From: Candidatus Multivoradales bacterium | GTDB taxonomy: Bacteria > Acidobacteriota > Thermoanaerobaculia > Multivoradales > Multivoraceae | Reading direction: 5' to 3' | NCBI GenBank assembly: GCA_965223325.1 | Contig: CBDCWI010000002.1 | Span: forward strand, 4,192,001-4,256,000 | Length of the DNA: 64,000 bases | In this document: in pieces, positions 1 through 64,000 of the stretch | Position numbering within the stretch: the first letter of the stretch is position 1 | Layout of the letters: each line of letters begins with the position of its first letter | Program-made: the position numbers and the translations under genes | The notes under the pieces: generated by a model | Seen by the model: only the letters and a program-made list of their open reading frames with translations | Told to the model about the DNA's origin: nothing | The model's database searches: none

Positions 1-129
1 CGAAAACATCAATCCGGGTCGGGGGGGGAAGCGATCCTCATGGTCATGGCCGCCCGAATCGGGTGGACTGCCTGGTACGGTCGCCAGATCCCACCAACTC
101 ATCGCCTGGGCGAGAAGGAATGAGGCTCG

Positions 130-1008
130 ATGAGCGAGTTCAAGGACAAGGTCGTGGTGATCACTGGTGCCGGCGGAGGTCTCGGCAGGGCGCACGCCCT
201 CGAGTTTGCACGCCGCGGAGCGAAGGTCTTAGTCAACGACCTCGGCGGCAGTGGCGATGGAACCGGTGCGAGTGACATGGCCGATGACGTCGTCGACGAG
301 ATCAAGCAAGCGGGAGGCGTTGCAATCGCCAACAAGGCGTCGGTCGCGGATCGTGCCGGGGCGAAGTCGATCATCGACGATGCGGTGGCGGAGTTCGGGA
401 CAGTCGACATCCTGGTCAACAACGCCGGCATTCTGCGCGACAAGACCTTCAAGAAGCTCGATCTCGACGACTGGGATCTGCTCATCAACGTGCACCTGAA
501 CGGCACCGCCTACGTGACCCATGCCGCGTGGCCGATCATGTACGAGAAGCGCTACGGCCGCATCGTGATGACCAGTTCGACTTCGGGGATCTACGGCAAC
601 TTCGGTCAGGCGAACTACGGCGCGGCCAAGATGGGCATGCTCGGGCTGATCAACGTTCTGGCCATCGAAGGAGCCGGCAAGAACGTTTGCGTCAACGGTC
701 TCGCTCCGGCGGCCGCGACGCGCCTGATCGCGACGATTCCGGGTCGCGAAGACCTCGACCATTCGAATCCTCCACCCGAAGTGCATCCGAAGCTCGTTAC
801 GCCGGCGGTCCTCCTCCTGTGTGGCGACGATGCGCCAACCGGCACGACGATCCAGGCCGGTGGGGGGCGCTTCTCGACCTGCGCGGTGTTCAACAACGAC
901 GACGTTGACCTGGGGGTCGACGCGACCTACGAGGGGCTGCTGGCGAAGCGCGAACAGCTGCTCGACATGAGCGGTGCCCAACAAGGGTGGAACCGCACGC
1001 GCAACTGA
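130..1008 (+). CDS. SDR family oxidoreductase (MFE-2-like 3-hydroxyacyl-CoA dehydrogenase)
   Basis: TGAGGGLG Rossmann motif, NNAGILRD, GNFGQANYGAAK (YxxxK). Confidence 0.9.
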   Translation: MSEFKDKVVVITGAGGGLGRAHALEFARRGAKVLVNDLGGSGDGTGASDMADDVVDEIKQAGGVAIANKASVADRAGAKSIIDDAVAEFGTVDILVNNAGILRDKTFKKLDLDDWDLLINVHLNGTAYVTHAAWPIMYEKRYGRIVMTSSTSGIYGNFGQANYGAAKMGMLGLINVLAIEGAGKNVCVNGLAPAAATRLIATIPGREDLDHSNPPPEVHPKLVTPAVLLLCGDDAPTGTTIQAGGGRFSTCAVFNNDDVDLGVDATYEGLLAKREQLLDMSGAQQGWNRTRN

Positions 1009-1086
1009 ACAGGCCGAGAACATTCTGAGGGCCGCGGTGAACGACACAATGAGAGAACGCCTCACCCCTCGTACGGGGTCGCTTTG

Positions 1087-1548
1087 ATGGTCGAAGAGAA
1101 GTCCATCGCCCATCGGCGGTTTCTCGAGCTGGCCGTGGCCGAGGCGCGGCAGGGGCTCGAAGAAGGCGGCGTGCCGATCGGCTCGATTCTGGTGATCGAC
1201 GGGGAGGTCAAGGGACGGGGCCACAACCGCCGAGTTCAGCGTGGAAGCGTCGTGCTGCACGCCGAGATGGACTGCCTCGAGAACGCCGGTCGCCTGCCGG
1301 CCGCCGCCTACCAGCGTTCGACGCTCTACACGACGCTCTCGCCGTGCGACATGTGCAGTGGGGCGGCTCTGCTCTATGGCATCCCACATATCGTGATTGG
1401 TGAGAACACGACGTTTCGAGGTGCCGAAGATCACCTGCGAGCGCGCGGCGTCGAACTGACTGTGATGCATGACGAGCAGTGCATCGAGTTGATGCGCTCA
1501 TTCATTGAGCGTCAGTCAGAACTCTGGAACGAGGACATCGGCGTCTAG
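1087..1548 (+). CDS. Cytosine/nucleoside deaminase (yeast FCY1-like)
   Basis: HAEMDCLE and SPCDMC zinc motifs, EGGVPIG, WNEDIG C-terminus. Confidence 0.88.
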   Translation: MVEEKSIAHRRFLELAVAEARQGLEEGGVPIGSILVIDGEVKGRGHNRRVQRGSVVLHAEMDCLENAGRLPAAAYQRSTLYTTLSPCDMCSGAALLYGIPHIVIGENTTFRGAEDHLRARGVELTVMHDEQCIELMRSFIERQSELWNEDIGV

Positions 1549-1798
1549 TTGCCGCTCAGGCGTTCCGCCTGACCCCGGGCCGGCTCTCGACTTGGCCTCC
1601 GGATGGTCTCGACCGCCGGAGAATCGGCGAAAGACTGTCGTGACCTGAACCACCCACGGGCCGGTAAACCTCCGATTGCGGAGATAGCCTGCCGTCGTAC
1701 GAGGGCACAGGCCTTGCACCGTCCTTACGATCTGACCCTTGTACCCTGCGGTTCCCACAGCCGGGCCCAGAGGCTCTGAGCATCACCGAGGTTTCTTC

Positions 1799-4700
1799 AT
1801 GTCCTGCCAGCCCTTGTTCCCCCATTCACCCCTCGTGCAGACGCGCCGCGTGCCCCGGCGCATTGTCCGGTTCGTTGTCCTGGCAGCTGGGCTCCTCGGC
1901 GCTGGCCTCCTCTCCCCTGGCCTTCTGTGGGCCCAGGTCGATCCTCCCGCGTTCAGCGTTCCGGGTGGGCACTACGACCAACCCTTCGATCTCTCGATCA
2001 CCGGCAGCGGCGTTGTGCGTTTCACCACCAACGCCTCGACCCCAACGGCTTCGAACGGGTCCGACTTCGCCACCGACCTCGAGATCTCGGAGACGACGGT
2101 AGTGCGCGCGGTGGCCGTCGGCAACGGCGAGGAGAGCATCGTGGTCACCCACACCTATATCTTCCCCGCTGCGGTGGTTTCACAGCCCGATGTCATTCCG
2201 AGCGGCTACCCGGCCTTGTGGGCCGGCTACACCGCCGACTACGGCATGGACCCGGAGGTGACAGCGGTTGATACAGAGCGCGTCGAAGCGGCCCTTCGCG
2301 CTCTTCCCAGCGTGTCGTTGGTGACCGATATCGAGCACCTCTTCGACGACGAGACTGGCATCTATACCAACAGCACCCAGAGCGGGGTGCTCTGGGAGCG
2401 GCCGGTGTCGCTCGAACTTCTGTTTCAGGATGGAACCCGGCATTTCCAGAACGCTGGAGTTCGCATGCAGGGTGGCGGGAGTCGCCGGCCTGATCGCTCT
2501 CCGAAGCACAACTTCCGCCTGCTCTTCAAGGGGGAGTACGGGCCGGCCAAACTGGAGTACCCACTGTTCAACTCAACAGCGGCAGGCGCCAAGGTCACCG
2601 AGAAGTTCGACACCCTCGTTCTGCGTGCGGGTTACAACAACAGTTGGCTGCACTTCAATTTCGCCTCTCAACACTGGGGAAGTGAAGACCAGCGCCTGCA
2701 AGCGCAGTATCTGCGCGACGAAGTCGTGCGGCGACTGCAGCGCGACATGGGCTATCAGAGCGCCCACGGCCGCTACGTCCACCTCTATCTCAACGGTATG
2801 TACTGGGGGCTCTACAACATCGTCGAGCGACCGAGTGCGCCCTTTGCGGCCGATTACTTCGGCGGCGACAAGGAAGACTGGGATGCGCTCAACTCGGGCG
2901 AGGTGATCGATGGCGACCCGGCGGCCTGGGAGGCGACGAAGGCAGCGGCCGACGCTGGCCTGGCCGACACAACGAACTACGCGGCGCTTCAGGAATGGAT
3001 CGACATCGAGAGCTTCAGCGACTACATCATCCTCAATCAGTGGATCGGCAACCACGACTGGTGGTGGCAGAACTGGTACGCCGCGCGGAGGCGCGTGCCG
3101 GGTGCCAAGTGGCGCTTTTTCAATTGGGACAGTGAGCACACACTCGAGGATCCGAACGAGGAGCGTTCGGTGACCTACAGGTACTGGCCGGCGCCGACCG
3201 GGATCTTCGAGAGGTTGCGCGAGAACCCCGAGTTCCTGATGACCTTTGCCGACCGCATCTACCGCCACTTGTGGAATGAGGGAACCCTCGAGAGTGCCGC
3301 CGCGAGCGCGGTCTACTCTGAGATCGCCAGCCGCATCGACCTGGCCATTGTCGCCGAGTCGGCGCGCTGGGGCGACTACCGTCGCGACCTGCACCCGGGC
3401 GAGAAGTCGCAGTTGCTCTACACCCGAGATGAACACTGGGTCGTCGAGCGCGATCGCATCCTGGCCGAGTTCTTTCCCCATCGCACCACCGCCTTGATGG
3501 CGATCTATCGAGAGCAGGGCCTCTATCCGAGTCTCGACGGCCCGGTGATTGAACCCTGGGGCGGAGTCGTCGCTGCCGAGCAGGCGGTGTCGCTTGCCCA
3601 CGAGAACGGGGGCGGCACGCTCTACTACACCCTCGACGGGAGCGATCCGCGTCTCGCCGGCGGCGCGCTTGCACCAGGCGCACTCGAGTACCAGGGCGCC
3701 TTCACCGTCGGTGCCGGGGGCCGAACGGTCAAGGCGCGAGTGCTCCAAGGCGGCGAGTGGAGTGCACTTGCAGCGGCCGGCTTCCTGCCGATCGCTGCGA
3801 CCTCTGTGGTCATCAACGAGATCAACTACAACGGCAGCGAACTCAACGATCCTGGCGACTGGGTAGAACTCCACAACCCGGGTGATCAGGCCGTCGATCT
3901 CTCGGGCTGGTCGTTCAACGATACGAGCGGCACCTTCATCCTGCCAGCGGGCACCGTGCTTTCAGCCGGCGGTTATCTGGTGCTTGCCGAGTCGAGTGCC
4001 GAGTTTGCCTCGGTCCATCCCGGGGTGCCTCACCTGGGAAATCTCCTCTTCGGCTTCTCGGGCGCGGGTGAACGCCTCCAGTTGCGCAACGGTGAGGGTA
4101 CGGTGGTCGATTCGGTGACCTACAGCGACGATGTCCCCTGGCCGACCCTTCCCGACGGCAACGGCCCGACGCTCGAACTGCTCGATGCCGCGAGCGACAA
4201 CGGAGTCGCCGAGAGTTGGTTCGCGTCACTCGACCCCTTCGGCACGCCGGCGGCCGAGAACTCTGTCACTCGTTTCGATCCCTGCGAGGAGCCTCCCCCT
4301 CAACTGATCATCACCGAGATCCACTACAACTCCGCTCTGGCCTTCGAAGTCGGCGACTGGGTCGAGATTGCCAACCCCACGGCTTCGGTCGTCGACCTTT
4401 CCGGTTGGCGCTTCGAGGACGAGGACCACGTCTTTGAGATGGCCGCCGGGGTGAGCCTTGCTCCCGGTGAACTCCTGCTTCTGGTCGAGGACAACGCTGC
4501 CTTCGAAGCGGGCTATGGCGTCCTCGAGCAAGTGGGCGGTGTGTTCGGTTTCGGCCTCAGTGGCGGCGGTGAGCGCATCGCCCTGTCATCGCCGACCGGT
4601 TGCCTGGTCGACGCGGTCGAGTACGACGATGCGCTCCCCTGGCCGCTCGCAGCGGACGGCGGCGGCGCATCGCTCGAGCTGCTCGACTGGTATCTGCCAA

Positions 4701-4843
4701 ATGAGAACCCCTCTTCGTGGCGTGCTTCAACGGTCATGGGCGGCACTCCTGGCGAGGTGAACTCGGTCTTCCAGACGCTCAGCTCGGATGGGTTCGAAAC
4801 CGGTGACCTGAGGCACTGGACCTCGGCCTTCAACGAGCGCTAG
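1799..4843 (+). CDS. Secreted CotH kinase-family protein with Fn3-associated/chitobiase-like domains and two lamin-tail domains
   Basis: Signal peptide; KHNFRL, LYLNGMYWGLYNIVE, GNHDW..QNWY and WDSE CotH motifs; YYTLDGSDP; two INEINYN/ITEIHYN...DWVEL LTD repeats; start uncertain (1739-1836). Confidence 0.85.
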   Translation: MSCQPLFPHSPLVQTRRVPRRIVRFVVLAAGLLGAGLLSPGLLWAQVDPPAFSVPGGHYDQPFDLSITGSGVVRFTTNASTPTASNGSDFATDLEISETTVVRAVAVGNGEESIVVTHTYIFPAAVVSQPDVIPSGYPALWAGYTADYGMDPEVTAVDTERVEAALRALPSVSLVTDIEHLFDDETGIYTNSTQSGVLWERPVSLELLFQDGTRHFQNAGVRMQGGGSRRPDRSPKHNFRLLFKGEYGPAKLEYPLFNSTAAGAKVTEKFDTLVLRAGYNNSWLHFNFASQHWGSEDQRLQAQYLRDEVVRRLQRDMGYQSAHGRYVHLYLNGMYWGLYNIVERPSAPFAADYFGGDKEDWDALNSGEVIDGDPAAWEATKAAADAGLADTTNYAALQEWIDIESFSDYIILNQWIGNHDWWWQNWYAARRRVPGAKWRFFNWDSEHTLEDPNEERSVTYRYWPAPTGIFERLRENPEFLMTFADRIYRHLWNEGTLESAAASAVYSEIASRIDLAIVAESARWGDYRRDLHPGEKSQLLYTRDEHWVVERDRILAEFFPHRTTALMAIYREQGLYPSLDGPVIEPWGGVVAAEQAVSLAHENGGGTLYYTLDGSDPRLAGGALAPGALEYQGAFTVGAGGRTVKARVLQGGEWSALAAAGFLPIAATSVVINEINYNGSELNDPGDWVELHNPGDQAVDLSGWSFNDTSGTFILPAGTVLSAGGYLVLAESSAEFASVHPGVPHLGNLLFGFSGAGERLQLRNGEGTVVDSVTYSDDVPWPTLPDGNGPTLELLDAASDNGVAESWFASLDPFGTPAAENSVTRFDPCEEPPPQLIITEIHYNSALAFEVGDWVEIANPTASVVDLSGWRFEDEDHVFEMAAGVSLAPGELLLLVEDNAAFEAGYGVLEQVGGVFGFGLSGGGERIALSSPTGCLVDAVEYDDALPWPLAADGGGASLELLDWYLPNENPSSWRASTVMGGTPGEVNSVFQTLSSDGFETGDLRHWTSAFNER

Positions 4844-4870
4844 TCGAGGAAGGCCCGCCTGGGCTCTAGC

Positions 4871-5992
4871 TCAGCCAGGAGTCAGGTCGTCGACGATCTT
4901 CTGCAAGGCCTGTTCGCGGCTCGACTCACCGTCGAGGTAGGCCGTCCAATGTTTCCGCACGACGGCTGCGGCCTCGCCCTCCCGTTCGTAGAGCGGAGCG
5001 ATGTCGCCACGGGTCGTATCGCCGTAGGCCTGGTGGTCAGGGTCATAGATGCGGCGCATCGTGTTCTCGGCCTGCACGAACATCACCAGATGCGGAACGT
5101 CATGCAGCCTGCGGTCGTTCTTCTCGACGCCGGCCTCTTCGAGCATCTGGCGGAGTTGGGTGAAGGCGTCTGCGTCGCCGTCCGAGGCGAGGTCGATTAC
5201 GTGGCAGACCTCGTGGAGCACGGTCTCTTCGAGGTCGGAGAACGCGTCGTTCTCGAGTAGCGCGGCGATCGACATCACGACCACCGGGCCGTCTCTGGTG
5301 CGGTAGGTGGTGGCGCCGGGCGGTTGGGTGTCAACGACCAGAGTCAGTGGGATCCTGACGCCTGGGTCTTCGATGCCCAGGGAGTCCAACATGTAGGCCA
5401 GCGCCGTGCGATGTTTTGGCATGAACTCCCGCTCCAGGCGGTCCCGCACTGCTTCGATGCGCGCCTTGCGTTCCGGCCAGTTGTTCTCGAGGACCTCAGG
5501 CCAGACTGCCTCCATGGCCGCAGCCATCGCCTTTCCCGGGCCCCTGATCGGAATCGTGCCGCCGGCGCGACTGGGAATCGATTCGGCCCGCTCGTTGAAC
5601 CAGAGCCCGAACTCTTGCGGTGTCAGAGAGAGCAATCCGGCAAGGTCGAACCGCCAGAAGCCTCCGAAGGTGCCAATTTCCTCCTGTACTGGCATCCAGG
5701 CGTCGACGATGGGGGCCAGTGCCGGATTGGGTTCCGCGATTCCGGCCGCCTGAGCACGAACCCGGAAGTAGAAGTCCGAAAAGGGCTCGACCCTGAGGTC
5801 GACGCGCGAGAGACTCTCTTCGAAGCCGTTCGGTGAGGTTGAGATCGTCGGGCTGGTCTCTTCGGGAGCGCTAGCCAGGCTCCCGCAGCCAGCGGAAAGC
5901 CCGCCGAGAGCGAGACTCGCGAGGAAGAGGGCGCTGGCGACATAGAGACTCGGTGCCGGTTTTCTGCAAGGAGGGGAACTGTCGCTTCGCAT
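4871..5992 (-). CDS. Hypothetical lipoprotein with HExxH motif (possible zinc metallopeptidase)
   Basis: Lipobox-like LSAGC after a hydrophobic stretch; VLHEVCH. Confidence 0.65.
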   Translation of the reverse strand: MRSDSSPPCRKPAPSLYVASALFLASLALGGLSAGCGSLASAPEETSPTISTSPNGFEESLSRVDLRVEPFSDFYFRVRAQAAGIAEPNPALAPIVDAWMPVQEEIGTFGGFWRFDLAGLLSLTPQEFGLWFNERAESIPSRAGGTIPIRGPGKAMAAAMEAVWPEVLENNWPERKARIEAVRDRLEREFMPKHRTALAYMLDSLGIEDPGVRIPLTLVVDTQPPGATTYRTRDGPVVVMSIAALLENDAFSDLEETVLHEVCHVIDLASDGDADAFTQLRQMLEEAGVEKNDRRLHDVPHLVMFVQAENTMRRIYDPDHQAYGDTTRGDIAPLYEREGEAAAVVRKHWTAYLDGESSREQALQKIVDDLTPG

Positions 5993-6117
5993 GGAACTTC
6001 CATTGATCGATCGGTTCTGGGGTCGGTCCGAGAGCCTACCCTTTCGACTGGCGGCGGGCTCCGGTACATTCAGGCGACCCCGCCCCAAACCGTTCAACCG
6101 CCTGCGAGAGCCCAGCC

Positions 6118-7677
6118 ATGACGGATCAGGAGACCCCCGACTACCTCGAGGCCTTTGCTGCGAGCCAACCAGACAAGCCAGCGCTCATCGATGATCGGCC
6201 CGACGGCACGCTTCACCAGTGGACCTACGCGGAGCTCAACCGGCGGGTCAATGTCCTGGCCCATGCCATGCGGCGCGCGGGGATCGAGGCCGGTTCAACG
6301 ATCCTCTGGTGCGGTCAGAACTCACCTGAGGTGGTGCGTATGGTCCAGGCGGCAAGAAAGAGCGGTGTCACCGCCGTGCCGGTCAACTATCGGTTGTCGC
6401 CAGAAGAAGCGGCCTACGTCGTCGACAACTCCGATGCCACCTTTGCCTGGATCGATGCCGAGTTCGTCTCGCTCTTCGAGAGCATCAGGAGCGCGACGCC
6501 CAAGCTCGAGCGCACGGTGGTCTTCGATGGCGAGCCCGGCGTTGGAATGGAAGGAGCCGAGGACTTTCTCGCCGCTTCGAGTGACGAGAACCCCGCGAAG
6601 GTCGACGTCGAGCCGCGAACGATGATCTACACCTCGGGAACGACCGGGCAACCCAAGGGCGCGGTGCGCACGGGTCAAGGCAACCCCGAACAGCTGGGCG
6701 CGATGATCGCGCTCCTCGGCTACCGGCCCGATGAGGTCTACCTGACCACTGGCCCGCTTTATCACTCGGGTCCGGGGGGGTTCATGGGCATCTCCTACCT
6801 GCAAGGCCATACGATCGTCCTGCAGCGTAAGTTCGACCCCGAGGACTGGCTGCGGTTGGTCGATAAGTACAAGGTGACCTGCACCTTCTCGGCTCCGACG
6901 CCAATTCGCATGATCTGCAACGTCGACGAGGCGACGAAGAAGCGCTACGACACTAGCTCCATGCACATCATGGTGGCCAACGCGGCCCCCTGGTCGTTCG
7001 CCCTCAAAGAGGCCTACCTCGCCGATTTCCCAAGCGACTCGCTGTTCGAGGTCTACGGCTCGACCGAAATGGGCGTCAACATGATCCTCGAGCCGAAAGA
7101 CCAGCTGCGCAAGCCTGGTTCGTGCGGCAAACCGGCGCCGCTGCTCGAGGTCAAGCTGATCGACGAGCACGGCAACGAGGTGACCGAGCCGAAAGTACCC
7201 GGCGAGGTGTTCGTCAAGAGCCGCAGCATGTTCGACACGTACCACAAGGCCGAGGACAAGTACGAAGCCGAGCGTCGCGGCGACTTCCATACGGTCGGCG
7301 ACATTGCCTACATCGACGAAGAGGGCTACTACTTCATCTGCGATCGCAAGAAGGACATGATCATCTCGGGCGGCATGAACGTCTACCCAGCCGAGATCGA
7401 AGCCGCCCTCGAACAGCATCCGAAGATCTACGAGGCGGCGGTGTTCGGTATTCCCAGCGAAGAGTGGGGTGAGACCGTACACACGACCGTTGTCGCCAGA
7501 CCCGGTGAAGTCATGAGTGAGGACGAAGTGAAAGCCTTCTCGCGCGAGCACCTGGCGAGCTACAAGGTGCCGCGCTCGATCGCCTTCCTCGATGAGCTTC
7601 CCAAGACCGGCTCGGGCAAGGTCCTGAAGCGCGCCCTGCGCGAGCCTTACTGGGCCGGGCAGGATCGCAACGTCTAG
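6118..7677 (+). CDS. Acyl-CoA synthetase (AMP-binding)
   Basis: YTSGTTGQPKG, YGSTE, TVGD, DRKKDMIISGG, LPKTGSGK. Confidence 0.93.
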   Translation: MTDQETPDYLEAFAASQPDKPALIDDRPDGTLHQWTYAELNRRVNVLAHAMRRAGIEAGSTILWCGQNSPEVVRMVQAARKSGVTAVPVNYRLSPEEAAYVVDNSDATFAWIDAEFVSLFESIRSATPKLERTVVFDGEPGVGMEGAEDFLAASSDENPAKVDVEPRTMIYTSGTTGQPKGAVRTGQGNPEQLGAMIALLGYRPDEVYLTTGPLYHSGPGGFMGISYLQGHTIVLQRKFDPEDWLRLVDKYKVTCTFSAPTPIRMICNVDEATKKRYDTSSMHIMVANAAPWSFALKEAYLADFPSDSLFEVYGSTEMGVNMILEPKDQLRKPGSCGKPAPLLEVKLIDEHGNEVTEPKVPGEVFVKSRSMFDTYHKAEDKYEAERRGDFHTVGDIAYIDEEGYYFICDRKKDMIISGGMNVYPAEIEAALEQHPKIYEAAVFGIPSEEWGETVHTTVVARPGEVMSEDEVKAFSREHLASYKVPRSIAFLDELPKTGSGKVLKRALREPYWAGQDRNV

Positions 7678-7835
7678 TACCCCGTACCATTGAAACGCAC
7701 AGCGTCTGCGCGGTCCTCGCGCTCGATCTCTGTGTTGTCACTCCTCGACAGATCACCAATATGCCTCTGTCGTGACGCCTTGATCTCGAGCACGATCATC
7801 CGCTCAGCCACTATCCGTTTCAATGGTACGGGGTA
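7678..7835. mobile_element. 158-bp MITE-like foldback element flanked by CTAG
   Basis: Perfect 20-bp TIRs TACCCCGTACCATTGAAACG (7678-7697 / 7816-7835); CTAG at 7674-7677 and 7836-7839; imperfect pairing continues inward. Confidence 0.85.
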
Positions 7836-7857
7836 CTAGCCAGTGCCTTAGCGCGCC

Positions 7858-9375
7858 TTACGAAAAACGCTCGCGCAGCTCGCGCTTCAAGATCTTGCCA
7901 ATGCCACTCTTGGGCAGGTCGTCAACGAACTCGACCCGCGACGGGATCTTGAACTTGGTGACTGCCGCCGCCGCAGCCTCCTTGATGTCGTCGGGCTCGG
8001 CGCTCTTGCCGGGCTTGAGTGAAACGACGGCGCAGAGGTCCTCGCCGTAGGTGTCGTGGGGCAGCCCGATGATCGCGCACTCGGCGACGGCGGGATGTTG
8101 GTAGATCGCCTCTTCGATTTCGCGCGGTGAGATGTTCTCACCGCCCTTGATCACCAGGTCCTTTTTGCGATCGGTGATGAAGACGAAGCCATCTTGGTCC
8201 ATATAGCCGATGTCGCCGCTCCTCAGCCAACCCTCGACCAGGGCGGCGGCCGTCGCTTCGGGCTTGTTCCAGTAGCCCTTCATGACATTCGGGCCCTTGA
8301 TGCAGATCTCCCCCCACTCGCCGCGCTGGAGCTCACGGCTCGCGTCGTCGAGGATCGCGACGTCGACTCCCGGGATGGCGCGACCGACTGATCCTGGTCG
8401 GTAGTCTTCGTCGGGTGCGTAGCCGGTGGCCGAAGGAGCACACTCCGACATGCCGTATCCCTCGCGGACTTCGCAATCGAACTCGCGCTCGAACTCGAGG
8501 CGCAACTCGTTGGGGAGCGCGGCGCCCCCAGAGGCAATCTTCTTGAGTGGGCCGGTGTTGTACTTCGCTCTTTCAGGAAAAGTCAGCATGTAGGTCAGCA
8601 TCGTCGGGACCACGGACATGCGCTGGATTTCGTACTTGTCGAGGTGAGAGAAGACGGCTTCCATGTCGAACTTTGGCAACAGAGCCGACACCGAACCCAT
8701 CTTGTAGCCCAGGTTCATCATCAGCACGCCGAACGAATGGCTGAGCGGCAAGACGTGCAGGTTGCGCTCGAAGGGTTCGACGTCGGGGTTCATTCCGGCG
8801 ACCGACAGGGCGTTGCTGAGCATGTTGCCGTGGCTCAGCATGACGCCCTTGGGCTGGCCGGTCGTTCCCGAAGTGTAGAGAAGGAGCGCCAGATCGTCAG
8901 CTGCCCGATCTTCGAGGTGATCGATCGGTAGCGCACCGGCGGCGGCCTCGACCAGTGGCGAGATGTCGGTCGTACCACTTCCCTCGGCGGGTCCAAAGGT
9001 CAACACGCTGAGTCCCTCGATGCCTTCGGCCGCCGCTTTGATGACCGGAGCGAGCACCGGATGGGTGATGACGGTGCGAGCTCCCGAGTCGGCCAGGAGG
9101 TAGGCAACTTCCTTCGGGCCGAGCTGAGGAGTGACCGGGATGATGGTGGCGCCGAGCTTCCAGATCGCCTGAAAGGCGCCCGTGACTTCGGGAGTATTGG
9201 GCATCATCACGACGACCATGTCGCCGATGCCGATTCCGCGGTCGCGAAGGACGGCGGCCAGGGCGGCAGACCACTCGGCCCGCTGGGTATTGGTGAACTC
9301 CTGGCCGGCGAAGTAGAGGGCGGTGTACTCGCCGTACTTCTCCAGGTTGTCGAGCGACAGGCGTCCTACGTTCAT
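7858..9375 (-). CDS. Long-chain fatty acid-CoA ligase
   Basis: YTSGTTGQPKG, GYGMSE, SGDIG, DRKKDLVIKGG, LPKSGIGK. Confidence 0.93.
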   Translation of the reverse strand: MNVGRLSLDNLEKYGEYTALYFAGQEFTNTQRAEWSAALAAVLRDRGIGIGDMVVVMMPNTPEVTGAFQAIWKLGATIIPVTPQLGPKEVAYLLADSGARTVITHPVLAPVIKAAAEGIEGLSVLTFGPAEGSGTTDISPLVEAAAGALPIDHLEDRAADDLALLLYTSGTTGQPKGVMLSHGNMLSNALSVAGMNPDVEPFERNLHVLPLSHSFGVLMMNLGYKMGSVSALLPKFDMEAVFSHLDKYEIQRMSVVPTMLTYMLTFPERAKYNTGPLKKIASGGAALPNELRLEFEREFDCEVREGYGMSECAPSATGYAPDEDYRPGSVGRAIPGVDVAILDDASRELQRGEWGEICIKGPNVMKGYWNKPEATAAALVEGWLRSGDIGYMDQDGFVFITDRKKDLVIKGGENISPREIEEAIYQHPAVAECAIIGLPHDTYGEDLCAVVSLKPGKSAEPDDIKEAAAAAVTKFKIPSRVEFVDDLPKSGIGKILKRELRERFS

Positions 9376-9450
9376 GCTGACTCCGCTGGTGATGAGGCTG
9401 AAAGGGCGCTCCACGATACCGCGACTTCGAGAGTGGTCGGTGGCGGGGAA

Positions 9451-10935
9451 TCAGCCGCTTGGCTCTGCGCCCCCGGCCTTCTCGAGATCTGCCGCCCTCG
9501 GGCGCCTCGGTGCCATCGTGCGGGCGCGGTTGGCGAGTTCGGCCACCAGGTCTTCGATCTCGAGCCGGCGTTCGAGCAAGTAACCCTTGAGGTCGCGCTT
9601 CTTGCGAAACAGAAAGAAGGCACGGACATCGCGCTCGATCTCGCGCCGACGGTCCTTGAGCGCCAGAGCGATCAGCCCGGTCAAGGGCAGCAGGATCGCC
9701 AGCCCCAGTGCCGCCCAGCTTCCCCAGAAGGTATAGGCGAGGGCGATCTGAGCGCCCCAGAAGAGGCCGAAAAGCACGGTGCCAAGAGCGATCTTGGTGG
9801 TGTCGATCTGGTCGGGGCCGCCGGCAAAGCGCGGTGCGAGCGCTCCTGAAAGTCGCCAGGGTGGGTACGATAGGACGATTCCCACCAGCGCAACTGGCAG
9901 AAGAAGTGCCACCGCCGTCAGGTGACGGGCGATGAACCACATGATGCGCTTCGGCGAGTACTCACGACGCAGGTGGTAGTCGGTGATGCCATAGAGCCTG
10001 CGCAGCCGCGCGAACCAGGTGAGCTCGTGTTTGAGCTTGGCGATCTCCTCGGGTGAGGTCTCACGCAGCTCGCGATAGGTGCGCAAGAGGCGCTTGAAGG
10101 TGCGGAAGCGACTCGCCAGGGGAGTCTCGCGTGGGTGGCGGCCGCGCCGGAAGTGGAAGAAGCGCTCGAGCTCCCGGACCAGTCCGATGTCTTCCCAGGT
10201 ATCAGCGTTGAGGGTGAGATCGCGAATCGCCGCTTCGATGCGCGCGGTGAGTTCGCGCACCGGACCCGGAGGCGGAGAAGCGGCGGCTCGGACCTTGTCA
10301 AAACCGTCACCGTCGCTCTCTGACGCAGCTGCGATGGCGTCGTCGGCGATGTCACTCCACGAGACCGGCGGCCCGATCTGGAGCAGCACCCGACTGCGAA
10401 AGCGGCCACGCTCAACGAACGTCATGCCAACCGGGACGATCGCTGCCAGGTCACCGTCACCGAAGTGGTGTCCGAGGGCGATTCGCGCCGCGCCGGTCTT
10501 GACCTCCTGAAGTTCGGGCTCGGAGTGCGAGATGCCCTCCGGGAAGATGAGGAGGGCGTGCCCCTCTTCGAGGAGCTCGAAACAACGATCGAAGGAACCG
10601 CGGTTCTGGGCGGTGTCCGTACCGGGGTCGTGAGCTCGGTACACTGGAACCGCTTGCAGGAAACGCAGCAGATGGCGGAGTAGTGGCTTCTCGAACAGGC
10701 CGCTACGCGCCAGCGGATGGAGGATACGACTCGATGCGTACTGCACCAGCACGACATCGGCGAGCGAGTTGTAGTGGTTCGAGCACACGAGCGCGGCGCC
10801 GGTCGCGGGGAGGTTCTCCTCGCCTACGATTTCGACCTGGCGGTAGAAGGCGCGCACCGCGACCCGGCAGTAGAGGCGCCACAGGCGCACCAGGACCCCA
10901 GATTCGGAGGCTGGTGATCGGCTGTCGGTTGGCAT
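9451..10935 (-). CDS. Lysophospholipid/glycerol-phosphate acyltransferase (PlsC family) with C-terminal TM helices
   Basis: NHYNSLAD (NHx4D), IFPEG, hydrophobic C-terminal segments. Confidence 0.85.
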   Translation of the reverse strand: MPTDSRSPASESGVLVRLWRLYCRVAVRAFYRQVEIVGEENLPATGAALVCSNHYNSLADVVLVQYASSRILHPLARSGLFEKPLLRHLLRFLQAVPVYRAHDPGTDTAQNRGSFDRCFELLEEGHALLIFPEGISHSEPELQEVKTGAARIALGHHFGDGDLAAIVPVGMTFVERGRFRSRVLLQIGPPVSWSDIADDAIAAASESDGDGFDKVRAAASPPPGPVRELTARIEAAIRDLTLNADTWEDIGLVRELERFFHFRRGRHPRETPLASRFRTFKRLLRTYRELRETSPEEIAKLKHELTWFARLRRLYGITDYHLRREYSPKRIMWFIARHLTAVALLLPVALVGIVLSYPPWRLSGALAPRFAGGPDQIDTTKIALGTVLFGLFWGAQIALAYTFWGSWAALGLAILLPLTGLIALALKDRRREIERDVRAFFLFRKKRDLKGYLLERRLEIEDLVAELANRARTMAPRRPRAADLEKAGGAEPSG

Positions 10936-10950
10936 CTCGTTCAGTCGGCG

Positions 10951-11934
10951 CTAAGACCGCCTCCGCCCCAGGGCCAGTGCGAAGAGGTCCTGGTCGTCGG
11001 ACCACCATCCCGCGCTCTCGAAACCGGCAGCATCGAGGAGGGCAAGCGTGCCTTCTTGATCGTACTTGCAGCTGATCTCAGTGAGAAGCGCCTCACCCTC
11101 TGCGAGGTAAAGAACCGTCTCGGCGACTGGCAGGTGAACGGTTTGCACGCGTTCTGACAACAGCCACATTTCAATCCGCTCGGCCCCTGCGTTCCAGACC
11201 GCCTTGTGGCGGTAGAGGTCAGGCTCGAAATTGGTGCCGAAGAGCTGGTTGGTGACCCGCAGGATGTTGCGGTTGAACTCGGCCGTTACGCCTCGCTGGT
11301 CGTCATAGGCACGCAACAAGACGGCGGGGTCTTTGACCAGATCGACTCCGAGGAGAAAGTAGTCCCCTGGATCCATGCCGTCTGCCAGGCGTTCGAGAAA
11401 CCTGAGCGCTTCCGTTCTGCGTTCGAGGTTGCCGATGGTGCCACCGAGAAACACGACGAGTCGCCGTCCGCCCTCTGGGATGGCTCCCAGGTGGTGAAGG
11501 AAATCACCCACGACTCCATGAACGTGCAAGCCGGGGTAGCGAGCGGTGAGTTCCCTGGCTGTGCGTTCGAGGATTCCCGCGCTGACATCGAACGGTACGT
11601 AGAGCCGTAGCGTCATTGCCCGGGCCATCGCGTCGAGCAGAACGCGCGTCTTGTTTGCGGCACCGGAACCGAGCTCGACGAGCTCCTCGGCCTCTGTGTG
11701 TTCGATGAGCTCGCTGGCGACACGTGCCAGCAGACTGCGCTCGGTACGTGTCTGGTAGTACTCGTCTAGGGTGGTGATCTCTTCAAAGAGACGCGAGCCG
11801 TGGTCGTCGTAGAAGTACTTCGCTGAAAGACGTCGCGGTGAACTACAAAGCCCGCGCCGAAGCGACTCGAGCTCTTCTTCAGGGTCTATTTCAGCCAGCC
11901 GTCGATCGATCTGGATGTTGGCCGTGGGAACCAT
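10951..11934 (-). CDS. egtD: L-histidine N-alpha-methyltransferase
   Basis: KYFYDDHGSRLFEEIT..EYY, ELGSG, FLGGTIGN, AYDDQRGVTAEFN, TEISCKY. Confidence 0.9.
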   Translation of the reverse strand: MVPTANIQIDRRLAEIDPEEELESLRRGLCSSPRRLSAKYFYDDHGSRLFEEITTLDEYYQTRTERSLLARVASELIEHTEAEELVELGSGAANKTRVLLDAMARAMTLRLYVPFDVSAGILERTARELTARYPGLHVHGVVGDFLHHLGAIPEGGRRLVVFLGGTIGNLERRTEALRFLERLADGMDPGDYFLLGVDLVKDPAVLLRAYDDQRGVTAEFNRNILRVTNQLFGTNFEPDLYRHKAVWNAGAERIEMWLLSERVQTVHLPVAETVLYLAEGEALLTEISCKYDQEGTLALLDAAGFESAGWWSDDQDLFALALGRRRS

Positions 11935-12105
11935 TGCCGGGCAGACTATCTGGCCAACAGAGCTTCGCGGGACCTGTTTCGCGGGCTGCTAGCATCGGCC
12001 TTCTTCCCATTCAGTTTGTTCGCAGTGCACCGAATCATCGTAGGCGGTGCGCCGCCGCGGAGCGACAGCCATGGCCAGAGTCTCGTTTGTGACCGGAGTT
12101 TCTTC

Positions 12106-13566
12106 GTGAGCGCCTCTACTGCCCAGTTCTCGAGCCGCTGGGGATTGATGGTCGCGATGCTCGGCATGGCAGTTGGGACCGGCAACATCTGGCGTTTTCC
12201 ACGCATCGCGGCGTCGAACGGTGGGGGAGAGTTCCTGGTCGCCTGGGTCGTTTTCCTGCTGCTGTGGTCGGTGCCGCTCATTCTGGTCGAGTTCGCGCTC
12301 GGCAAGCGCTACCGTCGCAGCTGTGTAGGGACCTTTGCCGAGGTACTTGGCCCGCGCTTCGCGTGGATGGGTGCCTGGATCGCGCTCATCGCGGCGGCGA
12401 TCGGCTTCTACTACGCGGTCGTCATGGGCTGGACCCTGCGCTATCTGTTCGCCGCCGTCACGGGGACGCTCGCCGGCAACTCGGAGCAGCTGTGGCAGGA
12501 GTTCTCGTTCACTCCGGCGTCGGTTGGGTTTCAGTTTCTCGCGGTAGGCCTCGCCGTTCTGGTCGTGGCGGGCGGGGTGCGCGGGATCGAGCGTGCTACC
12601 AGCATCTTGATGCCGGGACTCATTGTGCTGGTGATCGTGCTGGCGATTCGAGCCGTCACCCTGCCAGGAGCCGAGCTGGGACTCAACTTCCTGTTCACGC
12701 CCGACTGGGGTGAGCTCCTCAACTACAAGATCTGGCTCGAAGCGCTCACTCAGAACGCCTGGGACACCGGCGCTGGCTGGGGACTGGTCACTGCCTACGC
12801 GGTTTACTCGCGTTCTCGGGAAGACACCAACCTCAACGGTTTCCTGCTCGCGTTCGGCAACAACTCGATTTCACTACTTGCCGGCATCATGGTGTTCTGC
12901 ACCGTGTTCTCAGTGCAACCCAACGCCGAGACACTTCTCACCTCACAGAGCAACGAGGGCTTGACCTTCATCTGGATTCCGCGCCTGCTAGAGCAGATCC
13001 CCGGCGGCGCCGGGTTCATGGTCCTGTTCTTTCTGGCGCTCGTCTTTGCCGCCTGGACGAGCATGGTGGCGATGATCGAACTGATGTTGCGGGCTCTCGA
13101 AGAGGTTGGCGTGGGACGGCGCAAGGCGCTCATGTTTCTGGCCCCGATGGTATTCCTGTTGGGCGTACCGTCGGCTCTTCATCAAGCGATCTTTTCCAAC
13201 CAGGATGCGGTGTGGAGTATCGCGCTGATGCTCTCGGGGTTCTTCTTCTCGGTTCTGGTGTTCAAGATCGGTCCGCACCGCTTTCGCCAGGAGTACTTGA
13301 ACGTCGCTGATCAGGACATGAAGATCGGCGTGTGGTGGGAGTGGGTGATCCGCCTGGTTCCGGTTCAAGCGCTCATTCTCTTTGCCTGGTTCCTGTGGCA
13401 GGCGCGCGGTGAGATGTCGACCTTCTTCGACATGGTTGGGCCCAGTGGCTGGCCGGGGATTGGCAACATGCTTCTGCAGTGGGGCGTCGTTGCGTTGGTG
13501 TTCTTCTTCGCCAACGGCTTCATTGTGCGCGGGCTCGAGCGCTACGGTCAGAAGGCTGGCGACTGA
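12106..13566 (+). CDS. Sodium-dependent transporter (NSS/SNF family)
   Basis: FSSRWG..AVGTGNIWRFP signature, about 12 TM segments; GTG start inferred. Confidence 0.92.
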   Translation: MSASTAQFSSRWGLMVAMLGMAVGTGNIWRFPRIAASNGGGEFLVAWVVFLLLWSVPLILVEFALGKRYRRSCVGTFAEVLGPRFAWMGAWIALIAAAIGFYYAVVMGWTLRYLFAAVTGTLAGNSEQLWQEFSFTPASVGFQFLAVGLAVLVVAGGVRGIERATSILMPGLIVLVIVLAIRAVTLPGAELGLNFLFTPDWGELLNYKIWLEALTQNAWDTGAGWGLVTAYAVYSRSREDTNLNGFLLAFGNNSISLLAGIMVFCTVFSVQPNAETLLTSQSNEGLTFIWIPRLLEQIPGGAGFMVLFFLALVFAAWTSMVAMIELMLRALEEVGVGRRKALMFLAPMVFLLGVPSALHQAIFSNQDAVWSIALMLSGFFFSVLVFKIGPHRFRQEYLNVADQDMKIGVWWEWVIRLVPVQALILFAWFLWQARGEMSTFFDMVGPSGWPGIGNMLLQWGVVALVFFFANGFIVRGLERYGQKAGD

Positions 13567-13583
13567 CCGGCCGGAACGCGAAC

Positions 13584-14078
13584 GTGTCGGCAGTCGAGAT
13601 TCTGCACGGTTATCACCCGGGAGCCGTGGGGCGTGCCATCGAGTTGCATGGCACCTGGTACAGCAAACACTGGCAGTTCGACGAGACGTTTGAGATCGGG
13701 ATCGCGCGCGGCATCGGAGAGTTCATGGCGCGTTACGACCCTCTACGCGATCGCTTCTGGGCGCCGCGCAAGCGAGGGCGTTTTGAGGGTACTCTCGCCA
13801 TCGATGGGATCGACGCGCGGACCGCCGGTGCGCGCCTGCGCTGGGTGCTCCTTTCTGAAGAAGTCCAGGGCGCCGGCATTGGTCGTCAGATGATGGATCT
13901 AGCGATGCAGTGGAGCCGCGACTGTGGCTACAGCCGGGTTTACCTGCATACGGTCGATGGGCTTCGTGCGGCGCGGCGGCTGTATGACGACGCCGGGTTC
14001 GAGCTCGAGATCGAAGAGCCGCGTGTGATGTGGGGGCGCGAGGTGATCTTCCAGCAGATGGCAGTCGCGCTCGAGTGA
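13584..14078 (+). CDS. GNAT family N-acetyltransferase
   Basis: QGAGIGR acetyl-CoA motif, AARRLY..AGF. Confidence 0.85.
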   Translation: MSAVEILHGYHPGAVGRAIELHGTWYSKHWQFDETFEIGIARGIGEFMARYDPLRDRFWAPRKRGRFEGTLAIDGIDARTAGARLRWVLLSEEVQGAGIGRQMMDLAMQWSRDCGYSRVYLHTVDGLRAARRLYDDAGFELEIEEPRVMWGREVIFQQMAVALE

Positions 14079-14126
14079 GCGCGGTTGTCACATGGAGAAT
14101 CACTAGCGCCTGGACCCACCGGCGCT

Positions 14127-14630
14127 CTACTCTTGGAGCTCGGGCTGCCCGCGACCTTCCGGCAGGTGAGCGCGTTTGTAGACCAGAATGGTGCGCCTGA
14201 ACGTGATCACGGGTTTCCCGTCCTGGTTGAGGCCGGTGGTCTTGAACTTGACGATGCCCTGGTGCGGGCGCGACTTCGATTCGCGCGTTTCGAGAATCTC
14301 TGAGCGCGCGTAGAGTGTGTCGCCGTCGAAGACCGGGTTGGGGAGTCGCACTTCGTCCCAGCCCAGGTTGATCGCATTTCGTGACATATCGCCCACCGAG
14401 AGCGCGGTGACCAGAGAGATCGTAAAGCAGCTGTTGACCAGCGGCTTTCCCCACTCGGTGTCGCGGGCGTACTCGAAGTCGAAGTGGATCGGGTTGGGGT
14501 TCATCGTCATCATCGTCACCCACAGGTTGTCCTGATGGGTGACGGTGCGCGAGTCGGGGTGTTCATAGACCTGGCCGACTTCGAAGTCTTCGAAGACGTG
14601 CCCTTTCCAACCTCTGATGACCTGGCTCAT
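14127..14630 (-). CDS. MaoC-family dehydratase (hotdog fold)
   Basis: FEDFEVG, MNPNPIHFD, NLGWDEVR..PVFDGDTL, RESKSRP. Confidence 0.9.
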   Translation of the reverse strand: MSQVIRGWKGHVFEDFEVGQVYEHPDSRTVTHQDNLWVTMMTMNPNPIHFDFEYARDTEWGKPLVNSCFTISLVTALSVGDMSRNAINLGWDEVRLPNPVFDGDTLYARSEILETRESKSRPHQGIVKFKTTGLNQDGKPVITFRRTILVYKRAHLPEGRGQPELQE

Positions 14631-15781
14631 GTGACGATCGCTCCTTCTTTTTCGAGTGCTGCGATCTCATCGGTCGCGAAGCCGGCTTCCTCGAGAATCG
14701 CTCGACTGTCTTGCCCCATGCGTGCAGGCTCGGCTGCCCGTATCGAGCCCGGAGTGCGCGACAAGCGCGGCGCCGGGGCGACGTGGAGGGCGCCATCGGG
14801 GCCGGTGAGAAAGGCGTCGCGCGCTTTGGCATGTGGATGTTCCGGAGCCTCGTCGAGCTCGAGGACCGGCGCGACGCAAGCGTCGAAGCCGCCCTGGTCC
14901 GGATCGAAGACCAGCGTCCAGGCATCGCGTGTTTTCTCGGCAAAGCGGGCGGCGAAAGCCTCGATTTGTAGCGGCCAACTCGCGGTGTCGTGCTGTTTGT
15001 CCTTGAGCTCTGAAAGCCCCGTTCCTTCACACAGCGCGGCGAAAAACTGTGGCTCCATCGCTCCCACCGACACGTAGCCTCCGCAGCTGGCGCGGTAGCA
15101 GCGATAGAAGGGCGACCCGCCGCCGAGCACGCCGACGCCGGGTTCAGAGCGCAGCCCGCTGTTGGCGAAGTGGGTCGCCATCAGCGAGGCAGCACCGTCG
15201 ATCATCGCCGCGTCGATGTACTGCCCTTGGCCGGAACTCTGACGCTCCAACAACGCACACACGATGCCGAAGGCAGCCAGGAGCCCGCCGCCGCCGAAGT
15301 CGGCGACCAGATTGAGAGGCGGCACTGGTGGGTTTATTCCGTCGCCGATCTGGCCGAGCACACCGGCCAGAGCGATGTAATTGATGTCGTGGCCGGCATG
15401 TTGTGCCATTGGGCCCTGCTGCCCAAAGCCGGTCAAGGAGCAGTAGACGATCCGCGGGTTGACTCCGGAGATGGTCTGGTAGTCGCAGCCCAGACGTTTG
15501 GTGACTCCCGGTCGATTGCCTTCGAGAAACACATCGGCATCTTCGACCAGGCGATAGAGCACGCGGCGCCCTCCATCCTTCTTGAGGTCGAGTGCAATGG
15601 CGCGCTTGTTGCGTGAAACCATGTCGCCCCGGCGCACCTCACCGCGCGGATGATCGACGCGAATCACGTCGGCCCCCATGTCACCCAGCATCATCGAGCC
15701 GTACGGTCCAGGCGCCAGTCGCGACAGGTCGACGACCCGCACGCCAGCCAGAGGTCCATTGTTTTCGGAGCGGCTTGGCAT
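14627..15781 (-). CDS. CaiB/BaiF CoA-transferase (alpha-methylacyl-CoA racemase-like)
   Basis: PLAGVRVVDL, LAPGPY, GHDINY, NLVADFGGG; 4-bp overlap with the MaoC gene. Confidence 0.9.
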   Translation of the reverse strand: MPSRSENNGPLAGVRVVDLSRLAPGPYGSMMLGDMGADVIRVDHPRGEVRRGDMVSRNKRAIALDLKKDGGRRVLYRLVEDADVFLEGNRPGVTKRLGCDYQTISGVNPRIVYCSLTGFGQQGPMAQHAGHDINYIALAGVLGQIGDGINPPVPPLNLVADFGGGGLLAAFGIVCALLERQSSGQGQYIDAAMIDGAASLMATHFANSGLRSEPGVGVLGGGSPFYRCYRASCGGYVSVGAMEPQFFAALCEGTGLSELKDKQHDTASWPLQIEAFAARFAEKTRDAWTLVFDPDQGGFDACVAPVLELDEAPEHPHAKARDAFLTGPDGALHVAPAPRLSRTPGSIRAAEPARMGQDSRAILEEAGFATDEIAALEKEGAIVT

Positions 15782-15798
15782 GACGGTGGCACCCCCGC

Positions 15799-16902
15799 TC
15801 AGACCAGCTCGGCGAGCTGGGCGCGGTCGTAGGGTCTTGCTTCGAGAGCCTTTCCTTCACGCACCAGTTGTGGCCAATCAGGGTTGGCGATCAATGCTCG
15901 ACCAACCGCGGCCAGATCGAACTCCCCACGCTCCAGGCGCTCGAGCAAGTCGTCGATTGTGACTGCGTTCGAAGCCTCGTCGCTGGCGTAGGTGGCGATG
16001 AACTCCTGGTCGAGCCCGATCGACCCGACCGTGATGGTGGGTTTACCGGACAGCTTCTTGGTCCAACCTGCGAGGTTGAGTAGAGAGCCTTCGAACTCGG
16101 GCTCCCAGTAGCGTCGTTGTGAGCAGTGGAAGCAGTCGACGCCGGCTTCGGTCAGGGGTGCGAGAAAGTGCTCGAGTTCTTCTGGTGTGTTGGCGAGCTT
16201 GGCCGCAAAGTCCTGCTGTTTCCACTGGCTGTACCGCAGAACGATGGGGTATTCCGGTCCAACCGCAGAGCGGACGGCGGCGATGACCTCGGCAGCGAAT
16301 CGGGTGCGCGCTACCCGGTCGCCCCCGTAGCGATCGCTGCGCTGGTTGGTGACGTCCCAGAAAAACTGGTCGATGAGATAGCCATGAGCACCATGAATCT
16401 CGATCCCGTCGAAGCCGACGCTCACAGCGTTGGCGGCGGCCTCGCCGTAGTCGGCAACCGTATCCGCGATCTCTTCTTCGGTCATCGCGCGCCCGCGTTT
16501 CTTTCCAGCAAGCAGAATGCCCGACGGGCTCAACGTCTCGCGTTCTGGTGCCCCGGTGTCTTCTGCTTTGCGGAGCACGCCGACGTGCCAGAGCTGCGGA
16601 AAGATAAGACCACCCGCGTCGTGGACTTCGTCTACGACCTTCTTCCAGCCCGCAAGTGACGCCTGACCGGTCATCTTCGGGACCTTGTGATCGGAGGTCG
16701 ACGCCTGATCCCGGAGGGTCGTGCCCTCGGTGATGATGAGGCCAACCCCGCCCTCAGCGCGCTTCCGGTAGTAGGTCGCGACGTTCTGGGTGGGAACCTG
16801 TTCGGGGCTGAACGAACGCGTCATCGGTGCCATGACGATGCGGTTCGGGATGGAGAGGTTGCGAAGGTGAAACGGAGCGAACAAGGGCTCGAGATTGCTC
16901 AT
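15799..16902 (-). CDS. NADH:flavin oxidoreductase (old yellow enzyme family)
   Basis: NRIVMAPMTR, QLWHVG, EIHGAHGYLIDQF, VGRALIANP. Confidence 0.93.
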   Translation of the reverse strand: MSNLEPLFAPFHLRNLSIPNRIVMAPMTRSFSPEQVPTQNVATYYRKRAEGGVGLIITEGTTLRDQASTSDHKVPKMTGQASLAGWKKVVDEVHDAGGLIFPQLWHVGVLRKAEDTGAPERETLSPSGILLAGKKRGRAMTEEEIADTVADYGEAAANAVSVGFDGIEIHGAHGYLIDQFFWDVTNQRSDRYGGDRVARTRFAAEVIAAVRSAVGPEYPIVLRYSQWKQQDFAAKLANTPEELEHFLAPLTEAGVDCFHCSQRRYWEPEFEGSLLNLAGWTKKLSGKPTITVGSIGLDQEFIATYASDEASNAVTIDDLLERLERGEFDLAAVGRALIANPDWPQLVREGKALEARPYDRAQLAELV

Positions 16903-16949
16903 TCGCGCAGTGTCTCACGAACCCCGCAACCGTGGGCGTCCGCGCCGAA

Positions 16950-18113
16950 CTAGAAGATGTTGCTTTCGGGCTTGTTCTGGCCAGTGGGGCGGGAGAAGCG
17001 ATTGTGTCGAAAGGCGTCGGTAGAGAGGCTCCTGGCTTCGCCGAGGTCGACGATTTCGGCGACCAGCAGGCCGGTGGTAGGAGAGTGCATCAAGCCGTGA
17101 CCCGAGAAGCCGGCCGCGTCGACCCAATTCGGCGCCTCAGGATGCCGCCCGATGATGGCGTTGTGATCCGGCGTCATTTCGTAGTAGCCCCACCAGCTGC
17201 CGCGAAAGTCGATGCCAACGTCTTCGAGCCATGGGAAGCGCTGACAGCCGACAGTGAGAACGGTTTCGAGCCAGCTCCAATCGATGCCTCCTCCGAACCC
17301 TGTTGGCTCGTCCTCCGGAGTCAGGCCGAGAATCAGTCGCTCGCCTTCTGAGCGCAGCCAGAACCCGCTGCCGGTGTCGATGGACATCGGGTGGCGGCCG
17401 TTTCCTTCTAGGGACTCGGTCAGAAAAACCATGCAGCAGAGAGGCTCGATCGGGACTTCGAGACCGGCGAGTGCCGCCACTTCTCCCGCCCAGGCGCCCG
17501 TGGCATTGACGATGACGGGAGCCTCGATGAGTTCCTCAGGTGTTTGAACCAGCCAGCCATCGCCAGCGGGCTCGATGGTGCGCGCAGGGCTGTTGAAATG
17601 GAACCTTGCGCCGAGTTCGCGTGCTAGACGAAACCAGGCCGAAGTGAGCCAGTGCGGGTCGACGACTCCGTCACGTGGTCCGTAGGTTGCGCCGGCGAGT
17701 CCGGCCGGCTCGAACGGTGTGTGCTCCTGCGCTTCGTCGAGCGACAGCACCTGGACCGATGCACCGAGGCGTTGTTGCAAGGAAACGGTTGCAAGATGGC
17801 TTTCCCAGTCTGGTTCCGGCACCAGCAAGAGATAGCCGATCTGGCGGTAGCCAACGTCGCCGGCAAGACTCGAGAGCTCGTCGATCAAGTCGAGCGCTCG
17901 AAGCGACATCTGGATGTTGGCTTCGCTGCTGTACTGCAAGCGTACGCCGGCCGCGCTGCGACCGGTCGATCCGGTGGCAATCGTCTCGGCTTTCTCGAGC
18001 ACCAGGACGTCGAGCCCACGTTTCGCGAGTTGCCAGGCCGATGAGCATCCCACTGCTCCTGCCCCCAGGACGAGTACGTCGCATGAGGTGCGAGCGCGAT
18101 CCTTCGAGGTCAA
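16950..18113 (-). CDS. FAD-dependent oxidoreductase (DAO/sarcosine oxidase beta family)
   Basis: GAGAVG, GSTGRSAAG, TPDHNAIIG, GFSGHG; TTG start inferred, upstream part of the 614-aa ORF is spurious. Confidence 0.88.
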   Translation of the reverse strand: MTSKDRARTSCDVLVLGAGAVGCSSAWQLAKRGLDVLVLEKAETIATGSTGRSAAGVRLQYSSEANIQMSLRALDLIDELSSLAGDVGYRQIGYLLLVPEPDWESHLATVSLQQRLGASVQVLSLDEAQEHTPFEPAGLAGATYGPRDGVVDPHWLTSAWFRLARELGARFHFNSPARTIEPAGDGWLVQTPEELIEAPVIVNATGAWAGEVAALAGLEVPIEPLCCMVFLTESLEGNGRHPMSIDTGSGFWLRSEGERLILGLTPEDEPTGFGGGIDWSWLETVLTVGCQRFPWLEDVGIDFRGSWWGYYEMTPDHNAIIGRHPEAPNWVDAAGFSGHGLMHSPTTGLLVAEIVDLGEARSLSTDAFRHNRFSRPTGQNKPESNIF

Positions 18114-18130
18114 TGTCAGCGTTTCGGCCG

Positions 18131-18478
18131 TCAGGCGACGGGGAGCAGAAGGCGCGCGGTGATCGCAAACGCGCCGAGCAACAGCAGGCACGCCAGGATC
18201 ACGAGAATCGTCCTGGTGGTGCCTTCGACTCCCGCACGCTCGAGATAGTTGGCGACGAAGCGCGCCAGGACTGGCAGCGATGCGGCCCACAGCACCATGA
18301 TCGCGAGAACGGCGAGCGTGCGACCGGAGCGACCCTGGTACCAGGCGGTTGCAAAGATGGCGGCCAGAAGAGCGATACGCATACCCCAACGCAAAGCGCT
18401 GGTCGGTCGCGCGGCTCCGCCGGCCCCCCATAGACTGCGGGGCGCCGGTTTCCGCTCCAGGCGGAAGTCTGCACACAT
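18131..18478 (-). CDS. Hypothetical membrane protein
   Basis: About three hydrophobic helices; co-oriented immediately upstream of the DAO gene. Confidence 0.6.
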   Translation of the reverse strand: MCADFRLERKPAPRSLWGAGGAARPTSALRWGMRIALLAAIFATAWYQGRSGRTLAVLAIMVLWAASLPVLARFVANYLERAGVEGTTRTILVILACLLLLGAFAITARLLLPVA

Positions 18479-18570
18479 GATCGATGTAGTGTAGCGCCCT
18501 CTGATGGTCAGAGGCCCCTTCGGCCGAGGCAAGGCACCTCGAGAGAGGCTTTGGAAGGAATCGAGAGCAC

Positions 18571-18831
18571 ATGAAGTTGGATGAAGCCGGCCAGGAGCGA
18601 CTGCTGACTGGTCGCGTCGTCTGGACCGCCGTCGTCGGCGACACCAGCGGTGAGCCACCCGAGGGCTGGGTCACCCGCTTCGAGGACCACCTTTGCGAGC
18701 TCCAGTCGATCGGAGGAAGCGGCGACGGTGGGCTGGTTCTGATGCTCTCCATCGACGGCGAACCGATGGGCGAACTGCATGAGTGGCCGCCCAACTGGCA
18801 AGTCGGTCAGGGCTCCGATGGCCTGGCGTAG
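18571..18831 (+). CDS. Hypothetical protein (86 aa)
   Basis: GGAAGG upstream, protein-like acidic composition, 9 bp before pcnB. Confidence 0.55.
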   Translation: MKLDEAGQERLLTGRVVWTAVVGDTSGEPPEGWVTRFEDHLCELQSIGGSGDGGLVLMLSIDGEPMGELHEWPPNWQVGQGSDGLA

Positions 18832-18840
18832 AATCCCGAC

Positions 18841-20331
18841 GTGACCGACAGCTCGATCGAAAACAGTGGGGACCAGGACGCTTCGGCTCCAAGTGGTGCC
18901 GACGGGGGGCGCTCGCGCTCACGTCGGCCGCGTCGCAGACGGCGAGAGCGCGGCAGCCGGAGTGAGGGCGACTCGACTAGGAGGGCGCGCAGTGGTCGCG
19001 GCGGCCGTTCGAACGAGGCCGGTTCGCCGCTCAGGGTCCTCGCCCGCTCAGAGCATCCGATTTCGCGCAGCAATATCGATTCGTCGGCAACCAAGGTCCT
19101 GTATCGGCTGGATCGCAAGGGTCACAAGGCCTATCTCGTAGGCGGCAGCGTGCGTGACCTGATGCTCGGCGGCGAACCCAAGGACTTCGATGTCGCCACC
19201 GATGCCGAGCCCATCGAGGTTCGGCGCCTGTTCCGCAACTCACGCATCATCGGCCGACGCTTCCGTCTCGTTCATGTGATGTTCTCGGATGGCATCGTCG
19301 AGGTGGCTACGTTTCGGGCCAAGCCCGCACCTGGTGAGCAGAAGCGCAAAGACGGTGAGCTGTTGATCACCAGCGACAACACCTTCGGTACGCCGCGCGA
19401 AGACGCCTACCGTCGCGACTTCACGATCAACGCGCTCTTCTACGACGTCTCAGACTTTTCGGTGATCGACTACGTCGGCGGCATCGATGATCTCGAGAAG
19501 AGGGTCGTGCGCGTTATCGGCGATCCTGATGTTCGCTTCAAAGAAGATCCAGTGCGCATGCTTCGTGCCTGCGAGTTTGCGGGGCGGCTGGATTTCACCA
19601 TCGACGAAGAGACCCAGGCCGGCATTCGTCGCCAACGTCGCGAGATCGAGAAGGCGTCACCGGCTCGTTTGATCGAAGAGTTGCTTCAGCTTCTGCGCTC
19701 GGGGGCGGCGGCCCCGGCGGTGCAGTGGATGATCGACCTCGACCTGCTGCAGCTCCTCTTGCCGTTCCTCTACGTCTCAATTGTCGAGTTCACCGAGTCG
19801 GGGGACTTCTCCCGCATCTTGCCGGCAATCGACCGCGCGATCTCAGATGGCGCTGGCTACTCCGATGCAACCCTGCTCGCGGCACTCTTGGTTCCCGCCA
19901 TTGTCGAGGAGCGCTTCAAGCTCGAGAGCAAGAGCGGACACGGCGTGCCACGAAAGAGGTTGAACAAGCTGAATGAGCGCGCCATCGCGTCGTTGGGCAA
20001 ACGCTTTGCGCTCTCGAATGTCAAGACGCAACAGACGCTCAATACTCTCGACACGTTTCAGCGCATGTGCGAGCCGATAGAAGAAGAGCGCGACGCGCTT
20101 CATCTCGCCGGTCGATCATCGTTCTCGAGTGCTCTTGATCTCTTCGGGATTCTCGCCGAAGCGACCGGCGAGGGTCAGGATGCCTACGCCGAGTGGAAGA
20201 CACTCCGCGGCCGCGGAAAGCGCGGCGGTCCGCCGGAGCGCGAGGTGCGGCGCCGAAGTCGTGGCGGTCGCAACCGTGGTGGGCGCGGCAAAGGCGGGCG
20301 GGGTCGCCGGAAGTCCCGGACACGCAACTAG
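18841..20331 (+). CDS. pcnB: Poly(A) polymerase I
   Basis: LVGGSVRD..PKDFDVAT, PAP-specific IIGRRFRLVHV, RRDFTINA, EDPVRMLRA. Confidence 0.9.
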   Translation: MTDSSIENSGDQDASAPSGADGGRSRSRRPRRRRRERGSRSEGDSTRRARSGRGGRSNEAGSPLRVLARSEHPISRSNIDSSATKVLYRLDRKGHKAYLVGGSVRDLMLGGEPKDFDVATDAEPIEVRRLFRNSRIIGRRFRLVHVMFSDGIVEVATFRAKPAPGEQKRKDGELLITSDNTFGTPREDAYRRDFTINALFYDVSDFSVIDYVGGIDDLEKRVVRVIGDPDVRFKEDPVRMLRACEFAGRLDFTIDEETQAGIRRQRREIEKASPARLIEELLQLLRSGAAAPAVQWMIDLDLLQLLLPFLYVSIVEFTESGDFSRILPAIDRAISDGAGYSDATLLAALLVPAIVEERFKLESKSGHGVPRKRLNKLNERAIASLGKRFALSNVKTQQTLNTLDTFQRMCEPIEEERDALHLAGRSSFSSALDLFGILAEATGEGQDAYAEWKTLRGRGKRGGPPEREVRRRSRGGRNRGGRGKGGRGRRKSRTRN

Positions 20332-20345
20332 CCTTCCGCCCAACG

Positions 20346-21875
20346 TCAGAAAATCCGGAACCACCAGTCGAAGATCTGGGTGACGAGTGGGCTCAGTTTT
20401 GTTCGTCGCCACTTGCCGGCGGCCTTTTTGAAGACCTCGCCTTGCGTTGGGTAGGGGAAGATCGTATTGGCGAACTTGCCCAGGCCAATGCCGTTGGTGA
20501 TCGCCAGGCAGGCTGGGCCGATCATGTCGCCGGCATGTTCGGCGACCAGGGTGGTGCCGAGAATTCTGTCGGTTCCCTTGGCCAGAACGACGCGCAGGAA
20601 GCCCTCGGTCTGGCCGTCGAGAAGGGCACGGTCGACGTCGTGCATGGGCACATCGATGACATCGACGGCGATCCCCTTCTTGTCGGCTTCATGTCGATAC
20701 ATGCCGACGTGGGCGATCTCTGGGCTGGTGTAGGTGCACCACGGCACGACCAGGTCGGGATGCTTCTTGCGACCGAAGAAGAGCGCGTTCTGGATGACGA
20801 TTGCGGCATGAGCGTCGGCCAGGTGAGTGAACTTCAACGACTGGACGACATCACCTGCGGCGTAGATGCGCGGGTTCGTTGTTCGCAGGCGATCGTCGGT
20901 TTTGACACCGGCGCGGTCGCTTTCTACGCCCACGACTTCGAGGCCGAGACCCTCGATGTTGGGCTTGCGGCCCACTGCGACCAGCAGTTCGCTGCCTAGT
21001 GCTTCGCCCCCGGTGCCGCCGGTGGGCCCAGAGCCGTTGCGCTCGAAGAGAACCGCCTTCTTGCCGCCTTCGCGGGCTTCAACGCCAGTGACTTTGACGC
21101 CGAGATCGAGGGTGACCCCGTCGGCGATCAGCGCTTCCTGGACGATATGGGCGGCATCGGCGTCTTCGCGCACCAGGACGTGGTCGGCCATGTCGAGCAG
21201 GGTGACGCGGGTGCCGAGGCGGGCAAAAGCCTGCGCCATTTCGCACCCGATCGGGCCGGCGCCGATGATCGCCAGACTGTCGGGCTTCTCGGTGAGGCTG
21301 AATAGGGTCTCATTGGTCAGGTACTCGACCGAGTCGAGGCCGGGAATCGGTGGCGCGGCGGCGCGCGCGCCGGTAGCGATGACGGCCTTCTTGAAACGCA
21401 GGGTCAATCCGTCGACTTCGACCGTGTCGCGGCCGGTGAACTTGCCATCACCCAGGAAGACATCGACACCCTCATCCTGGAAACGCTGTGCTCCGTCGAT
21501 GTGGCTGATGTCGGCGCGCAGTCGCCGCATACGCTCCATGGCCTTGCCGAAGTCACCGTCTCCCGACTGTTCGGGCGCGCCAAACTCGCGTTTTGTTCGA
21601 TCCTCCCAGGCACGCGCTGCGCTGATGATGCCCTTAGAAGGTACGCAACCGACGTTCAGGCAGTCGCCGCCCATCCAGTGGCGCTCGATGAGCGCTACCT
21701 TGGCGCCCAGGCCGGCCGCCACGATGGCGGTGACCAGGCCGGCGGTTCCAGCGCCGATGACGACCAGGTGGTAGCGCTCCTCTGGGGTCGGGTTCTGCCA
21801 GTCGAGCGGATGGACGTGGGCGACCAGCCGCTGGTTGTGCTCGTCGAAAGGCTGCATCTCGAGATGGGCGTTCAT
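20346..21875 (-). CDS. Pyridine nucleotide-disulfide oxidoreductase (MerA/Lpd-like, no C-terminal Cys pair)
   Basis: GAGTAG, GGDCLNVGCVPSK redox disulfide, GAGPIG, YPTQGE. Confidence 0.88.
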   Translation of the reverse strand: MNAHLEMQPFDEHNQRLVAHVHPLDWQNPTPEERYHLVVIGAGTAGLVTAIVAAGLGAKVALIERHWMGGDCLNVGCVPSKGIISAARAWEDRTKREFGAPEQSGDGDFGKAMERMRRLRADISHIDGAQRFQDEGVDVFLGDGKFTGRDTVEVDGLTLRFKKAVIATGARAAAPPIPGLDSVEYLTNETLFSLTEKPDSLAIIGAGPIGCEMAQAFARLGTRVTLLDMADHVLVREDADAAHIVQEALIADGVTLDLGVKVTGVEAREGGKKAVLFERNGSGPTGGTGGEALGSELLVAVGRKPNIEGLGLEVVGVESDRAGVKTDDRLRTTNPRIYAAGDVVQSLKFTHLADAHAAIVIQNALFFGRKKHPDLVVPWCTYTSPEIAHVGMYRHEADKKGIAVDVIDVPMHDVDRALLDGQTEGFLRVVLAKGTDRILGTTLVAEHAGDMIGPACLAITNGIGLGKFANTIFPYPTQGEVFKKAAGKWRRTKLSPLVTQIFDWWFRIF

Positions 21876-22603
21876 GCGCTTGGCTCCAGGGCAGATTCGA
21901 CATCGCTGGCTTCGGCGAGAGCGCGTCGTGCGATGCGGGTGACGACGATCGTGACAATGAGCGTCGCGAGGAGACCAGCGCCGAGAAACGCCCACTCTGC
22001 CGGGCTTCGCCCGCCGCCGTCGCTGTCTCCAACTGCGCCGGCGACAGTCGAGGCGGCACTGCCGAGGTAGACGTAGAGCAGGGTGCCGGGCAGCATGCCG
22101 AGGCACGCGACGACGTAGTGCCAGAGCTTGACTCGCGTCAAGCCCAGCCCGTAGTTGAGCCACACGAAGGGGAAGACCGGCGAGAGGCGCAGCAGGGTGA
22201 CGATCTTCAGGCCTTCGCGGCCGACGGCGTCATCGATGGCGGCGAACTTCTCGTTGTTCCCAAGACGATTCTCGATGGCGTCGCGCGCCAGGTAGCGCCC
22301 GATCAGAAACGCAGCCGTTGCTCCCAGGGACGCGCCGACGAAGACGGTCGCCGTTCCTTTCGCGACCCCGAAGAGAGCGCCGCCGGCAAGCGTCAGAATC
22401 GTGCCGGGCACCAGGGCCACCGCGGCTGCCGCATAGGCCAGCGCAAAGACCACCGGGCCCCAGAACCCGAGGTCGTCGACCCACTGGGTGAAGTCGCTGA
22501 GGTAGCTGGCCAGGTCGAAGTACCAGGCAGATACGGCTAGAGCGATGATCGCGACCGCAAAGATCGCCAGCTTGATCGAAGAGTTGCCTTGGTTGTCCTT
22601 CAT
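21872..22603 (-). CDS. TVP38/TMEM64 (VTT, DedA-superfamily) membrane protein
   Basis: VPGTILTLAGGALFG, GATAAFLIGRYL, LLRLSPVFPF..NY; 4-bp overlap with the oxidoreductase. Confidence 0.9.
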   Translation of the reverse strand: MKDNQGNSSIKLAIFAVAIIALAVSAWYFDLASYLSDFTQWVDDLGFWGPVVFALAYAAAAVALVPGTILTLAGGALFGVAKGTATVFVGASLGATAAFLIGRYLARDAIENRLGNNEKFAAIDDAVGREGLKIVTLLRLSPVFPFVWLNYGLGLTRVKLWHYVVACLGMLPGTLLYVYLGSAASTVAGAVGDSDGGGRSPAEWAFLGAGLLATLIVTIVVTRIARRALAEASDVESALEPSA

Positions 22604-22646
22604 GTCGATGGTCTCGAGGGTGGGGGCCCTGTCTGTTTCATCTGGC

Positions 22647-22675
22647 CTTACGTAGCGGTGTGGGCAGCCGGTTCA
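22647..22675 (-). promoter_or_regulatory. Candidate ECF-sigma promoter for the TVP38-oxidoreductase operon
   Basis: Minus strand TGAACC-n17-CGTAAG, about 45 bp upstream of the start. Confidence 0.5.
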
Positions 22676-22700
22676 ATCGGCCGAAGGCCCGCATCCGGTT

Positions 22701-24206
22701 CTAGGAACCTTGATGCTTTTCGCCGAGCAGGTCGAAGACCGACTTGACCGGCGCGAAGACGTTGCCCGGGATCTCGACGAAGACTGTGTTCCAACCTCCC
22801 ATTGCGCCATTCCAGAGCCCCGGGCGTTCGAGCGCCCGCAGCCGGCGGCCGTTGCGGCTCTTGCGCGCCACGAACCATGCGTTCGGGTCGACGAACGCTT
22901 CGAGGTCCCAGGCTGCGCCGTAGCGGTCACGAAGGGCGCAAGCCATCTCGACCGGATTGAAGTGGGTGGACGCATCGAGGGCTCGTCGCGAGGTTGGATC
23001 GTGCGTGTCGATCTGTGCACCTTCGACGATCTGAAGCGACTCGCCCAGGGAGTCGTCGCGCACCCAGAAGGGGCCGCCGCCGACGTCGCCCGAAGCGGGC
23101 ACCATGCCACAGATGCGCAGCGGACGCTCGAGCACCGTGACGAGAGCCAGGCGGCAGAGTTCATCGTTCTCCTGTAAGAGGGCCGAAGCGCCGGCTCGTT
23201 GTAGCTCCCGCTCGGCGAAGTGCGCGATGCGGCCGAGGTCTCCGGAGCTGATCGCCGGATCGTCAAGCTGTGCCAGGCGCTCGTGGACGCGGACCTCGAG
23301 AGACGCCAGCATGCCGAGCAGGTGGCGCTCGACAAGAACCGATTGCTCTTGCTGATCTTCGGGCAGGATGTTGTCGATGTTGCGGACGGTGACCAGGTCT
23401 GCACCGCGTTTGGCGAAGCGGCTGAGGTTGCCGATCAAGGCGCCATGGCCGCCGGGGCGGAGTAGGAGTGTGCCGTCTTCTTCTCGGAAGGGCTGGTTGC
23501 CCGGCGCCAGGGCGAGCGTGTCGGTCGCTCTGCTCTGGTTGGAAAAGTCGACTTCGAGACGCACGTCATGGCGTTCTTCGACGGCCCGCCTCACCAGGCA
23601 CAGCTGCCTCTCGAACGCCGGCTGGTGCTCTGCTGAAACCGTGAAGTGCACGTGACAGCGGGACACGCCGGCCGACGACTGAACGACCTGGGCCGCTTCG
23701 CGGAGATGGTCCTCGAAGGCGGTGTGCGCATCTGCGCCTGCACTGCGATGGAAGGGCACCAGACCCTTGGGCAGCCCGGCAAGGCCCAGGCCATCTTCTG
23801 AGAGGGCGTGGCGGAGGAGGGCAGCTGGGTCGGTTTCGACCACCCCATCAGGGTCGCTGAACGGAAAAGCTGCCCATTCCTCATGGAAGCGAATCGCATC
23901 GGGATGCCGGGCGGGATCGTCCTGCCCCAGGGCTTCGAGCAAACCCGCGAACATGCGCGTCGCCGCGCCCGAGGCGGGCACAAAACGCGCGATGCGTCCG
24001 GCCGCGGCAGCCGCTTCGAAGGCCGCCAACACCTCGTTGTCGTCAGCAACCAGGTGGCGGATTCCGTCGCCACGCGTCGCCGGCCGAACCAGGGGGGCGG
24101 CTTCGGGAGGTCGCACGAGAAGCTCCATCTGCCGTGCCGCTTCCGTGGCGCTGATTCCTCGCTCCTCCAACCACGCGAGGTCCGCTTCGGAGAGCAGCGA
24201 CGTCAT
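22701..24206 (-). CDS. DUF4301 family protein (nucleotidyltransferase-like)
   Basis: FVPASGAATRMF, LPKGLVPFH, RPGGHGAL, NIDN, GGGPFWV, THFNPV, LERPGLWNGAM. Confidence 0.85.
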   Translation of the reverse strand: MTSLLSEADLAWLEERGISATEAARQMELLVRPPEAAPLVRPATRGDGIRHLVADDNEVLAAFEAAAAAGRIARFVPASGAATRMFAGLLEALGQDDPARHPDAIRFHEEWAAFPFSDPDGVVETDPAALLRHALSEDGLGLAGLPKGLVPFHRSAGADAHTAFEDHLREAAQVVQSSAGVSRCHVHFTVSAEHQPAFERQLCLVRRAVEERHDVRLEVDFSNQSRATDTLALAPGNQPFREEDGTLLLRPGGHGALIGNLSRFAKRGADLVTVRNIDNILPEDQQEQSVLVERHLLGMLASLEVRVHERLAQLDDPAISSGDLGRIAHFAERELQRAGASALLQENDELCRLALVTVLERPLRICGMVPASGDVGGGPFWVRDDSLGESLQIVEGAQIDTHDPTSRRALDASTHFNPVEMACALRDRYGAAWDLEAFVDPNAWFVARKSRNGRRLRALERPGLWNGAMGGWNTVFVEIPGNVFAPVKSVFDLLGEKHQGS

Positions 24207-24754
24207 GCGAACACGGGCAGCCGGTCACTGAGTTCGGTGACTCTTGGCGCGCTGCGATCGCGATCGGAAAGCTGGGGGTCGGCGAGGGGCCACTCGATGC
24301 CGATATCGGGATCGTTCCAGGCGAGGGTGATTTCATCTTCGGGAACGTAGATGTCGGTGCACTTGTATTCGACCTGCGCTCTTTTGCTGAGCACACAGAA
24401 GCCGTGTGCATGCCCGGGTGGAATCCACAGCTGATGGTGGTTCTCGGCCGAGAGCTCGACTCCAAACCACTGGAGGAAGGTCGGGGAGCCACGTCTGATG
24501 TCGACCGCGACGTCGAACACCGTGCCTTCGATGCAACGCACCAGCTTGCCCTGCGCTCTCTCCACCTGCGTGTGGAGGCCGCGCAGGATTCCGGCCTCTG
24601 ACAGCGAGTGGTTGTCCTGGACGAACGGTCCGCCGATGCCGGCTTCCGCGTAGCGCTCCTGATGCCAGGTCTCGATGAAGAAGCCGCGTGAGTCGCCATG
24701 CACGCGCGGTTTGATGAGACGAACGCCGGGCAGGCTTGTCGCTTCGGTTTCCAT
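24203..24754 (-). CDS. rfbC: dTDP-4-dehydrorhamnose 3,5-epimerase
   Basis: DSRGFF, FVQDNHS, LRGLH, QGKLVR, AHGF. Confidence 0.96.
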   Translation of the reverse strand: METEATSLPGVRLIKPRVHGDSRGFFIETWHQERYAEAGIGGPFVQDNHSLSEAGILRGLHTQVERAQGKLVRCIEGTVFDVAVDIRRGSPTFLQWFGVELSAENHHQLWIPPGHAHGFCVLSKRAQVEYKCTDIYVPEDEITLAWNDPDIGIEWPLADPQLSDRDRSAPRVTELSDRLPVFA

Positions 24755-24760
24755 GGCTGG

Positions 24761-25663
24761 TTAGACGACGTCTTCCGACGTCAGTTCGGCGAGCGTTCGG
24801 AGGATGTACTGACCGTAGTCGTTGTTCTTCATCGCGCGCGCCAGCTTCTCGGTCTGTTCGGCGGTCAGAAAGCCCTGGCGGAATGCGATCTCCTCGAGAC
24901 AGGCCACTTTGATGCCCTGACGCTCTTCGATGGCGGCGATGAAGTTCGAAGCCTGAAGCAACGACTCGTGGGTGCCGGTGTCGAGCCAGGCGATGCCGCG
25001 ACCCAGCAGCTCGACAGCCAGCGCATCCTTCTCCAGGTAGGCGCGGTTCAAGTCGGTGATCTCGAGCTCGCCGCGCGCCGAAGGCTCGAGTGCCGCCGCC
25101 ATCTCGACCACCTGGCCGTCATAGAAGTAGAGCCCGGGCACGGCGTAGGGCGACTCCGGTGTCTTGGGCTTCTCGACCAGCGAGACGGCCTTTTTGTTGC
25201 GGTCAAAAGACACCACCCCGTAGCGCTCGGGGTCCTTGACCCGGTAGCCGAAGATCGTGCCGCCTTCGGTGCGTTGGGTGGCGCGCTCGAGGATCCCCGA
25301 CAGACCGTGACCGTGGAAAATGTTGTCGCCGAGTGCCAGGACGACCGGTTCACCGTTCAGGAAACCGACGTCGCGGCCGATCAGAAACGCCTGGGCAATA
25401 CCCTCCGGGCGCGGCTGGACCGCCCAGGTGATCGCCAGGCCGAGCTCTCCGCCGTCGCCGAGCAATCGCTGGAAGGCGGGCTGGTCTTCGGCGGTGGTGA
25501 TGATCAAGATCTCGTGCACGCCGGCCATCATCAGAATCGACAGCGGGTAGAAGACCATCGGCTTGTCGTAGACCGGAACCAGCTGCTTGGACACCGCGCG
25601 GGTGACCGGGTGGAGCCGGGTGCCGGAGCCACCGGCGAGAAGAATGCCTTTGCGCTCGTTCAT
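24761..25663 (-). CDS. rfbA: Glucose-1-phosphate thymidylyltransferase
   Basis: [47 protein letters not shown]. Confidence 0.97.
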
Positions 25664-25666
25664 CCC

Positions 25667-26821
25667 TTAGCTCGCTACAGTGTTTCGCTGCGTTTTCTCG
25701 GTGGCACTACCGAGACCGAGGCGGACGCGCTCGTTTCCGCTCTGCACTGCGTTGCACCATTCGCGGTTTTCGAGGTACCAGACGACTGTCGCCTCGATCC
25801 CTTCTTCGAACGAACGCTGGGGCTGCCAGCCGAGTTCGGTCTCGATGCGGGTCGGATCGATGGCGTAGCGACGATCGTGGCCCGGCCGGTCCTTGACGAA
25901 CCTCTTGAGCTCGTCGTAGCTGGTCATGCCGCGCGCCTCGAGATGCTCGTTCTCGGCTGCCGGCGCGTGCTTTTCGAGTGCCGCACAGATCGCTGCGATG
26001 ACTTCGAGGTTGTTGCGTTCGCCGTGTCCGCCAATGTTGTAGCTACGCAGCGCCTCGCCTTTCTCGAGAACGCTCAAGATGCCCAGGCAGTGATCTTCGA
26101 CGTGCAGCCAGTCGCGCACGTTCAGGCCGTCGCCGTAGATCGGCAGGTCGCGACCCTCGAGGGCGTTGAGGATCATCACCGGAATGAGCTTCTCAGGGTA
26201 TTGATAGGGCCCGTAGTTGTTCGAGCAGTTGGTCAACAGCACCGGTAGGTCGTAGGTGTGACCGTAGGCGCTCACCAGGTGGTCGGCTGCGGCCTTCGAC
26301 GCCGAGTAGGGCGAGCGCGGATCGTAGGGTGTGGTCTCGCTGAAGGCGCCTTCCGCCCCCAGGCTCCCGAAGACCTCGTCGGTCGAGATGTGTAGGAAGC
26401 ACACCCCGGGGGAGTCCGACGAACGTCGCTCTTCGGTGGCGCGGCGGGTGGCCTCGAGCAGTTCGAAAGTGCCGACGACGTTGGTGCGGACGAAGGCACC
26501 CGGGTCATCGATCGAACGGTCGACGTGGCTCTCGGCGGCGAAGTTGATCACCGCATCGGGAGTGTGCGATTCGAAGACCGCCTGCACCGCTTCACGATCG
26601 GCGATGTCACCCTCGACGAAGGTGAAGCGTTCGTCGTCCCGGCAGGACTCGAGATTCTCGAGATGCCCGGCGTAGGTGAGCTTGTCGAGGACCACCAGGC
26701 GCTCGAGGCCCGCTACTGGAGCTTGGTCGGCAAGCGCCAGACGCACGAAGTTGGAGCCGATGAAACCGGCCCCGCCGGTCACCAGCCAGGTGCCCGGAGT
26801 GCGTGATGCGCCTTTTGACAT
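25667..26821 (-). CDS. rfbB: dTDP-glucose 4,6-dehydratase
   Basis: TGGAGFIG, DKLTYAG, AAESHVDRSI, STDEV, YSASK, DRPGHDRRY. Confidence 0.97.
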   Translation of the reverse strand: MSKGASRTPGTWLVTGGAGFIGSNFVRLALADQAPVAGLERLVVLDKLTYAGHLENLESCRDDERFTFVEGDIADREAVQAVFESHTPDAVINFAAESHVDRSIDDPGAFVRTNVVGTFELLEATRRATEERRSSDSPGVCFLHISTDEVFGSLGAEGAFSETTPYDPRSPYSASKAAADHLVSAYGHTYDLPVLLTNCSNNYGPYQYPEKLIPVMILNALEGRDLPIYGDGLNVRDWLHVEDHCLGILSVLEKGEALRSYNIGGHGERNNLEVIAAICAALEKHAPAAENEHLEARGMTSYDELKRFVKDRPGHDRRYAIDPTRIETELGWQPQRSFEEGIEATVVWYLENREWCNAVQSGNERVRLGLGSATEKTQRNTVAS

Positions 26822-26850
26822 GGCTGGGACCCTACAACAGCCGGGGGTGC

Positions 26851-27213
26851 CTACCGCAGGGCTTGCCAGGCAAAGAGGGCGAACGCCACTATCATTGCGG
26901 CGCCACCGATCGGGGTGATTGCGCCGAGCCAGCGCGGCCCACCCAGCGCAAGGCCGAAGACCGTGGCTGCAAAGAGCGCCGACCCCGTAGCCAGGACGAT
27001 CGGCGCCACACCAACGGGGCGGTTCTGGGCCAAAGGTGCAACCGTGAGGAGGAGCACACCGAGACCGCCGTACATGAGGTAGCGCGCCGCCGTTTCCCAC
27101 TGCTGGAGCTCATGAGGGATGAGCCGATCGCGCAGACCATGGGCACCAAAGGCGCCAGCGGCCACGGACAGCGCGCACAGCAGCGCGCCGGCAGCGAGCA
27201 GGCGAGCGGTCAT
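26851..27213 (-). CDS. DUF423 family membrane protein
   Basis: AGAFGAHGL, WETA.RY, LGAITPIGG. Confidence 0.88.
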   Translation of the reverse strand: MTARLLAAGALLCALSVAAGAFGAHGLRDRLIPHELQQWETAARYLMYGGLGVLLLTVAPLAQNRPVGVAPIVLATGSALFAATVFGLALGGPRWLGAITPIGGAAMIVAFALFAWQALR

Positions 27214-28214
27214 CAGGCTAGGACCTGTTGCACGGCGCCCAGAACCTTATCGTGCAGGAGGCCGTTGGTGGCGATGACGCCGCGGTTGCGATCGAGAGTG
27301 CGCCCGATCGAAAAGTCGAGTGATTCGCCACGAACGTCGGTGACGCGCCCGCCCGCCTCCTCGACGACCACGACGCCGGCGGCGTGGTCCCAGATCTTTT
27401 CGCGGTAGGTGTCGGACTTGGGGAGGCGCAGGTAGATCGACGCCTGCCCGCGTGCTACGGCGGCGTACTTGCACTGGCTGTCCATGCGCACGGGAGTCGC
27501 TTCGACGCCGAGAACTGTCGCGATCTTCGAGTGGTCGTCGTGAGCCGAGTGAGCAGCCTCGACCGATTCACAAAACGATGCCTGACGCGGATCGTCGATC
27601 TGCGAAGCGCGGATGGTGTTGCCTTCGGATTGCGGCGTCCAGCCGGCAATGTTGACCTGCCTGGCGCCCTGGCCCCGCGATGCCGAGAACATGACCCCCC
27701 GTAGAGCGGCGGCGATGTCGCCCTCGGCGTCAGGTCGCACCGGCATCCACGGGCAGCCGAGAACGCCGAGGGAGGGAACACCGTCATCGAGCAGCGCTAG
27801 CGCGACGGCGTATTGCTCCCCGCGAAGAAACCCTTTGGTGCCGTCGATCGGGTCGAGCACCCAGCGTTGGCCAGTTGCGCCGCCCGGGTCGCTGCCAGCG
27901 TCGATCGCGTCGAGCACCGTGTCGGTGGAGATGTCCTCGCCGAGAATTCCGCGTACCTGCGCAACGACTTTGTTGCACAGCTCCCTGCCGTTTTCAGCCC
28001 GGAGCATGGCGGCATCTTCTTCGCCGACCATCGGTAGGTCTGAACCACCCTCGGCGAGGGTGAGAGACACCACGGCCTGGGCGCCGAAGTCGGCCACCGT
28101 GACGGGCGAACGGTCATCTTTGGTTGCCGAGGTCACCAGGTCGCGGCGAACTGCCTGGCAGAGCCGACTAGCGCGCTGGGCGGCCAGGGTGGCGAGGGAG
28201 AGTAGGTCGTTCAA
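27213..28214 (-). CDS. 3'(2'),5'-bisphosphate nucleotidase (HAL2/SAL1 type)
   Basis: KDDRSPVTVADF, GEED, WVLDPIDGTKGF, DSQCKY, IWDHAAG. Confidence 0.9.
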   Translation of the reverse strand: MNDLLSLATLAAQRASRLCQAVRRDLVTSATKDDRSPVTVADFGAQAVVSLTLAEGGSDLPMVGEEDAAMLRAENGRELCNKVVAQVRGILGEDISTDTVLDAIDAGSDPGGATGQRWVLDPIDGTKGFLRGEQYAVALALLDDGVPSLGVLGCPWMPVRPDAEGDIAAALRGVMFSASRGQGARQVNIAGWTPQSEGNTIRASQIDDPRQASFCESVEAAHSAHDDHSKIATVLGVEATPVRMDSQCKYAAVARGQASIYLRLPKSDTYREKIWDHAAGVVVVEEAGGRVTDVRGESLDFSIGRTLDRNRGVIATNGLLHDKVLGAVQQVLA

Positions 28215-28371
28215 GGTTGCGGCGCTCCTGGAGAACTGGTCCTGCGGTAGGGGACGGTCGTGTTCGAGGGAGCGTATCCGCCGCGGAAGTGGTTGCGGGG
28301 GTTTCTGCGGCCATTCTGAAAAGATCGCTGGGACTGTCTCGCCTCCTTCAGCATCGTCCTTCGAGGTCCGA

Positions 28372-29133
28372 ATGATTCACGGCCAACGGCTGGTTGTCGT
28401 CATGCCCGCCTACAACGCGGAGCGTACCCTCGAGAAGACCTTTCGAGAGATTCCCCTCGACCTCGTCGATCAGGTCATTCTCACCGACGATGCCAGCGCC
28501 GATGACACGGTGGCGCTGGCGCTGAGCCTCGGGATCGAGACCCATGTCCACACCGCCAACCAGGGGTACGGTGCTAATCAGAAGACCTGCTACCAGGCGG
28601 CACTGGATGTGGGTGGAGACATCGTCGTCATGCTGCACCCCGACTACCAGTACACGCCGCGCCTGTTGACCGCGATGGCCAGCCTGATTGCGCTCGATGT
28701 CTACGACGTCGTGATCGGCTCGCGCATTCTCGGGCGCGGCGCGGCCGAGGGCGGTATGCCGCGCTACAAGTACGTCGCCAATCGACTGCTCACGCTGGTC
28801 CAGAACCTGCTGGTAGGGCAGAAGCTCTCTGAGTTTCACACCGGCTATCGCGCCTTTTCGCGCCAGGTGCTCGCTGCGCTGCCCCTGCTCGAGAACTCTG
28901 ACGACTTCGTCTTTGACAATCAGATGTTGTGTCAGGTGATCTACCAGGGCTTTCGCATCGGAGAGGTTTCTTGTCCGACCCACTACAGCGACGACTCTTC
29001 ATCCATTGGGTTGCGACGCGCCTGTGCCTATGGAGTCGGGGTGCTCATGACGTCCCTCCGTTTCCGCTTGGCGCGCTGGGGACTCTTGCGGTCGAAAGTC
29101 TTCGGGGAGGGGCGCACCCTCGAGTCCGACTGA
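28372..29133 (+). CDS. Glycosyltransferase family 2 (DPM-synthase-like)
   Basis: VVMPAYN, DDAS.D.T, NQGYG, HPDYQY, GSR, GYRAF. Confidence 0.9.
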   Translation: MIHGQRLVVVMPAYNAERTLEKTFREIPLDLVDQVILTDDASADDTVALALSLGIETHVHTANQGYGANQKTCYQAALDVGGDIVVMLHPDYQYTPRLLTAMASLIALDVYDVVIGSRILGRGAAEGGMPRYKYVANRLLTLVQNLLVGQKLSEFHTGYRAFSRQVLAALPLLENSDDFVFDNQMLCQVIYQGFRIGEVSCPTHYSDDSSSIGLRRACAYGVGVLMTSLRFRLARWGLLRSKVFGEGRTLESD

Positions 29134-29177
29134 GCGGCCGTACGGAGCCGCCAGAACCCGCGGAAACTAGAGAAACA

Positions 29178-29206
29178 TTGAAATAGAGTAATATTAGTAA
29201 TAGAAT
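29178..29206 (+). promoter_or_regulatory. Sigma70-like promoter for the M6 protease
   Basis: TTGAAA-17bp-TAGAAT in an AT-rich patch. Confidence 0.7.
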
Positions 29207-29272
29207 GGTGCGGCTCTCTGCCGGTCGATGGTTCGGCTGGTCTCCTGTGTTCAGGTCCCCTAAGGGGTTGCG

Positions 29273-32140
29273 ATGTCCTTTGCTTTCCGCCCGTTCTCGC
29301 TCGCTTTTCTCATCGTCTTGCTTTCGGTGCCGGCCGCTCTTGCCTCGGTTCCCGCAGCTCCGGTGGTCCATCAGCTGACCCAGCCCGACGGGTCAACGAT
29401 CTCGGTTCAGCAGGAAGGGTCGCGCCAACGGCACTGGTTTCGAACGGTCGATGGCTACGCCGTCGTCCAGGAGTCCGATGGCTGGTGGCACTACGCCGAC
29501 CGGTCGGCGGGAGGAAGTCTGGTGGCCTCGGGCCTGCGGGTTGGCGTTGACGACCTCACCGCCCGTCGCCAGATGGCGACGGGGCTCGCACCGCTCGCCG
29601 ACAACGGCGCACCGGCAGACCGCTACGTTCCCCGTCGAGTTTTGCCGCCTGGTCGCGCTGCTTCGGTCAACCAGCCGGTGCTGGTGATCGTCGCTTCGTT
29701 CAACGACATATCGACGACTTATAGCGATGCGTCCTTTGCCAGTCTGATCTTCGGTGCAACCGACAGTGTCAAGGACTACTACGACGAGGCCTCCTACGGC
29801 GACTTTGCCATCGTTCCGGCCGACGAAACCGAGGGAGTGGCAAACGATGGCGTCATCGCGGTGAGCCTGGGCATGGACCACCCCAATCCTGCCGGTGGCG
29901 ACTCCTCGGCGATTGTCGTTGCGGCCCTGGCAGCGGCGGACCCTTCGATCGACTACTCCGCCTACGACTCGAACGCCGACGGTGACATCTCGGTCGAAGA
30001 GCTGAGCATCATCATTATCACCGCCGGCTATGAAGCCTCCTACTCGGGCGCCAGCCCTAGCGTCTGGGGCCACAAGTCGGGTGTCAGCCCCCAGACTCTC
30101 GACGGAGTTGATTTGAGCCCCTACTGCATGTTCGGCGAGCGTCATGGTGGGCACCAGGCAACCATCGGGATCATGGTCCACGAACTCGGTCATTTGATGC
30201 TCGGACTACCCGACCTCTACGACATCTCGGCCGCCAACGGTGACTCAGAAGGGGTTGGTAATTGGGGTGTGATGGGCGGAGGCAGCTGGCTCGGCGACAG
30301 CGAGAGTGGTGACACGCCGAGTCACTTTCTTGGGTGGTCGAAGATCATGGTCGGGTTCGCCGAGGCGACCGATGTGGTCACGGGCGAGGACCTTGTGGTG
30401 GAGCCAAGCCATAGCACTGCATCGCTCAAGCGCATCTGGACCGACCCCTACAAGCTCTCGACCTACTTTCTTCTCGAAGCGCGCGATACGTTGGGCTTCG
30501 ACAGTGAGCTGCCGGGTAGCGGCCTCCTGATTACTCACATTGACAACGGTCAGACCGGCAACCAGGACGAGACCCACAAGCTGGTCGACATCGAAGCGGC
30601 GGACGGGCTGAACCACCTGGACGACGAAGTCAACCGAGGCGATGCGGGAGACCCCTTCCCCGGTACATCGAGCAACACGGTGTTCGACAATGCCAGCAGT
30701 CCGGACAGCAAGCGCTACGACGGGAGTGCCTCGGGAGTGACGGTCGACGACATCACGACCCTCGCCGCCGGAGTGATGAGCGTCGACGTCGCTTCCTCGG
30801 CGCTCGCCGGCGACCACATTCGCTACGACCAGGCCTACAGCGGCGCGGGTCGCGGCTGGGCCAGCAACGAATTATGGACCGCGGAGCGCTTCACCAACGA
30901 CACCGAAATGAACACCCTGGACGGGGTCGAAGTGCTCTTCTACGACTACAACGAAACCGGCTACACCATTGACCTCTACATCTATGAGTCGATCCCCGGG
31001 GGTTTGCCAACCAACCTGCTCTACAGCGAGGCCAACTTCACGATTGGAAGCGGAATCAGCCGCCTGATGCTCGCTACTCCGCAGGCCTTCCCGGCAGACA
31101 GCGATCTGGTCGTCGTACTCTCGGTCGAGGGTGATAACCCAGCGATCAACACCTGGGCGCGTCATGATGCGACGGGCGCCTCGTCCTCGGGACGGTCGTA
31201 CCACGATTCAAATGGCATCGGGACCTTCTCGAGCCTGGCGGCCCACGGAGATCTGCACCAGCGTGCACTGCTCAGTTCGACTGCCGAGGACGTTTTGACC
31301 GTCACCCTGGCCGGCAATGGCAGCGGCACCGTCACCAGTGACCCGGCCGGCATTGACTGCGGTGCGGACTGCAGCGAAGCCTACGATGCGCTCGAGAACG
31401 TCACCCTGACAGCGGTGGCAGGTGTCGGCTCCGCGTTTGCCGGCTGGACCGGCGATGCGCAGTGCGTGAGTGCGAACGCTGAGACGACGGTCAGCGTTGA
31501 CGGCTTCGTCGATTGCACCGCGACCTTCGTCCTCCAGCAGCGCACCCTTACGGTTGCAACATCTGGCGCCGGGAGCGGCTCCGTTACAAGCGACGCTCCA
31601 GGTATCGACTGTCCGGGAGACTGCAGCGAAGACTACGACTACAACACCGCTGTGACTCTCACGGCTGTCGCAGAGAGTGGCTCGATCGTGAGTGGTTGGA
31701 GCGGCGACTGTAGCGGCACCAACGCCGAAGTCCAGGTCACTCTCGATGAGGCCCGGTCCTGTTCAGTCGAGTTCGGAATCGCACCTGAGATGGCTTCGCT
31801 GTCGATCAATTTCAAGGGCGACGGCGGCGGCGAGGTCTTCAGTCTCGATGCCAACATCGACTGCGGGAACGCGTGCGTCGATGCGGCCGTGGTCAGTGGA
31901 TCAGAAGCCACCCTGGTTGCAAGTCCAGACCCGGGCTCGGTGTTCGTGGGGTGGTCCGGCGACTGTTCCGGAGCCGCGGCCGAAATCACGGTCACTGTCG
32001 CCGGGGAGATGACCTGTACTGCGGGCTTCTACGTTCCGGTGTTCGCTGATGGCCTCGAGGGCGGTGACCTCTGCGAGTGGTCGGGTGCGGTGGGTGGAAT
32101 CTGCGACAGCCGCCGGGCTATGACTACGCCAGATCGCTGA
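29273..32140 (+). CDS. Secreted M6-family (immune inhibitor A-like) metalloprotease with three InlB-B-repeat-like Cys-containing domains
   Basis: Signal peptide, AVPA-like propeptide start with QPDG, HELGHLMLGLPDLYD, three GSGxVxS..GIDC...F.GW.GDC repeats. Confidence 0.9.
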   Translation: MSFAFRPFSLAFLIVLLSVPAALASVPAAPVVHQLTQPDGSTISVQQEGSRQRHWFRTVDGYAVVQESDGWWHYADRSAGGSLVASGLRVGVDDLTARRQMATGLAPLADNGAPADRYVPRRVLPPGRAASVNQPVLVIVASFNDISTTYSDASFASLIFGATDSVKDYYDEASYGDFAIVPADETEGVANDGVIAVSLGMDHPNPAGGDSSAIVVAALAAADPSIDYSAYDSNADGDISVEELSIIIITAGYEASYSGASPSVWGHKSGVSPQTLDGVDLSPYCMFGERHGGHQATIGIMVHELGHLMLGLPDLYDISAANGDSEGVGNWGVMGGGSWLGDSESGDTPSHFLGWSKIMVGFAEATDVVTGEDLVVEPSHSTASLKRIWTDPYKLSTYFLLEARDTLGFDSELPGSGLLITHIDNGQTGNQDETHKLVDIEAADGLNHLDDEVNRGDAGDPFPGTSSNTVFDNASSPDSKRYDGSASGVTVDDITTLAAGVMSVDVASSALAGDHIRYDQAYSGAGRGWASNELWTAERFTNDTEMNTLDGVEVLFYDYNETGYTIDLYIYESIPGGLPTNLLYSEANFTIGSGISRLMLATPQAFPADSDLVVVLSVEGDNPAINTWARHDATGASSSGRSYHDSNGIGTFSSLAAHGDLHQRALLSSTAEDVLTVTLAGNGSGTVTSDPAGIDCGADCSEAYDALENVTLTAVAGVGSAFAGWTGDAQCVSANAETTVSVDGFVDCTATFVLQQRTLTVATSGAGSGSVTSDAPGIDCPGDCSEDYDYNTAVTLTAVAESGSIVSGWSGDCSGTNAEVQVTLDEARSCSVEFGIAPEMASLSINFKGDGGGEVFSLDANIDCGNACVDAAVVSGSEATLVASPDPGSVFVGWSGDCSGAAAEITVTVAGEMTCTAGFYVPVFADGLEGGDLCEWSGAVGGICDSRRAMTTPDR

Positions 32141-32258
32141 CCGGTGGACGCGCTTGGCGGGATGCCTAACCCCCTGCCGCGACCAGTGGATCGGCCACTA
32201 GACTAGAAGGCGAAACACGGCGTGTCTCACCTGTGCGCTGGCCACCAGGAGCCCCATC

Positions 32259-34712
32259 ATGCTGCTCGACCTCAAGCAGGCTCTACGCGCCCTCGTTCGG
32301 CGCAAAGGCTTCAGCCTTCTGGTGATCGCCAGTGTCGGCATCGGTATCGGCGCGACTGTTGGAACCTTCGGTTACCTCTCGTACTGGTTGCGGCCAACGA
32401 TTGAAGCGCCTCGGCCGTCAGAGGTGCATTGGATCTGGAATCAGACCGAACGCGATGCCTACGGCCGTTTCTCGGCTCCCGACTTCGAGCAGTATGAAGA
32501 GCTAGAGGATGGCGGCGCGTTCACCGGTCTGGTCGGCTTCCGCCTCTTCGGCGCGGGGCTGCGCACCGAGGCGAAGACGATCTATGTGTTCGGCAACGTG
32601 ACCACTGGCGACTTCTTCGACTTCTTTGGGGCTCGCCCCGCCCTTGGCCGTCTCTACGACGCCAGAGACGGCCGAAGCGACGCGGAGCCGGTCGTCGTGC
32701 TTTCGCACCTCACGTGGAGACGACACTTCGGCTCTGACCCAGACGTTGTCGGTAAGACCGTCGACCTCGAGGGCCAGTCGCACACGATTATCGGGGTCGC
32801 CGAGGAAGGCTTCCAGGGGTCCGGCGTCTGGGTGCACCTCTATGTGCCGATCGAAACCGTAGCGCCGAGGATTCTCGACCGGTCGGATCGCGATCAGCGT
32901 TCCCTCGCCATGCTGGCGCGCTTGCCGAAAGAAGCTGCGCGAGATTCCGTCCAGGACCAGCTGAGCGCGTTGGGGCAGCGTCTCGACAGGACATATCCAC
33001 ACGATCAGGAAGCGCGTGCACCGACCCTTGTTCCGTTTCATGAAGACACCCAACCCGTCGACACCTACCAGCGCGCTGCCTTTCTGTTGATGGCCGCTAC
33101 CGGCCTCTTGTTGGCCTTGGCGGCTCTCAACGTGGCCAACCTGATGTTGGCGCGCACGCTCAATCGTCGGCGGGAGTTGGGGGTCTTAGCAGCCCTTGGG
33201 GCTGGTCGTTTGCGCGTCGCCCGCCGCTTGGTATTCGAGTGCCTTGCTCTTGCTGCATGTGGTGGCGTCCTGGGTGTGTTGCTTTCCGGTGGCGTAACGC
33301 TGGTGATTGAAAGCTACCTGCGAGATTCGGTGACCCTCGGCCTTGGCGAGTTCAGTCTCGGGTCGCACCTGGTGCAGAACAATGCCCTCGTCATTCCGTT
33401 CGCGATCGGTACGACCATCCTCACTGCGGTCATCTTCGGGGTCGGGCCGGCGGTATTGGCGGCCCGCACCGACGTCGTCGGCGCCCTCAAAGCTTCGGGC
33501 AGCGAGCCGCCCCAGGGTCGGCGCTTGCCGTCCGTTCGTTCGATGCTGGTCGTCGCTCAGGTTGCCATGTCGGTGGCGGTGCTTCTCGGTTCGGTCATGC
33601 TCTCGCGCAACCTCACAGCGCTTTCGAGCTCTGATCTCGGCTACGACCCTCTCAATCTGACACTGGCCACGCTGTATGTACCTCGCGACCAGCCGGGAGA
33701 GGCGACCGATAGAGACGAAAACATCGAACGCTGGGACGCTGTTCAAGAAGCGGTGAGCGCGCTGCCCGGTGTGACAGCCGCGAGCATCACTTGGCGGGTA
33801 CCTCTTGGCTTCATGGATCGAGCGGAGCTCCGAAGTGGGAGTCAGGGGAGCGCCGACGGTCGCGGTCCCGAAGTGCGTTACGGCGTCGTGGGGCGCAACT
33901 GGTTCAAGACGCTTGGAACGCCCATCCTCTACGGTCGTGGCTTTGACGGCTCAGATCGGCGCGAAACGCGCAGTGTTGCCGTCGTCAACGAGACCGCCGC
34001 TCGTCTACTTGCCGGCACTGAGGCTGAAGCGGTGAGTCGTACTCTGCGGCTCGACACCCAGTTCGATGTTCCCGAAGGCGACATCGAGATCGTCGGTGTC
34101 GTCCGGGACAGCACCTACCAATTCGCCCACGAGACGATCGCGCCGATGATCTTTCTGCCGTTCGAACAGGCCTATCGAGGGCGCATGACCCTTCTCGCCC
34201 GCAGCCAGGCGAACACCGATGAGGCGATTCGCAGCCTCTTTCACGCTCAGTTTCCCGACGTTGCGGTGGTTGGAGTCCACCCTTTCAGCGAACAGGTGCG
34301 GAGGTCGTTCACCGACCACCGGATGAACGCACAGATCAGCGGGTTCCTCGCGCTGTCCGCGCTCCTCTTGGCGACGTTCGGAATCTTCAGCCTGCTTAGC
34401 TACAGCGTCAGCCAGAAGGGGCGCGAGATCGGCGTTCGGATGGCCATTGGCGCCAGCCCGCGCGACGTAGTCCACTCGATCCTGAGGTCCGCCGGGCGAT
34501 TGGTCGCTGGCGGCGTAGTCCTCGGCTTTGTGCTCGCTTTCGCCCTCGCGCGTCTTCTCGAAGGCCTGGTCTTCGGCGTCAACCTCAAAGACCCCCTGAC
34601 CTTCCTCGTCGTTGGCCTCGTCCTGGCCACCAGCGCCGCCGGTGCCTCGCTAGTACCGGCCCTACGCGCAAGCCGAACCGACCCCGCCCAGGCCCTGCGC
34701 AGCGACAACTGA
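32259..34712 (+). CDS. ADOP-type duplicated ABC permease (MacB/FtsX-like)
   Basis: DLKQALRAL..KGF, NVANLMLAR..RRRE, REIGVRMAIGA, PALRASRTDP..ALR; two permease halves and no ATPase. Confidence 0.9.
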   Translation: MLLDLKQALRALVRRKGFSLLVIASVGIGIGATVGTFGYLSYWLRPTIEAPRPSEVHWIWNQTERDAYGRFSAPDFEQYEELEDGGAFTGLVGFRLFGAGLRTEAKTIYVFGNVTTGDFFDFFGARPALGRLYDARDGRSDAEPVVVLSHLTWRRHFGSDPDVVGKTVDLEGQSHTIIGVAEEGFQGSGVWVHLYVPIETVAPRILDRSDRDQRSLAMLARLPKEAARDSVQDQLSALGQRLDRTYPHDQEARAPTLVPFHEDTQPVDTYQRAAFLLMAATGLLLALAALNVANLMLARTLNRRRELGVLAALGAGRLRVARRLVFECLALAACGGVLGVLLSGGVTLVIESYLRDSVTLGLGEFSLGSHLVQNNALVIPFAIGTTILTAVIFGVGPAVLAARTDVVGALKASGSEPPQGRRLPSVRSMLVVAQVAMSVAVLLGSVMLSRNLTALSSSDLGYDPLNLTLATLYVPRDQPGEATDRDENIERWDAVQEAVSALPGVTAASITWRVPLGFMDRAELRSGSQGSADGRGPEVRYGVVGRNWFKTLGTPILYGRGFDGSDRRETRSVAVVNETAARLLAGTEAEAVSRTLRLDTQFDVPEGDIEIVGVVRDSTYQFAHETIAPMIFLPFEQAYRGRMTLLARSQANTDEAIRSLFHAQFPDVAVVGVHPFSEQVRRSFTDHRMNAQISGFLALSALLLATFGIFSLLSYSVSQKGREIGVRMAIGASPRDVVHSILRSAGRLVAGGVVLGFVLAFALARLLEGLVFGVNLKDPLTFLVVGLVLATSAAGASLVPALRASRTDPAQALRSDN

Positions 34713-34714
34713 CC

Positions 34715-34821
34715 CCCGGCACCTCCCCGGGCGATTCCCGGGCATCTCCCGGATTCCCGGGCATCTCCCGGGCATCTCCCGGGCATCTCCCGGGCGTTCC
34801 CCGGGCGATTCCCGGGCGATC
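34715..34821. repeat. 11-bp tandem repeat CCCGGGC(ATCT/GATT), about 10 units
   Basis: CCCGGG at 34726, 34737, 34756, 34767, 34778, 34789, 34800, 34811 plus two degenerate units. Confidence 0.92.
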
Positions 34822-34930
34822 GACTGGGGTGATTCTGGGGAAGCTCGGGCCAGATCGCCCTGTTTCAGCGGGTGGGGGGCTTTTTAGGCGCTTCTTGCCG
34901 GCAAGGTGGTTGTTGTCTTTCAAATAGATT

Positions 34931-34959
34931 TTGTTGAAATAAAAGATATTAGCTATACT
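34931..34959 (+). promoter_or_regulatory. Sigma70-like promoter for the membrane protein-pilin pair
   Basis: TTGTTG-17bp-TATACT in an AT-rich patch. Confidence 0.6.
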
Positions 34960-35120
34960 CTATGTCCGGATCGGGTCTGCGGTCCAGAGGGCTGTGATCT
35001 CTAGACCCGATGAGTCGTCCCCTCGCGTTGCCACATGCCGTCTCCATCGCGTGATTTCACTTTCAAAGGGGCCGAGTCCTGGCGTGTGGCGACCAACCCT
35101 ACTCTCGTGAGGAGTGTCTC

Positions 35121-35579
35121 GTGGGCAAGAAACTCGTCAGTGTCAAAGCTATGAAGTCGATCCAGGTGATCGGTCGTATTTGTACGATCGGTGGTCTGGT
35201 GATCGTGACTGCGATGGTGGTCTACCTCGCAGCCAGTCCGGTTCAACCCCCGATGGGTAAGTTGCGCATGATCGTTGCGTTCTTGTTCCTGGGGCTGGCG
35301 CTCAACCAGGTCGGTGTTCTCAAGCTCGGCGAAAAGGCTGTAACCAGCCGCAAGTACCTGGCGCTGCGCAAGGAGACCGAGGACTTCCTCAAGTTGGTCT
35401 CGGCGCTCAACAAGCACACCCTCGAAGGCGACATGCCGGCAGTCGACACAGTTGTCGACCAGATGCATGACTCGATCGAAGACCTGCGCAACGCTGCGGG
35501 GATCTCGATTACGCGCCAGATCGGTAGCCTGGAAGGCTCGCTGGCCCGTGCGCGCGAGCAGGCGGAGCAGCAGGCATGA
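35121..35579 (+). CDS. Hypothetical membrane protein (2 TM plus helical tail)
   Basis: GAGGAG RBS before GTG; two hydrophobic helices; ATGA overlap with the pilin gene. Confidence 0.75.
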   Translation: MGKKLVSVKAMKSIQVIGRICTIGGLVIVTAMVVYLAASPVQPPMGKLRMIVAFLFLGLALNQVGVLKLGEKAVTSRKYLALRKETEDFLKLVSALNKHTLEGDMPAVDTVVDQMHDSIEDLRNAAGISITRQIGSLEGSLARAREQAEQQA

Positions 35580-36112
35580 GCGCCTCACAGGAGAACAAGA
35601 ACTCTGCCCGCATCCAGGAGCTCGGCTTTACGCTCGTCGAGCTGCTGGTCACCGTCGCCGTTCTAGGAATCATCGCCATCGTCATCCTTCCCATGGCGTC
35701 CTGCTGGATGCAAGGGGCGCGCTTCGCATCGATCATGGGCGACTTCGATCTCGTGCGAGGCCAGATTGAGCTCTACGAGATGGAGACCGGCCAGTGGCCC
35801 GACACGCTCGAGGATGCCTTTCCAGCCGGCAGCGCGATTCCGACCACGATCTTGTACTGCACCGACGACGAGGACGCAAACAATGGTCACGGCAATGAAG
35901 ACTGCTTCTTCTACGACCCGAGCAACCCCTCGGGGAAGAACAACCACGGCGGAATCATCGGCGGTGGATACCTCATGCGTACCATCCGCGACGTAGCACC
36001 CTGCAAGAACATCGACTTCATCTATACGACTTGCTGCGGAAAGGAGCCGTCCGTGCAGCACATGGACGATCCGCCAGTCAAAATGGGGCATCCAGGTCAG
36101 GGCGCCCTCTAG
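35576..36112 (+). CDS. Type IV pilin/pseudopilin-like protein
   Basis: G|FTLVELLV prepilin cleavage motif with E5, hydrophobic helix, Y..ETGQWP. Confidence 0.88.
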   Translation: MSASQENKNSARIQELGFTLVELLVTVAVLGIIAIVILPMASCWMQGARFASIMGDFDLVRGQIELYEMETGQWPDTLEDAFPAGSAIPTTILYCTDDEDANNGHGNEDCFFYDPSNPSGKNNHGGIIGGGYLMRTIRDVAPCKNIDFIYTTCCGKEPSVQHMDDPPVKMGHPGQGAL

Positions 36113-36156
36113 GACCCCTCCTCTGAGCTCTAGAAGAGCTCCCTCCCAAAGACTGC

Positions 36157-36192
36157 AAAGGCCAACCGGGCGTTGCCCTGGTTGGCCCTTTC
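36157..36192 (+). terminator. Stem-loop after the pilin gene
   Basis: GGCCAACCGGG / CCTGGTTGGCC 11-bp stem with one G-U pair, short T tail. Confidence 0.55.
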
Positions 36193-36236
36193 GCGTTGGG
36201 TCAGAAACCTTCCCTGTTCGACTTGCGGTTCAGGGC

Positions 36237-36273
36237 TTGCTAAAAATTTAGCGGTATGCTAAAAATTTAGCAA
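36237..36273 (+). promoter_or_regulatory. blaI-like promoter overlapped by two palindromic operators
   Basis: GCTAAAAATTTAGC at 36239-36252 and 36258-36271; TTGCTA-17bp-TAAAAA with extended TG. Confidence 0.85.
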
Positions 36274-36314
36274 CGGCGAGGTCCACAACGAAGAGTCAAG
36301 AGGAGAGAGGCCCG

Positions 36315-36701
36315 ATGACCCGAGACGACCGAAGGCTCAGTCGACGAGAGCGCGAGATCATGGACATCGTGTATCGCCACGGTCGGGTGACGGTCAACGA
36401 CGTGCTGGCCCATCTCGAAGACCCTCCCTCCTATTCGACGGTCCGCACGTTGCTTCGCATCCTCGAGCAGAAGGGCCACCTTCATCACGAGCAGGACGGG
36501 CCGCGCTACGCCTTTCAGCCCACCGTCCCGCGAGGTACGGCCAGTCGTAGTGCTCTACGCCATGTCATCGAGACGTTCTTCGAAGACTCGACGGAGAAGG
36601 CGGTGGCAGCGTTGCTCGACATGCGCTCCTCGTCGCTGTCCGAGGATGAGCTCGCGAGACTCCAGGAACTGATCGACCGAGCGCGCGAGGAGGAGAGATG
36701 A
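36315..36701 (+). CDS. BlaI/MecI/CopY family repressor
   Basis: LSRREREIMDI, YSTVRTLLRILEQKG, LSEDELARL. Confidence 0.93.
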   Translation: MTRDDRRLSRREREIMDIVYRHGRVTVNDVLAHLEDPPSYSTVRTLLRILEQKGHLHHEQDGPRYAFQPTVPRGTASRSALRHVIETFFEDSTEKAVAALLDMRSSSLSEDELARLQELIDRAREEER

Positions 36702-38923
36702 CTCGTCTGGAATGGTTCGCCTTCTCCGGAGCGGCGGACGGAATGGTGCTGGACGCAGCCCTCAAGGTGACCCTGCTCCTGGCGGCAGGCCTCTTTGCTG
36801 TTCGTTGGGCGCGCCGCGCGTCGGCGAGCTGGAGACTTTCGGTGCTCCTGATCGTTCTGATTGGGGCAGTCGCGGTGCCGATTCTCTCGGTGCTTCTTCC
36901 GAGTGTCGTGGTTCCCATTCTCCCCGCTCCACCAACTCGTGCCACCACAGCCACAGCTCCCCTGACTGCCCTCCCTGCCCGGCCGGCAGATGCCCCGCCG
37001 CGGGTAAGCAAAGTGACGCCGCCTCGAGCCGGAACCTCCTCGCCGGCCGTCTCCACCTCAGCGGCGGCAACCGACCGCGATCACTCGCGAACAGCGAGCC
37101 CGACCCTGGCGCCGGTCTTCCTCGCATCCTGGGCTCTAGGCCTTCTGTGGAGCCTCATCCGGCAGCGCAACGCTCATCGGAGGGTGCGTGCACTCGAGCG
37201 CTCGGCCCGGGTCGAGATCGAGCCTGCACTCATCGCGACCCTCGAGCTGACCGCAGCTCGGGTCGGTGTCCGACGAAGCGTGCAACTGCTTACCGCCCGC
37301 GAGCGCATCGGTCCAATGACCTGGGGGCATAGAGAACCCGTCATTCTGCTACCGGAAGACCATCGCGAGTGGAGTTGCGAGCGCCGCGCGATCGTGCTTC
37401 AGCACGAGCTCTTTCACATCAAGCGCTCCGACTGGCTGGTGCGAGTCGTTGCTCGAACCGCCGCTGCGATCTACTGGTTCCACCCGCTGGCCTGGATGGT
37501 TCTCGAGCGCATCGTCGAGGAGCAAGAGCACGCGTGCGACCGGGAGGTCCTGGCGCTGGGCACGCGCGCGACCCGCTACGCGCAGCATCTCCTGGCCCTG
37601 GCCCGCCGTTCGACCGACTCCGAATTGCCGAATATCCCCCTGCCGGCGTTGCCGATGGCGCGCCGCCGACTCCTGGAGGTCCGTCTGATGTCGATTCTCG
37701 ACCAAAAGCCCCGCTCGCGCACCCTGAGCGTCGCTCTCGCCATTCCCGCACTTTGCTTCTTCGCCCTGTTGGTGCCCGCCTTGGCTGCCGTCGAGCCCTG
37801 GGCCCAGGAGCCTCAGGAGCCCAAGACGCCGGCCGAGGCCCGCGCTCAGCTTCTCGAGGTGGTGCGAGATATCGAGCGCATCGAAGCACAGATCGAACCC
37901 CATGAAGCGCAACTCCGAGCACTCGAGGCGGAGCTGCGGCCGACGGAGTTGCACCTCGAGTCGATTGAGGACGCCCTGGCGCCCCACCGCGAGCAGCTCG
38001 AGGCCGTCGAAGCGGAGCTCGAGCCGTTCGAGGCAGAGCTGCGAGCGGTCGAGGCACGCCTCGAACCGCATGAAGACGCCCTGGCTGAAGCAGAGCGCGC
38101 CTTACGGCCCTTCGAAGCGCTCTTCGAGGCGATCGAGGCAGAACTTGCACCGTTCGAGAAAGAGCTCGATGCGCTCGAGCTCGACCTCGCACCGTTCGAG
38201 GCGCGCATCAACGAGATCGAGGCGCGTCTCGACAACATCGACTTCGAAGGAGATGACGCGCAGCGCGATCAGTTCGAGCAACAACTCGAGGCCGTGCACA
38301 GAGAGATGCAGCCGGTTCTCGCTCAGATGGAGGAGGTGCACGAGCAGATGAGGCCAGTTCAAGAGCGACTCGAAAGCATTCATCTCGAAATGGAGCCCGC
38401 GCATGCCGAGCTGGAGGAGGTCCATCTACGTCTGGAACCAGTTCTCAAGGAGATGGAGAAGATCCACATCGAGATGAAGCCGGTGTTCCGCAGGATGGAG
38501 TCTCTCCATCTGGAAGTCGAACCGGTGATCGCGCGGGTGGAGAATGCCCACCTTGACATGCAGCCGGTCCTGGAGCGCATCGAGGCGGTGCAGCGCGAGA
38601 TGCACGAGCCACTCGAAGAGATCGAACGCCTCCACGGGAAAGTAGAGAGCAGCAGCTCCGTCCTGGTCGATGACGTCTTGCGCCGGGAACTCGCGACGCT
38701 CCAACTCGACGAGCGTGCGATCGCAACGGTTCGGGGTTCGATCCTCGAGGTCGCGGGCCTCAACCTTCGCAACCGGCGCCTCCAGCTCGTTGGAGACTTC
38801 GAAGAGCTCAGAGAGCGCATTGAGCTGGCGCTCGAGGGCCTTGGCGTGGACGACCCGGGCCGTGACGCGCTCAGCCAGCAGGCGGCGCGGGCCCTCCTCG
38901 CTTTAGAGGTCGATCTCGAGTAG
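36698..38923 (+). CDS. BlaR1-like M56 metallopeptidase with 14-aa repeat coiled-coil C-terminal domain
   Basis: TM helices, GPMTWG..P.ILLP, QHELFHIKR.D, YWFHPL.W, EQEHACD, YAQHLL; ATGA overlap with blaI. Confidence 0.9.
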   Translation: MTRLEWFAFSGAADGMVLDAALKVTLLLAAGLFAVRWARRASASWRLSVLLIVLIGAVAVPILSVLLPSVVVPILPAPPTRATTATAPLTALPARPADAPPRVSKVTPPRAGTSSPAVSTSAAATDRDHSRTASPTLAPVFLASWALGLLWSLIRQRNAHRRVRALERSARVEIEPALIATLELTAARVGVRRSVQLLTARERIGPMTWGHREPVILLPEDHREWSCERRAIVLQHELFHIKRSDWLVRVVARTAAAIYWFHPLAWMVLERIVEEQEHACDREVLALGTRATRYAQHLLALARRSTDSELPNIPLPALPMARRRLLEVRLMSILDQKPRSRTLSVALAIPALCFFALLVPALAAVEPWAQEPQEPKTPAEARAQLLEVVRDIERIEAQIEPHEAQLRALEAELRPTELHLESIEDALAPHREQLEAVEAELEPFEAELRAVEARLEPHEDALAEAERALRPFEALFEAIEAELAPFEKELDALELDLAPFEARINEIEARLDNIDFEGDDAQRDQFEQQLEAVHREMQPVLAQMEEVHEQMRPVQERLESIHLEMEPAHAELEEVHLRLEPVLKEMEKIHIEMKPVFRRMESLHLEVEPVIARVENAHLDMQPVLERIEAVQREMHEPLEEIERLHGKVESSSSVLVDDVLRRELATLQLDERAIATVRGSILEVAGLNLRNRRLQLVGDFEELRERIELALEGLGVDDPGRDALSQQAARALLALEVDLE

Positions 38924-39004
38924 CCCGGCGTCGCCGCCTGGCCGCAGGCACCCGATCGCAACGCCGTCCGAAGGTAGCGTAGTCCGAAGCGAAAGTCGCC
39001 CAAG

Positions 39005-39367
39005 CTACTTGTCGCGTTGAACTGTGTCAGGCGCAAAGGCTGGAAGACAAACCGCCACGTACTCAGCGCCACCCGCTTCTGGTGAGCTGTAGCGTACCCA
39101 TTCGCCCGGTGAGGTGACGACCGCCTGCCCTGCGGCGACGTCAAGAACACCGTTTCGGTGCTCCACCCGCAGGGTTCCGGAAAGCACCACGGTGATCTCC
39201 TCGAACTGTGGAGTCTGCCCTGGCTCCACCCACCCCTCAGGGGACTTCATGCGCGCGACGCTCACCGTCTCGTGGCCACTGTTGACCCGGCCCACATATT
39301 CCTCGATTCGATTGGGCTTGTTGCCAGTGGCCTCGATCACGGCAGGTTTTGCGATTAGCCTGGGCAT
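39005..39367 (-). CDS. Cupin domain protein
   Basis: IEEYVGRVNSG, SPEGWVEPGQTP.FEE, WVRYS, VCLPAF. Confidence 0.85.
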   Translation of the reverse strand: MPRLIAKPAVIEATGNKPNRIEEYVGRVNSGHETVSVARMKSPEGWVEPGQTPQFEEITVVLSGTLRVEHRNGVLDVAAGQAVVTSPGEWVRYSSPEAGGAEYVAVCLPAFAPDTVQRDK

Positions 39368-39420
39368 TCTTGTCTCCCGCGGTTCTGGGTCTCGCAGCCA
39401 GAGTCTCACAGGAGAACGTT

Positions 39421-40311
39421 TCAGTCTTGCGGTCCCCAGCGACGGATGCCTGGCAACGACCGGTAGAGGATCTCGTGGTACAACCGCTGTGGCAAGAGTC
39501 GCCGCAGAAGCGAGAACAGGCGTGCGTCGAGCGTCGCCTGTACGCGGAGTGGAGGCCGACGGCTTTCAAGGACCCGGTGGATGCGCCGAGCGATGCCCTC
39601 CTCGGTAGCCAATGACCGCCGCATCAGCCGAGTGATGAAGGCTCCCATCTCTTGATAGTGCCTGTAGTACGCGGCCTCGCGCCGGTTGGCGGACGAGGCG
39701 CTACTCTCGGTGTAGACGGTGTTCTCGAAGCCAGACGAGTTGACGAACCCCGGTTCGATCAACGACACTGCGATGCCCCACGGCCGCACCTCATACCAGA
39801 GCGACTCGGTGGCTCCTTCGAGAGCGAACTTCGAGGCGCTGTAGACTGCCATCGTCGGCATGGCCATCATTCCGCCTACCGAAGAAACGTTGATGATGCG
39901 GCCGCGACGTTTGGCGCGCATGGTTGGAAGGGCGAGGCGAGCGAGCTCCATCGGGGCACGGAAGTTGATTCCCATCTGGGCGAGCCGCTCCTCTTCACGG
40001 ACGTGCTCGACGACGGCTCGATAGGCGATGCCGGCGTTGTTGATGAGGGCGTCGACTCCTCCAAGGTCTTGATTGGCCTCGTCCAGGACTGCGCGCCGTT
40101 CACCTTCCTCGAGCACGTTGAGAGGCCGTAGGAAAACGCGCTCGCCTTCGGCGATCCCGGCATCTCGAAAGCGCCCGAGAGACGACTCGCGAGCGGTCAA
40201 AAGCAAGCGGTAGTCGCTTGCTCTGATCAGTCGCCGGGCCGTCGCCAGTCCAATACCCGTGCTAGCGCCGGTGATCAGGACGAGTGCGCTTCTGGGAAGG
40301 GGTGGTGCCAC
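39421..40311 (-). CDS. SDR family oxidoreductase
   Basis: TGASTGIG, NNAG, YSASKFA. Confidence 0.9.
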   Translation of the reverse strand: MAPPLPRSALVLITGASTGIGLATARRLIRASDYRLLLTARESSLGRFRDAGIAEGERVFLRPLNVLEEGERRAVLDEANQDLGGVDALINNAGIAYRAVVEHVREEERLAQMGINFRAPMELARLALPTMRAKRRGRIINVSSVGGMMAMPTMAVYSASKFALEGATESLWYEVRPWGIAVSLIEPGFVNSSGFENTVYTESSASSANRREAAYYRHYQEMGAFITRLMRRSLATEEGIARRIHRVLESRRPPLRVQATLDARLFSLLRRLLPQRLYHEILYRSLPGIRRWGPQD

Positions 40312-40361
40312 GTGCCTCCTACCTGGAGTGCTTGCTGTGAGGATCTCGAATCTAGGCCCAG

Positions 40362-40799
40362 CTACCCCGACAGCTGGCGGAGGAATGACGTGATGTCTTG
40401 CCGCTCGGAGGTGCCGAGCCCTTGAATGGCGACCTGGTCGGTGATGACTTCGTCGAAGATCTGCGACGCCTCGCGCACCAGCTTCTTCCCGTGTGCGGTC
40501 AGCCGGGCGAGGGAACTCCGGGCATCGCGCGCGTCGCGCCTGGTTTCGACATAGCCGAGTTTCTCGAGTGGCCGTAGAGCGCGAGTGACTCCTGAGGGAC
40601 TCAGCGAGACGACCGCCGCCAGGTCGACTCGTTTGGCAGTCGCCTGGTGTTCGGCGGCGAGGGCGTTGAGGATCTGATACTCACGCAGCGAGACCCCCTT
40701 GATCATGGAAATGCGGTGGTCGAGCCGTCGCTCGAGGGTGGCTGCGGCCGAAAGCAGTAGCAGGGCGAGGCTACGCCCAGGATTGGATTCGATACTCAT
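40362..40799 (-). CDS. MarR family transcriptional regulator
   Basis: LSPSGVTRALRPLEKLGYV..RDARD.R...ARLT..G. Confidence 0.88.
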   Translation of the reverse strand: MSIESNPGRSLALLLLSAAATLERRLDHRISMIKGVSLREYQILNALAAEHQATAKRVDLAAVVSLSPSGVTRALRPLEKLGYVETRRDARDARSSLARLTAHGKKLVREASQIFDEVITDQVAIQGLGTSERQDITSFLRQLSG

Positions 40800-40836
40800 G
40801 CAATGTATAGTATAGATCCTTGATTTCTCATGCAAT
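40795..40836 (-). promoter_or_regulatory. Leaderless-type promoter of marR with direct repeat
   Basis: Minus strand TTGCAT-17bp-TACTAT-7bp-ATG; ATTGCATGAG repeated at the -35 and at the start codon. Confidence 0.6.
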
Positions 40837-40886
40837 AGGCAAGTAATTCCTGAGGGGGCGAAACTGCGCTAGCGCCTCCTTGGTCG

Positions 40887-41306
40887 TCAGGCCCAGCCGA
40901 GGTCCTGCATCGCCAACCACGAGTGCCAGATCTTCGTCAGGTGGCGAATCTTTCCTGCATCATCGAAGAACATTACGTAGACGTAGTCGGTGGCGGCGCT
41001 CTTGCCGGTCGGCGGACAGGGGCCACCCTCGCCGGTGTGGGTGCCAGAAAAGACGGCGAAGGCCGAGACGGCAGCACGCTCCTCATCGACCGCCCATGAC
41101 TTCAAGTCATAGCGCCCGTCGGGCATGAAGCCGATCAGTGCCTTCATCCAATTGCAGTAGTCCTCGAGCGTTGCAACATCAGCCAGTGGTTCTGCCTGTG
41201 CGGAGAAGGTCGCGTCGGCGCTGCAGAACTCACGACAGGTTTCCCAGCCGCGGCCGGTTTCGCAGGCTTCGAAGAACTTCTCGGCGGTATCAGACATCGT
41301 CGTCAT
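40887..41306 (-). CDS. SnoaL-like/ester cyclase family protein
   Basis: FFEACETG.GW, FSGTHTGEGGP.PPTGK, GKI.H.TKIW; AGGAG RBS. Confidence 0.85.
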   Translation of the reverse strand: MTTMSDTAEKFFEACETGRGWETCREFCSADATFSAQAEPLADVATLEDYCNWMKALIGFMPDGRYDLKSWAVDEERAAVSAFAVFSGTHTGEGGPCPPTGKSAATDYVYVMFFDDAGKIRHLTKIWHSWLAMQDLGWA

Positions 41307-41398
41307 GAAAAACTCCTAGTCACAGTAGGCGGACGTTCAAAACTGCCAGCCACTCTACCCTTGGGCCTGGTTCGACACCCGGTGCCAGGTAAGGTCGC

Positions 41399-43908
41399 TC
41401 AGTCCGCGCGCAGGGTCGTGATCGGGTCGACTCTCCCGGCGCGGCGCGCGGGGAGCCACGCCGCGAGCAAGCCGGCGCTTGCCAGGAGCGCTGCCGCACC
41501 GACGTAGAAGCGCGGATCAGCGGGTGAAACGCCGTAGAGCTGCGATTCCAGCCAGCGCAATCCCATCGCTGCGACTCCCACCCCGAGAGTGATGCCAATC
41601 GCCAGCCGTACCCCAGCTCGGCCCACGACCTGCCGCACGACATGACGTGCGTTGGCGCCAAGCGCCAGCCGGATTCCGAAGTCACGTAGGCGGGTGGTGA
41701 CGTAGAAGCCGATGTTGCCGTAGATGCCGAGGGCCGCCATCAGAAGTGCAATCGCCGAGAACCCCGCCAACAGTGAGCCTGCGAAGCGTTCCCGCTCGGT
41801 CTGCCGGCGCAGGCGGTCGTGCATCTCTTCCATGCCAAACACGACGAGGTCGGAACCAGCCGCCGAAAGGCCGGCTTGGAGCGCACCGAAGACGCTGCGC
41901 GGTTGGCCTTTGGTGCGGGCGATCACCGACAGGTTCAGGGTGTCGAACTGCTCGAGCGCGAAGTACACATCCGGATCTTCGGGAGCGCTCGGGTCAAGAA
42001 CCAGGTTGCGCTGGCGCAGATCCGGCGCGACACCTATGACCGTCACCCATTGGACGGTCTCTCCGTTGGCCCCCGCCTCGAGAGGCCGGCCGAACTTGAA
42101 GCGCCGGCCGAGAGGATCCTTTGAGGGCCAGAGTGCCTCTGCCAGCTTCTCGCTGACCACCGCGACCCCTTCGGTATCGTCGCCACGATCGGCATCGGTG
42201 AAACCGCGTCCCCTCAGAATGGGGATCCCGAGGACGTCGAAGTAGGTAGGTGTCACGAGATGGCGGTAGGTGCGGGTGCCGCCGCCATAGGGAGCGTCGG
42301 GTGCCAGAGCCGAGCCCTCGGCGCTCACCACGGTTGCCGAGCTCGCGCCACTCATCGGTGTGCCGACAGAAAGCGCGGCGTTGGAGATCCCCGGCGCCGA
42401 GCGCGCTGCAACCAGCAGGCGATCGCGGGTGGCGCGCCGCAGCGCCGGTTCCATGTCCTCAGGCAATCCCACCCGCGCCAGCGCGACCTGCTCGGCTTCG
42501 AACCCTGGCTCGATGTCTAAGAGGTTCACGATCGTCGCCGTCATCAAACCGGCTCCGATCACCAACAGCATCGCGAGCGCCACCTGTCCAACCAGCAGGG
42601 CATCGCGGGCGCTCTGTGCGATTGCGGTGCCGGAGGTCGCGCGAATCGTCGTTGCGAGCGACTTCTGACTGCCAGCGACTCGTATGCTGGCGGCCGCAGC
42701 GCGTATTCCCGTGGTGGCGAGAAGAAGCAGGATCGTCAAGAGCGCCAGGACCAGGAGAAAGACGGTTGCTCGAGCGTCGAATGCTGCCTGGCGGGGCAAC
42801 GTCACTGGAGCCAGTTGCAACATCAACCTCGACAGGGTCGCGGCTACGACGACGCCGAGTACCGTGCCGGCGACAACGAGGACTGTCGCCTCGGCGAGTT
42901 GGCTGCGCAAGAGATCGAAACGACTCGCACCAATGGCTACTCGCACGGCCGTCTCACGCTGTCGCTCGTGGGAGCGCGCGATGAGCAGGCTGGCGACGTT
43001 GGCGATCACGATCAACCAGAGGGCGAGCACCGCGCCGAAAGAGCCCTGACTGGCGCCCCGAGCACGCCGACGGTTTCTGCCCGCAGCGAACCCAGATCAG
43101 CTGAGTACCCCTGGTTGTCGTCGGGGAAGGCGGCCTCGAGTCGACTGAAGACCGTCGCCATTTCTTCGCGTGCCCGCTGCTCGATGACCTTCGGGTCGCC
43201 GGGCGCGAGGCGGATCAGGACATCGAGCCAGCGCGCTCCGCGGTTCTGCATAAAGGAGTCTTCGGCCGCTCCGAGGTCGAGCATCGACCCCCACACCTCT
43301 GCACCCTCGACGAGTGGTTCGAAGTCCGCGGGCAGAACACCAACGACAACATGCTCGCGTCGATCAACGCGCAGGGTTTCGCCAACGATCTCGGTGCGGC
43401 CGGCGAAGCGGTTCTGCCACATGTCGTAGCTGAGGATCAACTCCGGCGTGCGACTGCCAGGCGGGTCATGAGAAGCGCCGGTGAAGCCGGTCCCCAGAAC
43501 GGGCGTGATGCCCAGGAGCGGGAAGTACTCCGGGCTGACGACGGCACCGTCGATGCGCGTTAGGGCGCCGCCCTGGCTGGCTGGTGCATCAAAGACGAAG
43601 TTCCCCTGGTCGAAGGCCGCCAGCCCGGCGATTGCACTGTTGGGGTTCGTCTGAACATGCGCTGCGAGATCGAGATAGTCAGGCCACGAGTAAGTGCGCC
43701 GCTCGACTTCGTCGCGGGTGACCGTCGACCAGGACAGGGCGAGCTCGTCAGGGTCGTTGTAGGGCAAAGGCTCGAGGAACACCAGGTCGACGACAACGAA
43801 CAGAGCCGCCGCCGCCCCCAGGCCGATCGCGAGAGTGGCTGCGATCGTCGCTGTCCACAGTGGTCGCCTGGAAAGCGAACGCGTTGCGATACGAAGCTCA
43901 TGGAACAT
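41399..43908 (-). pseudogene. ADOP-type ABC permease split by a 1-nt frameshift near 43039 (or a sequencing error)
   Basis: ORF 43012-43914 (N-half) and ORF 41399-43030 (C-half) join as ..RAL-FGAVLALWLIVIANVASLL if one T is added to GCTCTTTCGGC. Confidence 0.85.
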
Positions 43909-43951
43909 GGCCAACTCCAGAAAACGTGCGGCTGAAGTGAGTCTCTATCAA

Positions 43952-43979
43952 CTTACGACCGCTGGGCCCCGCGGGTTAC
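43952..43979 (-). promoter_or_regulatory. Candidate ECF-sigma promoter for the ADOP permease
   Basis: Minus strand GTAACC-n16-CGTAAG, about 45 bp upstream of the ATG. Confidence 0.5.
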
Positions 43980-45349
43980 TCGATCACGCCAGACATGGCG
44001 ACTCCGTCACTCTCATCGAAGCGGAACCCCAGGAGTTGCGCGACAGTAGCGGCGATATCGATCTGGCGGGCGATCGGCAGAACCACGCCCTTTCGAATTC
44101 CCGCGCCCGAGACCACCAGCCCAGTATGCATGCGCGGGTTGGTGGGCAAAAAGCCATGCGTACCGCGCCGATCGGTCGCCACCAGGAAGCGGTCCTCCTC
44201 GAAGCTCTCGGCAATACTGAAACCTTCGACCGGTTCGAGGTAGAGGAGCGCTTCGGGGTCCGCGCCCAACGCGTCGAGCTGCTGGCGATCGAGAACGGTG
44301 AAGAGGTGTTGGTAAGGCCCCTTGGCCAGGCTGTCGAAGAGAACCTCGACACGCTGGGCGAGCTCCTGGTCGGATGGATCGGCAAGTCGAATGGCGGCGC
44401 GCTGCGCCGTAGCCTGCCAACTGGTGATCTTGCCTTCGTCATCGGTGTGGAGCAGGCCGGCGCGACGCAACACGACGTTCGGCTGGAAGGAAGAGTGCAC
44501 GCGGTAGAAGCCATGGTCGCCGGTGATGACGAAAGCAGTGCGCTCGAGAATGCCGGCCTCGGAAACGGCGTCGATGATCTCGCCAATGTGCCGGTCAACG
44601 CGTACGAAAGCATGGTCCGACTCGATGCTGTGTGGACCCGTAGCGTGTTGGGCGTAGTCAGTTTGGACGAGATGAATCATCAAGAGGCTCGGGCGCTTCT
44701 CTTTGATGAGGCGCACAGCAACGGCGGTTGCGAAGCGATCGCGCTCGGTCGGAATGAGGTTGTCGCGAGGGCCAAATCCACCCAAGTCCTCGACGACCGC
44801 GTCGACCAGGCCGGGCGTCGACTCCCGCCTTGCCAGTTCGAGCCAGGTCATGTCTGGTGGGTTCTGGTGAGTCTCGGGGTACAAAAAGTCGATCTCGGCA
44901 CCTACCGAGACTGGCCAGGACACTCCCGCGGTCGTAAGGCCGGCTGACCGGGCCTTATGCCAGAGGGTTGGTACTTGAATCGATGTGCTCTCGAAGTACC
45001 ACGAGCCGGTCCCGGGTCCCTCAAAGCGAGTGTTCTGGAAGACGCCGTGGCGGGCCGGAGCAACCCCGGTCACGATCGACGTATGCGACGGATAGGTCAG
45101 CGACGGATACTGGCCGATCACCCCTTCGGCGTAACTTCCCCAATCTCGCAGCGCATGCAGGTTTGGCAGATCAACGGTTGTTCGGTCGTCGACGTACTCC
45201 GGTAGGAAACCGTCAATCGAGATCAGGATGACGTGATCTGCCGGTGGCGCGGTAGTTGGAGTCGCTGGTTGGCCTGCAGCAGCCGTTGCCAGCATGAAGG
45301 CGCTGCCGCGTAGCGCGAGGGTGCCGAGGAGCTGAAGGCGAGCGATCAT
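43976..45349 (-). CDS. Nucleotide pyrophosphatase/phosphodiesterase (alkaline phosphatase superfamily)
   Basis: ISIDG, PSLTYPSHTSIVTG (Thr nucleophile), TDYAQH, TGDHG, GTHG; signal peptide. Confidence 0.9.
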   Translation of the reverse strand: MIARLQLLGTLALRGSAFMLATAAAGQPATPTTAPPADHVILISIDGFLPEYVDDRTTVDLPNLHALRDWGSYAEGVIGQYPSLTYPSHTSIVTGVAPARHGVFQNTRFEGPGTGSWYFESTSIQVPTLWHKARSAGLTTAGVSWPVSVGAEIDFLYPETHQNPPDMTWLELARRESTPGLVDAVVEDLGGFGPRDNLIPTERDRFATAVAVRLIKEKRPSLLMIHLVQTDYAQHATGPHSIESDHAFVRVDRHIGEIIDAVSEAGILERTAFVITGDHGFYRVHSSFQPNVVLRRAGLLHTDDEGKITSWQATAQRAAIRLADPSDQELAQRVEVLFDSLAKGPYQHLFTVLDRQQLDALGADPEALLYLEPVEGFSIAESFEEDRFLVATDRRGTHGFLPTNPRMHTGLVVSGAGIRKGVVLPIARQIDIAATVAQLLGFRFDESDGVAMSGVIE

Positions 45350-45458
45350 ATGGATTACCCATCGGTTTGAAGCCGTCGTGCCGGTACGATGTCTGGACAT
45401 CCCCGGCCAGGACACCTGCAGGCTGCTTTGATGCCTCGATCCTACAGAGGAGCGGACC

Positions 45459-46526
45459 ATGACGAATCTTTCACTCGGCGACCTTGTTTCCCTATTCTTC
45501 GCCGTCCTTGTGGTGTTTCCCGCTCTCGCTTGTGCACAGCAGTCGGGCAGCCTGACGGATGTCGAAGGGTTGTCGGTGGGGCATCACACGCTCACCGAAC
45601 GTCCGACCGGCTGCACAGTCATTCTCACGGGGCCCGAGGGGGCAGTGGCCGGCGTCGATATCCGGGGCGGCGCCCCGGGTACCCGTGAAGTCGCCCTCCT
45701 CGAGCCAGTGAACCACGTCGATCGCGCGCACGCCATCGTGCTTTCAGGAGGCAGCGCCTTCGGGCTCGACTCTGCTTCGGGAGTCGTGCGCTACCTCGAC
45801 GAGAAAGGGATTGGCTACAACACTCGTGTAGGTGTCGTGCCGATCGTTCCCGCGGCGATTCTTTTCGACCTCGGTATCGGTGACCAACCGAAGGTCCGTC
45901 CGGGTGCCGAGTGTGGGTTCAAAGCAGCGAGCGCCGCCACCTCTGGCCCGGTCGAGGAAGGGAGCGTTGGTGCTGGTGCGGGTGCGACCGTGGGCAAGAT
46001 GGGTGGCCCGGGCCGCTCGATGAAGGCCGGCATTGGCTCCGCATCCATCAAACTGCCCAACGGCCTGGTGGTGTCTGCTCTGGTGGCGGTTAACGCCGTG
46101 GGCGACATCATCGACCCCGCAACCGGCCAGGTGGTTGCCGGTGCGCGCAAAGAAGACGGCAGTTTTCTCGACATGCGCCAGGTTCTGCGGCGTGGGACCT
46201 CGAATCGCGCGCAGCCTCGTGGCGGTGAAAACACCACCATCGGTGTGGTGGCGACCAACGCCAGCCTCACTCAGGTCGAGGCCAAGAAGATGGCGATGAT
46301 GGCCCACGACGGCTACGCGCGGGCGATCTCGCCTGCTCACCTGCCCAGCGACGGCGACTTGATCTTCTCGCTCGCGACCGGCGGCTGGGACGGAGACGCC
46401 AACCTGGCGACCATTGGAGCGTTGGCCGCCGAGGCGATGGCGGATGCGATTGTTCGTGCGGCCACGCAGGCGACCGGCTTGCCCGGTTACCCTGCCGTGC
46501 GCGATCTGCAGAAGAACGAACGGTGA
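45459..46526 (+). CDS. P1/S58 family peptidase (DmpA-like)
   Basis: LTDVEG..VGH, GGAPGTRE, LSGGSAFGL, ENTTIGVVATNA, DGD..F. Confidence 0.9.
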   Translation: MTNLSLGDLVSLFFAVLVVFPALACAQQSGSLTDVEGLSVGHHTLTERPTGCTVILTGPEGAVAGVDIRGGAPGTREVALLEPVNHVDRAHAIVLSGGSAFGLDSASGVVRYLDEKGIGYNTRVGVVPIVPAAILFDLGIGDQPKVRPGAECGFKAASAATSGPVEEGSVGAGAGATVGKMGGPGRSMKAGIGSASIKLPNGLVVSALVAVNAVGDIIDPATGQVVAGARKEDGSFLDMRQVLRRGTSNRAQPRGGENTTIGVVATNASLTQVEAKKMAMMAHDGYARAISPAHLPSDGDLIFSLATGGWDGDANLATIGALAAEAMADAIVRAATQATGLPGYPAVRDLQKNER

Positions 46527-48070
46527 CCACGCGCCGCGCCTTCAAGAAGGCGCTTGCGGGTAGCGTCCTCGGCGGCGCGTTGGGCGCACCGGCGATCGTG
46601 GCACAGGACAGCGCCCGGCCAAGAATCACCCATGGTGTCGCTTCCGGTGACGTCTCGGGTGATCGCGCGACGCTTTGGGCGCGCGTCGATCGGCCGGCAC
46701 GTCTGGTGGTGGAGTGGGATACCAGCGAGCGCTTCTCAGCGCCCCGACGCGTCGTGGGTCCAGTGGCGCTTCCCGAGACCGGCCTCGCCGCGCTGGTCGA
46801 TTTGCACGAACTTCCACCGGGGCAGCGCATTGTCTATCGAGTGACCTTTGAAGATCTGCGCGACTTGCGCCGGATCAGTGCTCCTTTTGTCGGGACCTTT
46901 CGCTCGGCGGCGACAGCTGGGAACTCCCGCTTCCGTATCGCCTGGTCGGCAGATACCTGTGGGCAGGGGTGGGGCAGGAACCCCGACTGGGGAGGCCTGC
47001 GCCTCTTTGAAACGATGCGTGCGACCGAGCCCGACCTGTTCATCCACTGCGGCGACACCATCTACGCCGATCAGCCGCTCCTACCCGAGGTCACCCTCGA
47101 CGACGGCACGGTCTGGCGCAACCTGGTGACCCCTGCCAAGGCCAAGGTTGCCGAGACCCTGGCCGAGTTCCGTGGCAACTACCTCTACAATCTCGAAGAC
47201 GATCACATGCAGGCGTTCAACGCCCTGGTGCCCCAGTTTGTCCTCTGGGACGACCACGAGGTGCACGACAACTACCACTTCGCCCAGCGCCTCGATGACG
47301 ACGACCGCTACCAGGAAAAGAGCGTAGCGGTCCTGCAGTCCTTTGCTCGGCGTGCGTTCTTCGAGCACCACCCCATTCGTACCGCCGCCGGCGACCGCGA
47401 GCGCATCTATCGCGCCATCCGCCCACATCCGGAGGTCGAGGTGTATGCACTCGACATGCGCACCTACCGCGCGCCGAATTCGCTCAATGACCAGCCGAAG
47501 CCCGGTCCAGAGACCGCGCTTCTCGGCAGACGCCAGCTGGCGTGGCTCGAGGAGCGGCTGGTGCGGTCAACGGCGACCTGGAAAGTCATCGCCTCCGACA
47601 TGCCAATCGGTCTCGTTGTGCGCGACCATCCTGACCACTTCGAAGCGGTCGCCAATAGTGGAGGTGAGCCGCGGGGCCGTGAGCACGAGATAGCCGGTCT
47701 CCTGCGCGCCCTCTACGACCAGAACGTTCACAACGTTGTGTGGCTGACCGGCGACGTGCACTACTGCGCTGCCCATCACTACGACCCCGACCGGGCACGC
47801 TTTCGCGACTTCAACCCCTTCTGGGAGTTTGTCGCCGGGCCGCTGCACGCTGGGACCTTCGGCCCGAACGAGCTCGACGACACCTTCGGCCCCGAGGTGC
47901 GCTTTCGAGGCATTCCCGAGGGGATGAAGCCCGGCCGCTCACCTCGTGACGGCTTTCAGTTCTTCGGCACCTTGACCGTCGACGCTGGCAGCGACGTCTT
48001 GACCGTCGGGCTGCACGATCTCGCCGGCGAGGTGATCTACAGCCAGGCTCTCGAGCCGATGCGGGGTTGA
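46523..48070 (+). CDS. phoD: Alkaline phosphatase D
   Basis: Tat-like TRRAF, HGVASGD, GDTIYAD, WDDHE, LTGDVH. Confidence 0.92.
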   Translation: MTTRRAFKKALAGSVLGGALGAPAIVAQDSARPRITHGVASGDVSGDRATLWARVDRPARLVVEWDTSERFSAPRRVVGPVALPETGLAALVDLHELPPGQRIVYRVTFEDLRDLRRISAPFVGTFRSAATAGNSRFRIAWSADTCGQGWGRNPDWGGLRLFETMRATEPDLFIHCGDTIYADQPLLPEVTLDDGTVWRNLVTPAKAKVAETLAEFRGNYLYNLEDDHMQAFNALVPQFVLWDDHEVHDNYHFAQRLDDDDRYQEKSVAVLQSFARRAFFEHHPIRTAAGDRERIYRAIRPHPEVEVYALDMRTYRAPNSLNDQPKPGPETALLGRRQLAWLEERLVRSTATWKVIASDMPIGLVVRDHPDHFEAVANSGGEPRGREHEIAGLLRALYDQNVHNVVWLTGDVHYCAAHHYDPDRARFRDFNPFWEFVAGPLHAGTFGPNELDDTFGPEVRFRGIPEGMKPGRSPRDGFQFFGTLTVDAGSDVLTVGLHDLAGEVIYSQALEPMRG

Positions 48071-48091
48071 CGCCTAAGGAGTTTCCTTCCA

Positions 48092-49228
48092 ATGACCGAG
48101 TGGACCCTCGAGTGCGGCGCCTGCAATGCGCCCGCAGAACAGGCCGGCGCGACCGTGTGCGGGGACTGTGGCAGGCCGCTTCTGGTGCGCTATGACCTCG
48201 AAGCGCTCGATGGCGAAGCTTTGCGCGAGGCCTGGGCGAGTCGTCGCGGCGGCATGTGGCGTTTTCGCGAGATCATGCCGCTCCGAGATGGCGAGGCGCC
48301 CGTCACCCTCGGCGAAGGCGCGACACCGCTGCTCGAGCTCGACCGTCTCGGAGAAGAACTCGGCCTGCGGCTGTACGCCAAAGACGAGGGGCAGAACCCA
48401 ACCGGCAGCTTCAAGGACCGCGGCCTCTCGGCGGCGGTGACCCGCGCGGTTCGAGACGGCCGCCAGAGCTTCGTCGTGCCCACGGCCGGCAATGCCGGCG
48501 CTGCGCTCGCCGCCTACTGTGCACGTGCCGGGGTAGAGGCCAAGCTCTTCATGCCGCGCGACACACCTGCGGGAGTCGTCCGACGGTGCGAGCTCTCGGG
48601 TGCCGACATCGAACGCATCGATGGCCTGATCGACACCTGCGGCGAGCTTGCGGCTCGCTACGCGGGCGAGAACGGCGCCTGGAATGTCTCGACTCTCAAA
48701 GAGCCCTATCGCATCGAGGGCAAGAAGACGATGATGCTCGAGATCGCTCTGGCGCTTGGCTGGCAGGCCCCCGACGCGATCGTCTACCCCACAGGGGGTG
48801 GCACCGGTCTCATCGGAAGCTGGAAGGCGCTTGCTGAGCTCGAGGCTCTGGGTCTCACCAAGCAAACGACGCGCCTGTACTCCGTGCAAAGTGCGGGCTG
48901 CGCTCCCATCGTACGTGCCTTCGAACGCGGCGACCGTTTCGCCGCCGCCTGGGAAGATGCCGAAACGCAGGCTTATGGCCTCCGGGTGCCTGGGGCGCTC
49001 GGCGATTTTCTGATTCTCGATGCTTTGCGGGCGTCTGGCGGCGGTGCGCTGGCGGTCGAAGACGACGCGATGAAACGAGGTGCTCTGACCCTGGGGGGCC
49101 ATGGCCTGAGCGCATCGATCGAAGGCGGCGCGACACTGGCGGCCGCACAAGTGCTCAGACAAAGCGGCGATCTGCGCGAAGGTGAGCGGGTGGTTCTCTT
49201 CAACACCGCGCACTCGCTGACGTACTGA
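48092..49228 (+). CDS. thrC: Threonine synthase
   Basis: N-terminal CxxC/CxxC, TLGEGATPL, NPTGSFKDRG, TAGNAG, YRIEGKKT, PTGGG. Confidence 0.88.
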   Translation: MTEWTLECGACNAPAEQAGATVCGDCGRPLLVRYDLEALDGEALREAWASRRGGMWRFREIMPLRDGEAPVTLGEGATPLLELDRLGEELGLRLYAKDEGQNPTGSFKDRGLSAAVTRAVRDGRQSFVVPTAGNAGAALAAYCARAGVEAKLFMPRDTPAGVVRRCELSGADIERIDGLIDTCGELAARYAGENGAWNVSTLKEPYRIEGKKTMMLEIALALGWQAPDAIVYPTGGGTGLIGSWKALAELEALGLTKQTTRLYSVQSAGCAPIVRAFERGDRFAAAWEDAETQAYGLRVPGALGDFLILDALRASGGGALAVEDDAMKRGALTLGGHGLSASIEGGATLAAAQVLRQSGDLREGERVVLFNTAHSLTY

Positions 49229-49249
49229 ACGGCCGGTCGCCGTGTGCCC

Positions 49250-50152
49250 TCAGACCTCGGCGCTGGCCAGACAAGCAGCCAGTGCGTCGGCTGCTTCGCG
49301 CGCCGACGGGTACCTGAACCCCCCTGGCAACGCCAGCAGCCTGGCCATCACGACGTCGAGAGCCTCGGGTACCTGAAGCATTTCGCGCAGCGGCTTCCAG
49401 TTGCCTTTGTCGACTGCTTGAAAGTAGGCCAGGATCGAATCGGTCGGGAACGGGCCCTTCCCGGCGACCATCTCGTACAAAAGAGTGCCAACACAGAAGA
49501 GATCGGTGCCTGCGTCGACTTCGCCGCCGTGCACCTGCTCGGGCGCCATGTAGCCCGCGATTCCGACGGACTGTCCAGCCATGGTCGTGAAACCGTTCGC
49601 TGCTTCGGCTTCGCCTTCTAGGAACTTGACCAACCCGAAGTCAATCAATTTCACCGACTGGTCATTGGCCAGGAGAATGCCTTCGGGTTGGATATTGCGA
49701 TGAAGCACTCCACCCTCGTGTAGCGCCGCCAGCCCTTCGAGCACCTGGATGGCGACGTGCATGGCACGTACGACGGGCACTCGGCCGTCCTGCATCAAGG
49801 TCTTCAGGTCGCTGCCCTCGATGACCTCACGCACGAAGTAGTACACCGGCGCAGTTCCTGATTCGCCCGCTGCGTCGCCCACCAGGTCAGGGTGGGAAAC
49901 GTCGGCCCGACCTGAGTCGAGCAGCCGCGCGACGTTCTCATGTTCGATGCGCGTGGCGACCTTGAGTTCGCGCTCGAAGCGGCCAATGGCCTCTTCATTG
50001 TGGTTCCAGGCCGGTAACACTTTGATCAGGACGGGGTGGCCGGTGGAGATCTCGGTGGCCTTGAAGAGAAAGGGAGCGCCCAGCGGTTCGCCGAGGCGGT
50101 AGGCGCCGATTTCGACGCCAGTGAGGTCGGTGGTCGTTGCGGTCTGGGTCAT
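49250..50152 (-). CDS. Hanks-type Ser/Thr kinase-like protein (predicted pseudokinase)
   Basis: VLIK, RFERE, DFG and YMAPEQ present; catalytic loop reads HRNIQPEG. Confidence 0.85.
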   Translation of the reverse strand: MTQTATTTDLTGVEIGAYRLGEPLGAPFLFKATEISTGHPVLIKVLPAWNHNEEAIGRFERELKVATRIEHENVARLLDSGRADVSHPDLVGDAAGESGTAPVYYFVREVIEGSDLKTLMQDGRVPVVRAMHVAIQVLEGLAALHEGGVLHRNIQPEGILLANDQSVKLIDFGLVKFLEGEAEAANGFTTMAGQSVGIAGYMAPEQVHGGEVDAGTDLFCVGTLLYEMVAGKGPFPTDSILAYFQAVDKGNWKPLREMLQVPEALDVVMARLLALPGGFRYPSAREAADALAACLASAEV

Positions 50153-50249
50153 GGCGGGCCTCGGCTGTGGGGGTGCTCGGCATCCGCCGAGAATCGAAAT
50201 ATTCTAACAAAACTATGATTTCGATCATCTTTCTGAAGGAATCACAGGC

Positions 50250-50488
50250 CGACAGGAGGTCATTCGGCACTGGATGCGCGCGCTCTGCGCCGACGAGGTG
50301 ACGAAGACCGCACGTCCTGGAAACGGATGTGGGCCCTGGTGGCCCACTACCTACCTAAAGCCCGAGTCCAACATCCCTGGCCTGGTGAGCGACTTGTCGT
50401 CAATACCTGAGGCAGGAGCCCAGTGCATTAGCAGTGCACGCTGGGATCTGTGCGGGGGGCGCCGGGCAACCGGCGCTCCTACCGCGAT
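50250..50488 (+). mobile_element. Group II intron 3' remnant (maturase C-terminus plus domains V and VI)
   Basis: RQEVIRHWMRAL/RRRGDEDRTSWKRMWALVAHYLPKARVQHPWPGERLVVNT* (one frameshift); D5 GAGCCCAGTGC-ATTAGCA-GTGC-AC-GCTGGGATC; D6 hairpin with GCAA loop, bulged A 50481, ending AT. Confidence 0.85.
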
Positions 50489-50508
50489 CGCCGCAAGTGT
50501 GACTCTAG

Positions 50509-50594
50509 CGAGGGGCGTGGTATGAACGCCCGAGATCAACTCAACCCAGAGGCACGCTCCTAGAAGGAGAGGTTGAAGACAACCGCGCCCCTCG
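50509..50594. mobile_element. 86-bp CTAG-flanked inverted-repeat element
   Basis: CGAGGGGCGTGGT / ACCGCGCCCCTCG (12/13 IR), CTAG at 50505-50508 and 50595-50598. Confidence 0.6.
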
Positions 50595-53500
50595 CTAGAA
50601 ACTGTATTTGAGGCCCAGCTGAACGATGCGACCGTCGCCGTTGGTTGCGGTGATCACGCCATAGTTCGAATCGCCGATGCGGTTGCCCGGCTGGGCATAG
50701 TTGATGCGGTTGAATACGTTGAACGCTTCGATGCGCAGTTGCAACTCATGCTGCCGGCGCAGCGGAATGTTCTTGAACAAAGAAAGGTCGACACGCTGGA
50801 AGTCGGGCCCGCGAATGGTGTTGCGACCGGCGTTGCCTCGACGGGTGGCGGTCTCAGCCAACGACAACGGGACAAAACAATCGGTGTTGAACCACTGCTC
50901 GACGGTTTCCGGCGCGCCCGAGTTCGGGTCGCAGACCTGGTCGGGACGTGACGTCAAGCCGCGGATGTCGTCGCCGCGAACCCGGATCGGGAAGGGATAC
51001 CCGGTCTGGTACTGCGCGATGCCATTGACCTGCCAGTTTCCGAAGACGTGGTGGAGCCAGCCGCCCTTGTTCTCGAGCGTTGGAAGCTTGGCCCCGAAGC
51101 TGAATACCAGGCGATGGCGAACGTCGAAGAGTGCGTCACCCTTCTCACGGGCAAGCGCTTCCTTGAACGAGTTGGGGTCGTTCTGGTCGACCGGGAGAAT
51201 CGGACGCTCCTCGCCACCGATGTTGAGACCTGAAACGTGATCGCGTGCGTGCCCCCAGGTGTAAGACGCCATGAAGTTGAGCCCGCGGGTTGGACGCATG
51301 CGAACGTTCGCCTGCAGCGCGTCATACCAGGACTTAGCGACCGTGAACGTGGGGCGCACCAGCGAGAACGCCGGGTAGAGGCGTGGCCCGAGGGTCGTCT
51401 GGCCGGGCTCGACGATGCGCGGGTTGACCTCCATGAAGATCGGTAGGTTCTCGCCACGCGAACCGACATAGCCCACCTCGACACCGATGTTCTGACCGAA
51501 CTGGCGCTGCGCCGTCAGGTTGAAGTGCTGGTACGAAGGGGTTTCAAACTCAGAACCCCAGCCGATGAAGATGATTCCGGGCGGGAAGAGCGTCGGCCCG
51601 CCCGCGACATTGGCCAGCGGGTCTTGCAGGCTGACCTCGGTGAAGGGTGCGTCGAGCTGCAGGATGGGGTTGAAGGGCGGCGCGAGCACAGCGTTCTGGA
51701 AGAAGTCGCCCTGACCTGGCAGGCTGTCATAAAAGATGCCCCAGCCGGCGCGTACGCTGGTCTTGCCGTCACCCCAGGGGTCCCACACCATCGCCAGGCG
51801 GGGCGCGATGTTGTCTTCGTCGGTGTCAATGGTGCCCGCCGGAACGCCTGCATCGCCTGGGTAGACCAGATTTGTCGGCGCGTCGGGGAAGCGGGTCGAC
51901 TGCTGCCCGGGGCGGAAGCTGTTGAGCGCGTCTCCCGAGTCTTCGAACGGCTCAGCCAATTCGTAACGCAGGCCGAGGTTGAACGTCAGGCGCGGCGAGA
52001 AGCGGAACTCGTCCTGGAAGTAGATGGCATACGAGACGCCGTCGCCTTCATTGATCGCGTCTGCACCGGGAACCGCGGTCCGGAACTGCGACGGCATACC
52101 GAGTAGAAAGTCCGCTGCGGCGTTGCCACTGAACCTGCCGTTGAAGGTGAAATCGCCGTTCGGCCGGTTGATGAAGCCGATGAACATCTTCTCTTTGCGG
52201 TAGTCGACGCCCATCTTCATCGCGTGGCGGCCACGCAGCAATGTGAAGTCGTTGGTGAACTGTGTGACCTCGTTGGTGCGCTTGACGAACGGTTGGTTCG
52301 GGTCGCCCATTGCCGGGTACCCCGAAATCGACATTTGCGCCAGGCCCGTTGCGATCGGGTTGATGTTGGGGATGTTGAGCCCGTACTCAGAGTTGGTGAT
52401 GCCGCTGGTCACGGTTGGGTCGGCGTCGATCTCATTGGATGAGAAGCGTGCCTGGTTGAAGGCGTTGTCGCCGATGGTTGCGGTGTGCGACAGCATGTAG
52501 TCGTTGAGCTCCGAAGCGGCCGTGGTTCCGATGGGTCGCACGGTTCGGGGCGTTAGCCGATCCGAGCTGCTCTCGAGCACCCGGAGGAGCAACGCCTGCC
52601 GCTCGGTCGCCTGGAAGTCGAAGCGCAACCCGAGCTGGTCACGATCGTCGGTGACGTCGGGCGAGGTGATGAAGCGGTTGGTGCCCGAGTTCGGAAGTGG
52701 CGTGAAGTCGTCGATGATGCGCTGTGCTGACGGATCGATGCGGTTGGCCGGGATGATGTTGCCGGGGAAGGGGTTCCCGGTCAGCGGATCGATGATCGGC
52801 GATGAGCTGGCAGAGAAGTCGCCGGCTCGCTCAGCTGCGGTCAAAACGGCGAAGTTCTGCGTCGTGCCGCGAGTGTTGCGAAAACCCTCGTAGTAGCCAA
52901 AGCCGAAGAGCCGCTCCGACATCAGTGGGCCGCCGACGCTGCCGCCGAACTGATCCTGCTTCAGCGTTGGCTTGGGCTGGTCATCGGGTGCGAAGGCGTT
53001 CTTTTTCTCGAACGAGTCGTCGCGATTGAACTCCCACAGGCTGCCGTGCCAGTCGTTGCCTCCCGACTTGGTGACTACGTTGACGATCGAGCCCGCGTTG
53101 CGGCCGAACTCGGCGCTGTAGGAGTGGGTGAGGATCTTGAACTCTTCGATCGCATCTGGCGGCGGTCTCAGAACGAAGCCGGTGTTGAAGGTGTCGTTAT
53201 TCGAAGCACCATCGAGCAGGAAGTTGTTCGACTGGCTGCGCACACCGTTGACTGCGAAGCCGGCTGTTACGGCGCCGAAACCGTTGATGCCCGCGTCGGC
53301 ATCACCGGAGGCACCGCCGAGACGCGCCGGCGGCTCGACGACGCCCGGGACCAGGGTGCCGAGCTGCGTGAAGTTGCGACCGTTGAGCGGGAGCTCGACG
53401 ATGGTCGTTTTGTCGACCACGACACCGAGGGTGGCGTTCGAAGTCTCGATGAGTGCCGCCTCGCCGGTGACGGTTACGACATCGTCGAAGTCACCGACAG

Positions 53501-53837
53501 CCAGGGTCATGGTGATGCGCGCGGTCTCGGCTGCCGTCACGCGCACCCCTTCGCGGGTGAGCTGGCTGAAGCCGTCGAGTGCGGCGGTGACGGTGTAGTC
53601 GCCCGGCGGCAGAAGGGGCGCGGCGAAATAGCCATCGTCGCCGGTCATCACGGTACGCGACCGACTGGTGGCAACATCGGTGATCGTGACGGACACGCCT
53701 GGGAGTGCACCGCCTTCGGCATTGGTCACGATGCCACTGAGCTGACCGGTTGCCTGGGCCAGCACGACCTGCGGGAGAGCGCCGACTGCGAGGAGAATGA
53801 CGAACGCTAGAAGTGCTTGACGTGTTGCGGTGATCAC
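50595..53837 (-). CDS. TonB-dependent receptor, Oar-like, with carboxypeptidase-regulatory-like N-domain
   Basis: Signal peptide, G.V..A.G.ALPG, LPLNGRNF.QL..L.PG, DAIEEF, YSAEFGR..G, C-terminal R.VQLGLKYSF; AAGGAGG RBS. Confidence 0.93.
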   Translation of the reverse strand: MITATRQALLAFVILLAVGALPQVVLAQATGQLSGIVTNAEGGALPGVSVTITDVATSRSRTVMTGDDGYFAAPLLPPGDYTVTAALDGFSQLTREGVRVTAAETARITMTLAVGDFDDVVTVTGEAALIETSNATLGVVVDKTTIVELPLNGRNFTQLGTLVPGVVEPPARLGGASGDADAGINGFGAVTAGFAVNGVRSQSNNFLLDGASNNDTFNTGFVLRPPPDAIEEFKILTHSYSAEFGRNAGSIVNVVTKSGGNDWHGSLWEFNRDDSFEKKNAFAPDDQPKPTLKQDQFGGSVGGPLMSERLFGFGYYEGFRNTRGTTQNFAVLTAAERAGDFSASSSPIIDPLTGNPFPGNIIPANRIDPSAQRIIDDFTPLPNSGTNRFITSPDVTDDRDQLGLRFDFQATERQALLLRVLESSSDRLTPRTVRPIGTTAASELNDYMLSHTATIGDNAFNQARFSSNEIDADPTVTSGITNSEYGLNIPNINPIATGLAQMSISGYPAMGDPNQPFVKRTNEVTQFTNDFTLLRGRHAMKMGVDYRKEKMFIGFINRPNGDFTFNGRFSGNAAADFLLGMPSQFRTAVPGADAINEGDGVSYAIYFQDEFRFSPRLTFNLGLRYELAEPFEDSGDALNSFRPGQQSTRFPDAPTNLVYPGDAGVPAGTIDTDEDNIAPRLAMVWDPWGDGKTSVRAGWGIFYDSLPGQGDFFQNAVLAPPFNPILQLDAPFTEVSLQDPLANVAGGPTLFPPGIIFIGWGSEFETPSYQHFNLTAQRQFGQNIGVEVGYVGSRGENLPIFMEVNPRIVEPGQTTLGPRLYPAFSLVRPTFTVAKSWYDALQANVRMRPTRGLNFMASYTWGHARDHVSGLNIGGEERPILPVDQNDPNSFKEALAREKGDALFDVRHRLVFSFGAKLPTLENKGGWLHHVFGNWQVNGIAQYQTGYPFPIRVRGDDIRGLTSRPDQVCDPNSGAPETVEQWFNTDCFVPLSLAETATRRGNAGRNTIRGPDFQRVDLSLFKNIPLRRQHELQLRIEAFNVFNRINYAQPGNRIGDSNYGVITATNGDGRIVQLGLKYSF

Positions 53838-54026
53838 GACGACCTCCTTGGTCTCGAGTTCGAACTCGGATTGTCGCGCCCCGGTCGCTTCGCGTGAGGG
53901 TCACGCGAAACACGCCGCATCGCGGCGAACCGATTCCCTCATGTTGGCTCTTTGTAGCGGCTCTCAACGTAGCACGTAGAACGCTGCGTTGGGGAGGTGC
54001 CTACCTACGTTGGTTCAGCCAACATC

Positions 54027-54716
54027 CTAGGGCTTGCAAACTCCGCCAGGTCGAAAGCCGGCCGCGGTTGCTTCGGTGCGCGAGGCGAAACGAATGGTGC
54101 TGTTAGGGCAGCGATAGTAGGGACACCAAGGAGCGTGGAAAACGGTCGGAGTGGAGTTTGGTTCGCTCACGTGAATCGTCCTTCCATCGCCACGGAGGCA
54201 CCGGCTCTTCGTCTGCCCAGAGGCCGAGGCGTTTCTTCTTGGTCGTCTGCTTGCAGCCGCGCAAGGGCAGGCTCCTTGTTGAAGTAGACGTGCTGCCACG
54301 CCCAGGCCGCTCATGAGCATCGCCTCCGAGACCCGCGTGTCGGCCACGTAGAGGTCCGCGACCAGTCGACCGTGCCGGTCGTTTGAACTTGCGTTCGACT
54401 CCAACGGACAAACGCGCACTCGACGGTCGTAAGTCAGCGAGTTGAGATGGGCGCGCGCCTTGCGACTCCAGGGCTGGCCGAACTCGGGCGCATCAATCGC
54501 AGCCAGGCGTATCTCGACCTGCAGCGCCCTACCGCCAGGGGTTTTGCGCAGCACCGTCAGTGAGTCTCCGTCGGCGACCTCGAGGACCTTGCCCGTCCAA
54601 CAGCTCTCGACCGAGGCGGGCACTGCGACCATCCCCGCGGCCAGCAACAGGAGAAGCAAGGACCAGCCTCTGGAGGCGCTGTGGAACGTTGCCCTTTCGG
54701 GCCGAATCGGTTTCAC
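54027..54716 (-). pseudogene. Thermonuclease (SNase) with Ada-type metal-binding tail, carrying three compensating frameshifts
   Basis: VADGDS, IRLAAIDAPE.GQ, DRHGR in frame; AWQHVYF..LQ and KKKRLGLWA..PVPPWRW lie in the other two frames; FHAPWC..F.SR.EA..AGFRP..VCKP back in frame. Confidence 0.8.
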
Positions 54717-54890
54717 GTCCAGGATGATGTGCTCGGAGGCGTCTGGCGTAAGTGCTTGAAAACTCTCCGTTTAACCTTGTAATGGATGAATATCTATTAA
54801 AACAGGTTAGGCTAGAGATTCGGGTCGCCGTTGGAGCGGCTTCGCTGACACGAAGCTGGCTCCGGGTATTGCCCCGCAGGGAGGGAGAAA

Positions 54891-56942
54891 ATGACCACGA
54901 CCGAAAGCCGTGAGGTTGGCCGCCAGCGCGTTCCGTCCGCGCTATTTCGCCGCAGCTGCACCCAGAGCGACGAACGCACGCTGCCAGTTCCAGCTCCGGG
55001 TGCGCGGGTTGAGATTCGTGACCAGGAGTGGGTGGTGCGGAAATGCCAGCGCACGTCGCGCGGCGGCCTTGCTCTGCACGTGACCGGGGTCTCAGACGTG
55101 GTCCGCGGTCGCGACTCGGTCTTTCTCGCCGACCTCGTCGATGTCCGGGTCTCGGCCCCCGAAGAAACCAAGCTCGTAGCCGACGACAGTGAAGGTTACC
55201 GGCATTCGCGTCTCTATCTAGAAGGCCTCTTGCGTCGCACCCCTTCGGCAGGTGCACGGTTCAGCATCGGACTCCAGGGCGTCACGCGTTTGGCCGCCAA
55301 CCAGCTGGGGCCGGTCGCGGGCGCGCTGGCGGCGCCGCGCGCGCGCGTTCTGCTGGCCGATGGCGATGGCATTGGACGAACGACCGAAGTTGGCGTTCTG
55401 CTTTCAGAACTCATCAAGCGCGGTCGTGGCGAGCGTCTCCTGGTCGTTGCGCCCGAGTCAAATCTCGCGCAGCTGCAGCGTGAGCTCTGGGCACACTTCA
55501 CGATTCCTCTGGTGCGTCTCGATCCGGTGGGCCCGCTCTCCGATCAACGGGTCATTCCGAGCAGCCAGAACCCGTTCTACTTCTACGATCGTTGTGTCGT
55601 TTCGGTCGACACGCTCGAGCGCGATACGCTCTACCGCCGCTACCTCGAAGACGCGCATTGGGATGTCATCGTCATCGACGAGTGCCGGAACATCGCCGTG
55701 CGTGGTGGCAGCGATGGCGATGGGTGGCGGAGTTCGCGCCTCGGCGAACTACTGGCTGACCGCTCGGATCATTTGATTCTTACCTCGTCGACTCCTCACG
55801 ACGAATGGCACCGGTCTCCCGCCGGTCTCCTCAACCTCCTCGAGCCAACAGCGGTTCCTGACTCCGACAACCTCGAGCGCGAACAGGTCCAATACCTGCT
55901 CGCGGCCTTCGAGGCGGGCGAAGCTGGAGGCGAAGATTTCGCACCGGAGGTTCGTCTTTCACTGTTCCCCGACGCGATTACCTACGCCAGAGCCGCCTTC
56001 GAGCAACTGGAAGAGGCCGATCGAGAGCGCGCCGGCGAAGCCTCGCCGACAGCAGGCAAAGTCGCCTGGCAGGAGCCCAGCCAGGCCTTCGTTCTCTGGC
56101 CTTCAGATGATCTCGAGCGTCGCTACGACTATCTGCCGCCTGAACTCATCGATATCCGCAACCAGGGCGACTCCCAGATCAAGCTCACCACCGACCCTGT
56201 GCGCGCCAAGGAGGCTTTCGCCGCGGCGCGCCAGCATGGAGACGGCTGGCCGGAGTGGGAGTACTTCTGGGATCTGCATCCAGTCGCAGAGTGGTTGGAC
56301 GACCGCGTTCTCGCTCATCTGTCGCGCAACGAAGCGCCCGTTCTGCGGATCGCGTCGGGCCTGGCAGCGGACGAACGCCTCTTCGTTCTACAGGGCACAA
56401 TTGCGAATCAACGCTCTCAGCACGTCCTGGTCGATTGGATGACGGTGTGCCTGAAGGGCCACGCCGAGCAGCGCTCTCGAGCAGATGACGGATCGGCCCG
56501 ACTCGGCGTCACCGGGACTCTCTCCATCGAGACCTTCAGAGAGACGGCCGAACGCCTCGGCCTCGCCTCTTCGCTCGAGAATCCCCGCACGCCGCTCGAG
56601 GCCCTGGAGAAGGAGACCCTCGAAGGGTTGCTGCCCGAAGTGGTCGGCGCGGCCCGTGCCCACATGGACAGCCTGCGCCGGCGCCGCGCCAGCGCCATGC
56701 GCGGTGCGATCACCGAGGCCCTGCGCCGCAATGGCGCCTGGAAGGCTGCACGCCTTGCTGCTCTCGAAGAACGCCGACTAGACCAGGGCGGCGACATGAC
56801 CCGCGCGTTCGAGCGGCGCATTGCCGAAGAGCAAGAAGAGGTCATCCGGCGCTACGGCGAACACGAGCGCTTTCTCGAAGAGTCCATCGAGACCGAGCCG
56901 GAGCCGTATCTGCGGGTCTGTTGCGTGTTGATTGCTGGCTGA
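54891..56942 (+). CDS. Degenerate SNF2-family helicase-like protein (ATPase motifs altered, helicase C-domain absent)
   Basis: APGARVEIRDQEW N-terminus, LLADGDGIGRT, VIDECRN, LTSSTPH, LEPTA, WP...LHPV..W, EPYLR; GGAGGGAG RBS. Confidence 0.8.
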   Translation: MTTTESREVGRQRVPSALFRRSCTQSDERTLPVPAPGARVEIRDQEWVVRKCQRTSRGGLALHVTGVSDVVRGRDSVFLADLVDVRVSAPEETKLVADDSEGYRHSRLYLEGLLRRTPSAGARFSIGLQGVTRLAANQLGPVAGALAAPRARVLLADGDGIGRTTEVGVLLSELIKRGRGERLLVVAPESNLAQLQRELWAHFTIPLVRLDPVGPLSDQRVIPSSQNPFYFYDRCVVSVDTLERDTLYRRYLEDAHWDVIVIDECRNIAVRGGSDGDGWRSSRLGELLADRSDHLILTSSTPHDEWHRSPAGLLNLLEPTAVPDSDNLEREQVQYLLAAFEAGEAGGEDFAPEVRLSLFPDAITYARAAFEQLEEADRERAGEASPTAGKVAWQEPSQAFVLWPSDDLERRYDYLPPELIDIRNQGDSQIKLTTDPVRAKEAFAAARQHGDGWPEWEYFWDLHPVAEWLDDRVLAHLSRNEAPVLRIASGLAADERLFVLQGTIANQRSQHVLVDWMTVCLKGHAEQRSRADDGSARLGVTGTLSIETFRETAERLGLASSLENPRTPLEALEKETLEGLLPEVVGAARAHMDSLRRRRASAMRGAITEALRRNGAWKAARLAALEERRLDQGGDMTRAFERRIAEEQEEVIRRYGEHERFLEESIETEPEPYLRVCCVLIAG

Positions 56943-56945
56943 GCC

Positions 56946-58979
56946 TCAGCCGTTCGGCCGATACCAGATCGGCGAGGTCCACGCCATCTCGTGAATCTCA
57001 CTCGGGTAGGACCCGTCGGTACAAACCGGGGGGCGTTCAGAAGCGTCGATCCGCTGGCAGTCCCAGACACTCCAGCGCACGCTCGGGTTCTCGACCACCC
57101 GTAGGTAGTAGTAGGCGTGCTGGCTGGCGTCGAAATCTTCGTCGCGGTAGACGGTGCACAGCGAATCGTGTCCTGAGCCGGTGCGCTCTCCGGTCACCGG
57201 GTCGACGCTGGCGCCGTTGTCGGGACTGCCGGCAATCGGGATCACCTGGCTGTGGTTGCCGCCGTCCTGGTCGATCCAGCCTTTGATCAGTTGCAGCTGT
57301 TGCAGCGGTGCCGCCGAGTCTCTAGGGTCGCGGGTTGCAAAAGCGATGAAGGTCGGCTTCTCATTGGCTGATCCGCTGCTGGCTGGCAGGTCGCCGCCCA
57401 TTGGAACTCCACCGGCGTAGCCCTGGGCCACCATGTCGGCGCTGGCGCAAAGGTCGTCGGTGTAGTTCCAGCCGGCAAAAAAGCGTGGCCTGATGCGTGG
57501 CCCCGAGGTTCCGAAGACCTCGCGCCGCTTCATTGCATCGAAAATCGCATCGCGTGAGTTTTCAATGGCCCAAACACCGGCCAGCCCGCCCGGGTTGCCG
57601 TCGATCCCACTGGTCAAAAGGCCCGGCTGCAGGCGCTCTTCGGGCGTCGACTCGACCGAAACGTGCCCGCGCCAGTCGTCTTCTGCCACTGCGCCGGGGG
57701 TGGCGGTGTGGGTGTCGGTCGAGGCGATGATGCCGAGCTTGGCGGGATTCAAGCCGGTGTCGATCTCTTCCTCGAGGCCCTCGAGTAAGGACGAACGCAC
57801 GAAGTCCGAGCGCGCCACACAGCCAGCGCCCAACATTCCCTGGCTACCGTTCTCACCCGGCGCACACTCCTCGGTGACTAGCTGCGCCGTCCCCTGGATC
57901 GGCGTGCCGTCGGCTGCGACCTCGGCGACCGCGATGGTTTCAGTGCGCCCGAGCACCCGCACCGCTTCCACGTCGCAAAGCTCGTCCGGTTCGGCAAACA
58001 CCGAAGACAAGCCGTTGATGCACTCCGAAGACCCCTTATGCTGAAAAATCTCGAGAATCGGCTCACGTTCCAGCCGCTTCTCGGCGTAGCCACGACGACT
58101 GTCGAGCGTTAGCGCAAGCCCCCGGTATGGGCCCATGCGACCGTTGGCGAGGTTGGTGTTGTGAGGGATCGTCAGATAGTCGCAGCCCGACTCCACGTCA
58201 CAGACCTTGTCGAGCTCCTGCCACAGCTTTGAATCCACCGGGGCGTCGACGTAGGACACCGGTCGGTCCGGAACCACGTTGTTTCTAAAGATCACATTGC
58301 GGTGGTAGTTCGAAACACCGGGTGTGCCGGTGTATTCGTAGCCCACAAAAGAGGTGAACGTGCACGCCTCGCTACGGTCGTAGGCCTCCTCGGCGGCCTG
58401 GATGATCTTCTGCCAGGGCGCCTTCGCCCATGCGAGACACAGAGCGCCGTCGTCTCCGCACACTTCGGGAATGCGACTTGGCGTCTCAGTCGTGATCACG
58501 GCGCCCAGCATGCGCATGCCCTGACGCTCCGACACACGTGTCTGCTGGCAGAACTCGGTGTCGTAGCGCGGCGACTCCGGGTCACGGCACAAGGGGCGCT
58601 CGCCGAGAAACTCGCCGTGATCGGTCACCGCGACGAAGTCGAGCGGCCGGTCGATCTTGATTGACCCGGTCGGTGTGCCTCTCGCGTCGATTGGAAAGAA
58701 CGGAATCGCTTCGCCTTTGGCAAAACGGTAGGCGTCTTCGGGCGTACCGCCCGTGCTGTTGGCCGCTGCGTCGAACGAGAAACTGGTGTGCACGTGCAGG
58801 TCACCAAACAAGGCCTGCCGAAGCTCCGTCGCGTTCGCACAAGCCGGTCGCTCCTCCGAGCGCGCGACCAGGTCCTCCCCAGAAGCGCTCGATGAAGAGT
58901 CGTTGCCGTCGTCGGGGCTGCTACAGCCCCAGGCCAGAATGGAAACAACCGCGCATGCGAGTGTGAACCTGAACGTCAT
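56946..58979 (-). CDS. DUF3604 family lipoprotein (PHP-like)
   Basis: Lipobox LAWGC, FGDLHVHTSFSFDA, VTDH, GYEY, HRNVIF, IPHN.N, EIFQHKG.SE, STDTH, YYLRV, AWTSPIW. Confidence 0.9.
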   Translation of the reverse strand: MTFRFTLACAVVSILAWGCSSPDDGNDSSSSASGEDLVARSEERPACANATELRQALFGDLHVHTSFSFDAAANSTGGTPEDAYRFAKGEAIPFFPIDARGTPTGSIKIDRPLDFVAVTDHGEFLGERPLCRDPESPRYDTEFCQQTRVSERQGMRMLGAVITTETPSRIPEVCGDDGALCLAWAKAPWQKIIQAAEEAYDRSEACTFTSFVGYEYTGTPGVSNYHRNVIFRNNVVPDRPVSYVDAPVDSKLWQELDKVCDVESGCDYLTIPHNTNLANGRMGPYRGLALTLDSRRGYAEKRLEREPILEIFQHKGSSECINGLSSVFAEPDELCDVEAVRVLGRTETIAVAEVAADGTPIQGTAQLVTEECAPGENGSQGMLGAGCVARSDFVRSSLLEGLEEEIDTGLNPAKLGIIASTDTHTATPGAVAEDDWRGHVSVESTPEERLQPGLLTSGIDGNPGGLAGVWAIENSRDAIFDAMKRREVFGTSGPRIRPRFFAGWNYTDDLCASADMVAQGYAGGVPMGGDLPASSGSANEKPTFIAFATRDPRDSAAPLQQLQLIKGWIDQDGGNHSQVIPIAGSPDNGASVDPVTGERTGSGHDSLCTVYRDEDFDASQHAYYYLRVVENPSVRWSVWDCQRIDASERPPVCTDGSYPSEIHEMAWTSPIWYRPNG

Positions 58980-59105
58980 CGACAATCTCCTCGCCCCAGG
59001 CTTCCGGGTGGGGTTGGGGGCTCTGTTAACTCGAGGGAATCGTCTAAAGGTACTGCACCTGGCTCCCAGGCTTGATGACGTGGCTGCAAACGGCCCTTTC
59101 AGTGG

Positions 59106-59630
59106 TCAAGAAGGTGGTACCTCTTCGTCGCTCGAGTCGCCGCCCTCGGCGGCTTCGCCTTCCCGGTTCGCCCGGTACTGGTCGACCTCATCGAAACGAT
59201 TGGACGAGAATGCATGCACCGCGGCCCCCGCGTTGTCCCAGTCCTCAGGTCGCCCGACCATGAATGCCTGTTTACCCATGCCGCTCGTACCTCTGAAGAC
59301 CTGGACGCCCTCGAGACGGCCATGTTGTGAGTAGGGAATCTCCTTGCGATCGCCTGCTTCGGTGAGGTAGTAGAAGTGGGAGGTGATTCTCTCTGGGTAG
59401 TTCCCTCGGGCGCGGAGGATTCCATCCTCTGGAATCCGATACACGTGGGCGCCGCTCTCGATCTCTACCGGTGGAGCGTCGGGGTTGAGAAACTTGACCA
59501 TGAAGGGGCCTTCGAAGCCTTCGGGGAGGAGGTAGATCTCTTCGCGCCCGCGTTCGCATGCGATGAGGAAAAGCGCGATCGCGGCGCAGAGGATCCACCG
59601 GGTCAGATTCAGGGTGCGTTGCTGTTTCAT
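59106..59630 (-). CDS. Lipoprotein (DUF6843-like)
   Basis: Lipobox FLIAC, EIYLLPEGFEG, VYRIPEDGIL; GAGG RBS. Confidence 0.7.
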   Translation of the reverse strand: MKQQRTLNLTRWILCAAIALFLIACERGREEIYLLPEGFEGPFMVKFLNPDAPPVEIESGAHVYRIPEDGILRARGNYPERITSHFYYLTEAGDRKEIPYSQHGRLEGVQVFRGTSGMGKQAFMVGRPEDWDNAGAAVHAFSSNRFDEVDQYRANREGEAAEGGDSSDEEVPPS

Positions 59631-59824
59631 GATCACCTCAATCATCATCGGTTTCATGGTCTGCCCGCGAGACGAAGAGGCCGTTTTCTTCTAGCGGGAT
59701 GAGCCATCCGAACTCCCCCATTTCGCGATCGGTCGACCCGGGAAGGAATACTGCTGGGCCAAGCTCGCCCGAGACCGGTGTCTCGAAGCTATGCAGGAGG
59801 GGAGAGGGTGGGGTGGACGGTTTC

Positions 59825-61384
59825 TCAGTGGAGCGTCCAGTGGGGCGCTGGCGCGCCACTTTCGAAGTCGTCCTGGGAGATGAGCCCGGAGTCGACGGTG
59901 CGGAAGGTCCAGTGACCTCGCTCATCTCCCGGCTCGACGTCCTGGGTAGTGACGACCTCTTGCTCGTCGCTGGTCACGAGATATCCCCCGGTCCAGCGAT
60001 TGCGTAGGCGAACGGTGTGCTCCACCGCTGTGGGCTCGACGATCCACTGCTCGCTCCACCAGTCGAGCACCAGGTCGAAAACGCGCGCCGGGGCGCCGTC
60101 GTGTTCACCGGACGCGTTGAGGTAGTTGCCACCGCCCCAGGCGCAGCGTAGGCGCTGTCCACCCTGTGGCGCTGGCTCGAGAAACCAGCGCTGACTGAGC
60201 CATTCGGTGACCAACGGCTGCAGGGAGACGGGGGCGTTTACCTCGTCGCGGTTCTGATGGAGATACCTGCCCTGTGCGCGGTTCTCGATGCGCACTTCTC
60301 GCACGTCGGGCGGCACCTCAGTCTCCCCTCGGAAGGCCTCAACCAATCCCCAGTAGGCCGGCTTCTTCTCATACACAGTGGAGAAGGGAAGTGGGTAGTA
60401 GGGAGGGTCGGCGCCGGGTCGGTTGTTGAGCCAGGTGTACTTGTCGCTCAGACCCCAGGTCTGGAAGAGCTCTCCGCGGGTTGGATTGGCGAGAAAAATG
60501 TGGGCGATCTTCTCGTAGGCCAGTCGCTGGTCTTCGAACGCTCCCGGCGAGGAGTCCTTCAACCACACGTCGAGTTCCGTGATGTAGTTCGTAAGGCCCA
60601 GGGCCGAGACTTCCGCCATGCGCTCTCTTAGCTTGAAGCCAGGGTCTCGAAGAACTGTGTCGGGATCCGTGTGCAGCTGCCAGCCGACCCCGTCGATCTC
60701 ACCGCCGAGAGCCCGTACCTCGCGCAGCATGGCGTAGAGCGTCGCCCACTTTGCGGCGTTGCTCTCCATCCCGTAGTCGTTGTAGATCAGAACTGCCTCG
60801 GGCGCGGCGCGTCGCGCTGTCTGGAAGGCGTCGACCAGGAACTGCGCGCTCTGGGCGCGGTTCCAGAAGTTGTCGCGGTAGCCGCCCTGGTCATCGATGG
60901 CTTCGTTCACGACATCCCAGTAGGTGACATCGGCCCCGAATTCTTCGATCACTCGCTCGATGTGGGTGACCATCAACTCGCTAGCATCGAACTCCGCTTC
61001 GCCCTCGAGCACCCAGCTGGGAAGCGTCGAGTCAACGGCCCAGATGAGTGGATGACCGTGAAGCGGCCAGCTGTTCGCGTGCCCCAGTTGGAGAGCGCTC
61101 TGGGCGCGGCTCCAGTCCCAGGTGTCGACGTCGGGCCGTGTGTCCCACCAATACAGTCCCAGGGTGCCGACCGCCATCTGGTCTTCGAGAAGCGCAACGT
61201 TCTCCGGATCATGCAGGTCGAAGAGTGGCGCTCCAAACAGCACTCCGCGGTCGCTGGCCGCCTGGCGGAGTTCCTGTGCGCTTGCCCGATCGGGCGCGAG
61301 AAGACCCAGCAGGACGAGGCCAGCCGCCAGGGCGGAAAGTGAACGCACGGGTCGAACGCACTGCATGCGCCAGGCGCGGGTCAT
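59825..61384 (-). CDS. GH10 glycoside hydrolase (endo-xylanase-like) with C-terminal beta-trefoil carbohydrate-binding module
   Basis: HGHPLIW, WDVVNEA (acid/base), YNDY, IDGVGWQLH, ITELD (nucleophile), SQRW/EQW repeats; start uncertain. Confidence 0.88.
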   Translation of the reverse strand: MTRAWRMQCVRPVRSLSALAAGLVLLGLLAPDRASAQELRQAASDRGVLFGAPLFDLHDPENVALLEDQMAVGTLGLYWWDTRPDVDTWDWSRAQSALQLGHANSWPLHGHPLIWAVDSTLPSWVLEGEAEFDASELMVTHIERVIEEFGADVTYWDVVNEAIDDQGGYRDNFWNRAQSAQFLVDAFQTARRAAPEAVLIYNDYGMESNAAKWATLYAMLREVRALGGEIDGVGWQLHTDPDTVLRDPGFKLRERMAEVSALGLTNYITELDVWLKDSSPGAFEDQRLAYEKIAHIFLANPTRGELFQTWGLSDKYTWLNNRPGADPPYYPLPFSTVYEKKPAYWGLVEAFRGETEVPPDVREVRIENRAQGRYLHQNRDEVNAPVSLQPLVTEWLSQRWFLEPAPQGGQRLRCAWGGGNYLNASGEHDGAPARVFDLVLDWWSEQWIVEPTAVEHTVRLRNRWTGGYLVTSDEQEVVTTQDVEPGDERGHWTFRTVDSGLISQDDFESGAPAPHWTLH

Positions 61385-61507
61385 GCCTCTCCTACAAGAA
61401 GCGAGCCCCCTGGCTTTCGCTAGCTTGCCGAATCTCGAGTGATGATCGTGATACGATTGCATATTCCAATTTATCTTTTAGTGTACCATCTGCGCGAGGA
61501 GAGTCGG

Positions 61508-62782
61508 ATGTTTCGTATTACTACCAGGCCCCTATCCGGGTTCCTGTTCGGACTCATGTTGGCAGGAACAGCGGCTGCACAGGAGCGTCCGCTCCTCGAG
61601 ATTGACGACTTCGTATTCCGCGGTGCGTTCCGCGTGCCCGCCGGTGATTTCGGGGTTTCGTCGCTGAACTACTCAGAGGGACCTCTAGCGCTCTGCCGGG
61701 GAGGATCGTCGTTCTTCATCGTCGGGCATAGCCATCACCAGGCTCTCGCCGAGTTCCCACTTCCGGCGCTCGTCGATTCGTTCGCGCTCGATGATCTGTT
61801 GATGGCCGAAGAGCCTCTACAGGCTTTTGCCTCGGTGCTGGACCACGCGTCAGGGGGTAACCCCGACAACATCGATCGCATTGGTGGTCTCTGGTGTGAA
61901 GAAACCGGCGAGGGTCCAAAGCTCCTCGTCAACGGCTACGAGTACTACGACGCCGACGCCAATGTCACCGACTCCACGCTGCGTGTCGAGAATCCGCTTG
62001 ATCTATCCGGCTCGACGGTGAGCGGGTTCTTCGAGTTCGAAGACCCGGCAGGTCATCTCTCGGGCTGGATCTCGGAGATTCCTCCCGAGTGGCAGACCGC
62101 TCTCGGCGGCAGTCACATCACCGGTCACTCGAGCGGCATCCCGATCAACGGCCGCGCCAGCATCGGGCCTTCGGCGTTCGCCTTCGAGCTCGACGATCTC
62201 CTGGGTGTGACGGACCCGACGACGCCGATCGCCAGTGAAGCGCTCCTCGACTTCGCCCTCGCCGATCCCCTCCACGATGACCTGTCGAACGCGTCGCGGT
62301 CCAACCACCTCTGGACCCATCTTTCGCGCGCGGTCTATGGTTTCATTCCTCCGGGTACCCGCACCTACGTCACCCTCGGACACAGCGGTGGCCACGCTAG
62401 CGGGGTTTGCTACAAGTGTGAGCAGAGCAACGGCGTCGAGTGCGGCGGTTATTGCGCTCCGGACATCAACGACTATTCGCTCTACTACTGGCTATGGGAC
62501 GTAGAGGAGCTGGTTGCCGCAAGGGAAGGTCGCGTTTTACCGTCGGCGCTTCGGCCCTACGACTATGGTCCCTTCCCGGCCGCCTTCGAAACGCACGAGA
62601 TGGGAGGTGGCAGCTGGGACCCCTCCTCCGGGCTGCTCTACCTGACCCTGCAGCGCGCCGACACCGAACAGGGAGAGTACGCGACACCGCCGGTGGTGGT
62701 GGCCTACAGAATCGTCGGTGCGCACACCGATGCGATCTTCTCGGACGACTTCGAGAGCGGCAATGTAGATGTCTGGGGTTGA
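61508..62782 (+). CDS. Secreted hypothetical protein (possibly beta-propeller-like)
   Basis: GAGGAG RBS, signal peptide ..TAAA|QE, GAFRVP, GGGSWDP..GLLYL. Confidence 0.75.
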   Translation: MFRITTRPLSGFLFGLMLAGTAAAQERPLLEIDDFVFRGAFRVPAGDFGVSSLNYSEGPLALCRGGSSFFIVGHSHHQALAEFPLPALVDSFALDDLLMAEEPLQAFASVLDHASGGNPDNIDRIGGLWCEETGEGPKLLVNGYEYYDADANVTDSTLRVENPLDLSGSTVSGFFEFEDPAGHLSGWISEIPPEWQTALGGSHITGHSSGIPINGRASIGPSAFAFELDDLLGVTDPTTPIASEALLDFALADPLHDDLSNASRSNHLWTHLSRAVYGFIPPGTRTYVTLGHSGGHASGVCYKCEQSNGVECGGYCAPDINDYSLYYWLWDVEELVAAREGRVLPSALRPYDYGPFPAAFETHEMGGGSWDPSSGLLYLTLQRADTEQGEYATPPVVVAYRIVGAHTDAIFSDDFESGNVDVWG

Positions 62783-62795
62783 GCCAGTCGGGACC

Positions 62796-64000
62796 GTGCC
62801 CGAGGCGGTCGTGGGCTGGCTTTTGCCAAGGGCTCGCTCTGTGTCTGCCCGGTCAGCGATCCTGACGGCGCTCGTTTCGACGGCACTGCTTCTGGTCTCG
62901 CCGAGGTCAGCTCGGGCCTGGACACCGCCGATCGGTATTCCGCCTCCCGACTTCGGCATCGTGGAAAGCCACCTCGACTATGAGAGCGCGCTCTACGACT
63001 TCGGCGACGGGCCCGAGGCCTACCGCGATGCCGGCAACGGGCCCTACACGCACTTCGTTGACAACTCCGCACCGAACTGCGCCGACGACGTCGACGGTGA
63101 ACCCAGCTACGGCTCACCGGAGGTGCCGCGCTGCACGATTCCCGGTCGCGACGGCGACCCGCTTCCGGCCGGCAGTGTGGTCGAGATCCACGGGGTCTAC
63201 GACTACGCCCACACCAGCCCTCGCGACCTGCATGCTGCGGGCACAGAGGAGCGCCCGGTCTACTTCCGCGGCCCCAACGCCGGTCAAAGGCCACAGATCT
63301 TGCGTGCGATCGCCGTGATCGGCACAAGCTACGCCATCTTCGAGAACCTCGAAATGCGCGACGCCGACGGCGATCTGGCGGGTGGCCCGACCGGCGCTTT
63401 CGCGATTACCGACAAGAACGGGATCGACTTCGATTCCGACCACGTCGTTCTTCGCCACAGCGAGCTTTCTGGGAATCTCACCGATGGCGGCCTGGGCATT
63501 GGTGGCTACGGCGGCGGTTCACAGGTCACCGACGTCGTCATCTACGACAACTTCATTCACGACAACGGCGACGTCGAGGCTGACTTCGACCAGGACGTTC
63601 ACTGCATCGCGGTTGGTGTGGGAGTTGCACGCCTGTGGATCGTTGACAACGAACTGGCCCGCTGCAGTGGCGACGGCGTCCAGATCAACGCCGGCGAGAT
63701 CCAACAGGCGAGCACGCACCATATCTACGTCGGCCGCAACGGGTCTTACAGTCACAAGCAGATCGGCCTGTGGACCAAGCAGGCGGTCGATGTGATTTTC
63801 TCGCAGAACCACATCTACGACCTTCGTCCGAGCGATTCTTCGAGCGGCGCTTGCATTGGTCAACAGTATGGGCCCGAGAATGTCTGGTACATAGCGAACG
63901 TCCTGCACGACTGTGAGTCGGGGATTCGGTTCGAAAGCGACAGCGACCAGGGCTTCGGAACCCGGGCCTACATCGTCGGCAACCTGATTTACGACATCAA
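62796..64000 (+). CDS. Secreted right-handed beta-helix (pectin-lyase-like) protein, 3'-truncated by the window edge
   Basis: Not in the ORF track; open frame with signal peptide ..RSARA|WTPPIGIP.P.FGI, AGTEERPV, DNFIHDNG, GDGVQI, SQNHIYD, GNLIYD. Confidence 0.8.
   Translation, partial: MPEAVVGWLLPRARSVSARSAILTALVSTALLLVSPRSARAWTPPIGIPPPDFGIVESHLDYESALYDFGDGPEAYRDAGNGPYTHFVDNSAPNCADDVDGEPSYGSPEVPRCTIPGRDGDPLPAGSVVEIHGVYDYAHTSPRDLHAAGTEERPVYFRGPNAGQRPQILRAIAVIGTSYAIFENLEMRDADGDLAGGPTGAFAITDKNGIDFDSDHVVLRHSELSGNLTDGGLGIGGYGGGSQVTDVVIYDNFIHDNGDVEADFDQDVHCIAVGVGVARLWIVDNELARCSGDGVQINAGEIQQASTHHIYVGRNGSYSHKQIGLWTKQAVDVIFSQNHIYDLRPSDSSSGACIGQQYGPENVWYIANVLHDCESGIRFESDSDQGFGTRAYIVGNLIYDI

What the first reader, a model, noticed from the sequence alone, without database searches (positions are those of the whole stretch)
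4770..62782. Four unrelated secreted proteins share a C-terminal [ILV][FS]xD[GD][FL]ExG...W tail: candidate protein-sorting/anchoring system
Seen in sequence: CotH/LTD ends LSSDGFETGDLRHWTSAFNER (about 4778-4843); M6 protease has VFADGLEGGDLCEWSG (about 32038-32090); GH10 ends ISQDDFESGAPAPHWTLH (about 59825-59881); the hypothetical protein ends IFSDDFESGNVDVWG (about 62735-62782). All four have N-terminal Sec-type signal peptides, are dispersed on both strands and have unrelated catalytic domains. The lipoproteins and cytoplasmic proteins in the window lack the tail. It has no TM helix or basic cluster, unlike LPXTG, PEP-CTERM or GlyGly-CTERM. Inference: a short modular tag recognised by an outer-membrane secretion or anchoring machine, functionally analogous to the T9SS CTD, or a Ca-binding docking peptide. 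I recall similar IFxDGFE tails in Acidobacteriota and Xanthomonadales proteins, but I know of no assigned machinery.
Basis: partly seen in the sequence, partly recalled or inferred. Interest (0 to 1): 0.85.

Follow-up and report, generated by a model that had tools for sequence, protein, structure and literature searches.

The report
Orphan hairpin tag with split-domain partner
About ninety exported proteins of this bacterium end in the same 19-residue peptide, which looks like the missing first piece of a small secreted protein encoded elsewhere in the genome, so the tail is probably a plug that docks many enzymes into one common socket rather than a classical sorting signal.

Summary
All four tails sit where stated, and the beta-helix gene running off the window also ends in one. 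Genome-wide, 89 ORFs carry LFxD[GD]FESGxTxxWSxxxP-stop. Of 82 profile hits, 77 lie within 30 residues of a stop. A reversed-pattern control gave 1 hit against 51. Pfam, NCBIfam and the paper library hold nothing on the motif.

In other proteins and taxa the same motif is the first beta-hairpin of a polysaccharide-lyase-like jelly-roll domain, often at the extreme C-terminus. This genome has exactly one copy of that domain: a 209-residue protein made of a signal peptide plus the jelly roll lacking just that hairpin. Such hairpin-less proteins occur in 17 of 18 tail-rich relatives and in 1 of 18 tail-free ones. A related genome keeps the intact form.

A complex prediction places the tail between the acceptor's last strand and its AFVQDD strand (ipSAE 0.81, best control 0.01).

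My reading, at about 0.6, is a trans hairpin-complementation docking tag. What the complex then does is inferred, not shown. One homologue carries an SLH anchor domain, which hints at envelope anchoring. One tail-rich genome (G035) has no detectable acceptor.

The parts
4778..4843 (+). C-terminal tail (LSSDGFETGDLRHWTSAFNER-stop) of the CotH/lamin-tail-domain protein (CDS about 1799-4843)
   Evidence: tail profile 21.2 bits
32045..32140 (+). Tail motif VFADGLEGGDLCEWSG plus an 18-residue extension (AVGGICDSRRAMTTPDR-stop) at the end of the M6 metalloprotease (CDS 29273-32140). This is the variant form W-S-x-A-V-G-G-x-C, also seen in two other genes of the genome.
   Evidence: 19.5 bits, 34 aa from the stop
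59825..59881 (-). C-terminal tail (ISQDDFESGAPAPHWTLH-stop) of the GH10 xylanase-like protein (CDS about 59825-61384). It has one extra residue between G and W.
   Evidence: 18.0 bits
62735..62782 (+). C-terminal tail (IFSDDFESGNVDVWG-stop) of a 441-aa exported protein with no family (CDS about 61457-62782). This is the short form, ending two residues after W.
   Evidence: 23.9 bits
62796..64000 (+). 5' part of a right-handed beta-helix protein gene that runs off the window. Its tail (WSDGFESGDSSRWSSSVGA-stop) lies about 550-610 bases beyond the window end (G000:C2 up to 4256607, locus L071).

Best explanation
The tail is the orphaned first beta-hairpin of a polysaccharide-lyase-like jelly-roll domain. 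Strand 1 is LFxDGFE, the turn is SGD, and strand 2 is TxxWSxxV.

In some proteins and lineages the whole domain sits at the extreme C-terminus of secreted proteins, or stands alone. In this lineage the domain is split. About 80-90 exported proteins keep only the hairpin as a 19-residue C-terminal tag. The rest of the domain is encoded once, as a 209-aa protein made of a signal peptide plus the jelly roll, starting just after the point where the hairpin would end. That gene is at G000:C2:3491494-3492120, minus strand, about 700 kb from the window.

After export, the tail of each cargo is proposed to insert between the acceptor's last strand (FDDFVSFR) and its AFVQDD strand. This would complete the fold and tie the cargo non-covalently to the acceptor, which is donor-hairpin complementation.

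Shown here: the tag, its position, its identity with the cis hairpin, the single hairpin-less partner, and their co-occurrence. Predicted in silico: the binding. Inferred: the purpose. I favour docking of many enzymes and adhesins to one common envelope- or matrix-bound module, for two reasons. The fold is that of glycan-handling jelly rolls, and one homologue is fused to an SLH cell-envelope anchor. A role as a periplasmic escort is not excluded.
For: (1) Tag: 89 ORFs carry it. 77 of 82 profile hits lie within 30 aa of a stop. Carriers are unrelated secreted enzymes and adhesins.

(2) Same motif in cis: in the collection scan, 23 of 132 matches have no stop within 50 codons after the motif, in Chloroflexota-, Actinomycetota-, Armatimonadota-titled and other records. 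In relatives the complete domain lies 0-9 aa from the end of 575-1329-aa proteins. The G000 tail profile hits at 10-19 bits, 17-33 aa upstream of the point where the acceptor profile begins.

(3) Partner: a search with a cis domain found one G000 protein. jackhmmer and the A1 profile find only that one copy in G000. Its mature N-terminus, DSSLDVNGNAAMAGNFGLEV, aligns to the residues that follow the hairpin in intact forms.

(4) Intact relative: G193 encodes a signal peptide, then IFADGFESGDLSKWSRV, then the jelly roll, then SFRTLAP.

(5) Co-occurrence: I read signal-peptide plus hairpin-less forms in 17 of 18 relatives with >=10 pattern hits. The family was found in 1 of 18 relatives with zero hits. 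In a 251-genome phylum sample, all 5 tail-rich genomes have a small acceptor at E<=1e-40, and only 5 of the other 246 have any family hit. G194, G283, G285 and G286 (83, 60, 62 and 99 hits) each have one or two.

(6) Complex prediction: ipSAE 0.81 (runs 0.81, 0.83, 0.80), best of 3 controls 0.01. The runs agree in >=98% of contacts and partner pLDDT is >=71. The mark was reached by 116 of 157 solved complexes and 2 of 215 mismatched pairs; those counts are only rough here because I used my own alignments. Tail residues 21-25 pair with acceptor 201-205, and tail 35-38 with acceptor 47-51.

(7) Fold: the acceptor model has pLDDT 85.8. The best PDB matches are PL20, PL14 and PL7 jelly rolls of about 220-260 aa, against a mature acceptor of 192 aa.

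(8) Anchor hint: the G032 homologue carries an SLH domain, E 2.3e-11.
Against: G035 has 125 pattern hits, but no hairpin-less acceptor was found with either the protein or the profile. Only a weak cis copy turned up; the genome is 97% complete in 150 contigs.

G014 has an acceptor-like gene but no pattern hit; it is 79% complete.

The complex predictor may score two halves of a fold highly simply because intact jelly rolls are known. A pass shows compatibility, not binding in a cell.

The related genomes are kin and not independent. The acceptor family and the motif are parts of one domain, so some co-occurrence comes from cis copies.

The acceptor gene has no conserved neighbours, and one gene would have to serve about 90 cargoes.

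Some cargo families are usually periplasmic: Peripla_BP_6 and Tat-exported DUF1501. The site of action is therefore unknown.

There are no expression data.
Confidence: 0.6

Rival explanations
1. The tail is a classical sorting or secretion signal. An unidentified envelope machine recognises it, and perhaps cleaves it. That machine could be an outer-membrane translocon or a C25-type peptidase acting as a sortase, as PorU does for T9SS domains. On this reading the hairpin-less protein is unrelated to the tail's function.
For: The tail is strictly C-terminal on exported proteins. Peptidase_C25 occurs in 18 of 18 tail-rich relatives and in 0 of 10 genomes of the tail-free genus g11. Seven G000 carriers have a C25 domain directly before the tail.
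Against: C25 is also present in three tail-free genomes: G004, G031 and G034. The best-conserved C25 proteins, of about 850-950 aa, lack the tail even in tail-rich genomes. The tail has no TM helix and no basic cluster, and no curated signal model matches it. No gene family recurs next to tail genes, either in G000 or in genomes with few tails. This reading does not explain why the tail equals the hairpin that the acceptor lacks.
Confidence: 0.15
2. The binding is the same, but the purpose differs. The hairpin-less protein is a periplasmic escort or chaperone. It captures the tail of newly exported proteins and hands them to an export route such as T2SS or an Oar-like transporter. It is not a final anchor.
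For: The acceptor is soluble and has a type-I signal peptide. Carriers include Tat-exported and binding-protein-like families that must pass through or stay in the periplasm. A prophage-encoded 117-aa membrane protein also carries the tail. The complex prediction is.
Against: No export component co-occurs or lies nearby. The cis form of the domain stays attached at the C-terminus of large secreted proteins, which fits a permanent module better than a transient escort. One homologue is fused to SLH and two to FN3.
Confidence: 0.15
3. The tails are relics. Cis C-terminal jelly-roll domains were truncated by stop codons, and the leftover hairpins have no function.
For: Cis forms exist in relatives at the same C-terminal position.
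Against: F, D, F, E and W are invariant or nearly so across 61 tails. The same 18-19-residue length recurs in many genomes (104 of 132 matches have a stop within 30 codons, with the mode at 18). The tails sit on unrelated protein families. They co-occur with the hairpin-less partner. Relics would decay and vary in length.
Confidence: 0.04
4. The tail acts within its own protein, for example by capping or stabilising the preceding domain, or it mediates self-association of the carriers.
For: The tail follows the last folded domain with almost no linker.
Against: The same tail follows at least 20 different domain types. No common surface could receive it. The predicted docking site on the acceptor is specific against controls.
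Confidence: 0.04

Closest known systems
Donor-strand complementation in fibre subunits: chaperone-usher pili and TasA (both recalled); archaeal cannulae and AbpX jelly-roll proteins (bioRxiv 10.1101/2024.12.30.630787 and 10.64898/2026.01.04.697558, seen only as search listings)
   Same: An incomplete beta fold is completed by a strand from another polypeptide. The cannulae and AbpX cases also involve jelly-roll folds.
   Different: Those systems polymerise one kind of subunit, or a few. Here about 90 unrelated cargo proteins would each donate a two-stranded C-terminal hairpin to one dedicated, non-polymerising acceptor. The split is visible as intact, cis and trans forms in related genomes.
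Cohesin-dockerin docking of cellulosomal enzymes, with SLH-anchored scaffoldins (recalled)
   Same: A short C-terminal module on many secreted hydrolases plugs into a common receptor module. One acceptor homologue carries an SLH anchor.
   Different: Dockerin is a folded Ca-binding module of about 70 aa that binds the surface of an intact cohesin. Here the tag is 19 aa and is predicted to become part of the receptor's own fold. There is no Pfam dockerin or cohesin match.
T9SS C-terminal domain (TIGR04183 / PF18962) with the PorU C25 sortase
   Same: It is a C-terminal tag on diverse secreted proteins without a TM anchor. C25 peptidases are frequent in tail-rich genomes.
   Different: The CTD is a folded beta-sandwich of 70-100 aa read by a secretion machine. 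The tail is 19 aa, has no model match, and C25 does not track it cleanly.
Tripartite sorting signals: LPXTG, PEP-CTERM, GlyGly-CTERM, MYXO-CTERM (Haft preprint 10.1101/2023.06.07.544157 and mBio PMC11980579, seen as search listings and abstract starts only)
   Same: Dozens of copies per genome at the extreme C-terminus of exported proteins, with an all-or-none distribution between genomes.
   Different: The tail has no hydrophobic helix and no basic tail, no membrane sortase candidate was found, and no NCBIfam match exists.
Polysaccharide-lyase-type jelly rolls (PL20 glucuronan lyase 2zzj, PL14, PL7; Pfam PF14099)
   Same: The acceptor model has this fold (2zzj E 3.7e-9, TMq 0.64). There is weak sequence similarity: PF14099 hits 4 of 17 members, best E 6e-4, and 2zzj scores E 0.09.
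   Different: All sequence matches are weak (best E 6e-4). The acceptor lacks the first hairpin. The invariant columns of A1 (G31, E56, G182, G194, D199) include none of the His/Tyr/Gln/Arg residues I recall as catalytic in PL7-type lyases; I did not check this residue by residue.
   Same: The logic is the same: a C-terminal peptide equal to the first strand of a domain, with strand-less copies of that domain encoded separately.
   Different: The fold (FN3 versus jelly roll), the phylum and the motif all differ. Here a two-stranded hairpin is donated, and the partner is a single-copy soluble protein.

Membership tests
T9SS type A C-terminal domain (TIGR04183 / PF18962) | Folded C-terminal beta-sandwich of about 70-100 aa that matches the family model | tested here: not met
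   The conserved part is 19 aa. No NCBIfam or Pfam hit on five whole proteins or on six 45-aa tails at E<=10.
T9SS type A C-terminal domain (TIGR04183 / PF18962) | T9SS cargo and machinery present in the genome | tested here: inconclusive
   TIGR04183 found nothing in G000, but it rang in none of the 14 control genomes either. Machinery genes were not searched.
Tripartite sortase-type signals (LPXTG, PEP-CTERM, GlyGly-CTERM, MYXO-CTERM) | Signature motif followed by a hydrophobic helix and a basic cluster at the C-terminus | tested here: not met
   The tails end 1-8 residues after the W, are acidic, and have no hydrophobic stretch. No NCBIfam match.
Dockerin (type I/II) | Duplicated Ca-binding loop-helix module of about 60-70 aa that matches Pfam Dockerin_1 | tested here: not met
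   No Pfam match on the tails or the whole proteins. The length is 19 aa.
Donor-strand complementation systems | An acceptor fold that lacks a strand present in intact homologues | tested here: met
   The acceptor's mature N-terminus aligns just after the hairpin of intact (G193) and cis forms. This holds in 17 aligned homologues and 5 more.
Donor-strand complementation systems | The missing strand(s) are supplied by another polypeptide and pair with the edge strands | tested here: inconclusive
   The evidence is a prediction only: ipSAE 0.81 against a best control of 0.01. The tail strands pair with acceptor residues 201-205 and 47-51. No experiment has been done, and split folds can pass through likeness to intact folds.
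Polysacc_lyase (PF14099) / PL20-PL7 jelly-roll lyases | A sequence match above the curated cut-off | tested here: not met
   4 of 17 members hit, best E 6e-4. G000's own copy has no hit. The PDB profile search gave 2zzj at E 0.09.
Polysacc_lyase (PF14099) / PL20-PL7 jelly-roll lyases | Jelly-roll fold of the lyase type | tested here: met
   Foldseek top hits are 2zzj (E 3.7e-9), 5gmt, 1j1t and 1vav, with TMq 0.48-0.64, on a model with pLDDT 85.8.
Polysacc_lyase (PF14099) / PL20-PL7 jelly-roll lyases | Conserved catalytic residues and lyase activity | not tested
   I only noted that the invariant columns of A1 are G, E, G, G, D. No residue-level superposition was made.

The most novel reading that the evidence does not exclude
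This would be a natural split-protein plug-and-socket display system. A portable 19-residue hairpin tag lets about 90 different exported enzymes, proteases and giant adhesins (and even a prophage membrane protein) complete one shared, deliberately incomplete jelly-roll socket. The socket binds the cell envelope or the extracellular polysaccharide matrix. The cell would then hold its whole exoenzyme arsenal on one receptor. The system would have arisen by fission of a C-terminal glycan-binding module and spread across Thermoanaerobaculia-, Holophagae- and Polyangiaceae-titled lineages.
Probability: 0.35. Interest if true: 0.9.

Novelty: categorically new. Interest (0 to 1): 0.85.

Why it matters
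If the tail really docks by completing a partner's fold, this is a mode of protein sorting or display not among the described bacterial systems. It uses no sortase, no membrane anchor and no dedicated secretion domain. Instead, one domain is split between many cargoes and one receptor.

It would explain a conspicuous, unannotated motif on thousands of secreted hydrolases, proteases and adhesins in Acidobacteriota-type bacteria, which are abundant in soils and sediments. It would show how these organisms keep exoenzymes near the cell. It would also give a function to a family of 'hypothetical' proteins.

In practice it offers a small natural tag-and-receptor pair for protein display. It is directly testable with two recombinant proteins.

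Tried and rejected
- Typed-tail alignment.
- The search for homologous proteins restricted to the tail region found only the query itself, with 3 candidates. One search failed on a parameter bound.
- Neighbourhood enrichment in G000, +-4 genes around 82 carriers. It gave only large paralogous families (Ser/Thr kinases, PQQ-like propellers), the DUF1800 partners of DUF1501, and a 3-member TPR lipoprotein family. No machinery emerged.
- Neighbourhoods of tail genes in five genomes with few tails. Nothing was shared apart from two recurring families that I did not annotate.
- Peptidase_C25 as the partner. It is correlated but also present in three tail-free genomes, and the best-conserved C25 proteins lack the tail.
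- Pfam on the 291-aa C-terminal region of a cis protein. It gave no family for the domain, only the end of a preceding Laminin_G_3.
- TIGR04183 in G000. No hit, but the controls were silent, so it is uninformative.
- Acceptor gene context. The neighbours are not conserved.
- Sequencing runs. No RNA holder is listed, and read laying was not used.
- Paper searches. The strings DGFESG, GFESGD, DDFESG, DGFETG, FESGDTS, FESGDLS and GFESGN gave 0 relevant papers. 'Acidobacteri / C-terminal sorting / exosortase' returned only papers on known signals. X122 returned one unrelated redox-domain paper.
- A Pfam call with a mis-set reference failed and was repeated without that item.
- The scan's own notes contained nothing on this motif.


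Full report
**1. The observation**

- The CotH/LTD protein ends ...LSSDGFETGDLRHWTSAFNER-stop (4778-4843).
- The M6 protease carries VFADGLEGGDLCEWSG, 34 residues before its stop.
- GH10 ends ...ISQDDFESGAPAPHWTLH-stop (59825-59881, minus strand).
- A family-less 441-aa protein ends ...IFSDDFESGNVDVWG-stop (62735-62782).

Pfam and NCBIfam confirm the unrelated catalytic parts and give nothing for the tails.

**2. It is not chance**

The window lies in a 6.69-Mb, 64% GC genome of two contigs.
- A regex over all six-frame open segments found 61 matches, 52 within 60 residues of a stop.
- A profile built from those found 89 ORFs with the tail, 82 of them in a crude gene set of 4680.
- At 10 bits or more, 77 of 82 hits lie within 30 residues of the stop. 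In the gene set it is 72 of 76, where the last 30 residues are 6.8% of all residues.
- A degenerate DNA pattern gave 51 hits against 1 for its reversed control.

The consensus is L-F-x-D-[GD]-F-E-S-G-[DNST]-T-x-x-W-S-x-x-x-P-stop. F, D, F, E and W are invariant or nearly so in 61 aligned tails.

Carriers are typical exported proteins: GH9, GH10, peptidases M6, M10, M12, M14 and S8, trypsin, CotH, a nuclease, beta-helix proteins, DUF1501 with Tat leaders, adhesin-like DUF11/DUF7933 proteins, and seven proteins with a Peptidase_C25 domain. Five of those seven are 3800-4570 aa with 12-19 SdrD_B repeats. 28 of the 75 carriers outside the window have no Pfam family at the E<=1e-6 cut-off used.

My signal-peptide heuristic is too permissive to quantify enrichment well. 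It scored 72 of 89 carriers against 1973 of 4185 other genes. By eye nearly all long carriers have Sec, Tat or lipoprotein leaders.

**3. It is not catalogued**

Six 45-residue tails gave no Pfam or NCBIfam match at E<=10. Seven motif strings gave no relevant paper. The scan's own notes hold nothing on this motif.

**4. Distribution**

Among 40 relatives the pattern count is bimodal.
- 18 genomes, including G000, have 12-131 hits.
- 5 genomes have 2-5 hits.
- 18 genomes have none, including all 10 genomes of genus g11. Reversed-pattern controls gave 0-1.

In a 251-genome sample of the phylum (completeness >=90%), only 5 genomes have 10 or more hits. Four are in the window's order and one is in a sister order. 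213 genomes have none.

- 104 loci have a stop within 30 codons of the F, with the mode at 18. These come from records titled Thermoanaerobaculia, Holophagae, Acidobacteriota, Sulfomarinibacteraceae, 'Candidatus Multivoradales', Deltaproteobacteria and Polyangiaceae, plus one Crocinitomicaceae.
- 23 loci have no stop within 50 codons after the motif. Most come from Chloroflexota-, Actinomycetota-, Armatimonadota-, Bathyarchaeota- and Vicinamibacteria-titled records and from Acanthopleuribacter.

The scan is a truncated sample, not a census.

**5. What the motif is elsewhere**

In the non-terminal cases the motif is followed by ...G.L.V...AA..G..GL... and, about 180 residues later, by ...FDDF.S.R. 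One such cis domain from a relative (L228) matched one G000 protein when searched against the G000 six-frame translation.

That protein has 209 aa. It consists of a signal peptide (MTIALSGLLCLAGAAVA) followed directly by DSSLDVNGNAAMAGNFGLEV... and it ends ...GSHYFDDFVSFRTLSP-stop. It therefore has the whole domain except the hairpin. jackhmmer and a 17-sequence profile find only this one copy in G000.

Three other forms bear on this.
- Homologues in relatives have the same build, with a signal peptide followed at once by '[ST]L[DSA]V...AA..G'.
- G193, which has few tails, encodes the intact stand-alone form: signal peptide, IFADGFESGDLSKWSRV, jelly roll, SFRTLAP.
- Several genomes carry the complete domain, hairpin included, 0-9 residues from the C-terminus of 575-1329-aa proteins, sometimes in tandem. 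The profile trained only on G000 tails hits at 10-19 bits, 17-33 residues before the start of the acceptor-profile match.

Tail plus acceptor therefore equals one domain, split in the loop after the hairpin. The fused forms play the part of Rosetta-stone proteins.

**6. Co-occurrence**

Results with the protein query and then the profile, in the 41-genome set:

| Group (pattern hits) | Genomes | Acceptor family found | Notes |
|---|---|---|---|
| Tail-rich (>=10) | 18 | 17 | Not found in G035 |
| Few tails (2-5) | 5 | 5 | |
| No tails (0) | 18 | 1 | G014, 79% complete |

I read the N-termini and found a signal peptide plus a hairpin-less start in all 17 of those tail-rich genomes.

In the phylum sample, all 5 tail-rich genomes have a small acceptor ORF at E<=1e-40. 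Only 5 of the other 246 have any family hit. Of the two of those five whose N-termini I read, one is intact (G193) and one unclear (G153); a third, G039, has cis copies.

Four further tail-rich genomes each have one or two hairpin-less acceptors: G194, G283, G285 and G286, with 83, 60, 62 and 99 hits. G284, with 7 hits, has none.

Caveats: the genomes are kin and not independent. Cis copies also contribute both a motif and a domain hit.

**7. Fold and predicted docking**

The acceptor model is confident (pLDDT 85.8, pTM 0.82). It resembles polysaccharide-lyase jelly rolls. The best match is PL20 2zzj at E 3.7e-9 and TMq 0.64, followed by PL14, PL7, PL18 and PL36. Sequence similarity is weak. 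Homologues in the large protein collection are all 'hypothetical' and carry no Pfam domain.

The one complex job used the mature acceptor (alignment A1) and the last 40 residues of a carrier (alignment A2). Results:
- ipSAE was 0.81, 0.83 and 0.80 in three runs, against 0.01, 0.01 and 0.00 for three controls.
- At least 98% of contacts were shared between runs, and partner pLDDT was at least 71.
- The tool's mark was reached by 116 of 157 solved complexes and 2 of 215 mismatched pairs. Because I used my own alignments, those counts hold only roughly.

Tail strand 1 (T-I-F-T-D) pairs with the acceptor's last strand (F201-R205). Tail strand 2 (W-S-A-V) pairs with residues 47-51 (F-V-Q-D-D).

This is what hairpin complementation predicts. 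The halves of a known fold can, however, pass from likeness to intact structures. It shows compatibility, not binding.

**8. What the complex might do (inferred)**

Three points suggest a module that ties secreted proteins to a glycan or to the envelope.
- The fold is that of glycan-handling jelly rolls.
- The cis form sits permanently at the C-terminus of secreted proteins.
- The G032 homologue carries an SLH domain (E 2.3e-11), and those of G010 and G015 carry FN3 domains.

The split version would let about 90 proteins share one such module.

Some points cut against a purely extracellular role. Certain carriers belong to families that are usually periplasmic (Peripla_BP_6, Tat-exported DUF1501). 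In diderm bacteria SLH domains act inside the envelope; that last point is recalled, not tested. An escort function is therefore a live alternative.

**9. What speaks against the model**

- G035 has 125 pattern hits but no detectable hairpin-less acceptor.
- G014 shows the reverse case: an acceptor-like gene without pattern hits.
- The acceptor has no conserved gene neighbours.
- One acceptor gene would have to serve about 90 cargoes.
- There are no expression data; no RNA run is listed.
- Peptidase_C25 also correlates with the tail. It is in 18 of 18 tail-rich genomes and 3 of 18 tail-free ones, and it sits before the tail in seven carriers. A processing role for it is not excluded, even though the best-conserved C25 proteins lack the tail.

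**10. Comparison with what is known, and verdict**

The mechanism proposed is donor-strand complementation. It is known from pili and from TasA (both recalled). From the search listing, it is also known from the jelly-roll proteins of archaeal cannulae and AbpX. Its use as a proteome-wide tag with a dedicated single-copy socket is not described in anything I could search.

In function it is closest to dockerin-cohesin. It fails the defining features of T9SS CTDs, tripartite sortase signals and dockerins (see Membership tests).

An earlier AI note of this scan (e1-1187756) describes an analogous orphan FN3 strand in a CPR bacterium. I did not test that note. It is a parallel, not support.

Verdict by claim:

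| Claim | Judgement | Confidence |
|---|---|---|
| The observation | Confirmed | |
| The tag is real | Near certain | |
| Split-domain origin of the tag | Well supported | about 0.85 |
| Trans docking | Probable | about 0.6 |
| Anchoring role | A reasoned guess | |

Noticed in passing
G000:C1:12795-13145 (+) and G000:C2:46576-46926 (-), outside the window: Two near-identical 117-aa proteins have the best-scoring tails (about 31 bits) and an N-terminal hydrophobic segment. They lie in two copies of a repeat shared between the two contigs (BLAST pieces 93-99.9% identical) that looks prophage-like to me from unannotated ORFs: 1385-aa and ~1030-aa ORFs, an amidase-like ORF and an integrase-like ORF. 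A mobile element seems to use the host's tail.
   Followed up: partly
G000 loci L002, L013, L029, L033, L045 (3842-4570 aa) and L054, L057 (about 1360 aa): Seven tail carriers have a Peptidase_C25 (gingipain/PorU family) domain directly before the tail. Five of them are giants with 12-19 SdrD_B repeats. C25 is present in all 18 tail-rich relatives, but also in three tail-free ones.
   Followed up: partly
window 32093-32140 (+); also G000 ORFs g21062 and g22128: In three proteins the tail is followed by a conserved extension, W-S-x-A-V-G-G-x-C..., instead of ending after W-S-x-x-x-P. This is a second, longer tail form containing a Cys.
   Followed up: no
G000:C2:3491494-3491520 (-) and acceptor homologues (alignment A1): Seven of the 17 aligned acceptors, and the intact G193 form, end in a conserved motif of their own, S-F-R-T-[LM]-[AS]-(A)-P-stop, after the last strand. 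Others stop right after S-F-R. It may be a further recognition element.
   Followed up: no
L265 (G032:C1:1676179-1679754): The acceptor homologue of G032 is a 561-aa ORF with an SLH domain after the hairpin-less jelly roll. Those of G010 and G015 carry two FN3-like domains. Those of G013 and G014 have short extensions rich in D-G-D/N-G.
   Followed up: partly
G035 (same order, 97% complete): This genome has 125 tail-pattern hits but no hairpin-less acceptor, using either the protein or the profile. The only match is a weak cis copy at C1:121656-121910, whose own motif is at 121536.
   Followed up: partly
G000: g8445, g41885, g46404 (C1:892275-893576, C2:3612384-3613223, C2:2698713-2699711): A three-member family of ~280-320-aa exported proteins (one with a lipobox by my heuristic; TPR-like by eye, not annotated); each member lies within three genes of a tail-carrier gene, two of them directly adjacent.
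   Followed up: no
G000: DUF1501 carriers L012, L017, L025, L060: Four Tat-leader DUF1501 proteins carry the tail. Each sits next to a gene of one five-member paralogue family (539-732 aa), which I take to be the usual DUF1800 partner of DUF1501 (recalled pairing; not scanned against Pfam); four of its five members lie next to these carriers.
   Followed up: no
window 29273-38923: After the tailed M6 protease come a MacB/FtsX permease, two small exported proteins (one with a prepilin-type N-methylation motif) and a BlaI/BlaR1 pair. An Oar-like CarboxypepD_reg plus OMP_b-brl_4 protein lies at 50598-53837 (-). None of them tracks the tail.
   Followed up: partly
L248 (G028:C111), ORF 756-1406 just upstream of the acceptor gene: A 217-aa ORF directly upstream of the G028 acceptor has a degenerate tail-like motif near its end (...ADGFDSGGLGSW...). 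In G283 the acceptor at C31:10209-10826 is flanked by tail-pattern hits at 6767, 7719 and 11121.
   Followed up: no
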